Part shown: positions 1 through 64,000 of the stretch, one piece after another
How positions within the stretch are numbered: the first letter of the stretch is position 1
Layout: every line of letters begins with the position of its first letter
DNA from: Hydrolagus colliei
Lineage: Eukaryota
NCBI GenBank assembly: GCA_035084275.1
Contig: CM068742.1
Coordinates: 154,752,001-154,816,000, forward strand
DNA length: 64,000 nucleotides
Reading direction: 5' to 3'
Notes under the pieces: generated by a model
What the model was told of the DNA's origin: nothing
Seen by the model: only the letters and a program-made list of their open reading frames with translations
The model's database searches: none
Program-made: the position numbers and the translations under genes

Positions 1-678
1 TACATCAACTGCGCTACCATTATCCACCCATTCCGTTACCTCATCAAAAAATTCTATCAGATTTGTAAGGCAAGATTTGCCTTTAACAAATCCATGTTGA
101 CTGTCCTTTATTAGCCTATATCTTTCTAAGTGAAGATCTACCTTGTCCCTGATTATGGACTCTAGAATTTTGCCCACTACCGACGTTAGACTGACTGGTC
201 TGTAGTTACCAGGCTTGTCCTTCTGCCCCTTTTTATACAAGGGAGTAACATTAGCTATCCTCCAGTCCTCTGGCACGACCCCTGTGTCCAAGGAAGATTG
301 AAAGATCGTGGCCAGAGTCCCTGCTATTTGCTCCCGTGCCTCACTTAGTAACCTAGGGTGCATCCCATCCGGACCAGGTGACTTATCCACCTTGAGCGAC
401 GTCAACCTTTTTAGAACTTCCTCTCTGGTTATAATTATTCTATCCATTTCTCCTACCCTCTCCTCTAATACCATGGCATTGGCTGTATCATTTTCTTTTG
501 TGAAGACAGAGGCGAAGTAATCATTCAGTACATCAGCCATGCCCTCTGCCTCCACAATGAGATTTCCTCCTAGGTCCCTAATTGGCCCCACCCTCTCCTT
601 GACCAACCTTTTACTCTTAATATGTTGGTAAAAAACCTTAGGGTTCCCCTTAATCTTACTCGCTAATTGTTTTTCATG
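1..678 (-). mobile_element. CR1 LINE ORF2 fragment (young family, inverted)
   Basis: Reverse complement of the + copy at ~2240-2524 and 2790-3213, without the 2525-2789 insert. Confidence 0.9.
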
Positions 679-1610
679 AGGTAACTAGAGGCAGACAACA
701 TGGATTTGTTGAAGGCAAATCTTGCCTAACAAATCCAATAGAATTTTTTGAGGAGGCGACTGCGAGGGTTGCTGAGGGAAATGCGCTGGACGTTATTAAC
801 ATGGATTTCAAAAAGGCTTTTGACACAGGACCGCAGAAGAGATTAATAAACAAATGAGAGGCCCACGGTATTAAGGGGATCGTGGCAGTTTGGAATAAGA
901 ACTGGCTGAGTGACAGAAAGCAGAGGGTGGTGGTTAATGGGTGTTTCTCGAAATGGAAGGAGGTGAGCAGCGGTGACCCCCAGGGATCGGTATTGGGACC
1001 ACTGCTATTTCTAATATATATTAATCATCTGGACTTGGGCACAGAGAGCACTATTGCCAAGTTTGCAGATGATACAAAGTTAGGTAGGGTAGTAAATAGT
1101 GAGGAGGACTGTAACCAACTGCAAGCAGACAAACACAGATTGGTGGAATGGGCTGACATGTGGCAGATGGATTTTAATATGGATAAGTGTGAGGTGATAC
1201 ACTTGGGTAGGAAAAATGATAGGAGGCAATATAGACTCGGTAGCTCAATCTTAAGGGGGGTGAACGTACAGAGAGATCTGGGTGTTCAAGTAAGCGAATC
1301 ATTAAAGGAAGCAGGGCAGGTAGATAAGGCAGTAAACAAGGCATTTGGTGTACTGAGCTTTATTAGTAAAGGCATAGAGTATAAGAGTAGGGAGGTTATG
1401 GTTAATCTATACAAAACACTGGTTAGGCCTCAGCTGGAGTACTGTGTCCAGTTCTGAGCACCTTACTTCAGGAAGGACATTAAGGTACTGGAAAGGGTGC
1501 AGAGGAGACTCAAGAGAATAATACCAGGAATGGGGAACCTTAGCTATGAGGACAGGCTGGAGAAGTTTGGACTTTTCCCATTAGAGCAGAGAAGGTTACG
1601 CGAGGACCGG
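679..1610 (+). mobile_element. Older CR1 RT fragment
   Basis: ORF 882-1457 contains QGSVLGPLLF..KFADDTKL..RPQLEYCVQF; stops and frameshifts flank it. Confidence 0.9.
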
Positions 1611-1789
1611 ATAGATACAACTAATGAGCAGTGGGCAGTATTCAAAGAGGAGATATTTCAGGCACAGGTCAAAAGCATCCCCACAAAGGTGAAATGTAAG
1701 GCATCCAAACCTCACTGAATGACTAAGGCAATCGGGGCCAAAATAAACCAAAAAAAAGAGGCTTATAATAAGTGTCAGGCTCAAAATTC

Positions 1790-2152
1790 AGAATCATAGA
1801 ATCATAGAATCATAGAATTTTACGGCACAAAAGGAGGCCATTTGGCCCATCTAGTCTGTGCCGGCTCTTTGAAAAGAGCGATTCAATCCCACTGCCCTGC
1901 CCGCTCCCCATAGCCTAATAGACCCGTTCTCCCTAAATAAAGATCTAATTCCCTTTTAAAAGTTGTTATCGAATCAGCCTCCACCACCTTTTCAGGCAAT
2001 GCATTCCAGATTCGAACAACTCGCTGAGTGAAAAAATTTCTCCTCAGCTCCCCTCTACTGCGCCTTGAAACTATTTTAAATCTGTGACCACGAGTCACAG
2101 ATTCACCCACGAGTGGAAATAGTTTTTCTCTATTTGCCCTGTCGAAACCTGT
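1790..2152 (-). mobile_element. Nested CR1 3' fragment (same family)
   Basis: Reverse complement of ~4027-4370, including the tail; it interrupts contiguous ORF2 sequence (attcagaa|gggaacc). Confidence 0.9.
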
Positions 2153-2524
2153 CGAAGGGAACCAAGCAGAATATAGGAAGTAAAGGAGGTAAATGTAGGA
2201 TAGAACTAAAAAAGGAAGTTAGAGGGGGAAAGAGACTGCATGAGAAAGAATTAGCGAGTAAGATTAAGGGGAACCCTAAGGTTTTTTACCAACATATTAA
2301 GAGTAAAAGGTTGGTCAAGGATAGGGTGGGGCCAATTAGGGAATCTCATTGTGGACGCAGAGGGCATGGCTGATGTACTGAATGAGTACTTCGTCTCTGT
2401 CTTCACAAAAGAAAAGGATACAGCCAATGCCATAGTATTGGAGGAGAGGCTAGGAGAAATGGATAGAATAATTATAACCAGAGAGGAAGTTCTAAAAAGG
2501 TTGACGTCGCTCAAGGTGGATAAG

Positions 2525-2789
2525 GCGAAGTAGAGGGGAGGTGAGGAGAAATGTTTTTACTCGGCGAGTTGTTCGAATCTGGAATGCATTGCCTGAAAAG
2601 GTGGTGGAGGCTGATTCGATAACAACTTTTAAAAGGGAATTAGATCTTTATTTAGGGAGAACAGGTCTATTAGGCTATGGGGAGCGGGCAGGGCAGTGGG
2701 ATTGAATCGCTCTTTTCAAAGAGCCGGTACAGACTAGATGGGCCGAATGGCCTCCTTTTGTGCAATAAAATTCTATGAATCTGTGAATC
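2525..2789 (+). mobile_element. Nested CR1 3' fragment flanked by TAAG duplication
   Basis: The uninterrupted copy at ~380 reads gtggaTAAGtcacc (reverse complement); here it reads TAAG-insert-TAAG. Confidence 0.9.
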
Positions 2790-4375
2790 TAAGTCACCTG
2801 GTCCGGATGGGATGCACCCTAGGTTACTAAGGGAGGCACGGGAGCAAATAGCAGAGACTCTGGCCACGATCTTTCAATCTTCCTTGGACACAGGGGTGGT
2901 GCCAGAGGACTGGAGGATAGCTAATGCTAATGTCCTTCTGTCCCTTGTATAAAAAGGGGCAGAAGGACAAGCCTGGTAACTACAGACCAGTCAGTCTAAC
3001 GTCGGTAGTGGGCAAATTTCTAGAGTCCATAATCAGGGACAAGATAGATCTTCACTTAGAAAGATATAGGCTAATAAAGGACAGTCAACATGGATTTGTT
3101 AAAGGCAAATCTTGCCTTACAAATCTGATAGAATTTTTTGATGAGGTAACGGAATGGGTGGATAATGGTAGCGCAGTTGATATAGTTTACATGGACTTTC
3201 AAAAGGCATTTGACAAAGTGCCACATGAGAGACTTATTAGGAAATTAAAGGCCCACAGTGTAAAAGGGACAGTGGCAGAGTGGATCCACAACTGGCAGCG
3301 AGACAGAAAGCAGAGAGTTGTAGTGAGTGGCTGTTTTTCAGACTGGAGGGAAGTGAGCAGTGGTGTGCCACAGGGATCGGTTTTGGGACCATTGCTCTTT
3401 GTAATCTACATCAATGATCTGGACTTGGGTGTAGGGAGTACAGTTTCCAAGTTTGCAGATGACACTAAGTTAGGGAGAATAGTAAATAGTGAGGAGGATA
3501 GTAGCCATCTGCAAGAGGATATAGACAAATTGGTAAAGTGGGCAGACACATGGCAGATGAAGTTTAATGCAGAGAAGTGTGAGGTGATGCATTTTGGGAG
3601 AAGAAATGAAGGGAGGCAGTATAGGCTAGATAGTACAATTTTAAATGGTGTGAAGGAAAAGAGAGACCTGGGGATTTGTGTTAGTGACTCGTTGAAGGTG
3701 GCAGGACAGGTAGACAAGGCTGTTAAGAAGGCATATGGGATGCTAGGCTTTATAAATAGGGGTATAGAGTACAAAAGTCAGGAAGTGCTGACTAACCTCT
3801 ATAAAACTTTGGTGAGGCCTCAGCTGGAATACTGTGTTCAATTCTGGTCACCACACTACAGAAAGGATGTGAAGACATTGGAAAGGGTACAAAGAAGATT
3901 TACTAGGATGGTGCCAGGATTGATGGACTTCAGCTATGAGGAGAGGCTAGATAGGCTAGGGTTATTCTCTCTGGAGCAGAGAAGGTTGAGGGGAGACCTA
4001 ATAGAGGTTTATAAGATCATGAGGGGTTTCGACAGGGCAAATAGAGAAAAACTATTTCCACTCGTGGGCGAATCTGTGACTCGTGGTCACAGATTTAAAA
4101 TATTTTCAAGGCGAAGTAGAGGGGAGCTGAGGAGAAATTTTTTCACTCAGCGAGTTGTTCGAATCTGGAATGCATTGCCTGAAAAGGTGGTGGAGGCTGA
4201 TTCGATAACAACTTTTAAAAGGGAATTAGATCTTTATTTAGGGAGAACAGGTCTATTAGGCTATGGGGAGCGGGCAGGGCAGTGGGATTGAATCACTCTT
4301 TTCAAAGAGCCGGCACACACTAGATGGGCCGAATGGCCTCCTTTTGTGCCGTAAAATTCTATGAATCTATGAATC

Positions 4376-4815
4376 TAGGTCTTCAAGATCATGAAAGGTT
4401 GCGACAGCTAGGTAGGGAAAAGCTGTTTCCGCTGGTAGGTGTGTCTGTGACCCGTGGTCACAGTCTTAAGGTATCTAGCAAAAGAAGCAGAGGGGAGGTT
4501 AGAAGAAATTTTTTTACTCAGCGTGTTGTTCGAATTTGGAATGATCTGCCTGAAAGGGAAGTGAGATCCGATTCGATAGCAGCTTTTGAGAGAGAACTAG
4601 ATAGGTATCTGGGGAAGATGGGTTTGCAGGGTTATGGGGAGAAAGCTGGTGATTGGGGTTAATGATAGCCAGCGCCTTGGGACTTCCTCCCGACGTGAAA
4701 GGCGCTCTATAAATGTAAATTGTTGTTATTTGTTGTTGTTGCTCGGTCACAGAGCTGGCACAGACTCGATGGGCCGAATGGCCTCCTTCTGTGCCGGAAC
4801 ATTCTATGATTCTAT
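4376..4815 (+). mobile_element. Additional CR1 3' fragments with an L2-type tail between them
   Basis: REKLFPLVG..RNFFTQRV..WN frame in ORF 4324-4662; CR1 tail at ~4800. Confidence 0.85.
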
Positions 4816-6252
4816 GTTTATTTGCTCAGGCCCCTCACATGACTATCTGGCATCAGGAAGATTGAGTCCCATGTGATGGTGTCTAGTCTGGTGCCTCAGC
4901 CAGGTGGGACGTTGTACTCCAGGGCACTGCTGAGTTTGTATCAGCCTAATTGACAGGTTTTGGAATCACAGACTAGTCACTCAGGGCAGGGAATCCTCCC
5001 ACTCAGCTCATTCACTGCGCTGACCCAGCTGGACAAACAAAGCAACCTGCATTTCTATAGCGCCCTTCAATGTGAGGTAGCGTCTCAGAGAGCTTTGCAG
5101 CACTATCCTGCATTCAGGGCACTATATAGAGCAGGAAGCTTGCCATACAGTGCTGTCAATGGCAAACTATGCTATGGAGTCTAGTGTTGAAGCAGTTAGA
5201 GTACTCGCTTCAGTATATATACAGTATATTCTGTCAAGTGTTTTGAAACATCTCAACAATGTGATACATTGCTACATCAATAGAAACGTTATTGTACTGT
5301 TTTAGCTGGATGAAGTCCCAACAGTTACCCCAACACATACCCTGGGGTCTCCAAACATTGCAATGGTCAAAGTGTGAATAACACTCTCTGAATTACATAT
5401 TGTGAGTGTATATATGTGGAACTCTCACTGGTTTAGATATTCTTAACAATGGTGATAGATTTCTCCATGTATAAGGCAATCGTCTGCCTAAATACAAGAG
5501 ATTTTCTCCCTGTGTCCTCACCAACAATCCTCCACGTTTATTAGTCATTCGTTTCATAATCATTGAAATCTTTGAACTGAGTAATCTGACTGCAAAAGAG
5601 TCACTATTCATATAGTAACAAATAATAATAATAATCCTTGTATTTTTGAGACATCTTGAAGATATGAAAAGTGCTATAACAAATGCAAGGATTATTATTA
5701 TTACTGTATATTATACTTTATCACATTTTCTAGACATCTCAGAGCCCTGTACGTTATACGTTATACAGTGAATTGACTCTATTTTATTGCCAAAGATTCC
5801 AGCAAATTGCCCACAACAGTGTCCCACAAACCATTGTGGATTAAGTTACCAAATCTTTGTTTTGTGACCAAATCTTATTATCAAGCAAAGAAATACTCCA
5901 ATCGAAGAAAAGAACGGGTTTGTATGTAATGCTAGGTAAAGAGAGTTGTGTGGACTAAGGAAACTTACCCAAGTTTTTGCCCTACCCAGGAGTCAAGCTC
6001 AGGTCCTCTATTTTGTGAGGCAACTGCTCTAAGATACAGGATTTATCTCAGTAAGAAGGTTATTGGTGCTATAAAAAGCCCACATTTAACATAAGATAAT
6101 ATGTGATACAACCTCAGAGAGGGTGAGAGAGGAGCACAGGCATGAGGGAGATGGTGCCATGAAAAGCAGAAATATATAGCATTTCACAGTGAATAACATG
6201 TATTCTGTCACACTGACTGCTCTGCACTATTCCATTCCTGTTCCTGTCTCAG

Positions 6253-6636
6253 GTCATAAAAAGAAGCTCTCATCAGTGACTGGTACCAAGGGAGGTGATG
6301 CCACACTGCCCTGCTCCTTCACCAGGCCCAACACACACCAGAATCGTGCCACAGTCACAGTGATTTGGAGGAGAGGGAGGCCACAAGGGCAGCCAGTTTC
6401 TAATGACACTCTTGACCTCACCTCCCGCTCCAAACCCAGGGAGTCAGAGACAGTGAATGAAGGAAATCGCTATAACCTGGTTGGGAATGTGAGGGATGGA
6501 GACGCTTCCCTGAGGATCAGGGACCTGGAGTTAAACGACACCGACCAGTATTTCTGTCATGTACACGTCATGTTTATCAATAGCGGAGAACAACAAGATC
6601 ATGTGACACAGGACATGTCACAGCTGCTGGTTGTTG
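6253..6636 (+). CDS. SIGLEC15-like: Gene A exon: Ig V-set domain, Siglec-15-like, lacking the sialic-acid-binding Arg
   Basis: Acceptor ttcctgtctcAG|GT and donor G|GTAAGA; 384 nt, phase 1-1. Encodes TLPCSFTRP..VIWRRG..RYNLVGNVRDGDASLRIRDLELNDTDQYFCHVH, which matches the Siglec-15 V pattern (LPCTFTHP, GNPRRNDLSLR, YFCRVE) with R->H. Confidence 0.92.
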
Positions 6637-7229
6637 GTAAGAAATCTCTTGTCTCTGTGGGACATGGAAAGGGGTAAATGTCAATGTTCACGGGCGCATC
6701 ATTTCAGACTAGGTTTGTCTCATTCCTTACCCTGTGCCTCACGTGTTAATTAGCAAAAGAAACATGTTATGAAATAACGGAACCTGTTACTGGGGGAGGG
6801 TTTCATCCTACGTCTCCCATTAACGCTGCAGCCAAAGTTAGGGTGATCCTAGCTGGACAAGCAGCCGGTATCATGCAATGTGGTTTTTCAGAAGATCACA
6901 GGATTGGTCTGAATGAAGAAAGCCCATCCAATCTTATCCTTACGGAACTTCCCCAATTGCTCCCTACTCCCTACCAACCCCTCACCCCTCACCTTGGTAC
7001 ATTGGTATCAAGCGGAGTATAAAAATCTGTAATTGCACTCACTGAAAGCAAATTGGCTAGATAGGTAAAAAGGAAACACTTTCAGTGCTGTGGGGTAAGA
7101 GCGGGGTAGGGGGAGTAGTTGGTAACTGAGTGGATCCTGTAGGTTGAAGCACTTGGCTTGCAAGTCAGAGGACCTGGATTCAATTTTGGGGCAGGAAAAG
7201 CATTGGGCAACCTTCTTTACTCCACACTC

Positions 7230-7825
7230 CTCCATTTTCCCAGCAATGAGTATGAATCATTGTAAAAGGTTTAGAGTACAAGAGAAGGGAATTCTTGCTG
7301 CAACTGTATAGGGCCTTGGTGAGACTTCACCTAGAGTATTGTATGCAGTTTTGGTCTCCTTATTTAATAAAGGACATACTTGCCTTAGAGGGGGGGGGGC
7401 AGTGTAGATTCATTAGGTTAGTTCCTGGGATGAGGGGACTAAACTATGAAGATAGGTTGAATAAACTAGGGCTGTATTCTCTAGAGTAAGAAGAATTAGG
7501 GGAGATTTGTTTTGAAGCATGTAACATTCTCAAAGGGCTGGATAAAGTAGACACCAAGGGATTGTTTCCCTGGTAGGAGAATCTATAACCAGGGTTCATA
7601 ATCTTCAAATTAAGGGTCAGCCTTTTAGAACAGAGTTGAGGAAACATTTCTTCACTCAGAGGGTAGTGAATTTATGGAATTCACTACCCCAGAAGGCTGT
7701 AGATGCCCAGTCCTTAAACATTTTCAAGGCTGAGACTGATAGATTTTTTTTAAAAGAAACAGATTTGGGGATATGGGAATGGGGCAGGTGATTAGAGTTG
7801 GGTGAGAAGATCAGCCATGAGATAT
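7230..7825 (+). mobile_element. CR1 3' fragment (older subfamily)
   Basis: [21 protein letters not shown]..; frameshifted. Confidence 0.85.
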
Positions 7826-8218
7826 CTAGAAGATGTGAAAAGCATTATATTAAATGCAATTATTATTATTATTATTATTAGTGGTAGTAAATGCAAGGAT
7901 GATTACATATTATAGCTCTTTCAAAGAGCCAGAACAGAGATGATGGGCAGAATCGCCTTCTTCCTGCTATAAGATTCTGTGATATTAAAAAGGAATTATT
8001 AAGTATTTGAAGAGGAACATTATAAACAAAATTAAGATGTACAAGAAAAAAAGCAGGCAATTGGATTAAAGTAGAAAAACAACAACAAAATTACATTTGT
8101 ATAATGTCTTTCACGTTGGGAGGACATCCCAAGAACACCTTTGAGTAAGTAAGTACCAGCAGATATGACAGTGAAAGTTATTTAATTAGAATAACTCTGT
8201 GTTTCTTTATACCCAAAG

Positions 8219-8659
8219 CTCCGGCCATCATTGTTAATCTGTCCCTCGTGGCCGGTGATGGAGCCGGAGGTGGCATCGTGTGCACGGCTGAGGGGGAACC
8301 GCTGGCCACCATCACATGGATCGACCCCCAGAATAACACGCTGCCCGTCAACACCCACACGTCAATCACACATATACCAGACACACATCTAACCGTGGGG
8401 GAGATCTGGGGCCTGAGGCTGAGGGGAACTTACCGCTGTGTAGCTGAGAACACACAGGGCAGTGACACACAAGACATCCTCATCACTGCCTTACAGAGTG
8501 TTGGGGACAAGGAGAGTGATGGGGACAGGGAGAGTGATGGGGACAGGGAGAATGGTGGAGATAAGGAGAGTGGTGGAGACAATACAGTATGTATCGTAGT
8601 CTCCACTGTGGTGCTGCTCGTTCTGCTGACTGCCTTAATTATCTGGTGGGTAAAGAGAG
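8219..8659 (+). CDS. SIGLEC15-like: Gene A exon: Ig C2-type domain, repeat-extended stalk and uncharged TM
   Basis: Acceptor tttctttatacccaaAG|CT and donor G|GTAGGT; 441 nt, phase 1-1. Encodes APAIIVNLS..CTAEGEPLATITW..YRCVAENTQG (Siglec-15: APRIVNIS..CTAEGEPPPALAW..YTCTAANSLG); TM VCIVVSTVVLLVLLTALIIWWV followed by KR. Confidence 0.92.
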
Positions 8660-8755
8660 GTAGGTGTTTACAACAATAACAACAAAATTACATCTGTATA
8701 GTGCCTTTCACGTCAGGAGGATATCCCAATGCACTGACAGATATAGTGATTTTGT

Positions 8756-9040
8756 GGAGTCCTGTAGCTCAGTGGTTTCTGAGTACTCGACTTACAAGTG
8801 TAAGAACTGCGTGTGATTCCAGGCAGGATGAAACCTTTGTCAAGTTTCCTTATTCCACTCGCCTGATAATACCTTAAAAAATCAATAATCAATTGGTCAT
8901 TTCAATCCATGACTGTTTGTGGGATACTGCTATGTGCAATTAGCTGCCACATTTAGCCCACAAATATACAGTCAATTCACTTTACAGTATATTATTTGAA
9001 GCACTTTGAGACTTCTAGAAGATATGAGAAGTGCTATTTG
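8756..9040 (+). mobile_element. tRNA-derived SINE
   Basis: Head tcctgtagctcagtgg (A box) with degenerate B box; body gtcatttcaatccatgactgtttgtggg..; L2-like tail. Confidence 0.8.
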
Positions 9041-9044
9041 AGGA

Positions 9045-10335
9045 TATTTCGAGTAAACTAGATAGGGGTGAATCAGTGGATGTTGTCTATTTGGACATCC
9101 AGAAGGCATTCGATATGGTGCCGCATTAAAGGTTGATCCATAAGATAGGGGCTTACAGAATTGGGGGAAAATATTAACATGGATTAGGTAATAGTTAATA
9201 GGTAGGAAACAAAGAGCAGGGATAAACAGGTCTTTCTCAGATAGGCGGGATGTGACTAGTGGAGTGCCACAAGGATCAGTTCTTGGACCTCAGCTATTTA
9301 CCATCTACATCAATGATCTAGATAAGGACATTGAGCTTAATATATCTAAATTTGCTGATGATACGAAACTAGGAGGAAGCATTAATACCAAGGATGATAT
9401 TTTAAAAATGCAGCGCGATATAGATAGGTTAGGTGAGTGAGAAGGTAGGTGGCAGATGCAGTATAATGTAGGGAAGTGCAAGGTCATTCACCTAGGTAGC
9501 AAAAACATCAACAACAACAATAACTTCAATTTATATAGCGCCCTCCACACCGGACGGTGTCTCAGAGTGCTTCGCATCAGAGCAGGTTATTCTTTAGAGG
9601 GGGAGAGATTGGAAACTGTTAGCATGTCGAGGGACTTGGGTGTCCTTGAACACCAAAACCAAAAGTTAATATGCAGGTGCAGCAGGCAATTAGGAAAGCT
9701 AACGGTATGTTAGCTTTCATTATGAAAGGGTTAGAGTATAAGAGTAGGGAAGTCTTGCTGCAGCTGTATAGGGCCCTGATGAGACCACACCTGGAATACT
9801 GTGTGAAGTTTTGGTCTCCTTATTTAAGAAAGGATGTACTTGCCTTGGAGGGAAGTACGTTGGTTGTAGCGTAGGTTTACTAGGTTAGTACCTGGAATGA
9901 GGGGCATGAGTTATGATGATAAGTTGATTAATTTGGGCCCATATTCTCTGGCATATAGAAGAATTAGAGGGGATCTTATGGAAACCTATAAGATTATTGA
10001 GGGGCACGACAAAGTAGATAGTGTTTCCCCTGCTTGGAGAATCTAAAACCAGGGGTCACAGTCTTAAAGTTAGAAAAAGCCCTTTCACACTGAGTTGAGA
10101 AAAAACTTCTTCACTCAGGGTGGTGAATGTATGGAATTCTTTACCCCAAAGGGCTGTTGATGCTCAGTCCTTGAACATATTCAAGACCAAGTTGATTAGA
10201 TTTCTCATTTATAAGGGATTAAGGGGTATGGGGATAAGGCAGGTAGCTGGAGTTAGAGTAGAATATCAGCCATGATTGAATGGCGGGGCAGGCTCGAGGG
10301 GCCGAATGGTCTACTCCTGCTCCTATTTCTTATGC
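9045..10335 (+). mobile_element. Degenerate CR1 RT/3' region with a short L2-tail insert (~9505-9580)
   Basis: VPQGSVLGPQLF..FADDTKL and RPHLEYCVKFWSP in broken frames. Confidence 0.9.
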
Positions 10336-10699
10336 TATCTCAAATGCAAGGATTATTATTATTATTATTCCAAGTGAGTCCAGTTTAGCCACTCGCATTC
10401 TCACCTCTGACTCAGCAAATATTCTGCCATATACACACACTGGGTAACCATACAATAATAATAAGCAGAAGGAGAAGAAGAAAAATTATTGTGTTTGATA
10501 TTGCCAGCCGGTGGTTTCCTGGCTTCCTGCTTTAGTAACCATAGTTTCACCACACAATAGGAAGCAAAAACTTTGCCACAAGTCTTTCACTAGAATAACA
10601 TACACACTTACCAAACCAGCGAACCATCTAAAGCAATATCAAATGAAATAATTATTATTAGGATTATTATTATCTCTCACCTTTCTTTGGTCTCTTCAG

Positions 10700-10730
10700 G
10701 TGTTGGAGTTTCCCGCCAGCATTCAGAGAG
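10700..10730 (+). CDS. Gene A cytoplasmic exon 1 (GVGVSRQHSE)
   Basis: ctttggtctcttcAG acceptor, GTGAGT donor; 31 nt, phase 1-2. Same-length paralog at 54421-54451 (-). Confidence 0.85.
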
Positions 10731-11621
10731 GTGAGTGTGTCTTTCTAATGCTTTTACTTTTCCATTGACATTCAAGTTGCAAATGGCTGTTGTCCGGCAA
10801 GCTTCCTGCTTCTCTCTCCAGCTATGACCACCCTACCCATTGGGGCTTTGGCTTGTAGGGTTAACAGGAAATGAGTGGGAGGATTCCCAGGCCCCAGTGG
10901 CCGGTCAGTCCTTCCAATTCTCGCCGATGAGCAATCTGTCAACTGCAGTGCACTTGAATACCGGATACTCACCTGGCTCAGGACCCGGACTGGAGACCCA
11001 CAGACTGTGGGCTTGATTGCAACATTCTGTTTCCAACAGCCAGTGAAGCCCACGGAAACACTGTGATACTTGAACCACCCCCCACTGCCCCACCATCCAA
11101 ATAACAACTTGTGTCTCCTCCGTGGGGATAAAGCAGGATTTCTAGAGCCAGCTCATTGCTGAGCTGGCTCTAGGGCAACATTATTCGCAACAGAATTTTA
11201 TTTCATTTGAGATGTATTTATTTCATTTGAGATGTATTTCACGACACCTGGAACTCTCAGTTAAAACACTTCGCACTCGCTCCTGCCATTTCAAAACCCA
11301 GCTAAATCCTTATGAGACTGAGCAGTTTCTCACTCAACGTGGACTCCTGCCCCTTCTCTCTGAAGTGATTGGGAAAGATCTCTGATACGAAAGACACTGT
11401 ATAAGTGCAAGCGGCTGTTCTTGAATCTCCATTGCTCCTCGTCTGTAGCTTTGTATTAACCACCCTGTAATGCGTTGCCTAGAACTCCACACAATCCTGT
11501 GACCGCACTGAGGCTTGGACCCTTCAGAGAAGAGTCTTTCTCCCTATGTCCTGGCCAACAATCCCCTCAGTAAACTTGATCACTCACTTCACTTCATTCA
11601 CTTGGCTGGTGTTATTCTCAG

Positions 11622-11935
11622 TTCTGTATCTGAGTGGTTAGAGCACTCGCCTTACAAGTGTAAGGCCTATGTTCGTATCCAGGCAAGTCAGTGTGAAACC
11701 TTGGGCAAGTCTCCTTGATCTACACGCCTAAACATAAGTCCTCAAAAAGCCCCATAATAATCAAATTGGTCATTTCAATCCACGACTGTTTGTGGGGAGG
11801 CTGCTGTGCGCAATTAGCTGCCATGTTTCGCCCACAAATATACAGTTAATTGACTTTACAGTATATTCTGTGAAGCGCTTTGAGATGTCTACAACACATG
11901 AAAAGTGCAATACCAAATGCAAGGATTATTATTAA
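11622..11935 (+). mobile_element. tRNA-derived SINE
   Basis: gagtggttagagcactcgccttacaag..gttcgtatccagg head, same body as other copies, (att)n tail. Confidence 0.8.
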
Positions 11936-12083
11936 AATACACAGACACTACTACAGTAAATTATGTGAAGTGCTATAGGACGTCCTCCTGATGTGAAAGA
12001 CATGATATCAAATGTAAAGATTATTAGTTTTATCTTCCATCCTCTATAAAATGTAAAATATAGAATGTTTTCTATTTTTTTAG

Positions 12084-12145
12084 TCGTCAAATGGATTTGG
12101 TTGTTGACAACGACTTGGTTCAGTCTCAGCTGCCTACAGGAGACG
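12084..12145 (+). CDS. Gene A cytoplasmic exon 2 (SRQMDLVVDNDLVQSQLPTGD)
   Basis: ttctatttttttAG acceptor, GTAACT donor; 62 nt, phase 2-1, which restores frame. Paralog at 50939-51000 (-). Confidence 0.85.
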
Positions 12146-12602
12146 GTAACTGTTTTATCTCGATTAGCGAGGGCACAATTTTCACCCTGTACTTTCACTA
12201 ACCCAGGGCTGGTCTCAGCTTTGCTCAGTCAGTGACCCTCTCACCTCTGGCTCTGGGTGTCAGACACACACAGAAACCCATCAATGCTTCAGAGTATCTG
12301 CATCAGACTGAGAATGTAAATCACCCGCTCATCGACATTTCCATATATGGAATGGCGCACTCTCCCTCTCCATGGAGAGACTCATCCTGGTTACCACATT
12401 TCAGAGAATATTCACACACAATGACCAAGCCCTGGGGACCTCACAGTGTCCATTGAGGAAACTGCAAGAGTTTAACACCTGAAGCCACATTGCCTGCCAC
12501 ACAGCTTTCACATCCTCCCGACTTTGCATTGCTCCACATTAAACTTTGTCTGCCACATGTCTGCCCATTTTACCTGTCTGTCTACTGTTGTGTCTCTGAC
12601 AG

Positions 12603-12662
12603 ATGAAGCTGCTGTAATCTACAGCGTGGTCACTCCATCACCAGCTCGGCAAACAGGTTTAG
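12603..12662 (+). CDS. Gene A ITIM exon 1 (DEAAVIYSVVTPSPARQTGL)
   Basis: tgttgtgtctctgacAG acceptor, GTAAGT donor; 60 nt, phase 1-1. VIYSVV fits the ITIM consensus. Confidence 0.87.
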
Positions 12663-13369
12663 GTAAGTCACATGGGGACAAAGCCAGCATTGCCTCGCCT
12701 CTCAGCCGACAGGCAACTGCCTTCCCTTTGCTGGCTCACATGCCAGCACTCTAACCTCTCAGTTAACCTCTCTGGGTCCAAGTGACAAATTAGATCCTTC
12801 CACTCACAAACATCTAGTCTAACAGTGAACACACCAGGGCAGTGCTGGAGGAGAAGTACATTGGTTTGCTTAAGATGAGATTCCATATATGCCTGTTGAG
12901 GAGGATGTTAAAGATCCAGTGGCTCAATTGGAAAACACAAGGGAACTTCTCCCCGGGTGCAGATAAAATTGATCATTCATTTCATGTTTATGGGATGTTA
13001 CTGGAAGCAAATTGGCAGTCACGTTTACCAACAAATACAGTCATTAAACTTCAAGGTAGCAATGTGACAGTAGGCAGTGACATGCATTGAAATATTTTGA
13101 CACACAAAGAAATTGAAAGCCAATGAGGAAAGGGGAGTTGGACTAAAGGGAGAGTCTTTCAGAGCCTCACAGGCATCACTGGCCTCCAACTTGGCATAAA
13201 TGTTCTGCTGGTATAAACAGGGCTGTAATGAGAGGGGAGCATTAGGGTCTGTCATGGGATGGCTGAGAGGGACTTTATAGAGGCTGCTGCTGCCCAGGGA
13301 TAAGGTGGAATGTGGCAAAGGGGAAGCTGAAGAGGGATGGAAAGGTGCTGACTGTTGTGTCTCTGACAG

Positions 13370-13429
13370 ATGAAGCTGCTGTGATCTACAGCGAGGTTAC
13401 CCCAGCACTGGCCAGGCAAACAGCTTCAG
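13370..13429 (+). CDS. Gene A ITIM exon 2 (DEAAVIYSEVTPALARQTAS)
   Basis: Same acceptor context as the previous exon, GTAAGA donor; 60 nt, phase 1-1. VIYSEV is an ITIM. Confidence 0.87.
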
Positions 13430-14551
13430 GTAAGAAATGTATCACACAGGGACAGATCTGGCATTGTCTTACCTCTCAACCGACCTTCTCTCTCCTGTGC
13501 AGGGTTAACTATCATCCTGGCTCTGTTGGAAATATTCTCAGTCAGATGGTTGTGGATTCATCCCCCAAATTGGGACTTTTACACATAATCTATGTGAGGA
13601 AGTTCACATTATCGGAGGCATCGTCCAACAGACCCTGTTCAGGTGGAAGTTAAAGATCCTATGGTACAACAACAAGGAAATTACATTTGTATAGTACCTT
13701 TCACGTTGGGACATCCTCCTGATGTGAAAGCCACTACACTAGTGTAATTTTGTTGTTGTTGTTGGGAGGGCGTCTCAAGGTTTGTACTGTTAGAAAAGAG
13801 AAGGGAGTTTATCTGGGTGTCTAGATTAAATTGTTTATTTACTTCATGGCAGTTTGTGGGTCCAAATTGACTGTCGCGTTCAACAACAAAATTACTCATG
13901 TACGGCGACTTTCATGTCCAGGCGGATGTGGTGCTGGACAGTTACTGCTTCGGACGATCTGAGCACAGGGGCGTGTGGGGAAGGAGATGCCGTTGGGTCC
14001 ATCGAAGAGGAGAGTGTTGAGGCGATACCTGAAAGAGTCCAGTGAGGGGGCGAGGTGGAGGAATTTGGGGATGGCATTCCAGAGGTTGGGGTCAGAGTGA
14101 CTGAAGGCTCAACAAATACACAGTCGCAACATAATATAGTGAATCCTGTAAAATGCTATTATACATACTTTGATATGTTTTGACAATGTGATAGCCCCAC
14201 TTTGCCATGTCCCCCAAATGTGAAATGGATAATAAATTATTGTTGCTGTTGTTGTTATATGAAATGCCAGGAATAATATCCAATTGAGCATTGACCTCAG
14301 AGACATGGGGGTTGCTCACCAGCCCACAGGGCCTGGCTTGTAGTTCCAATTCCTAGTTCACTGTTCATTCCTCGAACCCTTTGACTCAGCTTTTGGGACT
14401 GAGCTTCATACTTTACCTCTCTGGAATTTATCTCTGGAATTCCATATACACAGTACATACACACTCTGTTTGATAACTAGTGTCATATTTGCTTTGTGAA
14501 GCCGATTTCCAATTGCTAATTATTTACCAACATTGTCTGTCTTTCCTTCAG

Positions 14552-14590
14552 ATGTGTACGGAAATTCTACCATCAGAACCGTCGATGACA
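14552..14590 (+). CDS. Gene A YxN exon (DVYGNSTIRTVDD)
   Basis: gtctttccttcAG acceptor, GTGAGT donor; 39 nt, phase 1-1. Paralog at 44755-44790 (-). Confidence 0.83.
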
Positions 14591-14699
14591 GTGAGTGTTG
14601 TCTACCTTTTCTGGTTTATTGTTTATCCAGTCTCTTCTCCGCTCGCACTCTGGCTTTGGGTCAGGAGGAGGGGTATTGGAGCCTCTACGATGGGGAATT

Positions 14700-15055
14700 T
14701 GAGGTCACACAGTCCAGGCTGATGCTCCAGTGCAGCAATGGGGAGAGCGCTGCATTGTCAGAAGTGCTGTCCTTTGATTGCGATGTTAAACTGAGATCAA
14801 GTCCGTGTCTGTTGAAGTTTTTTTGGTCAGCCACGTGCAGAAACACATCTACTGTGGCAAGGGGACCCAAACCTGACTGAGAGTTTCTGTCTCCTGCACG
14901 TGGAAATTTGCTGCATCTGGAATGCAATGTGCTGTTGAGAAGGGAATTTCTCTCTCCTTGTGTCCTGGCCATCAATGCTTCAAATAAAATTGGTCACTCA
15001 CATCATGGCTGTTTGTGGGACACTTCAAATGCAAATTAGGCAACAGGTTTGCTGA
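14700..15055 (+). mobile_element. Old Deu-domain-type SINE remnant
   Basis: gatgttaaac..tgtcctggcca..ggctgtttgtgggac motifs, shared with 18480-18730 and 18870-19110. Confidence 0.5.
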
Positions 15056-15234
15056 TAAAATACATAATCAGTGCAATGGACAGCGATTCCCTTTGAGACA
15101 TACATACCTTATACTAAAGGCATGATATTAAGTATGAGGGTTCTAATAACTTTAACCTGGTCACACAGTGTATCGCAGCTCTCAGCAAGTAGAGATACAT
15201 TACATGTCCTGACTCCATTTTGTTTCTCTTCTAG

Positions 15235-15284
15235 ATGTGATTTATGCTGTTGTCAACATGATGACGAGTTCAGTTAACCAGTGA
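15235..15284 (+). CDS. Gene A terminal coding exon with ITIM (NVIYAVVNMMTSSVNQ*)
   Basis: ttgtttctcttctAG acceptor, phase 1; VIYAVV ITIM; TGA at 15282-15284. Paralog at 44386-44438 (-). Confidence 0.85.
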
Positions 15285-15499
15285 ACTCTGGTCCCTCCCA
15301 GAGTCTGCTGTCTGCAGTTTATATAGGTGTGTCCTGCAGTGACTTATATTGGGCCTGGATCAGCAGCCAATACAACAACATTGTACAATCAGTCCCTGAG
15401 AGAGCACGGCTCATTACAGTCCAACTAATCTATACTGTGTGCCTTTACACTGAGGGCACTGCAGGGTGGACCTCGGTTCACAAACCAGTGGACAATCTG

Positions 15500-16075
15500 T
15501 CTGAATGTTTTCTAACTGAATGACTTCCTTCATTATTAAACCTCTTTGTCTCTATGATCTGTGGATATTTTCCTTGTTCCGCAAGTTGACCCTGAATGTA
15601 GATTCGTGGCTGAGCTTGGAATTCATTGCTGAGAGTTTGCTCCAGTGGGGGAGCAAGCTCTCTGTCACAGAGTGGATCGACTTCAAGATCCTCACTCTTG
15701 TGTTCAATCCCTCTATGCCTCTGCACCCCACTACGTCTCTAACATCTCTCCTCACAGCAGTACCCATTGGCTTCACTCTAGTACTTCACTCTACTTCACT
15801 CTGGCCTTCTCCTTGTCCCCCGAATCCTCAAATCCAGCATGGGTGCCCTTGCTTTCAGCCACTATGCCTTTGAATTTGCTCTCTCCCTCAACCCCTTTGC
15901 CTGACGCACTCCTTTCCCATTTTCAAGTTGCACCTGAAGACATTTCTTTTTGACCACAATTACCGTTACCTTTCCCCCCGCCCTGCTCTGCCACGGTGAA
16001 ACACTTTCAGATGGCGCCTGGCATGGAGGGCACTATTTAAATGCAAGTTGTTGCAGTTGTTTTTGTTGTTGACAC
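15500..16075 (+). mobile_element. L2 LINE 3' fragment
   Basis: RVDFKILTLVF-like frame, ending in the ggcgcc..atttaaatgcaagttgttg tail. Confidence 0.75.
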
Positions 16076-16080
16076 AAAAT

Positions 16081-16215
16081 AGGGTAAATCAACAGGTCAA
16101 TCTCCACTGGCGCAATGTTACAGACAAGGTTTGTCTCATTCCTTACCCCATTCCTCATGTGTTAATTGGTAGAAGAAATTTCTTTGAAATAGCAGAAACT
16201 TTAGTTTGTTACTGG
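16081..16215 (+). other. Remnant of the V-C2 intron of pseudogene B (V exon itself absent)
   Basis: agggtaaat..gtcaat..ggcgca..cagacaaggtttgtctcattccttaccc..gtgttaatt aligns with gene A intron ~6670-6790, just 3' of the V donor. An L2 3' tail lies upstream where the V exon should be. Confidence 0.75.
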
Positions 16216-16386
16216 CAACAGGGACTTGTATAAAGGCCAGAGGCATTTTTAACATTGGAGCAATCGGTGCAATGAACTGACAGGTCCCTCATATTGTGGG
16301 CCCCCAAAGTAAAACAAACAATCATCGAAATGGGAGGATTTGAGTGCGCTGGGCTCTCATCTTTTGCTAAATACCTTTACAGTGAA

Positions 16387-16819
16387 AACCAGAGTTCTCC
16401 CCAGCCCAGCCAAACCAGAGCTCTCCCCAGCCCAGCCCAGCTAAACCAGAGCTCTCCCCAGCCCAGCCCAGCTAAACCAGAGCTCTCCCCAGCCCAGCTA
16501 AACCAGAGCTCTCCCCAGCCCAGCCCAGCTAAACCAGAGCTCTCCCCAGCCCAGCTAAATCAGAGCTCTCCCCAGCCCAGCTAAACCAGAGCTCTCCCCA
16601 GCCCAGCCCAGCTAAACCAGAGCTCTCCCCAGCCCAGCCCAGCTAAACCAGAGCTCTCCCCAGCCCAGCTAAACCAGAGCTCTCCCCAGCCCAGCCCAGC
16701 TAAACCAGAGCTCTCCCCAGCCCAGCCCAGCCCAGCTAAACCAGAGCTCTCCCCAGCCCAGCTAAACCAGAGCTCTCCCCAGCCCAGCCCAGCCAAACCA
16801 GAGCTCTCCCCAGCCCAGC
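16387..16819. repeat. Minisatellite, about 15 units of TAAACCAGAGCTCTCC(CCAGC)2-4 (26/31/36 bp)
   Basis: Directly visible tandem array; unit length varies in steps of the pentamer CCAGC. Confidence 0.97.
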
Positions 16820-17374
16820 AGAGCAGGTGGTCTGCCTAAAGAGGGATTACACCCGCCAAAAGTTAATTTTCGTATAAAATAAAATTGTGCATGCACTTAT
16901 TAAACTTACCGTCAGTGATGGGCCCCTAAGAAAATTGACCAAGTAGGTTGAAGGCTTAAAAATACCTCTGTATAAGGCCTGTAAGCGAAAGCCTTAACAA
17001 ATAGTGTGGTCCTAGCCAGAGAAGCAATGGAAACTTGCCAGACAGTGCTCTCAAATAACAAGCTGGGAGGTGTTTACAAGATCACATTGGAACAAGAAGC
17101 CCAAATGATCTCATCCCTCCAAAACACCCATCTACCCTCCCCCATTCAGAGTATCATTGCTTTGTAAATGAGCCGTGGTGTCCTGGCCTTAGCTACACTT
17201 ATTGGCTACCTGTTCCAGTTGTTAATTGCCCTGTGTGTGGCAAAATACTTCCTGGTGTCAACAACAATAAAGTACTAACAACAAATTATATTTGTTAGTG
17301 GCTTCCATGTTTGGAAGATGTCCCAATACCATGCTTATGTCTCCTTAGACATTAGATTAGAGTAGATAATAATC

Positions 17375-17715
17375 CTTGCATTTGATATACTGCCTTATTA
17401 CCCTACATCAACACTAACAGCAACAAAATTACATGACATCTTTCACATCAGGAGGACTTCCAGATGCTGGAAGCTTCAAATCTTTCAAAGTGATTCACAG
17501 AACATATGAGTGAATTCACTGTATATTTTGTGGGTGAAATGCGGCAGCCAATTGCGCACAGCAGTGTCCCACAAATAGTCGTGGATTGAAATGACCAATT
17601 TATTATTATTTTTATTTGAGGGATTATTATCAGGCGTGTAGAGTAAGGAAACTTGCCAAGGTTTTGCCCAGTTCTCTCACTTTGTAAGACGAGTACTCCA
17701 ACCACCGAGCTTAAG
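17375..17715 (-). mobile_element. tRNA-derived SINE
   Basis: Reverse complement of the SINE head and body, with a small insert near the tail. Confidence 0.75.
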
Positions 17716-17767
17716 GACTTCAAGAAAGTTGTTTAGTTAGAATAACTGTGTTTCTTTATACCCAAAG

Positions 17768-18137
17768 CTCCCGCTGTCCTCCTGACTCTGTCCCTCGTGG
17801 CCGGTGATGGAGCCGGAGGTGGCATCGTGTACACGGCTGAGGGGGAACTACCAGCCACCATCAGAGGGATTGATCCCCAGAATACAAGCTGCCCGTCAAC
17901 ACCAGCCACACACCAGTCACACACATACCAGACACATATCTAACTGTGGGGAAGATCTGGGACCTGACGCTGAGGGGAACTTATCGCTGTGTAGCTGAGA
18001 ACACACAGGGCAGAGACATCCTCATCACTGCCCCCCACAGAGTGATGGGGACAGAGAAAGTGATCCTGTGTCTGATATACGCAGCTAAATACCTGTTTAT
18101 GTTGGTCATGGGGATCGTTCTCATTAGAAAACTAAAG
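17768..18137 (+). pseudogene. SIGLEC15-like: Pseudogene B: Siglec-15-like C2 + Lys-containing TM exon
   Basis: Acceptor and C2 DNA are near-identical to 8219 and 56116. Lesions: B-strand Cys TGC->TAC, TW->RG, and a 1-nt deletion (aatacaagctgccc vs aataacacgctgccc) giving TAA. The downstream frame encodes TM VILCLIYAAKYLFMLVMGIVLI-RKLK, then a GTTAGT donor (phase 0). Confidence 0.85.
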
Positions 18138-19166
18138 GTTAGTTCATTACCAGAAATGAGCCCAGAGCTGGGATGGGTTCAGGGTGAGCTGAAAGATGCG
18201 GCCAACTTGGTAGCCAGATTCCTGAGCCAGGTATTCCCACCATCCTTCAGGATGATGCTTGATGCTGGATGAGCTGGTGTGGCACACCAGTTGGATTTGG
18301 AGGAACAGAAATTCAATTGTGAATTAAAAAGCTCTAATTGTTTAGGTGGATCTAATTGGACAAGCAGTTAGAAGCTTGAGACAGTTTTAGCAATGGCCAA
18401 CTATTGTAGCTAATTATACTTTAGCAAACCCAAGGGACCTTTGGAGTCCATAACCCTTGCCAATCCGCATGCCTCTCATGGTGCAAATTGTTGGAGGTGG
18501 TGTCCTTCTGATGACTTGTTAAACCAAGGTTTTCTCTGCCTCTACAGTTAGACATTAAAGATCCCATAATTTTATTGGAAAAACGAAGGAAGTTTTACTC
18601 TCCCTCTATCCTGGCCAACAATCCACTAAATAAAACAGGTCACTCATTTCCCGACTATTATTGGGACGTTGCTGTGTAAGAATTGGCTGCCGTTTTCACC
18701 CACAAAATACAGTCACTCCACTGTGAAGAGAAAATGCGCCCAGTGACCATTCCATGTATTACAACAGTTTGATTGTCACCCTCCCAATCTTAGTAATGTA
18801 CACAGTTATAATGGTGATACTATTTAACAAGTATAACATGATCACTCTGGAAATATTTCCCCAAATAGTCTCAGGATTGTTAGCTGAGCCAGATGTTCTC
18901 CTGGTTCAATTGGTAACACACATACCTCTGGGACAAAAGGTTGTGGGTTCAAAGTCCATGTTGGGAGAACGCAATAGGAGAGTAATGCTGCATTGCTGAA
19001 AAGTTACATCTTCCAAAGAGAGGTAAACCAAGGTCCCATCTATGTTTGTTTGTGGGACTTTGCAATGTGCACATCAACTGCTGTGTTTGCCTACAAATTG
19101 CTCACCACATTTTAAAATTTCAGATGAAATTCAGCCATTCAATGGTATTCTCTTTCCCCCTCACAG

Positions 19167-19175
19167 ACCAACTGA
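19167..19175 (+). pseudogene. Candidate very short terminal exon of B (TN*)
   Basis: Strong acceptor gtattctctttccccctcacAG, then ACC AAC TGA in phase 0, matching the phase-0 donor at 18138. No paralog confirms it. Confidence 0.3.
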
Positions 19176-19574
19176 AGTTCGGCTACTCTGTTTTCCTGCT
19201 CCGTTCTTGCATCTCATGGCTGAGCAACTGTTCACTGAATTCTGCTGTGATCTTGTTCTCCACTTCAATCCAAACAGTTTCTTCTTCAAGTTGCTGGATA
19301 GAGGTGTCACTGCTATTATCGGAGTAGAGATAATCTGATCTCTGATATCAGGCTATATAGAGGTATCACAGTTAATATCAGGTCATATATAAAAAATGCC
19401 AAGAATCATTACATTTCATACAGCCCTTTTCACATCTTTTAGACATCTCAAAGCCCCTCACAGAATGTACTGTATAGTGAATTCACTATATATTAGTGGG
19501 CAAAATGCAGCAGCCAATTGTCCAGAGTAGTGTCCCACAAACAGTCGTGGATTGAGTAACCAAATTCTTATGTC

Positions 19575-19672
19575 TATTCTGATGAAGGGTTGTAGACTCG
19601 AAACGTTGACTCCTTTTCCTTTCTCCATGGATGCTGCCTGACCTGCTGAGTTTCCCCATCAACTTCTGTTTT
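19575..19672 (+). mobile_element. Penelope-like terminal repeat with hammerhead core
   Basis: ctgatgaagggttgtagactcgaaacgttgac followed by gatgctgcctgacctgctgagtttcccc; same family as 35084, 40525, 43288 and 54616. Confidence 0.75.
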
Positions 19673-20519
19673 TGTTACCAAATTCTTATTGTTTTTTCTT
19701 CTTCTTGAGGGATAGTGGTGTCGTACTAACATCAGGCCAAATAGGGGTGCGATTGCTAATATCAATAATATTAGAGGTGATCACTGCTAATAATTTTGTT
19801 ATTTTGTAGAGGTGCTTCATGTTCATACATATCCATTGATACAGTGATTTCACTGTTAATATCAGATGTTTAGCAACTTGGGATGTCCTCCTGACGTGAA
19901 GGACACTATACAAGTGTTTTTTGTTGTTATAATGGTTTTACTGTTCATTAGTACATAAAGACTCATGTGGAGGAGTCACTGTTACTAATAGGCCATATAG
20001 ATGTGTCACTGATAATGTCTGATTTTTAGAGGTGATCAGTGCTAATATCAACTATATAGAGGTGAGGTTCCAGATAGACTAGCATCAGACTAGAGAGAAT
20101 CTGATCTCTCAAGCTAAGCTTAGGTAATTTGGAGGCTTCTGAAGCTCTGTGGTTGTGGTCTGAAGGGTGTTTTAACCATGTATTTTCTGCTGTTTCACAA
20201 TAAAGCTTATTTGCCTCATTAAACTGTGTCTGTTATTCGAATTCCAATCATGAGGGTGGGGAGAAATGTGTTTAAGAGATAGATTTTCCAAGTCTTTAAT
20301 TAGAATATAATTTACACTCAATGTTAGATAGAGATGGCGCTAGTGAATAGGACAAGAGAAAGAGATAGCCAAAATAAAAGTCAACACAGACATAATGTCT
20401 GAATGGACCATATAGTGCTGTAAATTGGTATGCTTCTCTTCCTATGTCACCTCCTATTGAGTCAATAGAGGGAGCATGAGGTCATTCAGTCATTCACTAT
20501 ACAGTATTGTGTAGAGAGT

Positions 20520-21190
20520 GTCTTACAAAGGAGAAGTCTTAAAGTGCTTCAAAGATCAGGAGATACAGTGACTGAGCGGTGGGAACCACTCACTTTCCTA
20601 ATAGACAGGAACTTTATCACTCTTAAACCACAATAGGCAGAATCAGAGGCTTTTAGACAGAGTTTTAAATCAAGGAGTGGTGGGGGCAGAAACTGGGGAA
20701 AGGGTGGGCCGCAGGTATAATTTTTGAAGCATGGTGGCAAAGTGGCTCATACCAGGGATCAGGGACTTTAATTATGTAGGGAGTCTAGAGAAACTGGGAT
20801 TGTTCTCCTCAGAGCAGAGAAGGTTAATGGGAGATTGAATAGAGGTGTTCAAAATTAGAATAGATAGGGAGAAACTGTTTCCACCGGTGGGTGGGTCGGT
20901 AACCAAGACATATGGATTTAAGATAATTGACAAAGGAAATATAGGGGAGGTGAGGAGACTTATTTTCTTTTTTTAATATAAACGCACAGGGTTGTTATTG
21001 TCTGGAATGCTCTGCCTCAAAGGGTAGTGGATTCAAATATCAACTTTAGATAGGTATTCGAAACGGAGAGATTTGTAGCAGTATGGGGAAAGAATGGGAA
21101 AGTGGGACTGATTGGGTAGCTCTTCCAAACAGCTGCACATGGGCAGAATGGCCTCCCCCTGGCAATATTCCATGATTCAAAGATTCTATA
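20520..21190 (+). mobile_element. Degenerate CR1 3' region
   Basis: LEKLGLFSSEQRRL / REKLFP / WNALP-like frames. Confidence 0.75.
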
Positions 21191-21204
21191 CAGACACACA
21201 CATA

Positions 21205-21565
21205 AGAACATAAGATCATAAGAATTAGGAGCAGCCTCGAGCCTTCCCCGCCATTCAATTAGATCATGGCTGATCCTCTAATCTAACTCCATTTACCCGC
21301 ATTATCCCCATATCCCTTAATCCCTTTATCCACCATAAATCTATCAATCTCAGTCTTGAATATGTTCAAGGACTGAGCATCTACAGCCCTCTGGGGCAGA
21401 GAATTCCATAAATTCACCACTCTCTGAGTGAAGAAGTTTTTTCTCAATTCAGTGAGAAAGGGCTGACCCCTAATTTTAAGACTCTGACCCTTGGTTATAG
21501 TTTCTCCAACCAGGGGAAACAGTCTCCAACTATCTACTCTGTTGTACCTCTTAACAATCTTATAG
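21205..21565 (-). mobile_element. CR1 3' fragment
   Basis: ORF 21283-21657 (-) contains LFPLVGETITKG..NFFTQRVVNLWNSLP. Confidence 0.85.
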
Positions 21566-21679
21566 GTTTCTATAAACAGACAGACACACGCAGTATTTGT
21601 TTCAGACACAGGTTTTATTGGTGGATATGTTGGAAACATTGCAGTGAAAATAAACATGGACAGAGATCAATCCCTAGGC

Positions 21680-21950
21680 CCAGAGAGAGAGAGAGAAATA
21701 GAAGGATAGAATAGAGAGAGAGTGTGAGAGTTAGTGCTCGTGTAAGACTGAGCATCTGTAAGAGAGAGAGTGTGAGAGGTAGGGCCAGTGTAAGAGTGAG
21801 TGAGCATGTTTAAGAGAGAGAGAGAGTTATGGCTAGTGTAAGAGTGAGCATGTGTAAGAGTGAGAGAGTGTTTATGAGAGTTTGAGAGAGAGTGTGTGTT
21901 TGCGAGAGAGAGTGTGTGTGAGAGTGAGAGAGAGTGTGTGAGAGGGAGAA
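21680..21950. repeat. Degenerate (GA)/(GT) microsatellite
   Basis: Alternating gagagagt/gtgtgaga runs. Confidence 0.85.
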
Positions 21951-22104
21951 AGTCGATACAGGCAAGATGGGCCGACTGTTTTCTGTGCTATGAAATTCTA
22001 TAATTCTAAGAACATTTTGGTGAATCTGCGCTATATCCCTTCCAATATATTCTTCCTGAGGAACATAAAACTGAACGCAGTCTCCATATGGGATCTGAGA
22101 TAAT

Positions 22105-22410
22105 AATAAATAAATATAATAATCCTTGCATTTTATATAATGCTTTTCACATCTTATTGACGTTTCAAAGCGCTTCACAGAAGTTAATATATACTGCAAA
22201 GTTAATATTTCTGGGCAAAATGCGGCAGCTAATTGCACACAGCAGTATCCCACAAACAATCGTGGATTGAAATGACCAATTTTATTATTGTGGGTTTTTT
22301 GGACGGATTATTATTAGGTGTGGAGTAAGGAAACTGGCCCTGATCTGCCTGGATTCGAACACGGGTCTCAAGCTTGTAAGGCGAGTACTGTAACTACTGA
22401 GCTACAGGAA
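22105..22410 (-). mobile_element. Full-length tRNA-derived SINE
   Basis: Reverse complement has A box TAGCTCAGTAG and perfect B box GTTCGAATCC, then the shared body and tail. Confidence 0.85.
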
Positions 22411-22679
22411 CTCAGCTCTATACAAGTAGATGTGTTCCATACAAGTGAAGCATCACTTCCTCATTTTTGTATTCCGACCACTTTATAATAATAATAATCC
22501 TTGTATTTGATTTAACGCGTTTTACATCTTATCAACGGCTCAAAGCGCTTCACAGAATATACTGTAAAGTGAAGTGACTGTATATTTGTGGGTGAAACGT
22601 GACAGCCAATTGCGCACAAACAGTCATGGATTGAAATGACCAATTTTATTATTGTGTTTTTTTGGAGGGATTGCTTTGA

Positions 22680-23255
22680 GATAAAGGTAAACATCCCATT
22701 AGCCTTTTCATTGCTTTCTGCACACTAGCATTTCTTGATTTGTGTGCATGGACACCTAATTGCTCCTTTGCAGTTCCAAGTCTTTCACCATTTTGAAAAT
22801 ATTCTGATCTGGCATTATTGGGCTCACTCTTCCCTGACTTTGAACTCGTATCTTCCATAGTTCTGCCCAATCGCTTAATCTGTTCTCTTAAACTTGAAAC
22901 TTCCAGCTCCCATCTAAATAATTTATTGCATCTCCCAATTTAAATTTCATCAGTAAATTTGGATATACAGCCCTCTATTCCTTCATCCAAGTCATAAATA
23001 TGAAAATCCGAGGTCCAAATATTGATCCCTGCTCTCTGTCTCCTGTCTCGCAACCCATCTCATGTGGTTACCTCTAATTCCATGTGTGTTAATCTCTTAT
23101 TAGCTCCCTATCAAATGCTGTCTGAAAGTCCACATAGACAATATGCTAAGGTACTCCAAAATCTACCAGGCTAGTGACTTCCTCAAAAGTCAACTAAATT
23201 AGCCAGGCATGACATACTCTTTACAAAGCCGAATTGACTCTCCCTAATGAGCTCA
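22680..23255 (-). mobile_element. Old CR1 RT fragment
   Basis: Decayed DFQTAFD / GP.LF / SKF.DE motifs on the - strand. Confidence 0.7.
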
Positions 23256-23489
23256 GACCTGTCCAATATGTTGGGTGTACCTCATATACTCTACAAACAG
23301 AGGCTTGAAATGGAAACAACAACAAAAAAAACAAATTGTTTGTATAGTGCTGTTCACATCATATCCAAAATTGTAACAACCAGAGGAAAAATTGCACAAA
23401 ACGAAAAGAAATCGTTAAATGAATTAGATAGCAGCATTTTAGATAGTGGGACAGCAACTACAGTGACTTCCATATAAATAGTGCTCCTC

Positions 23490-23757
23490 GAGAAGCAAAG
23501 GGGAGCTGCGGAGAATTGTTTGCACTCAGCGAGTTGTTCAACCGTGGAATGCATTGCCTGAAAAGGTGGTGGAGGCCGATTCGATAACAACTTTTAAAAG
23601 AGAGGTAGACGTTTATTTGGGGAGGACGGGTTCGCGCGGTTATAGGGAGAGAGCTGGGGAGTGGGATTGAGTTGCTCTTTTCAAAGAGCCGGCACAGACT
23701 CGATGGGCCAAATGGCCTCCTTTTGTGCCATACGGAGCACTTAGATTCTATGATTCT
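23490..23757 (+). mobile_element. CR1 3' fragment (young family)
   Basis: ggagctgcggagaat..gctcttttcaaagagccggcacagactcgatggg, ending in attctatgattc. Confidence 0.88.
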
Positions 23758-23760
23758 CAC

Positions 23761-23812
23761 GCAGGGTAGTGTTCCAGAGTGCTTAAAGGACATTTGATAC
23801 TTGTATTTCCAG
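23761..23812 (-). CDS. Alternative or additional candidate gene C tail exon (52 nt)
   Basis: Acceptor ccttttcccctcactaccaacAG and donor GTGAGA; the reading frame is not resolved. Confidence 0.3.
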
Positions 23813-23998
23813 CTGTTGGTAGTGAGGGGAAAAGGTGAGGGTGAGGGGGGGTGGGGGGGGCGGTGAGGGAAACACAGACACAATTACCCACAGGCAAAAC
23901 TCTGCCCTTGTCAGAACTGCAGCTTTTTCCTTCTGTATTTGTGCAAGTCAGATGATGGGGTTCATTGACTGAAGCCAGAGGATCCTTGCACCACAACC

Positions 23999-24122
23999 TT
24001 ACAGCTGGTCATGCACATGTCTCAGATTAGCTTCCCAGCACAAGTTTGTCGTCACTGTGGAAGGCGGACATTCACTGCGTTGATCAGTCAGGCGCTGCTT
24101 TTCGTGAACTGCCCTTAAGCCC
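23999..24122 (-). CDS. Candidate gene C cytoplasmic exon 2 (EGLRAVHEKQRLTDQRSECPPSTVTTNLCWEANLRHVHDQL*)
   Basis: Acceptor ctccctttcctttcAG; the phase-2 frame is open to TAA at 23999-24001. Internal GTGAAT/GTAAGG donors are possible. Confidence 0.45.
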
Positions 24123-24486
24123 CTGAAAGGAAAGGGAGGTGCTTTTGAGTACCTACGATAAGTGAAATTGTAAGTGCTGATGAGAAACTAATAGTAATAA
24201 TAATAATCCTTGTATTTATTAAACCTCATCAAGTTGTTGAGAAGTCTCCAAGCACCTTATAGAATATTAAAGTGAAGTTTAGCACAGTAGTGTCCCACAA
24301 ATAGTCGTGGATTGAGCGAGTGATCAAATGTTTTTTGAAAGGATAATTACTCGCAGAAAGTGATCCATTAATTAATGAACAGCCATGTTCCTATTTTCTG
24401 TTAGACTGAGCGAAACTCATAATTAAATCTTTACCACAATTTGGACACATTTGTGTAAAGAGACAGGAAGAGAAATGGGAACTTAC

Positions 24487-24526
24487 TCGGATGACTCGCA
24501 TGTCCCAATTATGTATTTTCCTTTAT
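24487..24526 (-). CDS. Gene C cytoplasmic exon 1 (DKGKYIIGTCESS)
   Basis: tctctttttttcctctgacAG acceptor, GTAAGT donor; 40 nt, phase 1-2, the same phase pattern as the first tail exon of A and D. Confidence 0.7.
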
Positions 24527-25182
24527 CTGTCAGAGGAAAAAAAGAGACACTGTAATTAACTCAGTCACACAATAGGCCTGAAATCTCTCTGAGTCTCAGT
24601 CTGTGTTTGTGTTTGTGCAGAACTGTGGATAACCTCTACATACAATCTATAGTTTACAGTCTATAGTATGGGACAAGAGCGTGCATGCGACTGCCAGGAC
24701 GGTGGAAGGTGAATTGGATAGTCTTTGGTCTTCTTTTTTGTAGCAATTTTTATGTAGATGGATGGGATTTCTTTATTAGAAACCGTCGAAAACGCAGCTT
24801 TCGTAACCAATCGTAATTTCAGAATGTAACACATTAAGATATCTATAAGTTCTTCAAAAGTAATAATAACGGAGTTCGGTGATAAGGCAGGTCCGGAAAA
24901 TCTCTATAGCATTTAGTGGGCAACAAGATTCGTGAATTGAATGAATGACTATTCTTAGAGGATTAATAATTATAATTATCCTTGCATTTGATATAGCACC
25001 TTATCACGTCATTGAGTCTCAAAGCACTTTATAGAATATACTATAAAGTGGATTAACCGTGAATTTTGCAAATGCGACAGCTAATTATGCACAGCAGTTT
25101 TACTACCTCTGCAAAAGAATCCACTAATAATTGCAAGTGGATTTGGAACTCAGCAACAGTAAGTCTGTGGTAGTGGACCCAC

Positions 25183-25548
25183 CTTTCTTGATCTTCCAAA
25201 TGATGAGGAACACTGCCACAAGGAGAATGACAACAAAGATGGCCGCAGAGCCACAGATGACCCAGAGTAATTCGGGGCTCAGCTTCTCCTCGTTGCCTTG
25301 GTTATAGAAGGTCTGGAAAACGATCCCCAAGTGGTTAGTGACAGTGCAGGTGTAGTTGCCGGTGAGATGCGGGTTGTATACCCAGCTCTCGATCTGATAG
25401 CGGCCCAGGTTGTGAGAGACCGAGCTCTGGTTGCCTCTGGGGTTGGCCCAGGTGATGGTAGGTCTGGGCTCGCCCTCTGCAGTGCACGTCAGCATCTCGT
25501 GGGTTTGGTTCACTTTGTGCAACGTCATGTTCAGGATCAAGGGCGGAC
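25183..25548 (-). CDS. SIGLEC15-like: Gene C C2 domain + uncharged TM exon
   Basis: Acceptor ttcctatcccggtgccAG, donor G|GTGGGT; 366 nt, phase 1-1. Encodes PPLILNMT..LTCTAEGEPRPTITW..GNYTCTVTNHLG; TM LLWVICGSAAIFVVILLVAVFLIIW-KIKK. Confidence 0.92.
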
Positions 25549-27071
25549 CTGGCACCGGGATAGGAAGTGGAGTCAACGACACAAATTCGGCAAAACCACA
25601 GACCCAACAACAACAACAAAAAACAAGATTGAAAATAGGGGAGGGTGTGGAGGCACCTTCTGGAGTTTAACCATTCACTGTTGCCTGCATCAATGTCAAG
25701 TAATATCAAGTTACATGTGGAATAATAAAAATCTTTGCATTTGACACAGCGCCTTATCATGTAGTTGAGACGTCTCAAAATGCTTCACAGAAGCAAACTG
25801 TAAAGTTGGTTGACTTTAGATTATTAGGCGGTATGGGGAGAAAGTATGAAATTGGAATTGAAAGAAATAGAAGAGGTACAGATCAGCCATGATCTAATTA
25901 AATGGCAAAACAGGCTCAAAGAACTGAATAGCCTCTTCCTATGTTCCTATGAGTTTGTATTTTGTGGGTGAAATTTGGTAGCCAATTGTATGTGTCCCAC
26001 AAACAGACATTTATTGAGTGACCAAATTATTGATTGAGTGATCCTCCGATCAACTGACAACTTGATCAACTGGGTTCATACGTTTACGAGGCCTGTGTAA
26101 TAAGGAAACTTGCCTAAGTTTCTGCCCCGACCGGGAATCAAAGACTTAAATTCAGTCTTATTTTTATAAAATCAGCAGTAAAAACAGCCTCCAAACTGAC
26201 ATGGGAAAGAATATATTTTACATAAATCTGTGCCTTTAATGGTTTCAAGGATTAACTTTCTTACATTCTGACAATTTTAGGATAAACTGGTTGTGAAGGC
26301 TGAGCTAGGCCGCAGGCTTCAGGAAAGTGGGTTCAGACTGCGTGGCTCGTGTGTCTCAATAGTCTGGTTCCTGCCCGAATGTCTAGGGTGGTCCTTGCCG
26401 GGAAAGCAGCAATACCACCACCAACAACAACAATTGTTGTATAGCTCTGTACATAGAATAACGTCTCACCAATGCCATGGTTAGATAACAAGTGAGGGGA
26501 GTGGGAGCTGACCATTAAATATGGTTGAATAGGCAAATTTTAAGGAGGAATTTCAAGATAGAAAAAAAGAGTTTTAGGTGGAGAGATTGAGGCAGAAATT
26601 TCGAGAGGTTATGGATATAGTGACTGAAGCAGCAGGAAGCTTGTCAAAAAAACTATAGTGGAAATGGATGCAGAGCATCAGGTAATGGCTTTCATGTCAG
26701 TAGGACCTTTCCCTCCTTTTCCCCCCTTACCTTCCTTTCTCCCCCTCTTCCTACCTGACTTTACCCCACCCCACTTTTCCCTCCCTCTCCCCCCCTTACC
26801 CTCTTTTCTCCCTTTCTCCCCTGGCCTCATTTCCGTGACTGTTTGTAGCCCACTGCTGTGGGCAATGTGGCTGCCTCTTTTGCCCACAAATATACAGTCA
26901 GTTTTCCTGCTCTCCTTCCCCCTGCCCCGGCCCTTCCCCTTGCCATCTCTCCCCTTTACCCTCTTTTCCCCCTTTCTCCCGTAATACCACTTCCATGATA
27001 GTTTGTGGGGACGCTGCTGTGCGCAATTTGGCTGCTGCGTTTCTCCCACAAATATACAGTCAATTCTCCTA

Positions 27072-27535
27072 CTCTCATAAGAACATAAGAATTAGGAGCA
27101 GGAGTAGGCCATTCGGCCTCTCGAGCCTGCTGCGCCATTCAATAATATGTTTCAATAAGATCCCCCCTAATGCTTCTGTACTCTGGAGAATACAGCCCTA
27201 GTTTATTCAACCTATCCTCATAGGTCAGTCCCCTCATCCCAGGAACTAACCGAGTGAATCTACGCTGGCCCCCCTCTAAGGCAAGTATGTCCTTTAGTAA
27301 ATAAGGAGACCAAACCTGCACACAATACTCTAGGTGCGGTCTCACCAGAGCCCTATACAGTTGCAGCAAGACTTGCCTACTCTTATAACTCTAAACCTTT
27401 TGAAATGAATGCTAGCATGCCGTTCCCCTTCTTAGTTGCTTGCTGCACCTGCAAACTAACTGTTTGGGACTGGTGTACAAGGACACCCAAATCCCTTTGA
27501 ATACTAACACTATCTAACTTCTCCCCCTCTAGAAA
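27072..27535 (-). mobile_element. CR1 fragment in the gene C V-C2 intron
   Basis: ORF 27139-27369: [21 protein letters not shown].. Confidence 0.88.
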
Positions 27536-27683
27536 ATAGAGTTGGCTTTAGTCAAGCCTAGATGTAATAAATATACGATTAAGGGTCTCAGCAGCATATG
27601 ATGAGAGCCAGTGGTGGAGACGGGTGATGTTCTGAGGGAAGGCAGAATGGATGTGGGGTAGTCTGATTAAATGCATTGCATAC

Positions 27684-28073
27684 CTGTCACCTCCAGCGTG
27701 ATGCCTGGGTTGCTCTCATGCTTGGACGTGTAGATCATCTTCCGTGAGATCTCCACACGGCAGAAATAATCCTCATTGTCCTCCAGCTCTGCCCTGTCCA
27801 GCTGGAGGGAGGCATCCTGATCTCTGGGGTTCCCGACCAGCATGTAACGCTTCCCTGCGTTCACTTTTACGTTCATCGTGTTATTGTCCTGAATCACCGA
27901 TTGGAATATAACCGGCCCTTTAAAGAATTTCCTTATTCTCCAGAGCACGGTGATCTCCACAGTGGTGTAGTGAGCGTAGGGGGAGGTAAACTTACAGGGC
28001 AGGATAACAGGGTCCCCCAACCTGCCACTCACTCTGCTTGGGACCTCTACCTTGACGACGTTCTCCACTCCGG
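27684..28073 (-). CDS. SIGLEC15-like: Gene C Ig V-set exon, Siglec-15-like, essential Arg intact
   Basis: Acceptor gtttcattgcaaaacAG, donor G|GTATGC; 390 nt, phase 1-1. Encodes VEVPSRVSGRLGDPVILPCKFTSP..GPVIF..RYMLVGNPRDQDASLQL..DYFCRVE. Confidence 0.93.
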
Positions 28074-28189
28074 CTGTTTTGCAATGAAACACACCAAACA
28101 CAAAAGATTAGAATACATTATACATGAGAATATAGAACACAGAAACAGGCCATTCAGCCCAACTGGTCTATGTCGGTGTTTATGCCCTG

Positions 28190-28472
28190 TGGAGTCTTGT
28201 AGCTCAGTGGTTAAAGATCTCTGTTTCGAATCCAGGCAGGTCAGGGCAAAACCTGGAACCTTACTCCATATGCCTAATAATAATCGATCCAAAAAAACCT
28301 GTAATAAATTAGTCATTTGAATCCACGACTGTTTGTGGGACACTGCTGTGTGCAATTGGCTGATGCATTTCGCCCACGGAAACAGTCAAATCACTTTACA
28401 GTATATTATGTGAAGAGCTTTAGACATCCAGTATACGTGAAAATCGCTATATCAAATGCAAACATTATTATC
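28190..28472 (+). mobile_element. tRNA-derived SINE
   Basis: gtagctcagtggttaaag..ttcgaatccaggcagg head and shared body. Confidence 0.8.
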
Positions 28473-28934
28473 TAGCTTCTTCTTGAATCCATCAATGCTA
28501 TTTACCACAACAACTCCTTGTGGTAGCGAGTTCCACATTCTCACTACTCTCTGCGTAAATAATTTTTTTCTAACTTCCCTAATTGATCTATTTGTGACTC
28601 TTTTATATTGTTGTGCACTTATCTAACAGAACCAGTCAACGTCCTTGGACTGCCTGGTACTGTCCCAAAACACCTAAACAAACAGGTTTGTGATGAGTTA
28701 CTGTCTATCAAACATTGTCTGAACACGAGTTGAGCAAAATGTAATCTGAGATTGATTCTGTATATTAACCCATGGGACTGTCCCATCGGCAGAGGTAGAG
28801 TACTGACTCTCTTGAGAGACGTACTTTCTCTCTCCTTGCTGCAAGTATTGAATAAACTATATTTCTGAGCTAACTCTGTTTGTGAGTGTTTGTTTAATCC
28901 TAGTTATAGTGACTACATCCTGGATTCGACAACC

Positions 28935-30215
28935 CCAGGACCGAGCCAGAGGCAGGGGTAGAAAGGTGACCAAAGGCACAGTCGAAGAGAAAAGTATTTA
29001 ACTGTGACCTGAAGAGAGGGGGCGAGGCGAGGGGAGTGAGGAAGGGAGTTCCAGGCACGGCCTGGAAGGCACGGCCGCCGAGGGCAGAGCAGAGCATTCG
29101 GGGGAACATGAAGGAGGCCAGACCTAATGGAGCGAAGGCAGCAGGTGCTGATTTGGGGAGAGAGATCAGAGAGGTAGGGGAGTGCAGAGGAGTGGAGGGA
29201 TTTGAAAACAAGGGTGAGGATCTTGAAGTCGATCCTCTCAGGGATAGGGAGCCAGTGTAGTCTGGCAAGGACTGGGGAAATTGGGGAGCGGAGTTTGGTG
29301 CGGGTGAGTATACAGGTGGCAGAGTTTTGAATTAGCTAGGTTTTGTGGATTGTGGTGGAGGGGAGACCGGAGAGGAGGGCGTTGCAATAGTCCAGCCGAG
29401 AGGTGACAAAGGCCTAGACCAGGGATTCAGTGGCTTTTGAGGTGAGGTATTGCCGGAGACGGGGGATCCGTCGGAGGTGGTAGAAGGTGGTGCTGGTGAG
29501 GGACCGGATGTGGGGGAGGAAGGACAGTTGGGGGTCGAACTTGATGCCTACGTTGTGCACAGGTTGGGAGAGTTTTAGGGGCCTGGCCGGGAAGGTGGAG
29601 GAGGTGAGAGCCGTGTGAATGGAGACGTTGACGAGAGCCAAGGAGTATGGCCTCCGTCTTGTCGACATTCAGCTGCAGGAAGTTCGCGCTCATCCAGCTT
29701 CTGATGTGTGACAGGCAGCTGACAGGACATCAGGGGACTGGGGGTCACAGAGTGAAGTGGAGAAATAGAGTTGGGTGTCATCCGCGTACATGTGGAAGTG
29801 TGCCCCATGTCTGCGGATCGCATCCCCAAGAGGGAGCGTGTAGATGAGGAAGAGGAGGGGGCCAAGGATGGATCCCTGGGGTACCCCACAGGTAACTGGG
29901 TGAGAGCGGGAGGACAAGCCATTTGTGGAGATGTGCTGCTGGCGGTTTGTGAGGTAGGGACTCGAACCAGGCGAGTGCGGTCCCACTGAGGTGGATGACG
30001 GAGGACAGGGGGTGGGGGAGGATGGTCTGGTCGACTGTGACGAACGCAGCCGACAGGTCCAGGAGGATAAGGAGGCAGAGGGAGCCCTGGTCACAGATAG
30101 AGAGGACGTCGTTTGTGACTTTCACGAGCACAGTCTCTGTACTGTGGCCAGGGGGGAAACCAGACTGGAAGGGTTAGAAGAAGAAGTGGGAGGAGAGGTG
30201 GGCGTGGAGTTAATT
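28935..30215 (-). mobile_element. L2 LINE RT/3' fragment
   Basis: [36 protein letters not shown] and L2 C-terminal frames, with frameshifts. Confidence 0.92.
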
Positions 30216-32074
30216 TGCATCAATATAGTAATAACAACAATTATTATTATTAAATGTTGTAGCCCTGTAGCTCGGTTGGTCACTTCAATCCACGCCTGTT
30301 TGTGGGACGCTGCTGTTGCACAATTGGCTGCCATGGTTCCCCCACAAATACAGAGTCAATTCACTTTACAGTATATTCTGTAAAGTGCATTGAGATGTAT
30401 AGAAGACGTGAAAAACATTATATCAAATGCAAGGATTATTATTTTTATGATGCTTGCATTTGATATAGCACATCATCATGTCATTGAGACTCCTCAAAGC
30501 ACTTCACAGAATACACTGTAAAGTGAATATTGTAAAGTTTGGAATGATAAAGGCCCTTTAGCCCATTTGATCACAGTCCCACCCGCCCATCCTCCCATCG
30601 CAGCATCTAAGTCCTGACATCAACTGCACATTTCCTGATAACCAGTTCCACCTTTTAAAATAATTACTTCCTGCCTGATCCACCAACTACCACTGTAAAC
30701 TCTCTTATGAGTCGGATCAGTTTCATTGGTCACACGTTTACCTGTAGGCTGTTCTGCCTTCAAGGCCTATGGAAATAACAACAGCCCTTCTCTTCATATC
30801 ATTATAATAAAGGTCACATATGATACCTCTCACGTCAGCCAGGCATGCAAAAGCCTTACAAAGTAACTCTGTCCCCACCCTCAGGAACTCCATCCCGCAG
30901 TCGCTCCGCCTCGCCCCATCCTTTAATCTCCTACAAGACCCACCTCAAGACCCCTCTTTGAATGTGCTTTTGATCAACCACCTTCCACCACTACCCCCAC
31001 CCCTGCCCCCAGCTCGGTTCCCAAATATTGTCTGCCCAGCGCCTTGGGACATCCTCTCGACCTGAAAGGCATTATACACATGTAATCTTATTGTTTTTGT
31101 TGGTTGCAGTATATACTAGATAGTGTAGTGACTAGTGACAGTTATTTAATCATATGTGAGAACACAATAATATTCCACAGACACCCATGAGGTGGACGGC
31201 TAATTATTTTATCTCTAGGATTGTTGGCCAGGATACTGGTGGAGCGAAACCCCCTCCTTTTTCAAAGGGATATTTAATGTCCACCTAAATAGCCAGATAA
31301 ACCTCTATTTTACTTCTCATTTGAGGATGGCACTTCTGATAATGCATGGTATCACAGTATCATCTCCAACAGTGATTCCAAGTCACGGCATTGGGACTTG
31401 AACCTGCAACCTTCTTGACTTCCTAGTCAAGAGTACGACCAAGCTGGCTGCAGCATTTGCCTACAAAATACAGTCACTGCAGTTACAGCACTGGAGCTAT
31501 AGCACTCTGTCACTTGAGATACACCAAACCTGGCCAGACAAATTGGGAGGGGAAGTGGCGAGATGCAGTCTGGCCAGCTGGAATCACTCAAGCAGATGAT
31601 AGTTCGCTAACTGAAGCATAGGAGTTAAAGCACTCACCTTGCAAATAATAGGCCCTGGGTTTGATTGCCAAACAGAGCGAAATTTTAGGCCAGTTTCTTA
31701 CTCCACATGCCTCTGTTTGCCCAGCAGTAACTAGGAACCCAGTTGTTGGTTGATTGCCAGAGCTAATAGCTGTTTGTCGGAGCTAATAATCCCTTTGAAA
31801 AATAATCTTAATTTAGTCACTCAATCCACGACTGTTTATGGGACACTGTTTTGGGCAAACGATTACCAGGTTTCGCCCTTAAAATTTACACTCAATTCAC
31901 TGTACAGTATATTCTGTGAAGCACTTTGAGATGTTTCAAAGACACTATATCAAATGCAAGGATTATTACTATCGTGAATAAACTATCACATATTGGTAGG
32001 ATTGAAACTGCATTCAAGTTGATATGAAACGCTCTGAGACTCATGGAGAGCATTATATAAGAGCAAGTTGTAGG

Positions 32075-32200
32075 CCAGGGTCTGTGTGTGTGAGGGGAGT
32101 AGTTCAATGTATGTGTATGAGGGAAGTAGGCCAGTGTCTGTGTGTGTGGGGAGAGTAGTCCAGGGTCTGTGTGTGTGAGGAGAGTAGGCCAGTGTCTGTT
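32075..32200. repeat. Short tandem array, about 4 x ~32 bp (gtaggccag(g/t)gtctgtgtgtgtgaggggag)
   Basis: Visible imperfect repeats. Confidence 0.75.
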
Positions 32201-34474
32201 GTGTCAGACTCTATGAATTTATTTCTCTCTGTTTTGGACTAAGTCCAAAGACCAAGGTCCAGATAACTGGGTGTTTACTGTATTTCAAATCTAGATGTCA
32301 AATGCTGGAATTATTCAGTTAATGAAACTTTCGCCCTTGCCCTTCCCCAATCCTCTCTTGTAGTTATTTGTGAGATTTTAACTTCTGTGACTTAGTGGCT
32401 GAACCTCCCCACGTTTAACACTGATGACAAACTGCAGTGACGAGCAGACTATGAAGGGGACACAGGAAGCGGTGACACATACTGTACAAGTTATCCAGAA
32501 AGGGGAAGCGAAAAACTCCATTCATGACCTCGTGATCAGGATGTGTAATGTGGTAAACTTTTCCAGACTTGGTTTAGTTCCTTTGTTCAGCCAGCAGTGT
32601 GGTTGGCTGCTAAAATGATCCTCCAACATTAGTAAAAAACAAAAGACTCGGAATAAAAATATATGATTTGGTCACTTAATCCACAGCAGCTGCATTTTGC
32701 CCACAAAATATACAGTCTATTCTGTGAATCATGTTGAAACATCTCAAAGATGTGATAAGGTGCCATATCAAATGCAAGTGTTATTATTACACAGCAGCCT
32801 TCTCACCCATGTGCCCTCCACTCCTCCGTCTCTATTCTTCTCGCACTCTTCCATTCCCAATCGCTGATAGAACCTTCCCCTAATTACACAACTTGCTCTA
32901 TGGAATTTCCACCACTCCCCAAAACAAAATCCACCTCTATTAACACAAGTCTGAAATGTCTTTGAACATTCCCTCAAATTTCCCTGCATCTCCAGCCCTC
33001 TTTGTCGCCCGTTGTGAAGAGCTTTGAGCTCCTTATTTATCACCCTCCTCTTTCACACTTTTTATAAAAAATAATTATCCTTGCATTTGATACAGTGCCT
33101 TGTCACATCGTTGAGATGTCTCAAAGTGTTTTGACATGTTTACCCTGCTAACCCAATTTCCTAATTCATGTTAATTAATTCTTCATTATTATGATAGGTA
33201 ATCAGTTCAGAGAGCATTAGGCGCAGGCTGCCAAGAACCAAGGCTTGGAGACCGCACATTCTGGGGTCTGGCACCAATAACAGGATACAACCAAGACTTG
33301 GCTTGAGTTTCTCTTCACATGATCATGAGCCTGCTTTGAATTCTCATTATATCTGCATATTCCTAGTCACTTGATCTCTGACAGAAAATAATAATAATCC
33401 TTGAATTTGCCTTATCACATCTTTGAAAAGTCTAAAAAGGTTCACAGAATATACTGTAATGTGAATTTACTATAAGTAGCCAATTGCACACAGCATTGTC
33501 CCACAAACATTTGTGAATTGGTTGATCAAATTATTATTTTAAAATTTGGGGGGAAAGGATTATTACCCCCACAAAAACAATCCACCAATCGACTAACAAC
33601 TAGGTTCCTACTTACTGCTTAGGTAAACAGCGGAATGCGGAGTAAGGAATTTCTCCCATCCCTCTGTACCGGCTTTTGGGAACTGGATCATCATCCTTGC
33701 GTTTTATCCTCATGTTTAATATTGCACCTCATCATATCGTTGAGATGCTTCACAGAATAAACATAAAGTGGATTGACTATCTGTTTTGTTGGCGAAACGC
33801 GGCAAGCATTACGCACCAAAGCATCCCACAAACAGCCGTGGATTGAGTGACCACATTATAATATTTGGATGGGTGGGGGGACATTTATTCTCATCGGAAA
33901 GTCATTCAACAATAAACTAATGTATCAGCTTCCTGGATAAACAGAGTGTGCTGAGTAAGGGAAGTTACCTACAGTTTTGCCCAGGAATCAAACCCAGGTC
34001 CTCTCGCTTGCGAGGTTAGCCATTACATTACAAAGTGTAGAAAGTCTAACCATTACAAACTACAGGAATTAAACGCCTTCAATTCACGAAAACATTGAAA
34101 CTTTCATCTCCCAACCCACACGCGTTGAAGCAGGAAACAGAAAATGCAAGGTGTTTAAAACATAAAAAATTCAAGGAATTTTAACACTGAAAGTCAGATT
34201 AACAGGAACTCGCTCAGATGGAAGCCATAGGAGAACTGAGACGAGGGACAGCCAGTAACCCACGACACATTTTTCTGATATTGTATTCTTAAATCAATCT
34301 TAATTTCTAGTGCACACACCCTATCCCTTAAATGCTGACAGACTGATCGAAACCCAATGTCTTGCCCCGTTCAGTCTCAGGAATCAAATGAAATGGAAAA
34401 AACACAGAGAGGAATCGCATTGTAACCAACATTGTTTGTTCCTGGAGGGTTTTAAACCCTCACTGAGTACCTAC

Positions 34475-34523
34475 CTGTGCTGCAGATAATCAAGGCCACA
34501 AGGATTAAGCAAAGAGCAGTCAT
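34475..34523 (-). CDS. Gene C signal-peptide exon (MTALCLILVALIICST)
   Basis: ATG in gagaaaATGA context, 16 codons with a hydrophobic core, G|GTAGGT donor in phase 1; joins in frame to the V exon at 28073. Confidence 0.75.
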
Positions 34524-35083
34524 TTTCTCCCGAAAGATCACAGAGACTCAGCTAGTTTACAATCCGCACTGTGAAGGTTATGCACAGACCAGAAAAACTA
34601 TAGCTCTATGTGTTCTTGTGCTGGCCCAATCAAAGGCACAATGAGATCATATCATTAAAATACACTGAGCTGGAATTCCCCTAAGTGTGCGTCATGTTGC
34701 AGTCAGGTGCACTCAGCCCTAGCTGTCAAAGGCATTTAGGAAATTTGGGGCTGGGTATTTTTTGCATTACACACTTACAAATATGCCTCAAATTGCCTCA
34801 CATGATTTACACTAATTGGTTTATCACTCTGAACCGCCTTCAAAATAAAATTTCAGTCACCGGATCCACAAATTTGCTGTGCACCATTGACTTCTGCTTT
34901 TCGTCCACAAAATATAGTCACTTCACTTTACTGTGTATCATGTGAAGCGGTTTGAGATCCTCAAAGTTTTGATAAGGTGCTAAATCAAATGCAACGATTA
35001 TTATTATTTGCAATGACTTATCGAAAGGTCAGCACAACTGACAATATAGCACTCATCAAGCACTCCACTACAGTAAAATAAAG

Positions 35084-35257
35084 CAGAAGTTGCTGGGGAA
35101 ACTCAGCAGGTCAGGCAGCATCCATGGAGAAAGGAAAATGAGTCAACGTTTCGGGTCTACAACCCCTCTGACAAAGGGCTGTAAACCCGAAACGTTGACT
35201 CATTTTCCCTTCTCCATGGATGCTGCCTGACCTGCTGAGTTTCCCCAGCAACTTCTG
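35084..35257. repeat. Penelope-derived palindrome, 73-bp arms with 1 mismatch
   Basis: 35084-35156 is the reverse complement of 35185-35257; the 28-nt centre carries a hammerhead-like core. Confidence 0.92.
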
Positions 35258-36129
35258 ATTTTGTTTTAGATTCCCAGGATCTGTAGTATTTTGTGTTTTG
35301 TTCACTCTATTACAGTGTTTCCCTAGACTATGAGTTGCAGGCCCCATGTTGGGACCTTGATTGAGTTCATAAATCCAGCTGACATTTCTTCGTGGGTATT
35401 TCGATACTACCAAGCAGTGTCTGTGTGAACAGGCAAAAGCAGCCCTGGTTTGTACCCAGCAACTTCTCACACGTGCAGCCTTGAAGTTGAGCAAGTGTCT
35501 CTGAGGATTGTCAGCCGAGACACCGGAAGAAACTTTCACCTCTTTTATTAATACTAATAATCCTTTCATTTGATGTAGCATTCCATCATGTTGTTGAGAC
35601 TCTCAAAGCGCTTCAGAGGATATACTTTAAAGTGGATAGAGACAAACGTTTTTGAGACAAACTCCCTTCTCCCTAACCACAGGATTTTTAACGTCCACCT
35701 GAACAGGGCAACGGGATCTCAGTTTAACATCTCATCTGAAGGCACAGGACCTCCAGTAATGCAGCACGTTTTAACAAAAGCATCGTTGATTTTGAACATC
35801 TGCCCAAATAGGCTGCCGACAAAAGACAGGTTTGTAACAGACCTGGGGTTCCCCCGATACAGTTCTGCAGCTATTGCCTGTAAAGAAAAAGATCCCTGGG
35901 GACATCAATAGGGGGAGAACATTCACAGAAATTTGGAGGGATATTTTGGGGGGAGTTTGGGCTTGCTATGTGACTAACAATTTGATTTTACACAGTCTTT
36001 TAGTTAAAGTAGCTTAATAAAACTTGATTGTTTAAAATACGCACAACAGTGTCTCATAAACAGTCATGGATTGAAATGATACAATTTTATTAGTGTGTTT
36101 TTTCTTTTGGAGGGATTATTATTATTAGG

Positions 36130-36760
36130 CGTGAATTAGAAGGTTGTTATCCTGACGTGAAAGGTGCTCTATAAATGGAATTCTGTTGTATTTTGTTGTT
36201 GTAAGAACGGTTGGGGGCAAGGGTGTGGTTTTGGGAAGATGATCAAAGGGCAAACGGTCAAGGAGGAGGGTCTTGAAAAGGGAGTGTTGAATGAGATAAG
36301 GGAATGAAGTATTCATGGTCGAAGAGGAAGATCTTGAGAGGACATTAAACAACAACAAAATTACATTTATAGAGCGCTTTTCACGTCAACAGGACATCCC
36401 AAGGCGCTGACCAGTTAGGTCGGGACCTGAGCAAGGTAGAAGGTCAGGGTAGGGAGGAAGGGTAGTAGAGAGTTAGGAGGGGAGAGAGAGAGTTGGGAGG
36501 GCAGCAGAAGGCACGGTCGAAGAGGAGGGTCTTGAGACCGGCCTTGAAGGAGGCGAGGGAAGGAGAGAGGTGAAGGGACTGTGGGATGGAGTTCCAGAGT
36601 GTGGGGGCAGAGAGGCTGAAAGCCTGGCCACCGATGGTAGGGTGGGTCGGGCGGGAGACACGGAGCAGGCCGGAGCCCACTGAAAGGAGGGAGCAGGGAG
36701 ATTCATAGGGGGACAGTAGGTTGGGGAGTCAGTGGGGGGGGCAAGGCCTTGAATGGCCCT
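36130..36760 (-). mobile_element. L2 3' fragments
   Basis: GLLRVSRPTHPTIGGQAFSLSAPTLWNSIP frame and (aac)n tails. Confidence 0.8.
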
Positions 36761-37419
36761 AAAGTAGATTAGGAAAGAGGTAAGAGAAGAGGAACTCTGT
36801 GATGGAGAGGGGAGACAAGATTAAAGCGCAACCACTGATGTGGGCAGGCAGGGTGGGGGCCGTAAATTGGGTGGTGCCTGTCGCGCAGCTCAGCTGCTTA
36901 GGAAAAAAATGTAGACTTTGGTGTGTATGTGTGTATATGTTCTAAACTGTCTGTGACCTCTAAATGTAACTGGCTAGTGCAGTCATATTCTTGGAACAAA
37001 ACCCTCTGCCAGTGGTTGGGGATTCCCCTACTGGGGGAACCCCCTCAACAGACAAGGGTTCCCCCAAAGCACCACACTGCCTCAGTAGCTCTGTTGAGAC
37101 TGTTATTGCTCTGAGTATCTGTGGAATAAGGCAGAGTTCTTCCTCTGTGTTTTGCTCCCCAGTGAAGTTTAAAAATCATCTTTGTTTGTGTTACAAAATC
37201 CACGTCTAATATTTAGGCCGCAATAGAAACGTCTTGAACTCAAATAATTTTCCTATAGGGCAAAAGAGCTAGGGACTGAGACAAATAATAATAATAATTT
37301 AATAATCCTTGCTTTTTATCATGCTTTTCAGGTCTTCTAGACCAGTGTTTCTCAAGAACCATTCAGTGAACTGGTGCTTGTCAGTGTAAGATTAGAGACA
37401 AAATAAATACATATATTCT

Positions 37420-37830
37420 CTCTAGAACAGAGAAGAGACCTGATAGAGGTCTGAGAGGGGACCTGTTAGAGGTTTATAAAATCAAGAGGGGATTCGACAG
37501 GGTGAATAGGGAAAAACTATTTCCACTGGTGGGCGAATCAGTGACTTGTGGTCACAGATTTAAAATAGTTTCAAAACGAAGCAGAGGGGAGCTGAGGAGA
37601 AATGTTTTCACTCAGTGGGTTGTTGGAATCTGGAATGCATTGCCTGGAAAGGTGGTGGAGGCAGATTCCATAACAGCTTTTAAAAGAGAATTAGATCTTT
37701 ATTTAGGAAGAGCAGGTCTGTTAGGTTATGGGGGGAGAGCTGGGCAGTGGGATTGAGTTGCTCTGTTCAAAGAGCCGGCACAGACTAGACGCGCCGAATG
37801 ACCTTCTTTTGTGCCTTAAGATTCTTTGTA
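37420..37830 (+). mobile_element. CR1 3' fragment
   Basis: ORF 37502-37756: REKLFPLVGES..WNALP..GQWD. Confidence 0.9.
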
Positions 37831-38204
37831 TGATATCAATTTGGAAGAAAAGAAAAATATGACACAGGTCTCTTAGATTTCTGAGTGGAACGAATTTTCA
37901 TAATATCCCAAATAGTTCATAGTAACTTTAATTCCATGCCGCTCCGCTCTAGGTCTTCCATTTAACATTAGGTTTCCATTGACCTGCAGTGAGTACGATG
38001 ACAGGGTAACTGACCTGTGCTCATTTCATGTCAAAGGTTTCTTCTTAAATGTAAAATTACAGCAGAATTTTTTTTTTATTGTTATCTGTACTAAATAGGG
38101 TGAGTTTCAATTTAATTAAACCCTAGTGTCTGCACTTTCCTTTAATTTCAAGCTTATATCCACAAATCTAGCAGTAAAAAATAGACCAAATAACTGGGAC
38201 CATA

Positions 38205-38545
38205 AAAGAGGTCTACGTCAGTTTAGGGAGATAGCCAGCCGGTCCCTGACATCAGAAAGGTCGAGAAACACTGTTCTAGACATTTCAAGGTGCTTTGCAG
38301 AATATCTTGTGAAGTGAATTGACTGTATTTTATGTGAGTGAAACTCGACAGCCAATTGCACACAGCAACGTCCCCACAAACAGTCATGGATTGAAGTGAC
38401 CAAATTTCTGTTTTTTGGAGTGACTGTTATTAGGTCTGTGGAGTAAGGAAACTTGCCCACAGTGTGACCCTGACCTGCCTGGATTCAAACGCAAGTCTCA
38501 GGCTTGTAAGGCGAGTGCTCTAACCACTGAGCTACAGGATTCCAC
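38205..38545 (-). mobile_element. Full-length tRNA-derived SINE
   Basis: Reverse complement tcctgtagctcagtggttagagcactcgccttacaag..gtttgaatccagg. Confidence 0.85.
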
Positions 38546-39709
38546 AACTGTGCTCTCCACATGTTCTATCTCCGTATTGTACCATATTTCCTTCCTAGAC
38601 CCAACTCTAGTTCCCTCTTTCCCTTTCTCTTTCACTTCCATTCACCTCTCCCTCTATCCATACCATTCTCCCTTCTCTCTGTCTTAATTCCTTTTCCCTT
38701 CTTTCCCTCTCTCATCCTCCCTCCATCTTCTTGCCGCCATGTCCCACAATCTTTGTTGGTCATATACAGAAACATATTTTTCCCTCTTTGTGACTTCCTT
38801 CCACTCCTTGTTCTCCTAACCATCCAGTTGTTACCAACCCACCTCCTCACTCTACCCCTAGGTCCTCAATCTTTTGGGGGTATTTATCCAGTTCTCTTGT
38901 GAACAATTCTCTTGTTCCAACCTTGGCAGCCTCTCACAGGAGTGAATTCCAAGCCCAGCCACAAATCTGCAATCTGGGTCGATTTGTGGAATAAAAGACA
39001 TTTCCACAGGTAAAGCTTGATAAATCTCCGTATTTATATGAATTCCCAGGTCTCCCTGTTCCTTCACCGATTTTAAGATTTTTCATCTAGTTTATATTGA
39101 AATAATGTACTACCTGTTTCGTCTCATTCTTCCTCTCAAAATGCGTTAGTTCACATTTCTCCACATTAACCTTCAACTGCCACATGTCTGCCCATTTTAG
39201 GAGTCTGCCTCTTGCAGTCTGATATTATCCTCCTACTACTTTTCCTAGTTTAGTATCATCTGCAAACTTGGAAATTGTACTCCCTTTCCCCCAAATCCAG
39301 TGAACTGTATGTATAAATATCAAAAAGAGCAGTGGCTCCAACACCAACCCCTAGAGGGAACCACTGCCCACTTCCCTTGAATTAGGAAAATACACCATCA
39401 CTCTGTGCTAACTGTCTCTCAGCCAGTTCTGTATCCATGCTGCTGTTGTCTCTTTTATATTGTGGGCATTTTGTATTCCGGAATTAGGCAATCAGGGTGT
39501 GTTCCTCCAGGGAAAGATTGTGCAGTACAAGCCAAACACAGAAAATAAGCCCATTTATACACTCGTGCTTTATATAAACTTATGCTTATACTTAAACTTG
39601 CTTTAACACATGAACTGACTGTCATGGGGACCTTGACTGCTCTGTCACACTTCATAGCTTCTCGCTCTGTGCAATGTGTTGGTATAGGATTGAATTGTTC
39701 TTTTCAAAG

Positions 39710-40490
39710 AAAAGCATATGGGATACTAGGCTTTATAAATAGAGGTATAGAATACAAAAGTCAGGAAGTTCTGACTAACCTCTATAAAACTTTGGTTAGG
39801 CCTCAGCTGGAGTACTGTGTACAATTCTGGTCACCACACTTTAGGAAGGATGTTAAGGCATTGGAAAGGGTGCAGAGGAGAATTACTAGGATGGTACCAG
39901 GAATGAGGGACTTCAGCTACGAGGAAAGGCTAGATTGGCTAGGCTTATTCTCATTGGAACACAGAAGGTTAATAGAGGATTTTAAGATCATGAAGGGATT
40001 CAACAGTGTAAACAGAGAAAAACTGTTTCCACTGGTGGGTGTATCAGTGACTCGTGGTCACAGATTTAAAATACAGTAAAAAGCCGATTTATCTGTGACC
40101 TGATCAACTGTAACTTCCGTATACCTGGAACCTCAAAAAAAATCTGCATTCAATTAACCGGAATTTAGCCGGAATGTTTTAAAAAATTTGTGTTTTCGGA
40201 CGAATATGCAGCACGCGCGTTAACCAGCATTGGCCAGGACCCGAGGGTGTCGGATAAAATGGCTTTTACTGTAGTTTCAAAAAGAAGTAGAGGGGAGGTG
40301 AGGAGAAATTTTTTCACTCAGGGAGTTGTTGGAATCTGGAATGCATTGCCTGAAAAGGTGGTGGAGGCCAATCCGATAACAACCTTTAAAAGAGAGGTAG
40401 ACGTTTATTTAGGGAGGACAGGTTTGCGAGGTTATGGAGAGAGAGCTGGGGATTTGGATTGAATTGCTCTTTTCAAAGAGCCGGCACAAT
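39710..40490 (+). mobile_element. CR1 3' fragment interrupted by a MITE
   Basis: KAYGILGFINRGIEYKSQEV.. frame; the sequence resumes after 40273. Confidence 0.9.
40074..40271. mobile_element. Tc1/mariner-pogo (Tigger-like) MITE, 198 bp
   Basis: TA|CAGTAAAAAGCCGATTTATC...GATAAAATGGCTTTTACTG|TA; the empty CR1 site reads tttaaaaTAgtttc. Confidence 0.9.
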
Positions 40491-41034
40491 TTCAATACCT
40501 ATCAAATAGGTAAAACATCTTTTGGTTCTGATGAAGGGTTGTAGACCCAAAACGTTGACTCTTTTTCCTTTCTCTATGGATGCTGCCTGACCTGCTGAGT
40601 TTCCCCAACAACTTTTGTTCTGTAACATCTTTTGAGTTTGAGGCCCGGTAACATAATTATACAGTAATTGCTTGATTCTAGAGAATAGGCTATCTGCTGC
40701 TTGCAAGCTTCAAATAATTGAAGTCAAGGTTGATATTCCTGGCCACTGTGAAGGTTGAGGTGGGGCATGTGCTAGCAGAGTTGGGAGTCAGGATGTGCAG
40801 GATGAGGAAATATTTTCAGCCCTGGTCCGGCTCGGTTGAAATTCTGCATACTCAGGGTCTGAGGTTTACTGAAATATAATAGCAACTTGAATTCACATAG
40901 AACCAAAAGTGCTTCATAGATGATAGGTGTTCAAAAGTAAATACTGAAAGATATCTGTATTTTATGAGCTAGTCTTTACAATTCGCAGGACTTGTAAGGG
41001 CAGATCACAGTAATATCAATGGACAACCATAATA

Positions 41035-41310
41035 ATAATACATGCATTTGATATAGCATTTTTCACTTTTTGTAGGCGTCTCAAAGCGCTTCACAGAATA
41101 TACTGTAATTTGAGTTGACTGTATATTTGTAGGTGAAATGTGGTGGCCAATTGTGCAAAGCAGCGGCCCCACAAACAGTCATGGATGACCAATATTTTTT
41201 TGAAGGGATTATTATTAGGTGTGCGAAGTGAGGAAACTTGCCCAAGATTTTGCCCTGCCTGGATTCGAACACAGATCTCATGCTTGAAAAGGCGAGGGAT
41301 CTAACCACAA
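41035..41310 (-). mobile_element. tRNA-derived SINE
   Basis: B box GTTCGAATCC on the - strand; shared body. Confidence 0.8.
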
Positions 41311-42179
41311 GCTTTGTGGTTCTAGCTGGTTACCTCCAGAAGTTACCCCAATCAACACTCTAGTCCACAAGCCTTAACTCCTGTCAAGCTGCACCTAATA
41401 TTGAACGCTTTGGATACTATTTGATTTGGTTTCTGAATGTGTCAGATACTCAACTGATACCAAAATAATCTGTAATAAGTAAAATAACTGTCATCGACTA
41501 GCTGTTGAATGCAGAAATAAGGGGAAAGTTCATCCCATTTGAAGCCTGGCATTTTGTTACTTGATGACTGTCCACTAAACAACAACAAAATTACATTTAT
41601 AGAGCGCGTTTCATGATGGGAGGACGTCCCAAGGCATCAGGCAGCGGTGTTCCACTCCTGACCAAGAATGGCCTCTTCCAGACCAAATTGCCACTGTTTT
41701 TGGTAGTCCTCTCCCACACCAGGCTCCATGACTCCATCACCTTCACTCTCGCCTGACTTCATTGGTTCCCCATGCCTCAGAGGATAGAGTTCAAAATCTC
41801 TGAAATGGAGATTAATAAAATTGTAAATTGCAGGCCTGATGGACAGCAATAATACAGAGCTTTTCTCATAATTTTTTCATTAAAAAACCCCCATCTCCAA
41901 TCACTTCATAGATTAAAATTGGTTAGAAATAAAGTGAGTGTTTTATAATAATACTAATTCTTGCATTTAATATATGAAGTCATATGTCTTATGAAGTCAT
42001 CAAAATTTCTCAACATGCTTCATAGAATATACAGTGAAATGCAGTGACTGTAATTTGTAGGTGAATGTGGCAGCCAATTTGCATACAGCAGTGTCCTGCA
42101 AGCCGTGTTATAAAAATTCCCTGTGTTATGATACAATAATAAATTGCTTTTATATAGTGATAAATTTATATAGGGTTGC

Positions 42180-42910
42180 AAATGTTACTCCCCTAAGAGA
42201 TAGAGGATAAGCCTGGAAACTACAGGCCAGTCAGCCTAATGTCAGTAGTGGAGTCACTTCTAGACACTATAATGCAGGAAAAAAATATTTCTATTTCGAG
42301 AAATATGGGTTAATAAAGGATAGCCAACACAGATTTGTTAATGGCAAATAAAATAATGGAGAGGGGAGCTGAGGTAGTGCAGGTAATGTAGTTTATTTGG
42401 ATTTTCAAAAGGCGTTTTGATAGGCCTTGCAACGTGACGTGAAAAGTGCTATAGAAGTGTAATTTTGTTGTTGTTGTTGATAAAGCGCCACACAAGGGAC
42501 TTGTAAGCAAAATAGAAGTCCATGGTATTAAAGGGACAATGACAGAAGGGGTACATAACTGGTTGGGAGGTAGAAAGTAGAGAGTGATGGTGAGCGATCT
42601 TTTTTACTGCTGTTTTTGGTCTATAAATGACCTGGGATGGGGTACAGGGAATACAATTTCAAGGTTTACGAATGACACACTGTTAGGATAAGCAGTAATC
42701 AGTGAGGAGGATAGTAGCAGACTGCAAGAGGATATAGACAGACTGGTAAAATGGGCAGACATGTGGCAGAAGAAGTTTAATGTGAATGAATGCAAAGCGA
42801 TGCATTTTCGGAGGAGGGGTAATATAAGCTGATGATAGAATCTTAAAGGGGTGAAGGAGCAGAAAGACCCAGGAGTTCATATAAATAAATCTTTAAAAGG
42901 AGCAGGGCAG
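42180..42910 (+). mobile_element. Old CR1 RT fragment
   Basis: Decayed YRPVSL, DFQKAFD and LQEDIDRLVKWAD motifs. Confidence 0.8.
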
Positions 42911-42987
42911 GTAAAGCTGTGTCTCAACACATTGTTGAAATGTCCTCTGTTACTTCATAGGATTTATTGCAAAGTGTATTGACTATA

Positions 42988-43779
42988 CAGTTAACCCTCA
43001 TCGAGGGCAACTTTATCGATTGCGAATTAAAGCATACGTGAGGAAAAAAAAGTCACTTTTTTGCGCAGTACGCGTGAAACTTGTGTGGACGCGCTGGCTG
43101 CCCCCGCGCATGTACACTTGTGTCGCGCCGGCAGCTACCGACTAAATCCGATGATTCCTCACTGGCTGGCCCCGCGTGCAATACACCCTTGGGATAGTCT
43201 TCGGCCTCGGAGCATTGCTTGGTAAACAGAAGAGACAGAGAGAGAGTCTCCTAACACTTCCAGGAACAAAGGTAAAATAATTCAAAAACAGAAGTTGCTG
43301 GGTAAACTCAGCAGGTCAGGCAGCATCCATGGAGAAAGGAAAAAGAGTCAACGTTTCGAGTCCACAACCCTTCGTCAAACGATTGTAGACCTGAAACATT
43401 GACTCTTTTTCCTTTCTCCATTGATGCTGCCTGACCTGCTGAGTTTCCCCAGCAACTTCTGATTTTGTTTCAGATTCCCAGCATCTGTAGTATTTTGTGT
43501 TTTCTAAAACAATTATTGCTTTATTGCCTTATTCTTGATTGCTTGGGATACTGTTGCTTTATTGTTGGGGGAGGAGCGGGCTGGCTGGCTGTAGCCCACC
43601 TCAGTACGTACCTTCCATTGGTCGGGTGTGGATGTGCCTGGAGGCTTGAGGTGGGTAGCCTGTGGCTATATTCCCCTAACCCCCCTTTTTCCCATTACTT
43701 GTTAACCTGATCCAATGCGATTTTACCGATTGCGCACTTTTCCAGGAACGTAACTCCCATGATCGACGAGGGTTAACTG
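42988..43779. mobile_element. Non-autonomous Tigger/pogo-type DNA transposon with a nested Penelope palindrome (~43288-43500)
   Basis: 17-bp TIRs CAGTTAACCCTC(A/G)TCGA, TA on both sides, subterminal GGAACGTAAC. Confidence 0.85.
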
Positions 43780-44307
43780 TATGTTATAGTAGAATATGGC
43801 AAACAATTTGCTCTCAACAGTATCCCTCACTGAAGTGAGAAACTGTCTTCTCTTTTCGAAAAGTGCCGTGTAGCATCTCTAACATCCACTTTAACAGGTA
43901 GGCGGGGCCTCAGTTCACTCCCACCACTCCCAGTGCTGTATAACTAACTTGATAACACAGTCAGCAAGAGAGACAGTGATCTGGAAATATATCATCGGCT
44001 TGTATTTCATATACAGTACACTCTGTTACTGTAGCGTTTTGTTGCTGTGCACAATTGGCTGCCACAATTGGCTGCCCACAAATATACAATCAATTCACTT
44101 TACAGTATATTCTGTGATGTGCTTTGAGACATCGATAAGATGTGAAAAGTGCTCTGAGTTGCCGGCGGACGTGGTGTGTGCTATATATATATATATCGAA
44201 GTTGTTGTTGTTATCAAAATGTAAGGATTATTATTATAAACAGACTCAGACTATAATGCGTCATGCTCTGATTGGGTCAAACTGTACAATGAAGATTTGT
44301 TAACTAA

Positions 44308-44313
44308 TTTATT
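44308..44313 (-). promoter_or_regulatory. Candidate polyadenylation signal (AATAAA) of gene D
   Basis: TTTATT on + about 70 nt past the gene D stop. The aligned position in gene A reads AATACA (15369-15374). Confidence 0.5.
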
Positions 44314-44385
44314 GGGCACAATGTAAATTACTACAGGTCTCACCTGTATAACTTGTGGATGCCAGACTGCAGGAGGGAGCAAAAT

Positions 44386-44438
44386 TCACTGCTCAGCTGA
44401 GCTCCACTTGGATTGGGCGACTTCAGCATAAACCACAT
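44386..44438 (-). CDS. Gene D terminal coding exon with ITIM (NVVYAEVAQSKWSSAEQ*)
   Basis: Acceptor ttgtttcccttctAG; VVYAEV ITIM; TGA at 44386-44388. Confidence 0.85.
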
Positions 44439-44754
44439 CTAGAAGGGAAACAAAATAGGAGTCAGGGCATATCCCTGAGCTCTGAGATACTGTGTGACCC
44501 AGGTTAAAGGTTGTAAGAACCCTCACATTTAATACAATATCTCTAAAGTCCAAATCTCTCAAAAGGGATCGTTGTCAAGTGAGCGTCTGTGGATTTTGTC
44601 GGCAAGCCTGGCGGCCAATTTGCGTTTAGCAATGTTTCACGAACAGCCATGAAACATTTGTAGTGGATTTGTAAATCCACCACCTCCTAACCCAGAGTGC
44701 AAGTAGTGAAGAGACTGGATAAACAATAAACCATAAAACGTAGACAACACTCAC

Positions 44755-44790
44755 TGTCATCGGATGCTCTGATGGTAGAATTTGCGTACA
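44755..44790 (-). CDS. Gene D YxN exon (VYANSTIRASDD)
   Basis: 36 nt, phase 1-1; acceptor ctctctccctccctcccaAG is shifted 3 nt relative to gene A; donor GTGAGT. Confidence 0.8.
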
Positions 44791-45539
44791 CTTGGGAGGG
44801 AGGGAGAGAGAGACACTTATTAGTAAATAGTTACAAAATAGATTGAATTTCCATAAAATGGGAATGGGAATCAGCTACACACAGAAAACATGACACCAGT
44901 TATCAAATGGAGTGTGTATATTACCGTATATACATGGCCTCTCCTTAGCGTAATATTTCTCACACTGGCTGTGGTGAGAGTGTGTGATGCTCTTCAGAGG
45001 TGGAATGCATTGCGAGGTTCATAAGGGAGATGGATAGAGACTCGGACTGGAAAGCGATGAAGGAGTGTGGAGAAATATCAGGGATTGAATGGGATCTTTC
45101 ATGATCCAATTAAACTAGTGGAGTAGGCTGAGTGGGCTGAATGGCCTCCTCCTATTTCCCAGTAAGCACCAAGCTGTTACCCTGAACATCAAGGGTCAAA
45201 CAATGCCATGAGATTGTTAATGTCCACCTGAACAGGCCATCAAATGTGAGCCTGGATTATGTTGCATATTGCTTTAACAATATAATTGGCAATTTAATAT
45301 GGATGATATAAGTATAAAAGGATTCTAGGAGAGGGTCTTGCAGATTTGAAAGAGCGTGTAAAAGAGGGTAACTTTTAAAGTTTGACTTAAAGCCCTGAGT
45401 GAATCTATATTGCGTTTTGTAGATTGAATAACAGTACAGATTATGTGAATGGAAGGACCCGATACAAGTCTTGAAACCATAACCATATTTCCAATTGAGC
45501 CAGGCTGACAGGAGAGTGCCAGGAGAGAGCCTTTAGAAC

Positions 45540-47710
45540 CAACAAGAGAACAAGTGATACTTAGAATCGACAAGGGAATAAACCATACTGGATTTGGTGA
45601 TGAGTAATGAGACAGAACTACTTAACAATCTGAGAGTAAGGGAACGTCTTGAAAACAGTGATCATAATCTGATTGAATTTGACACTAGATTTGAGAGGGA
45701 GAGTCCCAAACTAAAGATTTAAATGTATTTAAGCCAAACTTTGATGGGATGGGAAATATATTGACCACAGTAAACTGGGATGAATTGTTCGTGGGTAAAC
45801 CTACAGATGAACAATGGGAAGTATTCAAAAAAAATACTATACAGAGCAAGTACATACCCCTGAAATGCAATAGCTCAAATCGTGCAGTTAAGCAACCATG
45901 ATGGACAAAAGAGGTTAGAGACTGTATCAAGCTAAAACAAAAAAAAATTACTGAGGACATCTGAAGAAGCTGGAAAGGGATTAAAACGAAAAGAATGAAA
46001 GGAGCAAAAAGGGTGTATGAACAAAAACTTGCAAGGGATACTAAAAAAAAAGTATGAGGGCAAAATATCAGCCCAACAGGGGAACCTGAAAATAAATGAA
46101 AGAGAAATGCTTCATCAAATAAAAGCAAATAATAAAATGGTAATGGAGAAAATAACAGACTCAAAACAGACAAATCTCTAGGACCTGATAGTTTTCACCC
46201 CAGGGTGTTAAAGGAAATAGGAGAGGAAGCTGTGGATGCATTTGTCATAATTTTCCAAAGCTCCCTAGATTTTAGAATTGTGCTCTTAGGTTGGAAAATT
46301 GCAAATGCCACCCCTTTATTTAAGAAGAGAGGGAGGGAGAAACTAGAAAACTATAGACCTGTCAGCTTAATGTCAGTTGTAGGGAAAATATTGGAATCTA
46401 TCATCAGGGACAGAGTGACTGAACACCTGAGCGGTATGAGCTTGTCAAAGACAGTCAGGATTGGTTTGTGAAGTGTAAGTCACATCTGACTAATCTAGTT
46501 GAATTTTTTGAGGAAGCCATTAAAATAGTAGATGAGAAAGTATCTATTTATGGTGATTTATATGGACTTACCGAAGGCATTGGATAAGATTCCACACAAA
46601 AGATTATTAGCGAAAATGGAAGCGGAGGTAACTTTGTGATGTGTCTTGTCAATTAGTCAGGAGGCAAGAAACAGAGAGGGAATGTTCTCTGATTGGTGGG
46701 ACGTGACAATTGTATCCCCCAGGGGTCTATATAGGGCCCTATTTGCCATGGATATAAATGACTTGGATAAAGGAATAGAAAGTTTTATATCCAAGTTTGC
46801 AGACGATACTAAGATCGGAGGCTCATTAAGTAGTGTAGATGGGAGAGGAAGTTACAAAGGGACTTAGACAGATTAAGTGAGTGGGAAAGCTGTGGCAGAT
46901 GGAGATCAATGTAGGGAAGTGCAAGGTCATCCACTATGGACACAGAAAAGATAAGGCAGAATATTTTATTAAGAGGGAGAAATTAAGAACTGTGGAGGAT
47001 CAAAGAGATTTGGGTCCATCTCCGCAAATTACTAAAAACCAGTTCCCAGATGTAAATCAAAAAGGTGAATGGAATGTTGGCCTTTATCTCGAAGGACCTG
47101 GAATACAAAGGGGGAAGAACTGATGCTTCAGCTGTACAGAGTCAGATGCCATCTGGAAACTGCATTCAGTTTTGGGCACTAACCTCAGGAAAGATATATT
47201 GGCCCTAGATGGGGTGCAGCGCAGGTTCACCAGAACGTTACCAGGCCTAAAAGGGTTATGTTACGAGAAAATAATGCGTAAACTTGGATTGTATTCCCTT
47301 GAGTTTAGAAGGTTGAGGGGTGATTTGATTGATCTTTAAAGGTATTTGAGATGTTAAAGGGATTTGTTAGGGTAGATACAGAGAAGCTATTTCCTCTGGC
47401 GAGGGAATTGAAGACAAAGAGACATAATCTTAAAATTAGAACCAGGTGATTTAAGAGTGAAATCAGGACATTTTTTCATTCAAAGGATAGTAGAAATCTG
47501 GAATTCTCTTCTCCCAAAAGATACTGCATCCATACACAATTTGAAGCGTGAGGTTGATACATCTTGGATACGTCAGGGTATTAAGGGATATGGGGAGAAA
47601 ACGGGAGATTGGAATTGAAATTAGTAGAACTACAGATCGGCCATGATATAACTAAATGGTGGAACAGGCTCGAATGGTTGAATGGCCTACTCCTGTTCCT
47701 GTGTTTCTTT
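45540..47710 (+). mobile_element. Long degenerate CR1 ORF2 remnant
   Basis: ENYRPVSL, SKFADDTK and WNSL motifs across many frameshifts; CR1-type 3' UTR. Confidence 0.9.
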
Positions 47711-47843
47711 ACGATGTCCTCCCTACGTGAAAGGCACTATACAAATGTAATTTTGTTATTGTTATTGTTGAGAGGGCAGGTACCACCAGTTGGCTGAGAG
47801 GTGAGATATTGCTGGCTCCATCCTCATGTGATATGCTTCTTAC

Positions 47844-47903
47844 CTGAATCTGTTTGCTGGGCTGCTGCTGGGACAACCTCGCTGTAGATCACAGCAGCTT
47901 CAT
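47844..47903 (-). CDS. Gene D ITIM exon 2 (DEAAVIYSEVVPAAAQQTDS)
   Basis: 60 nt, phase 1-1, ctctgacAG/GTAAGA; VIYSEV ITIM. Confidence 0.87.
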
Positions 47904-48149
47904 CTGTCAGAGACACAACAGTCAGCACCTTCTCCAGCCCTCTTCAGCTTCTCATTTGCCACATTCTACCGTGCCCTGTCCACTTACCCCTTGTATACCA
48001 GCCACGTTTGCTCATGCAAGTCACAGGTGTGTGCTGCAGAATGCACCGGGATCAAATCTAATTCAACGGTCCATCAGCAGATCTGGCTGGACCACATAAA
48101 AATTTACTGCTCTGTCCTCACCCCATCCTTCTACTCCAATATAATCTTG

Positions 48150-49560
48150 GAGGCAAGATAAGTCATCTGTTACTCTTCTCCACAACAAACCTTCTCCACA
48201 ACAGGCTCTCTATCATGCCTCACCCATTCCTCTTTTCTATCCTCTCCGCTCTTCTTCTCCCTTTTTCAAACTCCAGGCTCCTTTTCTCCACCACAAACCA
48301 TCTCCTCCTTCTATGCCTCACCCATCCTATCCTCCAACTGCATGGAGATGCTGGATATCCTCGAATCAAAAATCAAGGGATCCATTCAGCCCCTTCTACC
48401 CCATCTTCCACTACCTCCCCATTACTCTCCCAGGATCCACCCCGCTCCCACTCACCACTACACACCTTTGATCCTATCTCTCTCCCCAACCTCTCTGCTC
48501 TCATCGAAAAATGAAATCCACCACCTGCTCCCTTGACCCAATTTTCACCTCACTCCTCATCTCCCACCTATCTCCTAGTGCACCTCCTAAGTGATATCAT
48601 CAACCTCTCCCTATCCATTGGCACTATTCCTACCCGTCTAAAAACTGCTATCATCATGCCTATCTTGAAAAAATCTTCACTGGACTCATCCCTACTCTCT
48701 AGTTACCACCACATCAACAACCTCCCATTCCTTTCCCAAGGCCCTGGAACAAGTCATTGCTTCTCAGCTTACCTCCTTTCTCTCTCGCCATTCCCTTTTC
48801 GAACCCCTGCAATATGGCTGCCCATAGTATGGAGACAGCCCTGTTTAAAGTCTCCCATGACATTCTAAACATCTGTGATCAGGGCTCTCTTTGCCTCCAT
48901 GTCCTCTTTGACAACAACAACCACTTTGATTTATATAGCGCCCTCCACACTGGACGACGTCTCAGAGCACTTGACCTCTTTGCTGCCTTCGACACTGTTG
49001 ACCACTTCAACCTCCTACACTGCCTCTCCTCCCAGCTGAATCTCTATGGACCAGCCCTCGCCTGGTTTGACTCTTAACTTTCTCATCATCTCCGCTTTGT
49101 TGCCATCAGCGGCTTCTCTTCCAGCCGCCACACTGTCACCTGTGGTGTCTGCCAGGGTTCTGTTCTTGGACCCTTTTCAACATCTACATGCTGCCCCTTG
49201 GTGACATCATGCGCATCATGGGGTTAACTTCCACGTGTATACGGATGACACCCAACTCTATATTTCTGCCTCTACCCTCAACTCCAGGACTACTACTGCC
49301 CTGACAGACTGCCCGTCAGATATCAAGTCCTGGATGAAAGCTAACTTTCTATAGTTGAATGTTAAACAGACAGAGGCCCTACTGATTGGCTCATGCCAGC
49401 GTCTTCACACATCATGACAGGATGAACCTCCATGGTTGCTCACTCAACCTCACCAACCCAGACAGGAATCTTGGTGTCTTGTTCGATCCTCGACTATCTT
49501 TCCTCCCCCACATGCAAGCAATGACCTGCTCTGCCTTCCCTCACCTCCGCAATATTGCCT
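48150..49560 (+). mobile_element. Degenerate L2 RT remnant between the gene D ITIM exons
   Basis: LDLFAAFDTVDH, CQGSVLGP, YTDDTQLY motifs. Confidence 0.85.
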
Positions 49561-49584
49561 GGCTCAATGTGATACATTTCTTAC

Positions 49585-49638
49585 CTGAATCTGTTTTCCA
49601 GGTCGGTACTGCCTCGCTATAGATCACAGCAGCTTCAC
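49585..49638 (-). CDS. Gene D ITIM-like exon 1 (GEAAVIYSEAVPTWKTDS)
   Basis: 54 nt, phase 1-1, ctctgacAG/GTAAGA; VIYSEA is a degenerate ITIM. Confidence 0.83.
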
Positions 49639-50938
49639 CTGTCAGAGATACAACAGTCAGTACCTTCTCCGGCTCTCTTCAGCTTCCACTTTGCCACATT
49701 TTCCCTTGTCCTGTCCACATTCCCCTGATATGCCAGCCACCTCCACTCCCTCAAGACACAGTGATGCATTTTTGCCAAACACACGTGGTTCGTCAAATAT
49801 TTCCATGCGAGGTCCCATCCTCCACTCAAAGACACTCCACTCTCACTACATATCTCAGTTGCTTATAGCAACTCCCATCAGAGATACACTTACCTACTTT
49901 ATGGACCCCAATTGCATGCATGCCTCTATGCCCCCACCCTCTGGAACTCCATTTCACAGTCCCTAACCTCCTTCAAGAGCAATCTCAAGATTCCTCCTCC
50001 TCAACAATGCCTTGCGTCACCCTCCTACCTTTCCCCGTACCTCCACCCTGTTGAACCCAACCACCAGCTCAAGTGCAGTTCCCTATCCAGCATCATTGGA
50101 TGTCCTCCTGATTTGAAAGGCACTATATAAATTTGTTGATAAGGGACAGGCAAAATATTTGCACTTTTGTTGTTGTTTGTACGATAAGAATATTTATACT
50201 GTATATATTTACATGGAATATTTTAAGAGCTCTAAGTTGCTACCCTGAATTGAGGGGACTGCACAAGTCAAAATTGTTGTTGTACCCCCTCCTCTAGGCC
50301 ACCTCTCCTTTCCTCATTGGTCCTCCGATTTTTCTTTTCCAAATACAATGTTAAAAACCTTTAAAACTAGTGGTTTGGTTAAACCCAGCAGGCAGGCTCA
50401 CTTGGCACAATTGCCTCTAAAATTCTCCCAAACTCCTACAAGCTGATTGTGACTGTCCTCTATGGGAGGGGATGCATAGGTGGAGTTTCTTTGGGTTTGA
50501 GCTGGCTACAAAGGACAACATCAACAAGAAATTACATTTACATAGAGCCTTTCAAGTTGGTGGGATGTCCCAAGGCACTGACAAGTGATGTACATATTCA
50601 TAATTGAATCAAATCCACCCTCCGAGTTCTAGACAACAATAACAACAACTTTGACTAGTTCATGAGCCAGGAAGGTCCACAGTACTCCATTGGAGTGCTG
50701 ATGACAGCCCAGCCAGGCTGATTGGCAGGGCTTGTAGCAGTCACTGTTAGCAAGATTCTTCCCATTTGGCTCCTGCTAAGTGACATACATATGTGGATGC
50801 TCTTAATTATTGAGGATGTCACACACCCAAAGCCAGAGGTGAGGGGAACACTGACTGAGCCAGGCTGAGACCCAGCAACAGGTTATTGAAATCATGGTGT
50901 GAAAATTGTGGCATCTCTAATCGAGACCGAACAGTTAC

Positions 50939-51000
50939 CATCTCCTGCAGGCAGTTGAGGTTGAACCATGTCATTGTTAACAACCGGATCCATTTGATGA
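50939..51000 (-). CDS. Gene D cytoplasmic exon 2 (SHQMDPVVNNDMVQPQLPAGD)
   Basis: 62 nt, phase 2-1, AG/GTAACT; homologous to 12084-12145. Confidence 0.85.
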
Positions 51001-51829
51001 CTAAAAAAAATGAAAACTTATTATATTTAACATTTTATAGAGGATAGAAGATAAAATCGTATTCAGAATCCTTACATTTGGTGCAGTGTCCTTCATATAT
51101 ATATGAAGGACACTGCACATATATATAATATGTCCTTCTATATCAGGAGGACGTCATCCACAGGATTTACTGTAAAGTGTATTATCAGAGTATTTTATGA
51201 AAATGCACCATTAAATTTATTAAGGGGATTATTGGCCAGGGCACCAGGAGAAACCCTCTTTTCTGTCCAAGCCTTGACATGGAGTCCTGTAGTTCAGGGG
51301 TTAAGCACTCACCTCGCAATTAAGAAACCTGGGTTTGATTCCTAGCAAGGTGAAACCTTGGGCAAGTTTCCTTACTTCTTATTGAGACTCATAGATTTTT
51401 TTTTAAATAGAGGGATTAGGAGATATGGGGATAGGGCAGGTAATTAGAATTAGGTCAGAAGATCAGCCATGATCTTATCGAATGGTGGGGCAGGATCGAG
51501 GGGGCGAATGGCCTACTCCTGCTCCTAATTCTTATGTTCTCACTCACATAGCTGATTATAATCCCTCAAAAAGAAAATAAATAAATTGGCCCCTTCTGTT
51601 TGTGAACTGCTCTGCACAATTGGCTGCTGCATTTTCTCCACTAAAATACAGTATATTCTGTGAAGCACTGTGAGATGTCTAGAAGAATTGAAAAAGCTCC
51701 ATATCAAATGCAATAATTATTATTATTACATGTGTTCATGGCCACAGCATTATGTGCAGTTCTGGGCAGCTCAGGAAGAATATAAAAGAAATAGACAAGG
51801 GCCAGCGAAGAATCAAGAAGAGTAAATTG

Positions 51830-52340
51830 CATTTACACAGCATCTTTCATGTATTACGTCCAGGCTCGAATATGCCAATGGCCCACTTGTCGCCTGCCAC
51901 AATTTCTCCCTCCATCGGCTGTAGATCATCCAGAACCAGGATGGTTCTACATCTACCACACCAGGCTCAACAAACACCCCCATTCTTTCCCTACTCCACT
52001 GGCTTCCCATCATACAGAGGATTCAATTCAAGACCTGGGTCCTCAAGTTCAAAGCATCACATCCTCATCTCCATGGCCTTGCTTCCCCTACCTCTGCAAC
52101 CTCCTAACATCCGAGCAACCTGTGTACTCTCTCTGCCCAGTAGACTGCAGCCTGCTCCATGTACCCTTATCCACCATCGGTGGGTGAGCTTTCAGTCACT
52201 CTGCCGCCAAACTTTGGAATTCCATCCCACAATCCCTCTGCTTCATCCTCTCCCTTGCCTCCTACAAATCCCGCTTCAACAACCTCTTTTTTGACCCTGT
52301 CATTGGTCACCCTCCTTATTCCCGCCCCCACCCCCCCTTC
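51830..52340 (+). mobile_element. L2 3' fragment
   Basis: LHWLP..RIQFK..AKLWNSIP-like frames. Confidence 0.7.
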
Positions 52341-53640
52341 GTTCCATTCTCCCTAATCCCTCTTAATCTTCTCTGCTCTAGGGAGAATAATCCTAGTTTC
52401 GCTAACTTCTCCTCATAACTAAGTGCTAGGCTACAATTGGCCTCAGCACTGCTTGGGATGTTGAAGGAGAGATTCAAGAAAAACAACAACAAAATTGCAT
52501 TCTTATGAAAAAGAAAATTGGGGAACTGAAAGAAAAGTTGATAGGAAATGTGTAACTTATCATCACAATGTGTAACTTATCATCACATTGTTCTATATTT
52601 TGCAATCAAGCATTGTGTCACACGTCTTTTACCAGTAAGTGCCTAAATATACCCACATGCACATGCTTACTATTTATAATTATAAATGAAGGCAGATGAC
52701 TATCAGATAGCTGATGAGAAAACTGAGAGGTTTTGTATGAGGGCTCCCGTAAAGCATTGCCTCGAGTCCTGGTTTGTGAATATATATTGTGGCCAAAAAA
52801 TATACAGTAAACTCACTTTACAGTATATTCTGTAATATACCCATTGTAAAATAGCCAATTCCAATTGGAGCTACAACTACAAGACATTGCTGCTGCCAGC
52901 ACAGCTAGGGAGAACACAAGGAGACGGAGATGGTGAGAAGATAATCCTTGAACAAGGGCTGCTGAGGCCTTGTTATGCCACTGCTCTGTATGGACCGTGA
53001 ACCACAACTTCCTGATGTGGTGGAGCAGAAAGTGACTAACCCAACAGAAGTTCTCTTTTGCAACAGCATGTCAGTTGTTATTAGGTAATTTTCTCTACTT
53101 TACTTTGCTCTCATACCGCCCTTCTCCATTACTTTTCCAAGTTGGTGAGTATGTACCAATCAGTTAGAGATGGTTGTGTAGTCAACCATGTGTGTGAGAA
53201 TGGGACTATACTGAGAACTCTTCCTACAGACACTATGGGCTTCCAAAAGTCTCCTTGTAGGCACGAGGGGCCAAATTGCCTACATCTGCTCCTACTTCTT
53301 GTGAAAGGCGCTATACAAATGCAATTTGGATATCATTGTTGTATTGTATCCTAAGATATTCTGCCAGATATTACTTTCTAATAGAAGTCTATCTCAAGAT
53401 CCTCTATCAATTTCAAGATCTTTTCATTTGTTTTCAAATATATTCATGCCTATATGAATGGGTTGGCTGCTCCCAACCCATCCGATCTGCTCACCCCCTC
53501 CTCCAATACCCACTGCCTCTGCTTGGCTTGCTCCAGCCTCCTGTTTGTCCCTCGTCCACCCAATTGTATCATCAGTGGAATTGCCTTCTGTCACTACACC
53601 CTAAAAATCTGAAACTTTCTCTCTGAATCACTTCATCTTG

Positions 53641-53680
53641 CCTCCTCCCTCCCTCCCTCCCTCCCTCCCTCCCTCCCTCC
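53641..53680. repeat. (CCCT)n microsatellite
   Basis: Direct tetranucleotide run. Confidence 0.9.
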
Positions 53681-54420
53681 AAATCCTACCTAAAGTTATT
53701 CCTTTTTGATTGTGTTTATGGTCACCTCCATCCTTTCTTTCCACCTGGCTTGGTGTCATGCTCTGCCACTGTCAAGCTCTCTGGGACACTACCCTAAATG
53801 TAGCGCACTATATAAATGCAAGTTGTATCTCAATTGTTCTTGAAACAAATAATATTTTCGATTTTGAGTGAGCAAACTTACCCAAGATTTCTCTTTGAAT
53901 TGAACCCAGTGCTCTCGCTTGTGAGCTGAGTGCTCTTAACTGCTGAGCTACTGGATTCCATATTCTGTGACTCACTTGAACATATGATATGTCAAATGTA
54001 AGGATTATTATAATAATTGGTAAGGAACCAACATCACACAAGAGACCACTGATGTCACTGCCCTTAATAGCATTTTTCTCTGCTGGCTCAATATGTTATC
54101 CATTGAATTTACAGACAAGTATGATTACAGGTTTAAACCCAGAGAAAGTGATCTATCTCATGGCTGTTTGTTGGATTTGAGACATTTTGGACGTGGGGTA
54201 GTAACTAGTGTCTCCGTAAGGATTAATTGGCTCCAAGATGATCCTTGGCAATGGAATATCAGAATCTAGTCCACCTTTTTTGGTGTCTTAGTAGTCCACT
54301 CTCGCCAACCCCACACTCCATTCTCTGCACCCCACTCTCTCCAAGCAATTCCACACAGTCAAATGGCAAGTAGCATTGAAAGTGGATGTAAAAGAAAAAG
54401 GATTATAAAGACACTCTCAC

Positions 54421-54451
54421 CTGTCTGAATGCTGGTGGGAATCTCTGGCAC
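54421..54451 (-). CDS. Gene D cytoplasmic exon 1 (GARDSHQHSD)
   Basis: 31 nt, phase 1-2, AG/GTGAG; homologous to 10700-10730. Confidence 0.85.
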
Positions 54452-54615
54452 CTGAGAGACCAAAGAAAGGTGAGAGATTGCTTTAGCTGGTTTGCTGATA
54501 ACCTTTGTAAGAGCACATGTTATTTTAGTGAAAGACTTGTGGCAAGCTTTCTTCCTCTTGTGTGGTGTAACCATAACCATTACTGTAGCAGGAAGCCAAG
54601 CTCATATCTAAAGAA

Positions 54616-55500
54616 AAACAGAAGTTGCTGGGGAAACTCAGCAGGTCAGGCAGCATCTATGGAGAAAGGAAAGCGAGTCAACGTTTCGGGTCCATGACCC
54701 TTTGTCAGAACTGGGGCTTGTTTGGAGGAAGAGGTTTTTAAGGACGTTAGAGGGAGGGGGGGTGGGAGACAGTATGGAAGACAAATGAGACAAAGAAGAC
54801 AAAGATAAAAGAGTGTGTTAACTGATGGGTTGAAAATGTGATAACGATGTACGGGGGAGAAACAAAAGGGAGTGGGTTTAAACGAAACTGGGGAGAAGAG
54901 GTGTTTAGTGGTGATAGAACAAACAAAACACCAGAGAGGCAGGGGGTGTCTGGGGTTATGATTGTGATGGGGGTGGGGGGGGGGAAACTCCTATGGCCTG
55001 AAATGGCTGAAATCAATGTTGAGGCCAGACGGCTGTAGTGTCCCCAGTAGATAGATGAGGTGCTGTTCCTCAAGCTTTCGCTGTGGATCACTGGATCAGC
55101 GCAGGAGACCATGGATCGAAAGATCTGCCTCTGAATGTGAGCGCAAGTTGAAATGGAGGGAGACTGGAAGATCAGGGTTGACCTTCTGTACAGAGCAAAG
55201 ATGCTCTGCAAATCAATCAATCTCAAATCAATCTCCAATATGTGCTTAGTCTCCCCAATGTAGAGGAGACCACATTGTGAGCAGCGGATGCAATACACTA
55301 CATTGGTGGTAGTACACGTGAACCGCTGTCTCACATGGAAGCTATGTTTTGGTCCCTGGAGAGTGGAGCACCACCAGCTGCTTTCCTTCCTCTGGCACCT
55401 TCCCATGCCAGCGCAGGAGATGTAATACCTGCCCTTTCACCTCCACCCAAACCACTCTCCAGAGACCAAAACATCTCCACTCCGGTCTTCAAGATGTGAA
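54616..55500 (-). mobile_element. Penelope-like element 3' part: GIY-YIG endonuclease remnant, terminal repeat and inverted 5' piece
   Basis: RFTCTTTNVVYCIRCSQCGLLYIGET (-); GTFPCQRRRCNTCPF on + in the inverted segment; terminal repeat at 54616-54712. Confidence 0.85.
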
Positions 55501-55738
55501 TCTGGAAGATGCAATTTGTTGTTCTCATTGTTGCATGTGGAAAATGGGACCCTCTAACAACATGGTTCACAGGGTCTATGGATACTCACTGTGGAGATAT
55601 GCAGCATTATACAGTAATTGGAATTAAAGGTAAATGGAGCTCACTGCAGCAGATTATTTGCTGAGCCAGGAGTGTGAGCGTGAGCAGCTAAGATGGACGC
55701 ACTGAGAATAATTACTCCCTTTGTCTGTAAACACCTAC

Positions 55739-56116
55739 CTCTTTTTACCCACCAGATAATGAAAGCAGTCAGCAGAATGAACAGCATCGCAATGGAGACA
55801 CCAACAAATACCATACTGTATTCCATACTACCACTCTGTGTTCCAGGAGCGAGGATGTCTCGGGTGTCATTGCCCTGTATGTTCTTAGCTACACAGCGGT
55901 AAGTTCCCCTCAGCTTCAGGCCCCAGATCTTCCCCACGGTTAGATGCTTGTCTGGTACATGTGTGACTGGTGTGTGGCTGGTGTTGACGGGCAGCGTGTT
56001 ATTCTGGGGGTCGATCCATGTGATGGTGGCCAGCGGTTCCCCCTCAGCCGTGCACACGATGCCACCTCCGGCTCCATCACCGGCCACGAGGGACAGATTC
56101 AGGATGACGGCCGGAG
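55739..56116 (-). CDS. SIGLEC15-like: Gene D C2 + uncharged TM exon
   Basis: Acceptor tttctttacaaAG, donor G|GTAGGT; 378 nt, phase 1-1. Encodes CTAEGEPLATITW..YRCVAKN; TM MVFVGVSIAMLFILLTAFIIWWV-KR. Confidence 0.92.
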
Positions 56117-56789
56117 CTTTGTAAAGAAACACAGAGTTATTCTAACCAAACAACTTTTCACTTTATGTCTGTGCTGGTGTCTGCTCCCCACTGAGCTCTC
56201 TTCTCTAACCCCATTCCCTGCTCTCTCTCTCCCCTTCGTGTCTGTGCTAGTGCTCACTCTTCAGTGGAGCTCCCTATGCTAACTCCATTCTTTCCTTGTA
56301 TATGTTGATATTCTTTATAACTTTCCTCTCCAAATTCCTTTTTAATATTTCTTTATTTTAAAATCTTTTTTATTATCCTCGTCTATTTTGTGGAGTTTCT
56401 TTAGGCATTTGATAATAAGAAGCATGTAAATCTAAAATGTCTAAAACATCAACGTTTTATAAATTTGACAATCACAAGAACACAAGAGATGAAGAAAGCC
56501 CTTCAGACCATTTTATCTCAACTTTCCCCACCCCTCCACCCCACTGTATATTCTGTGAAGTGCTTTGAGACTTCTCATAGACATGATAATAATAATAATC
56601 CTTGCATTTGATATAGTGCTTCTCACATCTTCTAGATGTCACAAAGCGCTTCACAGAATACACTATAAAGTGAATTGATTGTATATTTGTGGGTGAAACA
56701 AGACAGACAATTGTGCACACTAGTTTCCCACAATCAATCATGGACTGAAATGAACAATTTATTATTATTTTCATCAGGCACTATATCAA

Positions 56790-57460
56790 ATATAATGATT
56801 ATTATTACAGGAGGAAGTTCTTCAGGGAAGATCTGAAAATGAAGAATGAGAGGGCGCCAATGGCGGAGGGATTAAGGAAGAGAGTTCCAAAGCTTTGCGG
56901 TTGAGTTGCTGAAAGTCAATGGTGGAGAGAAGAAGACAAGGAAAAAGCAGAAAGCCAGAGCCAACAGAGCAGAAGTGGGGGGTGGTGGAGTGGTGGAGCA
57001 GGTCAGAAAGGTAGAAAGGTGCCAGGCGTATAGGGATTTGTAGATAAGTGTGAAGATCTTTGAAGTCAATCTGTTCTGTGTAGGGAGTCAGTGAGGACTG
57101 ATGTGATGGGGGTCCAGTATTTATAGCAGGTGGCAGAGTTCTGAATCATTTGGAATTTGTGGATAGTGGAGCTGTGGAGACCACTCAGGATTACGGTAGA
57201 TGAGGTGGGAGGTGATGCAAGTGTAGACAAGTGCATTGGGAGTCAAGTAATGTTGACACAACCAAAGTAACTCGTGAAGAAAAGTGGTCTTAGCTAGGGA
57301 CGGGATGTGGAGTAGCAAGAACAGCTGGGTTCGAACCTGGCTGGTTCGATAACTCTTAGGAAAGGCCTGGGAGGTTGAGGAGGACAGTTGCAGCAAAGAG
57401 CATGTTAATGGGAGCCAAGGAGTATGGCTTCCATCTTATCGACTTTCAACTGTGGGAAGT
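56790..57460 (-). mobile_element. L2 3' fragment in the gene D V2-C2 intron
   Basis: DFKIFTLIYKSL..AKLWNSLP frame. Confidence 0.7.
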
Positions 57461-58340
57461 TTGTGCACAGAACTCGCTGGTTGCTGGTATCAGAAATCAC
57501 TGAAGTAAATCAGTAAGTCCCATGCCCTTTACTGACGGGAAACTAAATAATGCTCTTCTGATGGCTGTTCAGCTACTGGGATGGTAATCAATCTGTTACC
57601 ATCTGGCCGTGTGATTCAGCCTTACCTGTTTTATTGTGGTCAATGGATAGAAATGTTGAGATCATGGGATTAGATTCATGGAGTAGCCAGATATCTAACA
57701 GACAAAGAAGCCCATTGTGTTACCTGGGTCTCCATACTAAACGGTTGAGAGTTCCACCAATTTTCTATTTGAATAGTATGGTTCTGCACTGTCTCCCACT
57801 CTCTCCACCATTGACTTTCAGCAATGTCTCTTATGGGATCTCCTAGGAGGAACACCCCAAAGCTCAAGGTTTGGAGAGCCCAGATCATGCCTTGAGAAAG
57901 CTCCTGGAGTTTAACCAGGTTTAAAGAGATTCAAATAGCAAATGTAATAATCAAATGTGATTAATAAAATAATAATGAAATAATAAATGTAATAATTTAG
58001 AATACAACAGTACAATAGAACAAGAGGCACTGTAATGCCTTCATTCAAATCAATCCTGTTATCTTTTGAAGAAAACTCATTGCTTGTCATTGAAGGCACT
58101 GATCGGCAAGCTTTCGGCTGCCTGTAGAGCTGGGAGCGCCTTACACGTGAAGAATTTAACAAGAGATAAGCGGGAAGACACCCTGCCCACACTAACCAAC
58201 TAAAGTTCCTGCTGGACTATAGTGCATTTCTTATCATTAACACGTGAGGAACAGGGTAAGGAATGAGACAAATCTTGTTTGTAATGATGCGCAAGTGAAC
58301 ATTGACCTTCCATGTCCCTCAGAGACAAGAGATTTCTTAC

Positions 58341-58724
58341 CAACAACCTGCAGCCGTGACATGTCCTGTGTCACCTGGTCTTTTTGTTGTTCATCATCGA
58401 TAAACATGACGTGTACGTGACAGAAATACTGGTCGGTGTCGTTTAACTCCAGGTCCCTGATCCTCAGGGAAGCGTCTCCATCCCTCACATTCCCAACCAG
58501 GTTATAGCGATTTCCTTCATTCACTGTCTCTGACTCCCTGGGATTGGAGCGAGCGGCGAGGTCAAGAGAGTCATTAGTAACTGGCTGCCCTTGTAGCCTC
58601 CCTCTCCTCCAAATCACTGTGACTGTGGCACGATTCTGGTATGTCTGGGGCCTGGTGAAGGAGCAGGGCAGTGTGGCATCACCTCCCTTGGTACCATTCA
58701 CTGATGGGAGCTTCTCTTCATGAC
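58341..58724 (-). CDS. SIGLEC15-like: Gene D V2 exon (paralog of gene A V exon, FCHVH)
   Basis: Acceptor ttcctgtctcAG, donor G|GTAAGA; 384 nt, phase 1-1. About 20 of 128 residues differ from gene A V. Confidence 0.92.
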
Positions 58725-59403
58725 CTGAGACAGGAACAGGATTGGAATAGTGCAGAGCAGTCAGTGAGACACATACATGTTACACACTGTGAAATCCTGT
58801 ATATTGTTATCTATCTTTCATGACATCCTGTCCCACATGCCTGTGTTCCTCACTCACCCTCTCTGAGCATATGTCAGCACAGTGTCTCACACACAAACCC
58901 TAGTTTATAACAGAACGACAGCAGGTGTAATGAGGATTTTAAAGATGGTTTACTCAGATCAAGGACCCACAAAGCCTATGAACAGAATAACCAATTCACA
59001 TGGAAGATGTTCCTTGAGAAAATTCTTTCTCTTTTCCTTTTGTGTGGTAAATCAGGTGTCTGATATGCTATTAAGAGAATGTATGGCAGAGTCAGAGTTC
59101 CAAATATGTATCACTTACACCTGGAAATTTTCGTTTATTTGCAATGGAATGTGCACTCTATCCTTGTCGGGACAGAGGCTTACCTAATTCCAGAGAGTTT
59201 TATAAGCAAGTTGGTAATTGCCAAGTACTCGAGATCTCAGATTGTATATTGGGAGTAATTCCTGGAGATTAATCAGATTCAACTGCCTAGTTTATTATTG
59301 AGAATATTGTCTGGCAAATTTCCATCTCAGTCAATAGGTTTAGTAGGAGCTGAGTGGGAATATTCCTGGACTCACTGGTCTGCCACTCCAATCCTGGCAT
59401 TGA

Positions 59404-59887
59404 TTTACTAGGATGGTGCCAGGATTGAGGGACTTCAGCTATGAGGAGAGGCTAGATAGGCTAGGGTTATTCTCTCTGGAGCAGAGAAGATTGAGGGGAG
59501 ACCTAATAGAGGTTTATAAGATCATGAGGGGTTTCGACAGGGCAAATAGAGAAAAACTATTTCCACTCGTGGGTGAATCTGTGACTCGTGGTCACAGATT
59601 TAAAATAGTTTCAAGGCGCAGTAGAGGGGAGCTGAGGAGAAATTTTTTCACTCAGCGAGTTGTTCGAATCTGGAATGCATTGCCTGAAAAGGTGGTGGAG
59701 GCTGATTCGATAACAACTTTTAAAAGGGAATTAGATCTTTATTTAGGAAGAACGGGTCTATTAGGCTATGGGGAGCGGGCAGGGCAATGGGATTGAATCG
59801 CTCTTTTCAAAGAGCCGGCACAGACTAGATGGGCCGAATGGCCTCCTTTTGTGCCGTAAAATTCTATGATTCTATGATTCTATGATT
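59404..59887 (+). mobile_element. Young CR1 3' fragment
   Basis: ORF 59413-59796 differs by 2 residues from the C-terminus of ORF 2924-4291; full (attctatg) tail. Confidence 0.95.
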
Positions 59888-60229
59888 GAGCTAGACAGGT
59901 TGGTCTGTCATCAACAACAGCAACAACATTTGTAGAGTGCCTTTCACATTGGGAGGATGTCCCTGGACATGAGCAGTACACTGGAATACTACATGCCCAA
60001 CTGGCTCAGGAACCAGGCTAGAGACCACCACAGCGGGTTGACTCAATTCTGATATTCTATTGCCTGGTACTTTATACTGACAATTCACATTTGGTTGGAG
60101 GCCGGAGGTCACAGACATAGAGGCTAGCAAGGCTTTGAAAGGGCTTTGAAGGTGAGGACCAGGATCTTGAACTGTAGTCTCTGTGTTATGGGAACCTGGT
60201 GGAGTCAGGTGATGATAATAATCATAATA

Positions 60230-60545
60230 ATATTGATAATCCTTGCATTTGAATATAGCAGCTTTCACATCTTCTAGAAATCTCAATGCGCATCATAGAA
60301 TATACTGTAAAGTGAATTGACTGTATATTTTGTGGGTGAAACGTGGCAGCCATTGCGTACAGCAGTGTCCCAAAACGCAGCAGCCACAAACAGCATACCA
60401 CAAACAGTCATGGAATTAAATTACTAATTTTTTTTAGGTATTATTACTATTAGTTGTGTGCAGTAAGGATACTTGCTCAAGGTTTTGCCCTAATTGCACC
60501 CAGGCATCTCGCTTGTAAGGCGAGTGCTCCAACCACTGAGGTACG
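60230..60545 (-). mobile_element. tRNA-derived SINE
   Basis: Shared head, body and tail on the - strand. Confidence 0.75.
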
Positions 60546-61400
60546 GGACTTCACATGGACAATGGGGCGGTGATAGGGTCATGAAGTGGGAGATGACACT
60601 GCCTATGAAGGGAGAAATTGAGGTGGTTGACGAGCATGGAGTTTACATAATCAAGTATGGATACTATGAATGTGTGGATGAGTGTCTCGCCAGCCTGCAG
60701 TGTGAGACAGTTGCAGAACGGGCGATGTTGTGGAGGTGGGGAAAGGCAGAGTGGATCATGCATGAGTGTGGGGTGGAGAGGATAATTGGGGTTCAAAAAA
60801 GATGCCAAGATTCCGGACAGGCTTAGTGAGATGCAATACGCATCCATGGATGGTGATACTGCCAGCGCTTGAGGTGTGGAGACATTGATGGGAGACAATC
60901 AAGAGGGCCTCGGTGTTGTTGATGTTCAACTGTAGAAACTTTCATGCAGGACCTGATGTCTGACAGACACACTGTCAGGATAACAGTGGTCCTAGAGTTG
61001 AGGGTGGATGCAGAGAGATAGAGTTGGCTGTCATCCATATATATGTGGAAGTTGACCCCCATATAAGTAGATGATGTCACCAAGAGGGAATGGGTATTGA
61101 AGAGAAGGGACCAAGGACAGAACCCTGAGGAATGCTACAAGGTGGTGGAGGGGCTAGAAGAGAAACCATTTGTGGAGATAAAGTGCTGCCATATTGCTGG
61201 GGTGTCAGCAGCAGATGCTTATACAATGTTTTGGGTGCTTGACAGGCATGCCCTGACCACCAGGCAAGGAAGAGGTGGGAGGGGGAGGAGGACTGTACAT
61301 CAAATAAGGTCCTGTAAAGCTGCTTTCACCCGCTTGCAAGCAGGTTCCAATAGAGTCATGGAGGCTGAGGGACAGGTGGCCATCGGTGTGTTTGAAGAGG
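60546..61400 (-). mobile_element. Degenerate L2 RT remnant
   Basis: GVNFHIYMDDSQLYLS (ORF 60823-61083). Confidence 0.8.
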
Positions 61401-62034
61401 AACGGGTGCTCAAACCAGCATTTGTTCTCTTTGCTCCACCGGGTATGGCCTCCTCCATGTCCCCCGAATCCTCCGCTCCATCCTTGGCTGCCATGCTTTC
61501 AGCCACTATGCCCCGAAGAGAAGGGACCAAGGACAGAACCCTGAGGAATGCTACAAGGCTCTGCAACTCCCTTCCTCACTCCCTTCCCCTCGCCCCCTCT
61601 ATTCCCAGTTTCAGGTCCGAGCTAAAGACATTTATCTTCGACCGCACCTTTGGTCACCTTTCTACCCCTGCCCCTGGCTCGGTCCCTGGGATCCATTGTT
61701 GTGAAGTGCTCTGAGACGTCATCCAGCATGGAGGGCGCTGTAAAAATTGAAGTTGTTGTTGTTGAAAAGGTAGGATTTGTTGAGACATGAAGGTAGGGAT
61801 GAGTAAGAGTGGTAGAGGGATGGAGTTCCAGTAGTTAGCGACATAGAAACTGAAGGCTTGGCCAATGCTGTGGTGTGGAGAGGAAGGGGAATATGGAGCA
61901 AGCCAACAGCAACTGAGGTGAGTGGAGAAGTTTGGAGAGCTAAGGAGGTACTGGAATTGGATGGACTTGTAATTGACGATGGTCAATTACATCAGTAATT
62001 GGGATGCCACTCCCCAGCACCAGCCAATAGGAAA

Positions 62035-62636
62035 CTAGCTGCTGCAACTGTATAGGGCTCTGGTGACACTGCACCTAGAGTATTGTGTGCAGTTTTGGTC
62101 TCCTTATTTAAAAAAGGACATACTTGCCTTAGAGGGGGTGCAGCGTAGATTCACTAGGTTAGATTCTGGGATGAGGGGACATGACCTATGAGGATAGGTT
62201 GAATAAACTAGGGCTGTACTCTATAGAAGAATTACAGAAGAATTATGGGGGATCTTATTGAAACATATAAGATTCTTAAAGGGCTAGATAAAGTAGGCAC
62301 TGAGGAACTGTTTCCCCTGGTAGGAGAATCTATAACCAGGGGTCACAGTCTTAAAATTAAGGGTCAGCCTTTTAGAACAGAGTTGAGGAAACATTTCTTC
62401 ACTCAGAGGGCAGTGAATTTATGGAATTCACTCCCCCAGAAGGCTGTAGATGCTCAGTCCTTGAACATTTTCAAGGCTGAGACTGATCGATTTTAAAAAA
62501 ATAGAAGGATAAGGGAATATGGGGATAGGGCAGGTAATCAGAGTTAGGTGAGAAGATCAGCCATGATATTATTGAATGGTGGAGCAGGCTCGAGGGGCCG
62601 AATGGCCTACTCCTGCTCCTAATTCTTATGTTCTTA
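62035..62636 (+). mobile_element. CR1 3' fragment in the gene D V1-V2 intron
   Basis: GDLIETYKILKGLDKV..FFTQRAVNLWNSLP. Confidence 0.9.
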
Positions 62637-62766
62637 TGCTCATCATCACCTTCCTTCACTGGGAACACTCGCTTCCTATTGCCCATCCTGGGATGGGATA
62701 TGTCCCACTGACTCCGGCACCAGTGAGGATCATCACGTCTCATTCCCACTTCCCATCGTTCCTCAC

Positions 62767-63156
62767 CTGTAACATACATACGTGTTCTGGGGCCAATTTC
62801 AAACTTTCCATCCTCACCCTGGAGCTCCACACGACAGGAGAACACCTTATCATTGTCCTCTCCCCTCAGCTGGTTTATCTTTATTGTAGCGTCGTTCCTC
62901 CTCGGGTTCCCAATCACTTTGTATCGATCTCCCTCGTTTACATCAATGACATTTTGATACTTTCCCTGTGAATCTGGCCTATAGTTTGTATATTTAAAAT
63001 ACACAGGACCAGCCCAGCCTCCCTTCCACTTGATGGTGATGTTGCCTGTGTATCTGGGGTGAGGGTGAGTGAACTTGCAGTACATGATGACTGGTGACCC
63101 TAACCTGCCAGTCACTGTATCAGGGATCTCCATTGTCCAGCCATTCTCACTGATCC
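62767..63156 (-). CDS. SIGLEC15-like: Gene D V1 exon: Siglec-15-like V-set with essential Arg
   Basis: Acceptor tgtgtgtcctcacAG, donor G|GTGAGG; 390 nt, phase 1-1. Encodes WTMEIPDTV..CKFTHPHPRYTG..W..GPVYF..RYKVIGNPRRND..SCRVE, the closest match in the window to mammalian Siglec-15 motifs. Confidence 0.93.
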
Positions 63157-63295
63157 CTGTGAGGACACACATGGTGTAATGTGAACCAGAACACAATATA
63201 AAAAGCAAACAGATAACACTGAGCTTGGACAAGAGCTAGTTTTGGTCATGGCTGAGAGTAATGTGGACAGTTTTGGGATCCTCTGTAAGAACACC

Positions 63296-64000
63296 AACAA
63301 CAAATTACACTTATAAAGCGCCTTTCACGTCGGGAGGACATCCCACGGCGCTGCACAGGATGCGTGTGACCCGAGCTGGGAGGGGAGTGTACGGGAAGGG
63401 GTGAAACAAGTAGGGAGGTCGAAAAATTTGGGGTGGAACAAATGGCACGGTCGAAGAGGAAAGTCTTCAAACCGGCCTTGAAAGAGGAAAGGGAAGAAAC
63501 GAGATGGAGGGATTGGGGGATGGAATTCCATAAAATCGGAGCAGAAAAACTGAAGGCCCGGCCTCTGATGGTGGGGCGGTTCGGGCGGGGGGCTTGGAGC
63601 AGGCCAAGTCCTGCTGAACGGAGGGTCCGGGTGGGCTTGTAGGGGGAGAGTAGATTGGTTAAGTAGGGCGGGGCAAGGCCATGTAAGGCCTTGAAGGTGA
63701 GGACGAAGATCTTGAACTCGATCCTCTGGAGGATGGGGAGCCAGTGGAGACGGGCGAGGGTGGGGCTATATGGTCGCGGAGGAGGGTGCGGGATAGTACA
63801 TGGGCTGCAGAGTTTTGGATGACCTGCAGCCTGTGAATGGAGCAACTGGGGAGGCCGACGAGGAGAGAATTTCCGTAGTCCAGCCTAGAGGTGATGTATG
63901 CGTGCACGAGTGTTTCGGCAGCGTGGGGTGTAAGATAGTTGCGGAGCCTGGCAATGTTGCGAAGTGTAAATGGTGGGATATAAAAGAAGGATATAAAGTT
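63296..64000 (-). mobile_element. L2 3' region (runs off the window)
   Basis: ITSRLDYGNSLL..LHWLPILQRIEFKI..APILWNSIP; tail tgttggtgttc. Confidence 0.9.

Follow-up and report, generated by a model that had tools for sequence, protein, structure and literature searches.

Does a short stretch of chimaera DNA encode a paired set of activating and inhibitory immune receptors built on a Siglec-15 scaffold? The original prediction for this locus proposed such a set, made up of four related V/C2 receptor genes, in a lineage that was probably chondrichthyan. We analysed 64,000 nucleotides of the Hydrolagus colliei genome (GCA_035084275.1, contig CM068742.1, positions 154,752,001 to 154,816,000), hereafter the window; all positions are counted from its first nucleotide.

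Results

Inventory of the window and affinity to Siglec-15

A profile scan of all six-frame open reading frames identified exactly four V-set exons (E 1e-39 to 1e-41), in the frames at 6180-6674 (+), 27670-28107 (-), 58240-58779 (-) and 62474-63235 (-). The same scan identified four C2 exons, at 8149-8676 (+), 25127-25666 (-), 55644-56141 (-) and, for locus B, 17746-18269 (+) in two frames. No further V or C2 exons were detected in the window, with every remaining open reading frame at E > 0.1. Four related loci (A to D) do lie within 57 kb as predicted, but B has no V exon and consists of one C2-plus-transmembrane exon alone. The predicted cluster is bounded on either side by a splice acceptor, that of the A V exon (6253) and that of the first V exon of D (63156). 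A and D are convergently oriented, with C and B between them and their 3' ends about 30 kb apart. The exon joins of all gene models were made from homology and splice consensus.

The predicted affinity to Siglec-15 was borne out. For every domain type the top match of known structure was, by a wide margin, human Siglec-15 (PDB 7ZOZ), with E 1.4e-32 for V plus C2 of gene C, 8.7e-18 for the first V domain of D (V1) and 1.7e-20 for its second V domain (V2) plus C2. The next families followed at 5e-9 to 2e-7, a gap of 10-23 orders of magnitude. In an AlphaFold model of the D ectodomain, one domain fits 7ZOZ_A at 2.2 A (TM 0.85, 33% identity). The closest proteins to the window genes are from Callorhinchus milii (62-84% identity), and the window aligns with a C. 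milii locus at 81-89% nucleotide identity, introns included. These matches bear out the chondrichthyan origin guessed in the original prediction and point to a holocephalan other than C. milii. Homologues in sharks and rays carry the NCBI name Siglec-15.

In a tree of V domains that took in CD33 and Siglec-5, all V domains of the window type stood apart from these two with support of 99. The C-type, V1, V2 and bony-vertebrate sequences each formed a clade, with a four-way split among them. Against tetrapod, lungfish and teleost proteins, the C V domain and D V1 had similar scores.

Gene C has the architecture of Siglec-15, one V-set exon (27684..28073, minus strand; Pfam V-set E 2.4e-10) and one C2-set exon with an uncharged transmembrane segment that lacks the lysine (25183..25548, minus strand). 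Identity is 71% to C. milii 'Siglec-15' P0013 and 45% to Heptranchias perlo Siglec-15 P0014. Gene C is the V-C2 gene that NCBI has named Siglec-15 in sharks and rays. As predicted it shows no clear ITIM, and a search of the window for a C tail or ITIM exon found none.

Genes A and D encode putative inhibitory receptors

Gene A lies on the plus strand. Its V-set exon (6253..6636; Pfam V-set E 1.3e-15) is of the V2 type, in frame between AG/GT sites in phase 1-1, and is 89.7% identical in nucleotides to the V2 exon of D. It is followed by an exon for a C2-set domain (Pfam I-set/Ig_3), an acidic stalk and an uncharged transmembrane segment (8219..8659), also in frame between AG/GT sites, in which the stalk is encoded by an 18-bp tandem repeat of 4.9 copies (8495-8582). 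The tail begins with a micro-exon (10700..10730), kept in D together with its AG/GT sites and leaving the frame open, and a second cytoplasmic exon (12084..12145), likewise kept in D and placed in the exon order of C. milii RefSeq model P0011. Two 60-nt ITIM exons encode DEAAVIYSVV (12603..12662, matched by tblastn to the ITIM repeats of P0011) and DEAAVIYSEV (13370..13429), and a last coding exon carries DVIYAVV and the stop codon (15235..15284); splice sites and frame are intact in all three. Exon for exon, the A tail corresponds to that of P0011.

Gene D, on the minus strand, has two V exons and the plan V1-V2-C2, whereas A within the window has a single V exon and reads V2-C2. The D exons for V1 (62767..63156), V2 (58341..58724; Pfam V-set E 3.7e-15) and C2 plus an uncharged transmembrane segment (55739..56116) all have splice sites and an intact frame, and the cytoplasmic micro-exon (54421..54451) and the following exon (50939..51000) are kept in A. 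Next comes an ITIM-type exon (49585..49638) in which a 6-nt deletion leaves an off-consensus VIYSEA; its splice sites and frame are intact, and splicing may include or skip it. An ITIM exon encoding DEAAVIYSEV (47844..47903) and a last coding exon with DVVYAEV and the stop codon (44386..44438) complete the gene, both with splice sites and frame preserved.

After splicing, the open reading frames run to 362 aa for A (partial) and 470 aa for D. Both place motifs of the form (I/V/L/S)xYxx(L/V/I) in an intact frame after an uncharged transmembrane segment: VIYSVV, VIYSEV and VIYAVV in A, and VIYSEV and VVYAEV, besides the degenerate VIYSEA, in D. This agrees with the uncharged transmembrane segments and multi-ITIM tails predicted for these two genes. 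Judged by sequence, A and D encode type I membrane receptors with two or three ITIMs in the tail. No V1 exon of A and no leader exon of A or D was found within the window. Any V1 exon of A would lie upstream of position 1, and the D leader exon should lie past position 64000; in C. milii the leader exons are 0.9-1.3 kb upstream of V1.

The essential arginine and candidate ligands

The essential arginine of human Siglec-15 is R143 (PMC7226832). This F-strand arginine of the N-terminal V-set domain is present in C (YFCRVE) and in V1 of D (FSCRVEL), both aligned to human FCRVEF, and on this motif the V domain of C and V1 of D may bind sialylated ligands. In the membrane-proximal V2 domains of A and D (FCHVHV) a histidine takes its place. 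A tentative alternative, which we consider unlikely although it is the strongest of those weighed here, is that the V1-V2-C2 genes, though derived from Siglec-15, have ceased to be lectins and have protein or pathogen ligands instead, leaving C as the only gene to bind sialic acid. The V2 histidine occurs in nearly all family members, and in several homologues V1 has lost the arginine as well, to Leu, Trp or Gln (P0007, P0002, P0051 and P0025). Copy number and the number of V2 domains range widely, up to three V2 domains in skate proteins, and many fast-evolving paired receptors have protein or pathogen ligands. Furthermore, comparison of A with D gives a dN/dS of about 1.7 for V2 and about 0.8 for C2, although these ratios come from small counts. 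Against the loss of lectin function, V1 retains the arginine, in the FxCRVE context of human Siglec-15, in D, in C. milii P0001 and in several sharks.

The family is shared by chimaeras, sharks and rays

NCBI-named V1-V2-C2 proteins of both the lysine type and the ITIM type occur in chimaeras, sharks and rays. Intact lysine-type genes are found in C. milii, Heterodontus, Mustelus, Rhincodon and Mobula, and their transmembrane segment is conserved across chimaera, shark and ray. Its likeness to the transmembrane segment of bony-vertebrate Siglec-15 is weakly above that expected from composition (z 1.2-2.8). We found no paper describing this activating/inhibitory receptor family of cartilaginous fish, which is known from automatic gene models alone.

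The original prediction explained the locus by an expansion within this lineage, in which a single-copy V-C2 Siglec-15 gave rise to a working four-locus activating/inhibitory set in the window. The closeness of four related loci, the presence of both lysine and ITIM signatures, and the closer kinship of A and D to each other than to any other sequence would all suit such an expansion, but we hold it to be improbable. The expanded genes have a V1-V2-C2 rather than a V-C2 architecture, and B consists of one exon, which is frameshifted and has no V domain to go with it. Moreover, the V1-V2-C2 plan and both transmembrane types are common to sharks and rays, and therefore the family predates this lineage. 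An activating/inhibitory Siglec-15-like family holds at the level of the clade but not within the window, where the lysine-type copy is a pseudogene fragment. The sequences suggest that only the A/D duplication, or homogenisation of the two, is a recent step, the family itself being older.

Linked genes with like ectodomains and opposite signalling types are present elsewhere. In Heterodontus, a lysine/ITIM pair about 80 kb apart is joined as sisters at 100/100 and is 92% identical in V2+C2; in C. milii the two types stand in tandem at 85-90% identity. A V2+C2 tree grouped sequences by species and not by signalling type. Signalling type requires 7 changes on it, at least 5 of them forced by strongly supported branches, and neither type formed one clade in any of 200 bootstrap trees. 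This pattern appears to fit an ancient pair that gene conversion has homogenised rather than an expansion confined to one lineage.

Locus B is a decayed lysine-type paralogue

B retains a pseudo-exon for C2 plus transmembrane segment (17768..18137, plus strand) and a remnant of the intron that follows V2 in A and D (16094..16214, plus strand; 77-79% identity to 6680-6785 and 58308-58190). A V exon is absent, and a six-frame scan found no V-set ORF from 8.7 to 17.7 kb. The predicted transmembrane lysine (YAAKYL) is indeed encoded, in an intact segment (VILCLIYAAKYLFMLVMGIVLI), and it is the only lysine-bearing transmembrane segment of the window. B had been thought to share near-identical C2 DNA with A and D and to switch to an unrelated transmembrane segment. 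We found C2 identities of 85-90%, and the B segment is not unrelated sequence, since it is of the lysine type that homologues in C. milii and sharks conserve; over C2 plus transmembrane segment, B is 76.7% identical in nucleotides to a lysine-type C2 exon of the C. milii cluster.

Could B be functional, its frameshift a sequencing error, as an activating partner perhaps expressed through the V exons of A? Acceptor, lysine segment and GT donor have all stayed intact, and the locus follows A on the same strand at a distance of 2.5 kb. Nevertheless, three independent disabling changes fall in the one exon: a 1-bp deletion that does not fall in a long homopolymer, the loss of an invariant cysteine (IVC to IVY) and the loss of an invariant tryptophan (ITW to IRG). 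A 9-bp deletion is additional, no V2 exon precedes the retained intron scrap, and the stop codon and last exon of A intervene upstream. A functional B is accordingly very improbable; it is what remains, in decayed form, of the last ectodomain/transmembrane exon of an activating-type paralogue with a transmembrane lysine.

A and D are separate loci

Between A and D, dS rises from 0.047 in V2 to 0.12 in C2 and 0.25 in the tail, a gradient drawn from few substitutions. That the two are haplotypes, or one locus duplicated by mis-assembly, is scarcely credible, since for all their shared exon plan and roughly 90% nucleotide identity over exons and adjoining intron they are inverted on either side of C and B, differ by 10-15% in nucleotides and protein alike, have unlike intron lengths (V2 to stop codon 9 kb in A, 14 kb in D), diverge in the tail to the dS just given, differ in the stalk repeat peculiar to A, and have a parallel in the several tandem copies of C. 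milii.

Discussion

The explanation that we favour, in which A and D are inhibitory, C is Siglec-15-like and B has decayed, with the functions and gene conversion proposed here, has a joint probability of roughly 80%. On this view the window belongs to a cluster of Siglec-15-family genes in a cartilaginous fish. Its activating arm is dead in the window, and locally the cluster therefore consists of inhibitory receptors and a Siglec-15-like gene. Judging from their motifs, the phosphorylated ITIMs of A and D may recruit SHP-type phosphatases, which would damp myeloid or lymphoid activation. In the intact lysine-type genes elsewhere, the transmembrane lysine is predicted to pair with a DAP12-type adaptor, and these genes would give the opposite signal from a near-identical ectodomain; no adaptor gene lies within the window. 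Gene conversion may keep the ectodomains of both signalling types alike within each species.

Paired receptors of the Ig superfamily are clustered and fast-evolving, with shared ectodomains joined to either ITIMs or a charged transmembrane segment (PMC3533184, PMC5112662, PMC2413239). KIR/LILR, PILR, SIRP, CD300, TREM, teleost NITR/LITR, Xenopus CEACAM and FcR-like receptors follow the same logic, but the sequence affinity of the window genes lies elsewhere, and none of these families came near the top in the solved-structure searches.

Siglec-15, with its V-C2 ectodomain, has been described as an activating Siglec that is conserved, its transmembrane lysine for DAP12/DAP10 being conserved from fish to mammals (PMC7226832). 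Each domain type of the window finds its best match in the bony-vertebrate protein (human Q6ZMC9, PDB 7ZOZ; also bird, frog, coelacanth and lungfish). The likeness extends to the arginine context FxCRVE in C and D V1, to the C2 motif CTAEGEPxPxxxW and, in B and its intact homologues, to the mid-membrane lysine. Unlike in bony vertebrates, where that lysine is defining, the V-C2 gene of the cluster (C) lacks it, while those of the lysine type carry an additional V domain in which the arginine is missing; the genes are also multi-copy and clustered, with ITIM tails on most copies.

Teleost siglec15l ('sialic acid binding Ig-like lectin 15, like'; Conger conger XP_061119044, Albula KAG9345091) joins a V-C2 ectodomain and an uncharged transmembrane segment to a tail with the ITIM-like motifs IIYADI, VCYAEV and VCYTEV, a likeness at the level of motifs. 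Its single V domain, however, falls in the bony-vertebrate V clade.

Siglec-11/16 are paired Siglecs of primates, and in this pair and in Siglec-5/14 neighbouring genes with near-identical ectodomains have either an ITIM tail or a charged transmembrane segment for DAP12. Siglec-5/14 are primate paired Siglecs as well (PMC4042635). As in cartilaginous fish, the ectodomains of these primate pairs cluster by species, a pattern ascribed to gene conversion, and the activating member is sometimes lost, as B is here. The primate pairs, however, are CD33-related or of Siglec-11 type, primate-restricted and young, whereas the cartilaginous-fish pair, with its V-V-C2 ectodomain, belongs to the Siglec-15 lineage and is common to chimaeras, sharks and rays.

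Results

The window contains no gaps and has a G+C content of about 44%. Scanning for stop-to-stop ORFs and searching every six-frame ORF with a profile recovered four V-set ORFs at 6180-6674 (+), 27670-28107 (-), 58240-58779 (-) and 62474-63235 (-), with profile E values of 1e-39 to 1e-41. The same search identified C2 ORFs at 8149-8676 (+), 25127-25666 (-) and 55644-56141 (-), plus a fourth at 17746-18269 (+) that is divided between two reading frames. All remaining six-frame ORFs of the window scored E > 0.1. Among Pfam families, V-set was assigned to the V exons (at E values from 1.3e-15 to 2.9e-6) and I-set/Ig_3 to the C2 exons. The original prediction had placed a receptor cluster between 6253 and 63156; the first V exon has its splice acceptor at 6253 and the last at 63156. 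Given four V and four C2 exons, strong E values and limits that fall on acceptors, the predicted cluster is genuine and lies far outside what chance would give, and the window holds a real, well-delimited Siglec-15-family cluster.

The family was assigned by three separate searches against all solved structures. The human Siglec-15 structure 7ZOZ was the top match in each, as expected of the Siglec-15 scaffold that had been proposed: for V+C2 of gene C at E 1.4e-32 (next Siglec-5, 5e-9), for the first V domain (V1) of gene D at 8.7e-18 (next CD33, 2e-7) and for the membrane-proximal V domain (V2) plus C2 of D at 1.7e-20 (next about 6e-8). CD300, TREM and pIgR were not near the top in any of the three. 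The arginine of the human FCRVEF motif is kept in C (YFCRVE) and in D-V1 (FSCRVE), and V2 of A and D reads FCHVHV at this position. An AlphaFold model of the D ectodomain contained three beta-sandwich domains (mean pLDDT 71), one of which superposed on 7ZOZ_A with a TM-score of 0.85, an rmsd of 2.2 Å and 33% identity. When the whole D ectodomain was searched with Foldseek, generic three-Ig proteins ranked above 7ZOZ (10-18% identity); for this predicted structure the single-domain match to 7ZOZ is the only informative one.

Genes A and D carry an uncharged transmembrane segment (TM) and an ITIM tail, and their Ig exons are all phase 1-1 with AG/GT borders. Gene A (+) has a V exon at 6253-6636 and an exon encoding C2, an acidic stalk and the uncharged TM at 8219-8659, both bordered by AG/GT and in open frame. 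Its tail exons (10700-10730, 12084-12145, 12603-12662, 13370-13429 and 15235-15284) and those of D (-; 54451-54421, 51000-50939, 49638-49585, 47903-47844 and 44438-44386) were found as conserved islands between the two genes, splice sites included. The joined exons of A form a 362-residue open frame with a tail reading ...DEAAVIYSVV...DEAAVIYSEV...DVIYAVVNMMTSSVNQ* and three consensus ITIMs. This tail is matched exon for exon by the Callorhinchus milii RefSeq ITIM-type model P0011. The Ig exons of D, also on the minus strand, encode V1 (63156-62767), V2 (58724-58341) and C2+TM (56116-55739). The resulting 470-residue model has VIYSEV and VVYAEV in its tail, and an off-consensus VIYSEA sits in an exon with a 6-nt deletion. 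An 18-bp coding tandem repeat (x4.9) at 8495-8582 produces the acidic (S/G)DGD(K/R)E stalk in A and is absent from D; stalk length or charge may differ between the two inhibitory paralogues.

No V1-type exon for A was found in window positions 1-6252, a region of LINE reverse-transcriptase debris. Neither a hydrophobic-ATG/donor scan nor tblastn with homologous leaders gave a convincing leader exon in the window. The leader exons of C. milii lie 0.9-1.3 kb upstream of V1, and at this spacing the D leader would fall beyond position 64000.

A and D are mutually closest relatives in the V2+C2 tree (support 100/99). Their synonymous divergence, based on few substitutions, rises from 0.047 in V2 to 0.12 in C2 and 0.25 in the tail, which hints that the ectodomain was homogenised more recently; dN/dS was about 0.8-1.7 on small counts. 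The concern attached to the original prediction, that A and D are mis-assembled alleles of one locus, is contradicted by the sequence. The two genes converge from opposite strands and enclose B and C, the stalk repeat is confined to A, V2 and the stop codon are separated by 9 kb in A but by 14 kb in D, and the two tails have diverged by ~25% at synonymous sites.

Gene C (-) consists of a V exon (28073-27684) and an exon for C2 and an uncharged TM (25548-25183), and it does not have the TM lysine of Siglec-15. Cytoplasmic exons of C were not detected at E better than about 1 by shark-tail tblastn or by a tail profile over the minus-strand ORFs of 18-25 kb. A GA/GT-rich minisatellite with non-coding low-complexity 'SHTLSL' ORFs occupies 21713-21953, where the tail exons are expected.

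Locus B is a single exon, 17768-18137. Relative to the C2 exons of A and D, a TGC->TAC change turns the invariant IVC into IVY, the invariant tryptophan is gone (ITW->IRG), a 1-bp deletion past ...DPQN results in stop codons, and 9 bp are deleted close to the G strand. The second half encodes, in the shifted frame, an intact lysine-bearing TM segment (VILCLIYAAKYLFMLVMGIVLI), and a good donor comes directly after it. Farther upstream, a scrap of the intron that lies downstream of V2 in A and D remains at 16094-16214; the V2 exon itself is missing. The stretch from this intron remnant to the pseudo-exon includes a 31-bp tandem repeat of ~14 copies (CCCAGCCCAGCTAAACCAGAGCTCTCCCCAG; 16400-16819). 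As assembled, B is a pseudogene fragment that could not yield a receptor. The predicted YAAKYL motif is thus present, but a receptor-coding B is contradicted by the frameshift, the lost Cys and Trp and the missing V2. The C2 DNA of A, B and D had been called near-identical and the TM of B unrelated. Neither description held: C2 identity was 90% for A-D, 85% for A-B and 88% for B-D, and B aligned at 76.7% over 438 bp, TM part included, to a C2 exon with a lysine-type TM in the C. milii cluster. Shark and ray homologues have lysine segments that are similar to the B TM as well.

Nested, inverted non-LTR retrotransposon fragments were observed at 1-4400, 37445-37831, 39549-40076 and 59402-59887, with Pfam RVT_1 matches in ORFs 2921-4288 (+), 858-1454 (+) and 1-684 (-). 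Because some copies are 97-99% identical (for example 1792-2149 versus 59887-59530), the element is suggested to have been recently active. Introns of all three genes A, C and D contain an interspersed repeat of ~300-600 bp (7296-7823, 9756-10334, 21206-21575, 27145-27408, 51383-51540 and 62040-62640). Copies at 70-83% identity occur in C. milii and Heterodontus loci (L001, L002), and this is therefore an old element common to cartilaginous fishes.

C. milii supplied the closest database proteins, at 62-73% identity to A and 71% to C, with sharks next. Per V domain, D-V1 and C were 80-84% identical to C. milii. Over exons and flanking intron, nucleotide identity between the window and a 40-kb C. 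milii locus was 81-89%. None of the matches was marked as a protein of the window itself, and the source is therefore probably a holocephalan other than C. milii. The family was surveyed by a profile search of 1.84 billion representatives and by name look-ups, with the short matches taken from a list full of giant multi-Ig proteins. Three gene types were found in cartilaginous fishes. The C type (V-C2, uncharged TM) is called Siglec-15 in Carcharodon, Cetorhinus, Heptranchias, Amblyraja and Leucoraja; Mobula has this type too. The lysine type, which has V1-V2-C2 where Siglec-15 has V-C2, is called Siglec-15 in Heterodontus, Mustelus, Rhincodon and Mobula; in C. milii an older model bears that name and LOC103174418 is uncharacterized. 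Names differ for the V1-V2-C2 ITIM type: Heptranchias has it as 'Siglec-12', Heterodontus as 'CXADR-like' and Scyliorhinus canicula as 'Siglec-15', and the Mobula birostris protein is uncharacterised.

Several public models are incomplete or misnamed. In Heterodontus francisci (CM071039.1, locus L003) a V1 exon at 5351-5713 lies 4.6 kb upstream of the annotated start of protein P0012, which is without V1 because the annotation skipped this exon; the NCBI 'CXADR-like membrane protein' P0012 is a misnamed V1-V2-C2 ITIM receptor of the Siglec-15-type family. Several Ensembl-derived C. milii UniProt models (P0003, P0004, P0005 and P0009) begin with MYSVTLTALHYSNPVPVS, a translation of the intron sequence that immediately precedes the V2 acceptor; window 6195-6252 can be read likewise. 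Such models are 5'-truncated artefacts that hide V1. V-domain number is strikingly labile in the Siglec-15 lineage, as lungfish and skate illustrate. The Amblyraja radiata proteins P0033 and P0041 have three V2 domains each, with one V1 ahead in P0033, and Protopterus annectens (P0015/P0029) has a Siglec-15 isoform with two Arg-bearing V domains as well as a protein of 1128 residues that contains seven V domains of the Siglec-15 type. In Heptranchias perlo (CM068640.1, locus L004, 31382-37926) a convergent 656-residue V-set/Ig gene lies 3.5 kb from the 3' end of the C-type Siglec-15 and could mirror the layout of C beside a paralogue in the window.

In a V-domain tree of 64 rows, Siglec-15-type domains separated from human CD33 and Siglec-5 (support 99). 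They formed clades of cartilaginous C type (95), V1 (93), V2 (100, long stem) and bony vertebrates (92), the last comprising human, bird, frog, coelacanth and lungfish Siglec-15 together with teleost Siglec-15-like. The tree gave no resolved branching order among these four clades, and C-V and D-V1 scored alike by BLAST against bony-vertebrate Siglec-15; we therefore do not pick a single cartilaginous gene as the Siglec-15 orthologue. The lysine-type TM was weakly above shuffled controls and composition when compared with the bony-vertebrate Siglec-15 TM (z 1.2-2.8), and no homology between the two is therefore claimed.

The V2+C2 tree (18 members) followed the species order of chimaeras, rays and sharks. 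Signalling type was interleaved on it and required seven changes between lysine and ITIM types, of which strongly supported branches force at least five; neither type formed a single clade in any bootstrap tree. Activating and inhibitory genes were sisters in Heterodontus (100/100; 92% identical), Scyliorhinus (100/99) and Mobula (99/96), and C. milii pairs were 85-90% identical. Both TM types are recognisably kept across the chimaera, shark and ray lineages. The simplest reading of these sequences is that two old signalling lineages have had their ectodomains homogenised inside each genome. The C. milii genes stand in tandem, with an ITIM-type gene between the lysine-type genes P0002 and P0001 and an extra V1, V2, C2-TM exon set between P0002 and the ITIM-type gene; the Heterodontus lysine-type and ITIM-type genes are oppositely oriented and ~80 kb apart.

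Discussion

Siglec-15 is described as belonging to a set of four conserved Siglecs and as a single activating receptor of V-C2 structure, whose DAP12-binding lysine is said to be conserved 'from fish to mammals', and fishes are said to own just these four (PMC7226832; bioRxiv 10.64898/2026.08.25.746757). A full-text literature search returned no published description of cartilaginous-fish Siglec-15 relatives, Callorhinchus and sharks included. Their gene models are already public, known solely as automatic annotations with inconsistent names, and paired Siglecs with gene conversion are a known principle. What is new here is paired Siglec receptors on a Siglec-15-derived V-V-C2 scaffold. The Siglec-15 lineage of cartilaginous fishes is a multigene cluster in which ITIM and lysine forms share this novel ectodomain in concerted evolution, accompanied by a plain V-C2 gene that has no lysine. 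An activating/inhibitory family, as originally proposed, is found for the clade, with lysine and ITIM types in chimaera, sharks and rays, but the window's own B is a pseudogene. Nor did this lineage expand it, as had been suggested: the family is old and both TM types are common to all three groups. For the base of the jawed vertebrates, where few such families have been characterised, the cluster offers a concrete, testable case of paired innate receptors; it also makes one ask which of these genes is truly orthologous to Siglec-15.

The present analysis shows the architecture and motifs, the affinity to the family, that B is a pseudogene, and how the genes group in the trees. From established knowledge of Siglecs, C and V1 would recognise sialoglycans in an arginine-dependent manner; V2, in which the arginine is replaced, is unlikely to be a sialic-acid binder. 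SHP would be expected to be recruited by the A and D ITIMs, by analogy with established ITIM signalling, and the lysine of intact homologues in other species may pair with an adaptor as in DAP12 signalling.

The teleost Siglec-15-like proteins P0119 (Conger conger), P0092 (Albula), P0120, P0155 and P0157 have a Siglec-15-type V-C2 and an uncharged TM. ITIM-like motifs occur in the tails of the first four and none was scored in P0157. Their juxtamembrane W-x-K/R-x-K/R-G resembles that of cartilaginous ITIM-type and C-type genes. As in the cartilaginous ITIM type, the Conger and Albula proteins unite a Siglec-15-type ectodomain with an inhibitory-type tail. This union thus extends beyond cartilaginous fishes, and an ancient origin of the pair is possible. 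Tentatively, and with a probability of roughly 0.3, lysine (activating) and ITIM (inhibitory) Siglec-15-type genes may have lain adjacent in the jawed-vertebrate ancestor and met different fates. In cartilaginous fishes they would have persisted as a gene-converting pair for over 400 million years and gained a second V domain, teleosts would have retained siglec15 and siglec15-like, and tetrapods would have been left with the activating gene only. If so, the textbook 'conserved, single-copy, activating' Siglec-15 would be the survivor of an old paired system.

Homogenisation of ectodomains between paired receptors is known from Siglec-5/14 and Siglec-11/16. The cartilaginous-fish receptors follow the same pattern, with ectodomains that are alike within a genome across signalling types.

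Follow-up and report, generated by a model that had tools for sequence, protein, structure and literature searches.

Mammalian Siglec-15, which immunotherapy currently targets, is regarded as a conserved receptor that stands alone and is coupled to DAP12. It is reported to signal through DAP12 (PMC13711574). In CD22, three ITIMs bind SHP-1 and a YENV motif binds Grb2, and the tail is encoded in several small exons (PMC6286995). In PECAM-1 (CD31), alternative splicing of a 19-aa tyrosine exon (exon 14) affects function (PMC2132561). Among paired receptors, the transmembrane (TM) segment and tail of the activating members lie in one exon, whereas the tail exons of the inhibitory members are separate; symmetric phase-1 exons are, more broadly, a general rule among IgSF genes (PMC2413239).

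Here we compare with these systems a locus of the holocephalan (chimaera-type) fish Hydrolagus colliei that contains the Siglec-15-like genes A, B and C. The window, i.e., the whole stretch of DNA that was analysed, is 64 kb long. Our best explanation, which we consider likely when taken as a whole, is that gene A encodes a type-I IgSF receptor of a local Siglec-15-like cluster, with a V-set/V-set/C2 ectodomain whose first V exon lies outside the window, and that this receptor is inhibitory, with a modular tail of ITIMs and a YxN motif. In the literature covered by a search that was not exhaustive, we found no description of ITIM-bearing Siglec-15-like genes of cartilaginous fish.

Results

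Gene model of gene A

The Ig exons of the window were located by open-frame listing and tblastn. Gene A consists of one continuous ORF across 8 recognisable exons, which are uninterrupted by stops and have consensus splice sites (Table 1). Its ectodomain exons match the Pfam V-set and I-set families, the latter with E 7e-11; the stalk includes an 18-nt x 4.9 repeat at 8495-8582, and the TM segment, VCIVVSTVVLLVLLTALIIWW, is hydrophobic and uncharged. The V1 exon, which would carry the essential Arg, may lie off the window, and the V-set exon that is present, V2, has a His at the sialic-acid Arg position (YFCHVHV). V2 is 84% identical in amino-acid sequence to that of the paralogue, gene C. No V1 or leader exon of gene A was found within the 64-kb window upstream of V2.

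The cytoplasmic tail has 103 residues and is encoded by six small exons. Two of these are juxtamembrane exons, situated upstream of the region originally delimited by a sequence-only reading of the locus (12603-15284). The 31-nt exon is the only strong AG/GT candidate with the right phase; it is 88% identical to its counterpart in gene C, and in Callorhinchus it has matches in the juxtamembrane segments GDGVGHCCQCSE (P0014) and DCGTRHSLQLSE (P0001). The 62-nt exon was found by tblastn to the tail of Callorhinchus P0001, and also aligns with gene C. Splicing of the TM exon straight to 12603 is in frame, but was dropped as the main model; two conserved juxtamembrane exons intervene.

Positions 12603-15284 comprise the four 3'-most coding exons, which read DEAAVIYSVV…, DEAAVIYSEV…, DVYGNS… and NVIYAVV…stop. 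AG acceptors precede all four, and GT donors (GTAAGT, GTAAGA and GTGAGT) follow the three internal exons. The introns between them are all phase 1. In the 60-nt and terminal exons, phase 1 is the only open frame, as stops occur in phases 0 and 2. The frame adopted in the sequence-only reading is upheld by this result and by the homologous tails found in gene models. That reading had also described the tail exons as symmetric, which is true of the four distal exons, but not of the juxtamembrane exons of 31 nt (1->2) and 62 nt (2->1). Inclusion of the tail exons in mRNA is probable, judging from homologous, largely computational gene models.

Table 1. Positions of the features of genes A and C in the window
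Feature	Position	Strand	Remarks
Gene A, V-set Ig exon "V2" (membrane-distal-but-one domain)	6253..6636	+	AG/GT, phase 1; Pfam V-set E 5e-15
Gene A, C2/I-set Ig, acidic repeat stalk, uncharged TM	8219..8659	+	ends ...IIWWVKR G/gt
Gene A, juxtamembrane cytoplasmic exon 1	10700..10730	+	31 nt, phase 1 -> 2, G VGVSRQHSE
Gene A, juxtamembrane cytoplasmic exon 2	12084..12145	+	62 nt, phase 2 -> 1, S RQMDLVVDNDLVQSQLPTGD
ITIM cassette exon, copy A1	12603..12662	+	60 nt, phase 1-1, D EAAVIYSVVTPSPARQTGL
Intron flank upstream of cassette copy A2	13298..13369	+	~70 nt, 86-92% among sharing copies
ITIM cassette exon, copy A2	13370..13429	+	60 nt, phase 1-1, D EAAVIYSEVTPALARQTAS
Gene A, YxN exon	14552..14590	+	39 nt, phase 1-1, D VYGNSTIRTVDD
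Gene A, terminal coding exon	15235..15284	+	N VIYAVVNMMTSSVNQ; stop TGA at 15282-15284
Gene C (paralogue), V1 to stop	44386..63156	-	nine exons, all AG/GT, single ORF 481 aa
Gene C, V1	63156-62767	-
Gene C, V2	58724-58341	-
Gene C, C2/TM	56116-55739	-
Gene C, juxtamembrane exons	54451-54421 and 51000-50939	-
Gene C, degenerate cassette	49638-49585	-	54 nt, VIYSEA
Gene C, cassette	47903-47844	-	VIYSEV
Gene C, YxN exon	44790-44755	-	YAN
Gene C, terminal exon	44438-44386	-	VVYAEV

Tyrosine motifs of the tail

The tail of gene A has one tyrosine in each distal exon and none elsewhere, and the motifs proposed earlier (VIYSVV, VIYSEV, DVYGNS and VIYAVV, with one tyrosine per exon) are exact. Counted along the tail encoded by the distal exons, the tyrosines are at positions 7, 27, 43 and 57; the first two, in the 60-nt exons, are thus separated by the 20 residues previously claimed. 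Three of the motifs are ITIMs, namely VIYSVV in A1, VIYSEV in A2 and VIYAVV in the terminal exon, while the 39-nt exon provides a pYxN-type site, YGN, and so the composition of three ITIMs plus a YxN motif is confirmed. Given the six-frame background rate of the window, three [ILVS]xYxx[ILV] motifs in 69 residues have a probability of P ~7e-4. Gene C has two such canonical motifs. An Asn at +2 of a tail tyrosine recurs as YGN in gene A, YAN in gene C, YEN in Heptranchias and lungfish Siglec-15, and YSN in Narcine and a batoid. A chance origin of the tail exons, or their derivation from a non-coding repeat, was rejected on the basis of the motif probability, the recurrence of the acceptor and the single open frame.

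Duplication of the 60-nt cassette

The exons A1 and A2 are identical at 49/60 positions, and the 19-nt acceptor ACTGTTGTGTCTCTGACAG that they were said to share is the same in both at 19/19 nt. With up to 3 mismatches (<=3), this acceptor occurs 4 times in the window, versus 0.05 expected. Beyond the exon, A1 and A2 are homologous over ~55 nt downstream, at 78%, and over only 19 nt upstream in the case of A1. A1 and A2 are copies of a cassette unit of ~190 nt, which comprises the exon with its intron flanks. The two copies are adjacent, have the same orientation and phase, and are homologous into both flanks, and on these features of the sequence we identify them as tandem exon duplicates, in agreement with the origin first proposed. 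The broader statement that the tail was assembled from duplicated 60-nt exons applies to A1 and A2, but not to the rest, since only two of the four distal exons are demonstrable duplicates. Between A1 and A2, pS is 0.38 against a pN of 0.12.

The upstream flank of ~70 nt is common to A2, to both copies in gene C and to both in Callorhinchus; A1 shares only its last 19 nt. With copy 1 of Callorhinchus, A2 shares synteny over an extended flank. The secondary copies A1, C1 and Cmil_2 differ in their flank breakpoints and positions, and recurrent duplication events are therefore indicated. The two Callorhinchus copies are identical at 59/60 positions. Between Hydrolagus and Callorhinchus, identity is 92% in the upstream flank and 88% in the exon, versus 78-80% in aligned intron elsewhere (binomial P ~0.007). 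As proof of regulated splicing, this flank conservation was downgraded; most unique intron is 78-80% identical between the two holocephalans, and gene conversion among the cassette copies is evident.

Genes B and C

Gene C is inverted relative to gene A and has the same tail plan, with a YxN unit 82.5% identical to the gene A exon. For the two tails, dN/dS is about 0.9 (0.88), near neutral overall, with the motif cores alone invariant; between paralogues this ratio is uninformative as a test of coding constraint. In V2, pN exceeds pS. A homology search with the 98-residue tail of gene C alone gave no match at E<=10, the query being too short for a database of 5.8 billion sequences. Gene B, a neighbouring family member in the window, is clearly a pseudogene, and an activating partner is represented within the window by a pseudogene fragment only.

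The best PDB match of the gene C ectodomain (V1, V2 and C2) is human Siglec-15, 7ZOZ, with E 2e-30; V1 alone gives 5e-17. This V1 keeps FTHPH (in FTHPH..Y.G), GNPRRND and CRVE with its Arg, where SCRVEL aligns to FCRVE of 7ZOZ; as regards the binding of sialylated glycans, the analysis covered this Arg motif. NCBI names the homologues Siglec-15. As judged from sequence, genes A and C are inhibitory paralogues of Siglec-15, not orthologues. Because gene A has Siglec-15-like Ig domains yet an uncharged TM segment, it is assigned as an inhibitory receptor, the counterpart to Siglec-15-like genes of the Lys-TM, DAP12 type.

Homologues in other cartilaginous fishes

Homologous tails were taken from NCBI/UniProt gene models of Callorhinchus, Heptranchias, Narcine and a batoid, which are largely computational. 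In Callorhinchus, XP_007907103 and XP_042187952 contain two DEAAVIYS.V cassettes, which map to separate 60-nt exons (loci L002 and L003). Two Callorhinchus genes share the tail plan of gene A, one of them without the YxN exon; for the other Callorhinchus gene, neither a YxN nor a terminal exon lies within the locus examined. LOC103188801 has a Y->C change in one module and is without a YxN exon. The Callorhinchus counterpart of the terminal exon is DVIYAVVTKSKGRSAEQ, and the elasmobranch terminal motif is AAIYA[AT]V.

In sharks and rays, the tails of homologues are comparable and have 3 to 7 tyrosine modules. Heptranchias XP_067838218 has seven, including VYENC and a terminal AAIYAAVV; the Heptranchias counterpart of the YxN exon is TVYENCSTRASED. 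There are 4-5 modules in Narcine and in a batoid. In the single batoid locus that was read (L001), each tyrosine is in its own phase-1 exon beginning G/AT, and all tail exons are phase 1. The V-V-C2 ectodomain is found in gene C as well as in Callorhinchus and shark homologues. The activating homologues (P0002, P0008 and P0010-13) have a Lys in the TM segment.

The exon structure, frame and duplication of the gene A tail are thus accompanied by conservation in paralogues and in Chondrichthyes. Counting the exon in orthologs, as had been suggested, gave two 60-nt cassettes per Callorhinchus gene, alongside the range in sharks and rays given above. Module counts vary among paralogues and orthologues, which bears out the idea that ITIM number was tuned by duplication over evolution, and the sequence comparison supports changes in module number via exon duplication, decay and loss. 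Decayed modules are seen in gene C (VIYSEA) and in Callorhinchus (the Y->C module), and the functionality of every module is therefore not certain.

Discussion

By analogy with known receptors, we infer that the tail of gene A would bind SHP-1/2, SHIP and Grb2. From ITIM/SH2 biology, ligand engagement would lead Src-family kinases to phosphorylate the tail tyrosines. Paired phosphorylated ITIMs 14-30 residues apart would engage SHP-1/SHP-2 through their tandem SH2 domains, and perhaps SHIP as well, while the pYxN site would dock Grb2, as in CD22. For PD-1, two phosphotyrosine motifs are reported to bind SHP2 simultaneously (PMC6994217), and SHP-2 is reported to be conserved in sharks (PMC12151841). 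The receptor would thereby counteract the Lys-TM, DAP12-type Siglec-15-like partners of the same gene family. As all distal introns are phase 1, duplication, loss or skipping of a cassette leaves the frame intact; over evolution, this has given rise to the 3 to 7 tyrosine modules across genes and species.

We consider it unlikely that the tail tyrosines are mainly YxxPhi sorting or endocytosis signals, which would control surface level and internalisation via AP-2, and not phosphatase-recruiting ITIMs. YSVV, YSEV and YAVV of gene A all fit YxxPhi, and the ITIM tyrosines of CD22 and of CD33-type Siglecs also govern endocytosis. However, most holocephalan and elasmobranch modules retain the V/I at -2 (VIY, VVY, PVY, IIY and AIY), which defines an ITIM but does not matter for AP-2, and the conserved +2 Asn of the third tyrosine determines SH2 (Grb2) binding, not sorting. 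A sorting role and an ITIM role of the tail tyrosines are compatible with each other. It is slightly less probable again that gene A is a decaying or truncated copy without a first V, with its tail conserved through young duplication and the minus-strand paralogue as the functional gene. The missing V1 and leader, the LINE fragments that fill 650-4660, the near-neutral ratio between genes A and C and the pseudogene state of gene B would all fit decay, but 8/8 recognisable exons are intact, stop-free and bounded by consensus splice sites. Moreover, gene C has a V1-V2 intron of 4 kb, and only 6.2 kb of the window precede V2 of gene A, with 4 kb of this taken up by LINE insertions; the proximity of the window start to V2 and these insertions are the reason why V1 of gene A may sit off-window.

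Regulated skipping of the cassette exons is a possibility that we hold to be doubtful, although it is the better placed of the alternatives. It would set the module number within one gene, whose isoforms would have one, two or three ITIMs and either include or omit YxN. Since all four distal exons are phase 1-1 symmetric, any subset would be in frame, and the 70-nt upstream flank is more conserved than exon or other intron (see above); conserved intron flanks are a hallmark of regulated cassette exons. Some homologues are labelled "isoform X2/X3", and in PECAM-1 there is a precedent for the skipping of a 19-aa tyrosine exon (PMC2132561). Nevertheless, the splice sites of the gene A tail are of the strong consensus typical of constitutive exons, and the flank conservation may reflect gene conversion among cassette copies, as the near-identity of the Callorhinchus pair suggests. 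A more elaborate form of this proposal, and a somewhat more tentative one, is that the ITIM cassette with its 70-nt flank is a regulated alternative exon by which leukocytes choose the number of ITIM/Grb2 modules, and an ancient mobile module that predates the holocephalan-elasmobranch split and was repeatedly copied in the family. If true, the inhibitory strength of a sialic-acid receptor would be set by splicing in chondrichthyan leukocytes.

Under the preferred reading of gene A as an inhibitory receptor, the locus and its homologues reveal a multigene Siglec-15-like family in cartilaginous fishes, with paired activating and inhibitory forms, the latter with a CD22-like ITIM plus Grb2 tail. 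This helps to place the origin of ITIM/SHP and YxN/Grb2 signalling by Siglecs at the base of the jawed vertebrates. The family also provides a clean natural case of signalling-motif copy number evolving via phase-1 exon duplication, decay and loss.

By structure and sequence (7ZOZ and the shared motifs), mammalian Siglec-15 is the closest ectodomain relative. It has one V-set and one C2 domain, to which genes A and C add a further V-set with His for Arg. The contrast between its tail and that of gene A, drawn before, is correct: Siglec-15 has a Lys in the TM segment and a short tail without ITIM, while gene A has an uncharged TM segment and a long tyrosine tail of 103 aa with 3 ITIMs, and gene C likewise combines an uncharged TM segment with an ITIM tail. 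CD22, also a type-I receptor of the Siglec family, has the same motif inventory as gene A, i.e., three ITIMs and one YxN. The likeness of the tails is one of inventory, with no sequence homology demonstrated; motif order and spacing differ, CD22 has further tyrosines beyond the motif set, and its 7 Ig domains are unrelated in architecture to the gene A ectodomain. Paired Siglecs (Siglec-5/14 and Siglec-11/16), KIR, FcR-like/XFL and CEACAM1/3 combine near-identical ectodomains with either an ITIM tail or a charged TM and short tail. Their activating/inhibitory exon arrangement is also present in the gene A family, which represents another gene lineage in another taxon, Chondrichthyes. PECAM-1 resembles gene A in its tail of short exons, with ITIM tyrosines on separate exons, but its mini-exons are not recent tandem duplicates and its ectodomain is unrelated. 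The mechanism is thus not new, as the design principle is known from PECAM-1, FcR-like, CEACAM and CD22 genes; to the phase-1 mini-exon tails already described in PECAM-1 and FcR-like genes, gene A adds another case.

The distal tail of gene A is encoded by four phase-1 exons

The receptor encoded by gene A, a Siglec-15-like member of the IgSF, ends in a tail specified by four distal exons, each preceded by a pyrimidine-rich tract and AG, and each in phase 1, i.e., its first codon takes one base from the preceding exon. The coordinates, frame and motifs proposed for this tail by the sequence-only reading hold to the base. Each exon contributes a single tyrosine (tail positions 7, 27, 43 and 57); three of these fit the ITIM consensus and one is a Grb2-type YxN site. 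With the window's own six-frame rate as background (0.0024 per residue), at least three ITIM matches in 69 residues have a probability of ~7e-4. The proposed frame is upheld by stops in phases 0 and 2 of the 60-nt and terminal exons, both in gene A and in its inverted paralogue, gene C.

Direct splicing of the TM exon to 12603 would be in frame. Two juxtamembrane exons are also present; both are kept in gene C and match juxtamembrane segments of two Callorhinchus proteins. With these included, gene A is a single open frame of 374 codons, whose 103-residue cytoplasmic domain has no tyrosines beyond the four in the distal exons. The leader and first V-set exon (V1) found in homologues were not detected in the window; these may lie outside it, because the 6.2 kb 5' of the gene A V exon is mostly LINE sequence. 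The stalk contains an 18-nt tandem repeat (4.9 copies, 8495-8582, + strand) encoding GDKESDGDRESDGDRENGGDKESGGD, which is missing from gene C; Callorhinchus LOC103188801 has a comparable DG.R.SDG repeat, and stalk length is therefore variable.

Features of the receptor cluster and its surroundings
Feature	Position	Strand	Remarks
Gene A V-set exon	6253-6636	+	AG/GT, phase 1
Gene A C2/I-set, acidic repeat stalk and uncharged TM exon	8219-8659	+	AG/GT, phase 1; ends ...IIWWVKR
Gene A juxtamembrane exon, 31 nt	10700-10730	+	phase 1 to 2; G-VGVSRQHSE
Gene A juxtamembrane exon, 62 nt	12084-12145	+	phase 2 to 1; S-RQMDLVVDNDLVQSQLPTGD
Gene A tail exon, 60 nt	12603-12662	+	donor GTAAGT; D-EAAVIYSVVTPSPARQTGL
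Gene A tail exon, 60 nt	13370-13429	+	donor GTAAGA; D-EAAVIYSEVTPALARQTAS
Gene A tail exon, 39 nt	14552-14590	+	donor GTGAGT; D-VYGNSTIRTVDD
Gene A terminal exon	15235-15284	+	N-VIYAVVNMMTSSVNQ-stop; TGA at end
Cassette upstream intron flank	window 13298-13369; Callorhinchus L002 27774-27843		92% identity
Minisatellite	16400-16819	+	31-nt units, 14 copies; ~1.1 kb 3' of gene A stop codon
Gene B, lone C2 and TM exon	17730-18170	+	activating type; TM VILCLIYAAKYLFMLVMGIVL with Lys
Gene D C2 and uncharged TM exon	25534-25193	-
Gene D V-set exon	28056-27670	-	YFCRVEI, canonical arginine motif
Gene C	63156-44386	-	inverted; nine AG/GT exons, intact 481-codon frame
LINE fragments	650-4660, 7256-7788, 9195-10272, 37370-37753, 39549-40459, 46136-47336 (+), 59404-59793

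Paralogues and genomic surroundings

Gene C runs through V1, V2, C2/TM, the 31-nt and 62-nt juxtamembrane exons, two ITIM exons, or cassettes (one of 54 nt and degenerate, the other of 60 nt reading VIYSEV), a 36-nt YxN exon (YAN) and a terminal exon (VVYAEV). At the sequence level, these independent copies, in gene C and in the homologues, confirm that the gene A exons are real. Between the V2 domains of gene A (6253-6636) and gene C (58724-58341), pN (0.075) exceeds pS (0.045), a pattern that diversifying selection or gene conversion acting on the ectodomain could produce. Gene B is a pseudogene fragment of an activating partner, with a 1-nt frameshifting deletion, an Ig-fold Cys replaced by Tyr and a conserved Trp by Gly; no V exons were found near it. 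Gene D, a fourth family member, has one V-set and a C2 domain, a two-domain plan closer to true Siglec-15, and is most similar to a homologue (P0039) whose tail is a long SQTPEENPVTE repeat array; no tail exons were found for gene D itself.

The window is vertebrate DNA of ~44% GC with zero N runs. LINE reverse-transcriptase fragments are abundant; reverse-transcriptase/endonuclease fragments of one family are numerous in introns and intergenic DNA, and one directly follows the gene A TM exon, splitting it from intron sequence with which it is contiguous in gene C. One frame of the minisatellite is open, as PAQLNQSSPQPSPAKPELS repeats; it is probably non-coding.

Duplication and loss of cassettes

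The acceptor said to be shared by the two 60-nt exons of gene A is indeed common to both over 19 nt; the exons are identical at 49/60 positions, and their downstream introns at 78% over ~55 nt. The window holds four cassette copies only, A1 and A2 in gene A and C1 and C2 in gene C. When the six holocephalan copies were aligned with their flanks, they formed two groups. Identity among the core copies (A2, C2 and Callorhinchus copy 1) is 83-86% across the full 190-nt unit, and they have extended flank synteny. The secondary copies each differ: the 70-nt upstream flank has been lost from A1, an upstream copy, and the downstream flank from C1, also upstream, which has a 6-nt deletion as well; and Callorhinchus copy 2 is a downstream copy with an unrelated downstream flank. 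Because of these differences, and because the two cassettes of Callorhinchus LOC103188796 differ at only 1/60 exon positions, cassette duplication or gene conversion has occurred more than once.

Modules also decay, as in the 54-nt cassette of gene C, which reads VIYSEA. In Callorhinchus LOC103188801, the second cassette (L003 14221-14280) reads DEAAVICSVV, with Tyr replaced by Cys, and no YxN exon was found anywhere in the last intron; this gene is a natural loss of two modules seen in the window. Copied, decayed and missing modules thus support the suggestion that module number has been tuned by duplication and loss over evolution.

Homologues in other fishes

A first homology search (E<=0.001) returned chondrichthyan proteins only, the best from Callorhinchus milii (61-73% identity), which marks the source as another, related holocephalan and not C. 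milii; a HMMER search seeded with a Callorhinchus homologue (P0001) added more distant relatives, including lungfish Siglec-15. Homologues of gene A already exist as automatic annotations. Callorhinchus XP_007907103 ends in ...DEAAVIYSEVTPVSARQRDS DEAAVICSVVPPAPARQTDS DVIYAVVTKSKGRSAEQ, and XP_042187952 in two DEAAVIYSVV cassettes; at both Callorhinchus loci (L002, L003) the cassettes are separate 60-nt exons ~0.8-1.1 kb apart. Elasmobranch homologues follow the same plan with units of 24-26 residues: the number of modules is seven in Heptranchias XP_067838218 (TVYENC and a terminal AAIYAAVV among them) and four to five in Narcine and one batoid gene. In a batoid locus (L001) each module is one exon, all in phase 1 and starting G|AT as in gene A. 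Compared by eye, the unit of holocephalans (EAAVIYSVVTPSPARQT) and that of sharks (EAGSVPVYSIITGTVSQQAET) look alignable; if this holds, the cassette would be older than the holocephalan-elasmobranch split. The tail of lungfish P0026 (Protopterus annectens Siglec-15 isoform X2), which is short and follows a Lys-containing TM, ends in STYENV (ITIM-like and YxN), and so the YxN site may be an ancestral trait of the Siglec-15 lineage.

Discussion

The best solved relative of the gene C ectodomain is human Siglec-15 (7ZOZ, E 2e-30), whose FTHPH..Y.G, GNPRRND and CRVE motifs it keeps. V1 retains the essential arginine; in the second V domain that position is His. Paired Siglecs are well known. Shark and ray homologues named Siglec-15 by NCBI, which have Lys in the TM and next to no tail, are the DAP12-type activating form, as against genes A and C, Callorhinchus LOC103188801 and LOC103188796, and Heptranchias X3, which combine an uncharged TM with a tyrosine tail; this is the classical paired-receptor arrangement. 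The genes also follow the exon rule of paired receptors, whereby activating forms encode TM and tail in one exon and inhibitory forms have separate tail exons (PMC2413239).

Module number may also be tuned by skipping of distal exons. All four are symmetric, and the 70-nt flank upstream of the cassette is 92% identical between the two holocephalans, a value above that of the exon (88%) and of other aligned intron sequence (78-80%; binomial P ~0.007). However, the splice sites are strong, and gene conversion could explain the identity of the flank, which may be either a splicing-regulatory element or a conversion tract. The juxtamembrane exons are asymmetric, and skipping would need both together.

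The motif inventory of the gene A tail, three ITIMs and one YxN, is identical to that of CD22, in which ITIMs bind SHP-1 and pYENV binds Grb2 (PMC6286995). On this analogy, we read the tail as a putative inhibitory module that would recruit SHP, with a branch to Grb2: judging from the motifs, its tyrosines would be phosphorylated, SHP would dock at the ITIMs and Grb2 at the YxN site, and the receptor would inhibit. The YxxPhi cores of the same motifs may also serve endocytosis, a non-exclusive alternative to the ITIM role.

In conclusion, the modular tail of gene A is real, was read correctly and is well delimited; its interest is mostly evolutionary. Our literature search found no paper on ITIM-bearing Siglec-15-like receptors of cartilaginous fish. 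This family is modestly new; the mechanism is not. Phase-1 symmetry is a general rule of IgSF genes (PMC2413239), and tyrosine-bearing mini-exons in the tail, as in gene A, have already been described, with alternative splicing, in PECAM-1 (PMC2132561).

Follow-up and report, generated by a model that had tools for sequence, protein, structure and literature searches.

The window, a stretch of 64,000 nucleotides of the Hydrolagus colliei genome (GenBank assembly GCA_035084275.1, contig CM068742.1, positions 154,752,001 to 154,816,000), carries a cluster of genes resembling Siglec-15, one of which, gene D, is laid out in Table 1. Joining V1, V2 and the six downstream exons of gene D gives an open frame of 469 residues that ends in TGA, and all eight exons are bordered by AG/GT sites in compatible phases. 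The product deduced from this frame consists, in this order, of V1, V2, a C2 domain, a transmembrane segment with zero charged residues (MVFVGVSIAMLFILLTAFIIWWV) and a tail carrying two canonical ITIMs and one degenerate copy. Both VIYSEV and VVYAEV fit the canonical motif, [I/V/L/S]-x-Y-x-x-[L/V] (PMC7226832), VIYSEA being the degenerate one.

Table 1. Exons of gene D and neighbouring elements, in coordinates of the window.
Feature	Position	Strand	Remarks
Interspersed repeat, remainder of window upstream of V1	63292..64000	-	numerous copies, non-collinear, both within the window and at Callorhinchus locus L001
Leader-V1 intron, conserved 3' end	63157..63291	-	about 90% identity to both Callorhinchus units
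V1 exon	62767..63156	-	V-set Ig domain, 390 nt, phase 1-1, 129 full codons
V1-V2 intron	58725..62766	-	4,042 bp
LINE 3' fragments in V1-V2 intron	59402-59882, 62040-62638		RT ORF of LINE at 2921-4288
Further repeat in V1-V2 intron	60721-61185		
High-copy SINE-like element in V1-V2 intron	60215-60555		
V2 exon	58341..58724	-	V-set Ig domain, 384 nt, phase 1-1, 127 full codons
Single exon for C2-type Ig domain, short stalk and transmembrane segment	55739..56116	-	phase 1-1
Cytoplasmic exon 1	54421..54451	-	31 nt
Cytoplasmic exon 2	50939..51000	-	62 nt
Cytoplasmic exon	49585..49638	-	degenerate ITIM VIYSEA
Cytoplasmic exon	47844..47903	-	canonical ITIM VIYSEV
Last coding exon	44386..44438	-	ITIM VVYAEV and stop codon; colinear with C-terminus ...VIYAVVTKSKGRSAEQ of homologue P0002

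The borders and phase of the two V exons agree with those proposed in an earlier note on this DNA. V1 is flanked by the acceptor cctcacag/GG and the donor ACAG/gtgagg, V2 by tgtctcag/GT and GTTG/gtaaga, and each exon opens with two bases of a split codon and closes with one. The Pfam V-set profile scored 27.9 bits on V1 and 56.5 bits on V2 (cut-off 26), and the C2 exon, for which Ig_3/I-set scores were slightly under the Pfam cut-off, was matched by a C2 profile (E 1.7e-46) and aligns to the C2 domain of Siglec-15. The same note had described V1 as carrying an arginine and V2 as lacking it, and this is what we observed: the residue following the F-strand cysteine is Arg in V1 (SCRVEL), aligned to R143 of human Siglec-15 (PDB 7ZOZ), and His in V2 (FCHVHV). 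In Siglecs, this essential Arg of strand F forms a salt bridge to the carboxylate of sialic acid. It was also right that V2 is shorter at its start, since V1 possesses a G-W-T-M N-terminal strand and 25 residues ahead of its first Cys whereas V2 is devoid of this strand and has 19, six fewer. The V1 frame is intact with its Cys, Trp and Arg kept, and its dN/dS of 0.50 is the lowest among the three Ig exons; for V2, short pairwise comparisons gave about 1.0, a value that fits a fast-evolving immune gene and is no proof of constraint. An AlphaFold2 model of the ectodomain, a check that the earlier note had proposed, displays three beta-sandwich domains (mean pLDDT 85.2, pTM 0.79).

Using V1, V2 and the C2/transmembrane exon as one concatenated query, 24 proteins were found, half of which (12) cover at least 88% of the query and come from Callorhinchus, Heptranchias, Cetorhinus, Chiloscyllium, Pristis, Rhincodon, Heterodontus and Mustelus. 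The V1-V2-C2 models originate from three annotation pipelines (NCBI XP_ entries, Ensembl/UniProt and GCC37643.1), all being computational predictions, and the layout is present in the predicted proteomes (RefSeq, Ensembl and others) of about ten chondrichthyan species. The naming of these homologues is inconsistent: Siglec-15, Siglec-12, CXADR-like or uncharacterised. The frame of gene D is colinear with Callorhinchus milii LOC103188801 (XP_007907103, A0A4W3HWP9, 512 aa), with 70% identity over 495 columns from residue 19 to the C-terminus. The two share the order leader (L), V1, V2, C2, transmembrane segment (TM) and ITIM tail, as well as the FCHVHV motif of V2, but in the Callorhinchus protein the V1 Arg is replaced by Cys and the stalk is long and acidic. 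Its neighbours in the Callorhinchus cluster, LOC103174418, LOC103188797 and 'Siglec-15 isoform X1' (XP_007907096), are likewise predicted and uncharacterised; of these, LOC103174418 is of the activating type, with a transmembrane Lys, whereas gene D is of the ITIM type. At 70-75% identity, the Callorhinchus models represent a different gene or species from gene D. The genomic organization is conserved as well: at Callorhinchus locus L001 the order L-V1-V2-C2TM occurs twice in tandem, V1 and V2 being separated by introns of 1.7-2.2 kb, gene D is collinear with the second of these units (unit 2), and the Chiloscyllium (bamboo shark) locus L002 has V1-V2-C2TM with a V1-V2 intron of 4.4 kb. Between the window and Callorhinchus, the sequences at the V1 donor and at the V2 acceptor are identical.

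In the domain tree every V2-type domain, including that of gene D, falls into one clade (100/100), and V1-type domains group with the V domain of tetrapod Siglec-15, gene D V1 lying on the Siglec-15 side of a 100/100 split. Since V1 and V2 occupy separate clades across species, the V duplication is older than the split between chimaeras and sharks (Holocephali/Elasmobranchii). The V2 domains of nearly all family members have His instead of Arg. The V1 Arg is kept in two of the eight homologues with a transmembrane Lys versus three of the four without, an association that is not significant with such small numbers. Siglec-15 was also the top PDB match for V1 (human, 7ZOZ, E 8.7e-18), for V2 (V domain, E 3.9e-11) and for V2-C2 (E 1.8e-20), leading by 3 to 12 orders of magnitude in E-value, and at the level of sequence gene D is closer to Siglec-15 than to other Siglecs.

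Because all Ig exons are in phase 1-1, skipping V1 or V2 stays in frame, and RefSeq isoforms X2 of Rhincodon (whale shark; P0019, 299 aa) and Stegostoma (zebra shark; 289 aa) are without most of V1. V1 and V2 might thus be alternative cassette exons, the main proteins being L-V1-C2 or L-V2-C2 and the V-V-C2 form minor or absent. We consider this unlikely, as the longest models in eight species and three pipelines hold both V domains, the V1 and V2 clades have been separate since before the chimaera/shark split, and both the donor of V1 and the acceptor of V2 are strong, conserved sites. The direct splicing of V1 to V2 in gene D is, in turn, well supported by frame, colinearity, and conserved exon order and splice sites, and on these grounds the L-V1-V2-C2-TM-ITIMs arrangement advanced by the earlier note can be retained from V1 to the ITIMs.

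The leader of that arrangement was not found in the window. Upstream of V1, where 844 bp of the window remain, neither homology nor a de novo scan revealed a leader for gene D, and the Callorhinchus leader had no match anywhere in the window. The scan, defined by an ATG, a hydrophobic core and a phase-1 GT, has a background of 0.8 candidates per kb per strand; it recovered the leaders of Callorhinchus and Chiloscyllium and, within the window, a strong one for the middle gene. The V1 acceptor and 130 bp of intron upstream of it are conserved with Callorhinchus. A signal-peptide-like ORF in this conserved intron end was rejected as leader: its ATG at 63249 is GTG in Callorhinchus, the frame is broken by a 1-nt indel and the intron left would be 14 nt. 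Reading upstream in the V1 frame, no ATG was encountered ahead of a hydrophobic stretch. The leader-V1 introns of Callorhinchus measure 0.85-1.2 kb and that of gene D contains at least 0.68 kb of repeat, from which the leader is expected just past position 64000. This expectation bears on the suggestion that gene D is truncated or dead, either with V1 as an orphan from cluster duplications or with its leader or promoter lost. Such a fate would account for the 844 bp devoid of a leader and finds parallels in the cluster, where a frameshifted C2+TM(Lys) exon (17767-18143) constitutes debris and where no V1 is present within 6.2 kb upstream of gene A, an inverted duplicate. It is nevertheless quite improbable for a gene with eight open exons, good splice sites and a proper stop, whose V1 combines a dN/dS of 0.5 with intact key residues. 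We hold it to be likely that gene D is an intact inhibitory Siglec-15-related receptor gene with a V1-V2-C2 outer part, belonging to a family expanded in cartilaginous fishes.

The 4-kb gap between V1 and V2 had been described as free of C2 and leader exons, and all our searches concur. Searched by tblastn, with three full-length homologues as queries besides V1 and V2, positions 58725-62766 yielded no additional Ig exon, and in an unfiltered six-frame HMM scan of positions 55000-64000 with V and C2 profiles, V1, V2 and the C2 exon alone scored, the rest having E > 0.1. In the limited sequence compared, about 74% of the intron has further copies and 54% has at least three; the repeat insertions lie between orthologous flanks (62647-62766 and 58725-58972), and a comparison of the intron with Rfam gave no match. 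The sole leader candidate of the intron (two nested ATGs, 60411-60306) was discarded, being located inside a repeat with at least 28 copies. No conserved leader candidate is present in the corresponding intron of Callorhinchus and Chiloscyllium, and the roughly 250 bp conserved upstream of V2 hold no candidate exon. From the stop at 58782-58780 down to V2 the frame contains no ATG, so that V2 is untranslatable from its own upstream flank in gene D. It is therefore hardly credible that V2 begins a separate transcription unit from a leader in this gap, with V1 belonging to another gene, a possibility that the earlier note had raised and that the V2-first Ensembl models of Callorhinchus (P0006, P0008 and P0011) might suggest, given the outcome of these searches and that the intronic ATG used by Ensembl is out of frame in gene D, with a stop 56 nt upstream of V2; these models are probable artefacts.

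The ectodomain of Siglec-15 comprises one V-set and one C2-set domain with disulfides C64-C142 (B-F) and C95-C104 (PMC10264397), and its transmembrane Lys couples DAP12/DAP10 in a protein without ITIM (PMC7226832). Gene D differs by having two V domains instead of one, an uncharged transmembrane segment instead of Lys, and ITIMs; a transmembrane Lys does occur in paralogues and orthologues of gene D. V1 retains the two Cys of the B-F disulfide, the Arg equivalent to R143, a Trp at W44 and Phe-Glu at Y154-E155, and it shares the motifs FTHPHxxY and GNPRRND with human Siglec-15. V1 and V2 have only two Cys each, on strands B and F, and the C95/C104 pair is absent. The zebrafish Siglec-15 orthologue is reportedly a poor binder of the glycans tested (PMC7226832).

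Tandem V-set domains had been regarded as a Siglec-12 peculiarity, which is correct for mammalian Siglecs (PMC6288428). Human Siglec-12, a CD33-related Siglec, and gene D have in common tandem N-terminal V-sets followed by C2, an ITIM-type tail and, of the two V domains, just one apparently suited to sialic acid, and NCBI labels some shark homologues of gene D 'Siglec-12'. CD33-type V domains match V1 at E 2.3e-7, however, versus 8.7e-18 for Siglec-15, which indicates no close Siglec-12 relationship; the V duplication described here is independent of that of Siglec-12 and much older. A predicted lungfish protein (Protopterus annectens 'Siglec-15 isoform X2', XP_043934105.1, 425 aa) displays the order L-V-V-C2-TM(Lys), but both of its V domains resemble V1, with a W-S-M start and the Arg, unlike V2 of gene D; together with its transmembrane Lys, this looks like a separate, younger duplication. 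In that its ITIM-tailed members and its TM-Lys members are nearly identical in their outer parts, the cluster resembles the paired Siglec-5/-14 and Siglec-11/-16 (PMC6288428), and in both systems the Arg is often lost in activating members. The mammalian pairs are CD33-related, whereas those of cartilaginous fishes are built from Siglec-15-like exons.

We propose that the principal transcript of gene D most likely begins with a leader exon located outside the window, followed by V1, V2, the C2/TM exon and the five small cytoplasmic exons, and would encode a type I membrane protein with V1-V2-C2 outside. Judging from its Arg and the retention of most human Siglec-15 contact residues, V1 is probably a lectin domain at the tip, predicted to bind sialic acid. 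V2, an ancient duplicate of the same V exon, would most likely serve as a non-lectin spacer, or bind something else. The uncharged transmembrane segment and the two canonical ITIMs lead us to expect inhibitory signalling through SHP-type phosphatases, and gene D would act as the inhibitory counterpart to sister genes in which a transmembrane Lys, as in Siglec-15, would couple DAP12.

The customary picture of Siglec-15 is that of a single-copy, conserved V-C2 receptor coupled to DAP12 and present 'throughout vertebrate evolution'. Gene D and its homologues show that chimaeras, sharks and rays differ: their Siglec-15 lineage forms a multigene family arranged in clusters, comprises both ITIM-tailed and TM-Lys members, and has one or, in some cases, several additional V domains that lack the Arg. 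The V-V-C2 layout is real, old and already in public gene models (XP_007907103.1 dates from the first Callorhinchus annotation), and calling it a new layout for the Siglec-15 clade, as the earlier note did, was overstated, given that about ten chondrichthyan species and a lungfish model already carry it. It appears undescribed, since we found no paper in the searchable literature describing a V1-V2-C2 Siglec-15-like layout. More tentatively, cartilaginous fishes could possibly have built a fast-evolving set of paired inhibitory and activating Siglecs from Siglec-15, and not from genes of the CD33 type, in a V1-(V2)n-C2 format in which V2 is more than a spacer and has its own function. The His of V2, fixed for more than 400 million years, may then reflect a conserved role such as that of a second ligand site, non-sialic or pH-sensitive, and the loss of the V1 Arg in TM-Lys members may, by analogy, correspond to the decoy and escape dynamics of the paired Siglecs of mammals. 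The V-V-C2 finding opens no long-standing question; for annotation, the locus explains the inconsistent names of these genes. It is useful background to how Siglecs and paired immune receptors evolved, and a natural test case for the role of a second V domain.

Gene D, a minus-strand Siglec-15-related gene of the window, carries an Arg-bearing V-set exon (V1) and an Arg-less one (V2), each open and each with two split-codon bases at its 5' end and one at its 3' end, so that both are phase 1-1 exons. Both encode V-set Ig domains that pass the Pfam cut-off. V1 begins with ISENGWTMEIP and has its first Cys at residue 26, whereas V2 begins with HEEKLPSV, has six residues fewer ahead of its first Cys (residue 20) and has no W-T-M strand, as the earlier note had read it. 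Aligned to human Siglec-15 (7ZOZ), the position after the F-strand Cys matches its essential R143 and is occupied by Arg in V1 (SCRVEL) and by His in V2 (FCHVHV). V1 has no equivalent of the human C95-C104 disulfide.

All exons downstream of V2 have AG/GT sites and compatible phases, and when joined to V1 and V2 they form a single 469-codon frame ending in TGA, in the order V1, V2, C2, short stalk, uncharged transmembrane (TM) segment and tail. The tail contains two canonical ITIMs (VIYSEV and VVYAEV) and a degenerate one (VIYSEA). This frame is colinear with the Callorhinchus protein XP_007907103/A0A4W3HWP9 from residue 19 of the latter to its last, with 70% identity over 495 columns. The AlphaFold2 model of V1-V2-C2 that the earlier note had called for, computed on a 16-sequence alignment, gives three Ig domains in the ectodomain (pLDDT 85.2, pTM 0.79); a Foldseek search of the whole chain against the PDB yielded nothing beyond generic three-Ig proteins (IgLON, titin, NCAM) and was uninformative on the family. 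The V1-V2-C2-TM-ITIM architecture of gene D, its splicing being predicted, is very probably right.

Siglec-15-like exons and exon candidates in the window
Gene	Feature	Position	Strand	Remarks
Gene D	V1 exon	63156-62767	-	390 nt; acceptor cctcacag/GG, donor ACAG/gtgagg
Gene D	V2 exon	58724-58341	-	384 nt; acceptor tgtctcag/GT, donor GTTG/gtaaga
Gene D	C2+TM exon	56116-55739	-	combined exon
Gene D	five small cytoplasmic exons	54451-54421, 51000-50939, 49638-49585, 47903-47844, 44438-44386	-	
Gene A	V2-type V exon	6253-6635	+	84% aa identity to gene D V2; His after Cys
Gene A	C2+TM exon	~8218-8658	+	acidic stalk repeat GDKESDGDRESDGDRENGGDKESGGD
Gene A	ITIM exons	12599-12655, 13366-13443	+	
	isolated C2+TM exon	17767-18143	+	activating type; TM Lys (...KVILCLIYAAKYLFMLVMGIVLI...)
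Middle gene	leader candidate	34523-34475	-	MTALCLILVALIICST; donor score 6.1; convincing in the de novo scan
Middle gene	V exon	28065-27676	-	Arg present (YFCRVEI)
Middle gene	C2+TM exon	~25534-25150	-	no TM Lys

No further Ig exon was found in the 4,042-bp interval between V1 and V2 by tblastn with V1, V2 and three full-length homologues, and an unfiltered HMM scan, run with V- and C2-domain profiles over the six frames of 55000-64000, matched V1, V2 and the C2 exon only, in agreement with the earlier reading that the gap holds no C2 exon. At both of its ends (62647-62766 and 58725-58972) the interval is orthologous to the Callorhinchus intron flanks, and 74% of it is copied elsewhere in the window or in three comparison loci, its repeats including two LINE 3' fragments and a SINE-like element present in at least 28 copies. 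A 456-aa reverse transcriptase ORF related to these fragments lies at 2921-4288 (+) (Pfam RVT_1, E 2.8e-35). The LINE family has been recently active, its 3' fragments in the window being 97.5-99% identical to one another (59530-59887 versus 2149-1792; 59402-59882 versus 3897-4377), and one such fragment sits antisense to gene D within the V1-V2 intron. No Rfam family was matched in 58000-64000, and tandem repeats in 55500-64000 offered nothing relevant.

If V2 were the first Ig exon of a separate transcript, it would need a leader within this intron. The Callorhinchus leader MMLGAVLCTLVLSASAF, used as DNA and as peptide, gave only chance matches of 9-12 nt over the entire window. A de novo scan (ATG, hydrophobic core, phase-1 GT), with the donor threshold relaxed so that the true Callorhinchus leaders, weak in donor, are recovered, finds the Callorhinchus and Chiloscyllium leaders against a background of 0.8 candidates per kb per strand. 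Its single candidate in the intron, with two nested ATGs, lies within a high-copy repeat, and no homologous candidate was present in the matching intron of two Callorhinchus units or of Chiloscyllium. Three Callorhinchus Ensembl models (P0006, P0008, P0011) do begin with V2, at an intronic ATG just upstream of it (MYSVTLTALHYS...). The frame from this ATG is kept in gene A (6198-6254) and lost in gene D (58777-58725), where the V2 frame is closed by a stop codon 56 nt ahead of the exon, and these models are probably prediction artefacts.

The leader of gene D itself is absent from the 844 bp between V1 and the window end, which consist of a conserved intron end followed by repeat. The Callorhinchus leader, about 52 nt long, precedes V1 by 0.85-1.2 kb; that of gene D, expected to measure about 50 nt with a phase-1 donor, should therefore lie just past 64000. 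Two candidates upstream of V1 were rejected. The signal-peptide-like ORF MTKTSSCPSSVLSVCFLYCVLVHITP at 63249-63171 is out of the V1 frame, would leave an intron of 14 nt and has a start ATG that reads GTG in Callorhinchus; the read-through SVICLLFILCSGSHYTMCVLTG, detected by tblastn in the V1 frame, has no ATG ahead of its hydrophobic stretch, and its frame is broken by a 1-nt indel in Callorhinchus.

A search with the V1, V2 and C2-TM concatenation matched 24 proteins, 12 of them with at least 88% coverage (from Callorhinchus, Heptranchias, Cetorhinus, Chiloscyllium, Pristis, Rhincodon, Heterodontus and Mustelus). These homologues are predictions throughout, from three pipelines, and are inconsistently labelled as Siglec-15, Siglec-12, CXADR-like or uncharacterised. 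At the genomic level, the Callorhinchus milii locus (L001) contains two complete tandem L-V1-V2-C2TM units, one with a TM Lys and a short tail and the other with ITIM exons, and the start of a third; the Chiloscyllium locus has the same V1-V2-C2TM order. Gene D is collinear with Callorhinchus unit 2 from V1 through the ITIM exons, and the window and Callorhinchus share identical sequences at both splice sites of V1 and at the V2 acceptor. Synonymous divergence of the Ig exons from unit 2 is 0.12-0.18, which suggests either a chimaera near to C. milii or a paralogue that has diverged. The pairwise dN/dS values, which are noisy, are 0.50 for V1, about 1.0 for V2 and 0.79 for C2. V1 appears to be the most constrained Ig exon of gene D and not to be decaying, because its ratio is the lowest of the three. 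Directly upstream of the C2 exon, Callorhinchus carries a minisatellite of ~73 bp per unit (L001 11564-12123 and 24446-24794) that some Ensembl models read into (…HQHRHDGERAGNGVR…) and of which the window has only ~1.7 units (56290-56166).

Maximum-likelihood analysis of 34 V domains placed every one of the 17 in V2 position in a single clade (100/100), within which chimaeras and elasmobranchs separate, and the V1-position domains formed another (90/91), on the same side of the tree as tetrapod Siglec-15 V domains and the V domain of the window's middle gene. Judging from these clades, the V duplication predates the Holocephali/Elasmobranchii split. The residue after the F-strand Cys is His in 15/17 V2-type domains; in the 13 V1-type domains it is Arg (6), Leu (5), Trp (1) or Cys (1). 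Among P0001-P0016 the V1 Arg is kept in three of four homologues without TM Lys versus two of eight with it (Leu in five, Trp in one), numbers too small for a test, and this scarcity in TM-Lys homologues resembles the loss of Arg from the activating partners among mammalian paired Siglecs. Two models, P0003 (Heptranchias, 632 aa) and P0005 (Amblyraja, 596 aa), read V1-V2-V2-C2 and V1-V2-V2-V2-C2; either the V2-type exon was further multiplied in some elasmobranchs or tandem genes were fused by the predictor.

With V2 alone, a library-wide search matched 332 proteins (E <= 0.001). They include a lungfish 'Siglec-15 isoform X2' of L-V-V-C2-TM(Lys) layout with Arg in both V domains, a partial V-V gar model, and an elasmobranch subfamily without C2, V(Arg)-V(Leu)-TM-ITIM (P0061, Leucoraja; P0062, Mustelus; P0052, Heptranchias). 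These models indicate that Siglec-15-like tandem V domains extend beyond gene D and beyond chimaeras. The exon observation of the earlier note is hence confirmed, but its description of gene D as a new layout for the Siglec-15 clade was too strong, the same V1-V2-C2 order being found in predicted chondrichthyan proteins and tandem V domains in lungfish and gar models. Gene D is related by sequence to the Siglec-15 orthologue group, but differs from it in having two V domains and a C2 instead of one V and one C2, and in carrying ITIMs and no TM Lys; with mammalian Siglec-12 (PMC6288428) the tandem-V layout is the sole common feature. We found no literature describing tandem-V Siglec-15-like genes or linking Siglec-15 with shark, cartilaginous fish or Callorhinchus; the scope of the fish Siglec paper is teleosts only.

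The window contains other Siglec-15-like pieces. Gene A (6253-13443, +) duplicates the 3' part of gene D in inverted orientation; its LINE-rich 6.2 kb upstream contain neither a V1-type exon nor a convincing leader, both being either off the window or lost. The isolated C2+TM exon has a frameshift and a Cys-to-Tyr change in the Ig domain and is probably a pseudo-exon remaining from a paired activating gene. The middle gene (34523-25150, -) has a single V domain, on a long branch, and may be the window's closest to a classical V-C2 Siglec-15-like gene.

Besides the Arg, V1 retains most of the human Siglec-15 contacts defined in PMC10264397, with Trp for W44, an aromatic residue at Y87 and Phe-Glu for Y154-E155, and would be the likely sialic-acid site, at the tip farthest from the membrane. 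In V2 the Arg and the remaining contacts are missing, as is the N-terminal Trp strand, and the domain may serve as a spacer or as a site for a different ligand. From its uncharged transmembrane segment and its ITIMs, the gene D product is predicted to deliver inhibitory signals. The TM Lys through which Siglec-15 couples to DAP12 is present in sister genes of Callorhinchus and in most elasmobranch homologues and, because gene D is of the ITIM type, the Siglec-15-like family has by its sequences the look of a paired inhibitory/activating set. Gene D is one more member of this ancient, widely predicted, uncharacterised family, a variant of the Siglec-15 kind.
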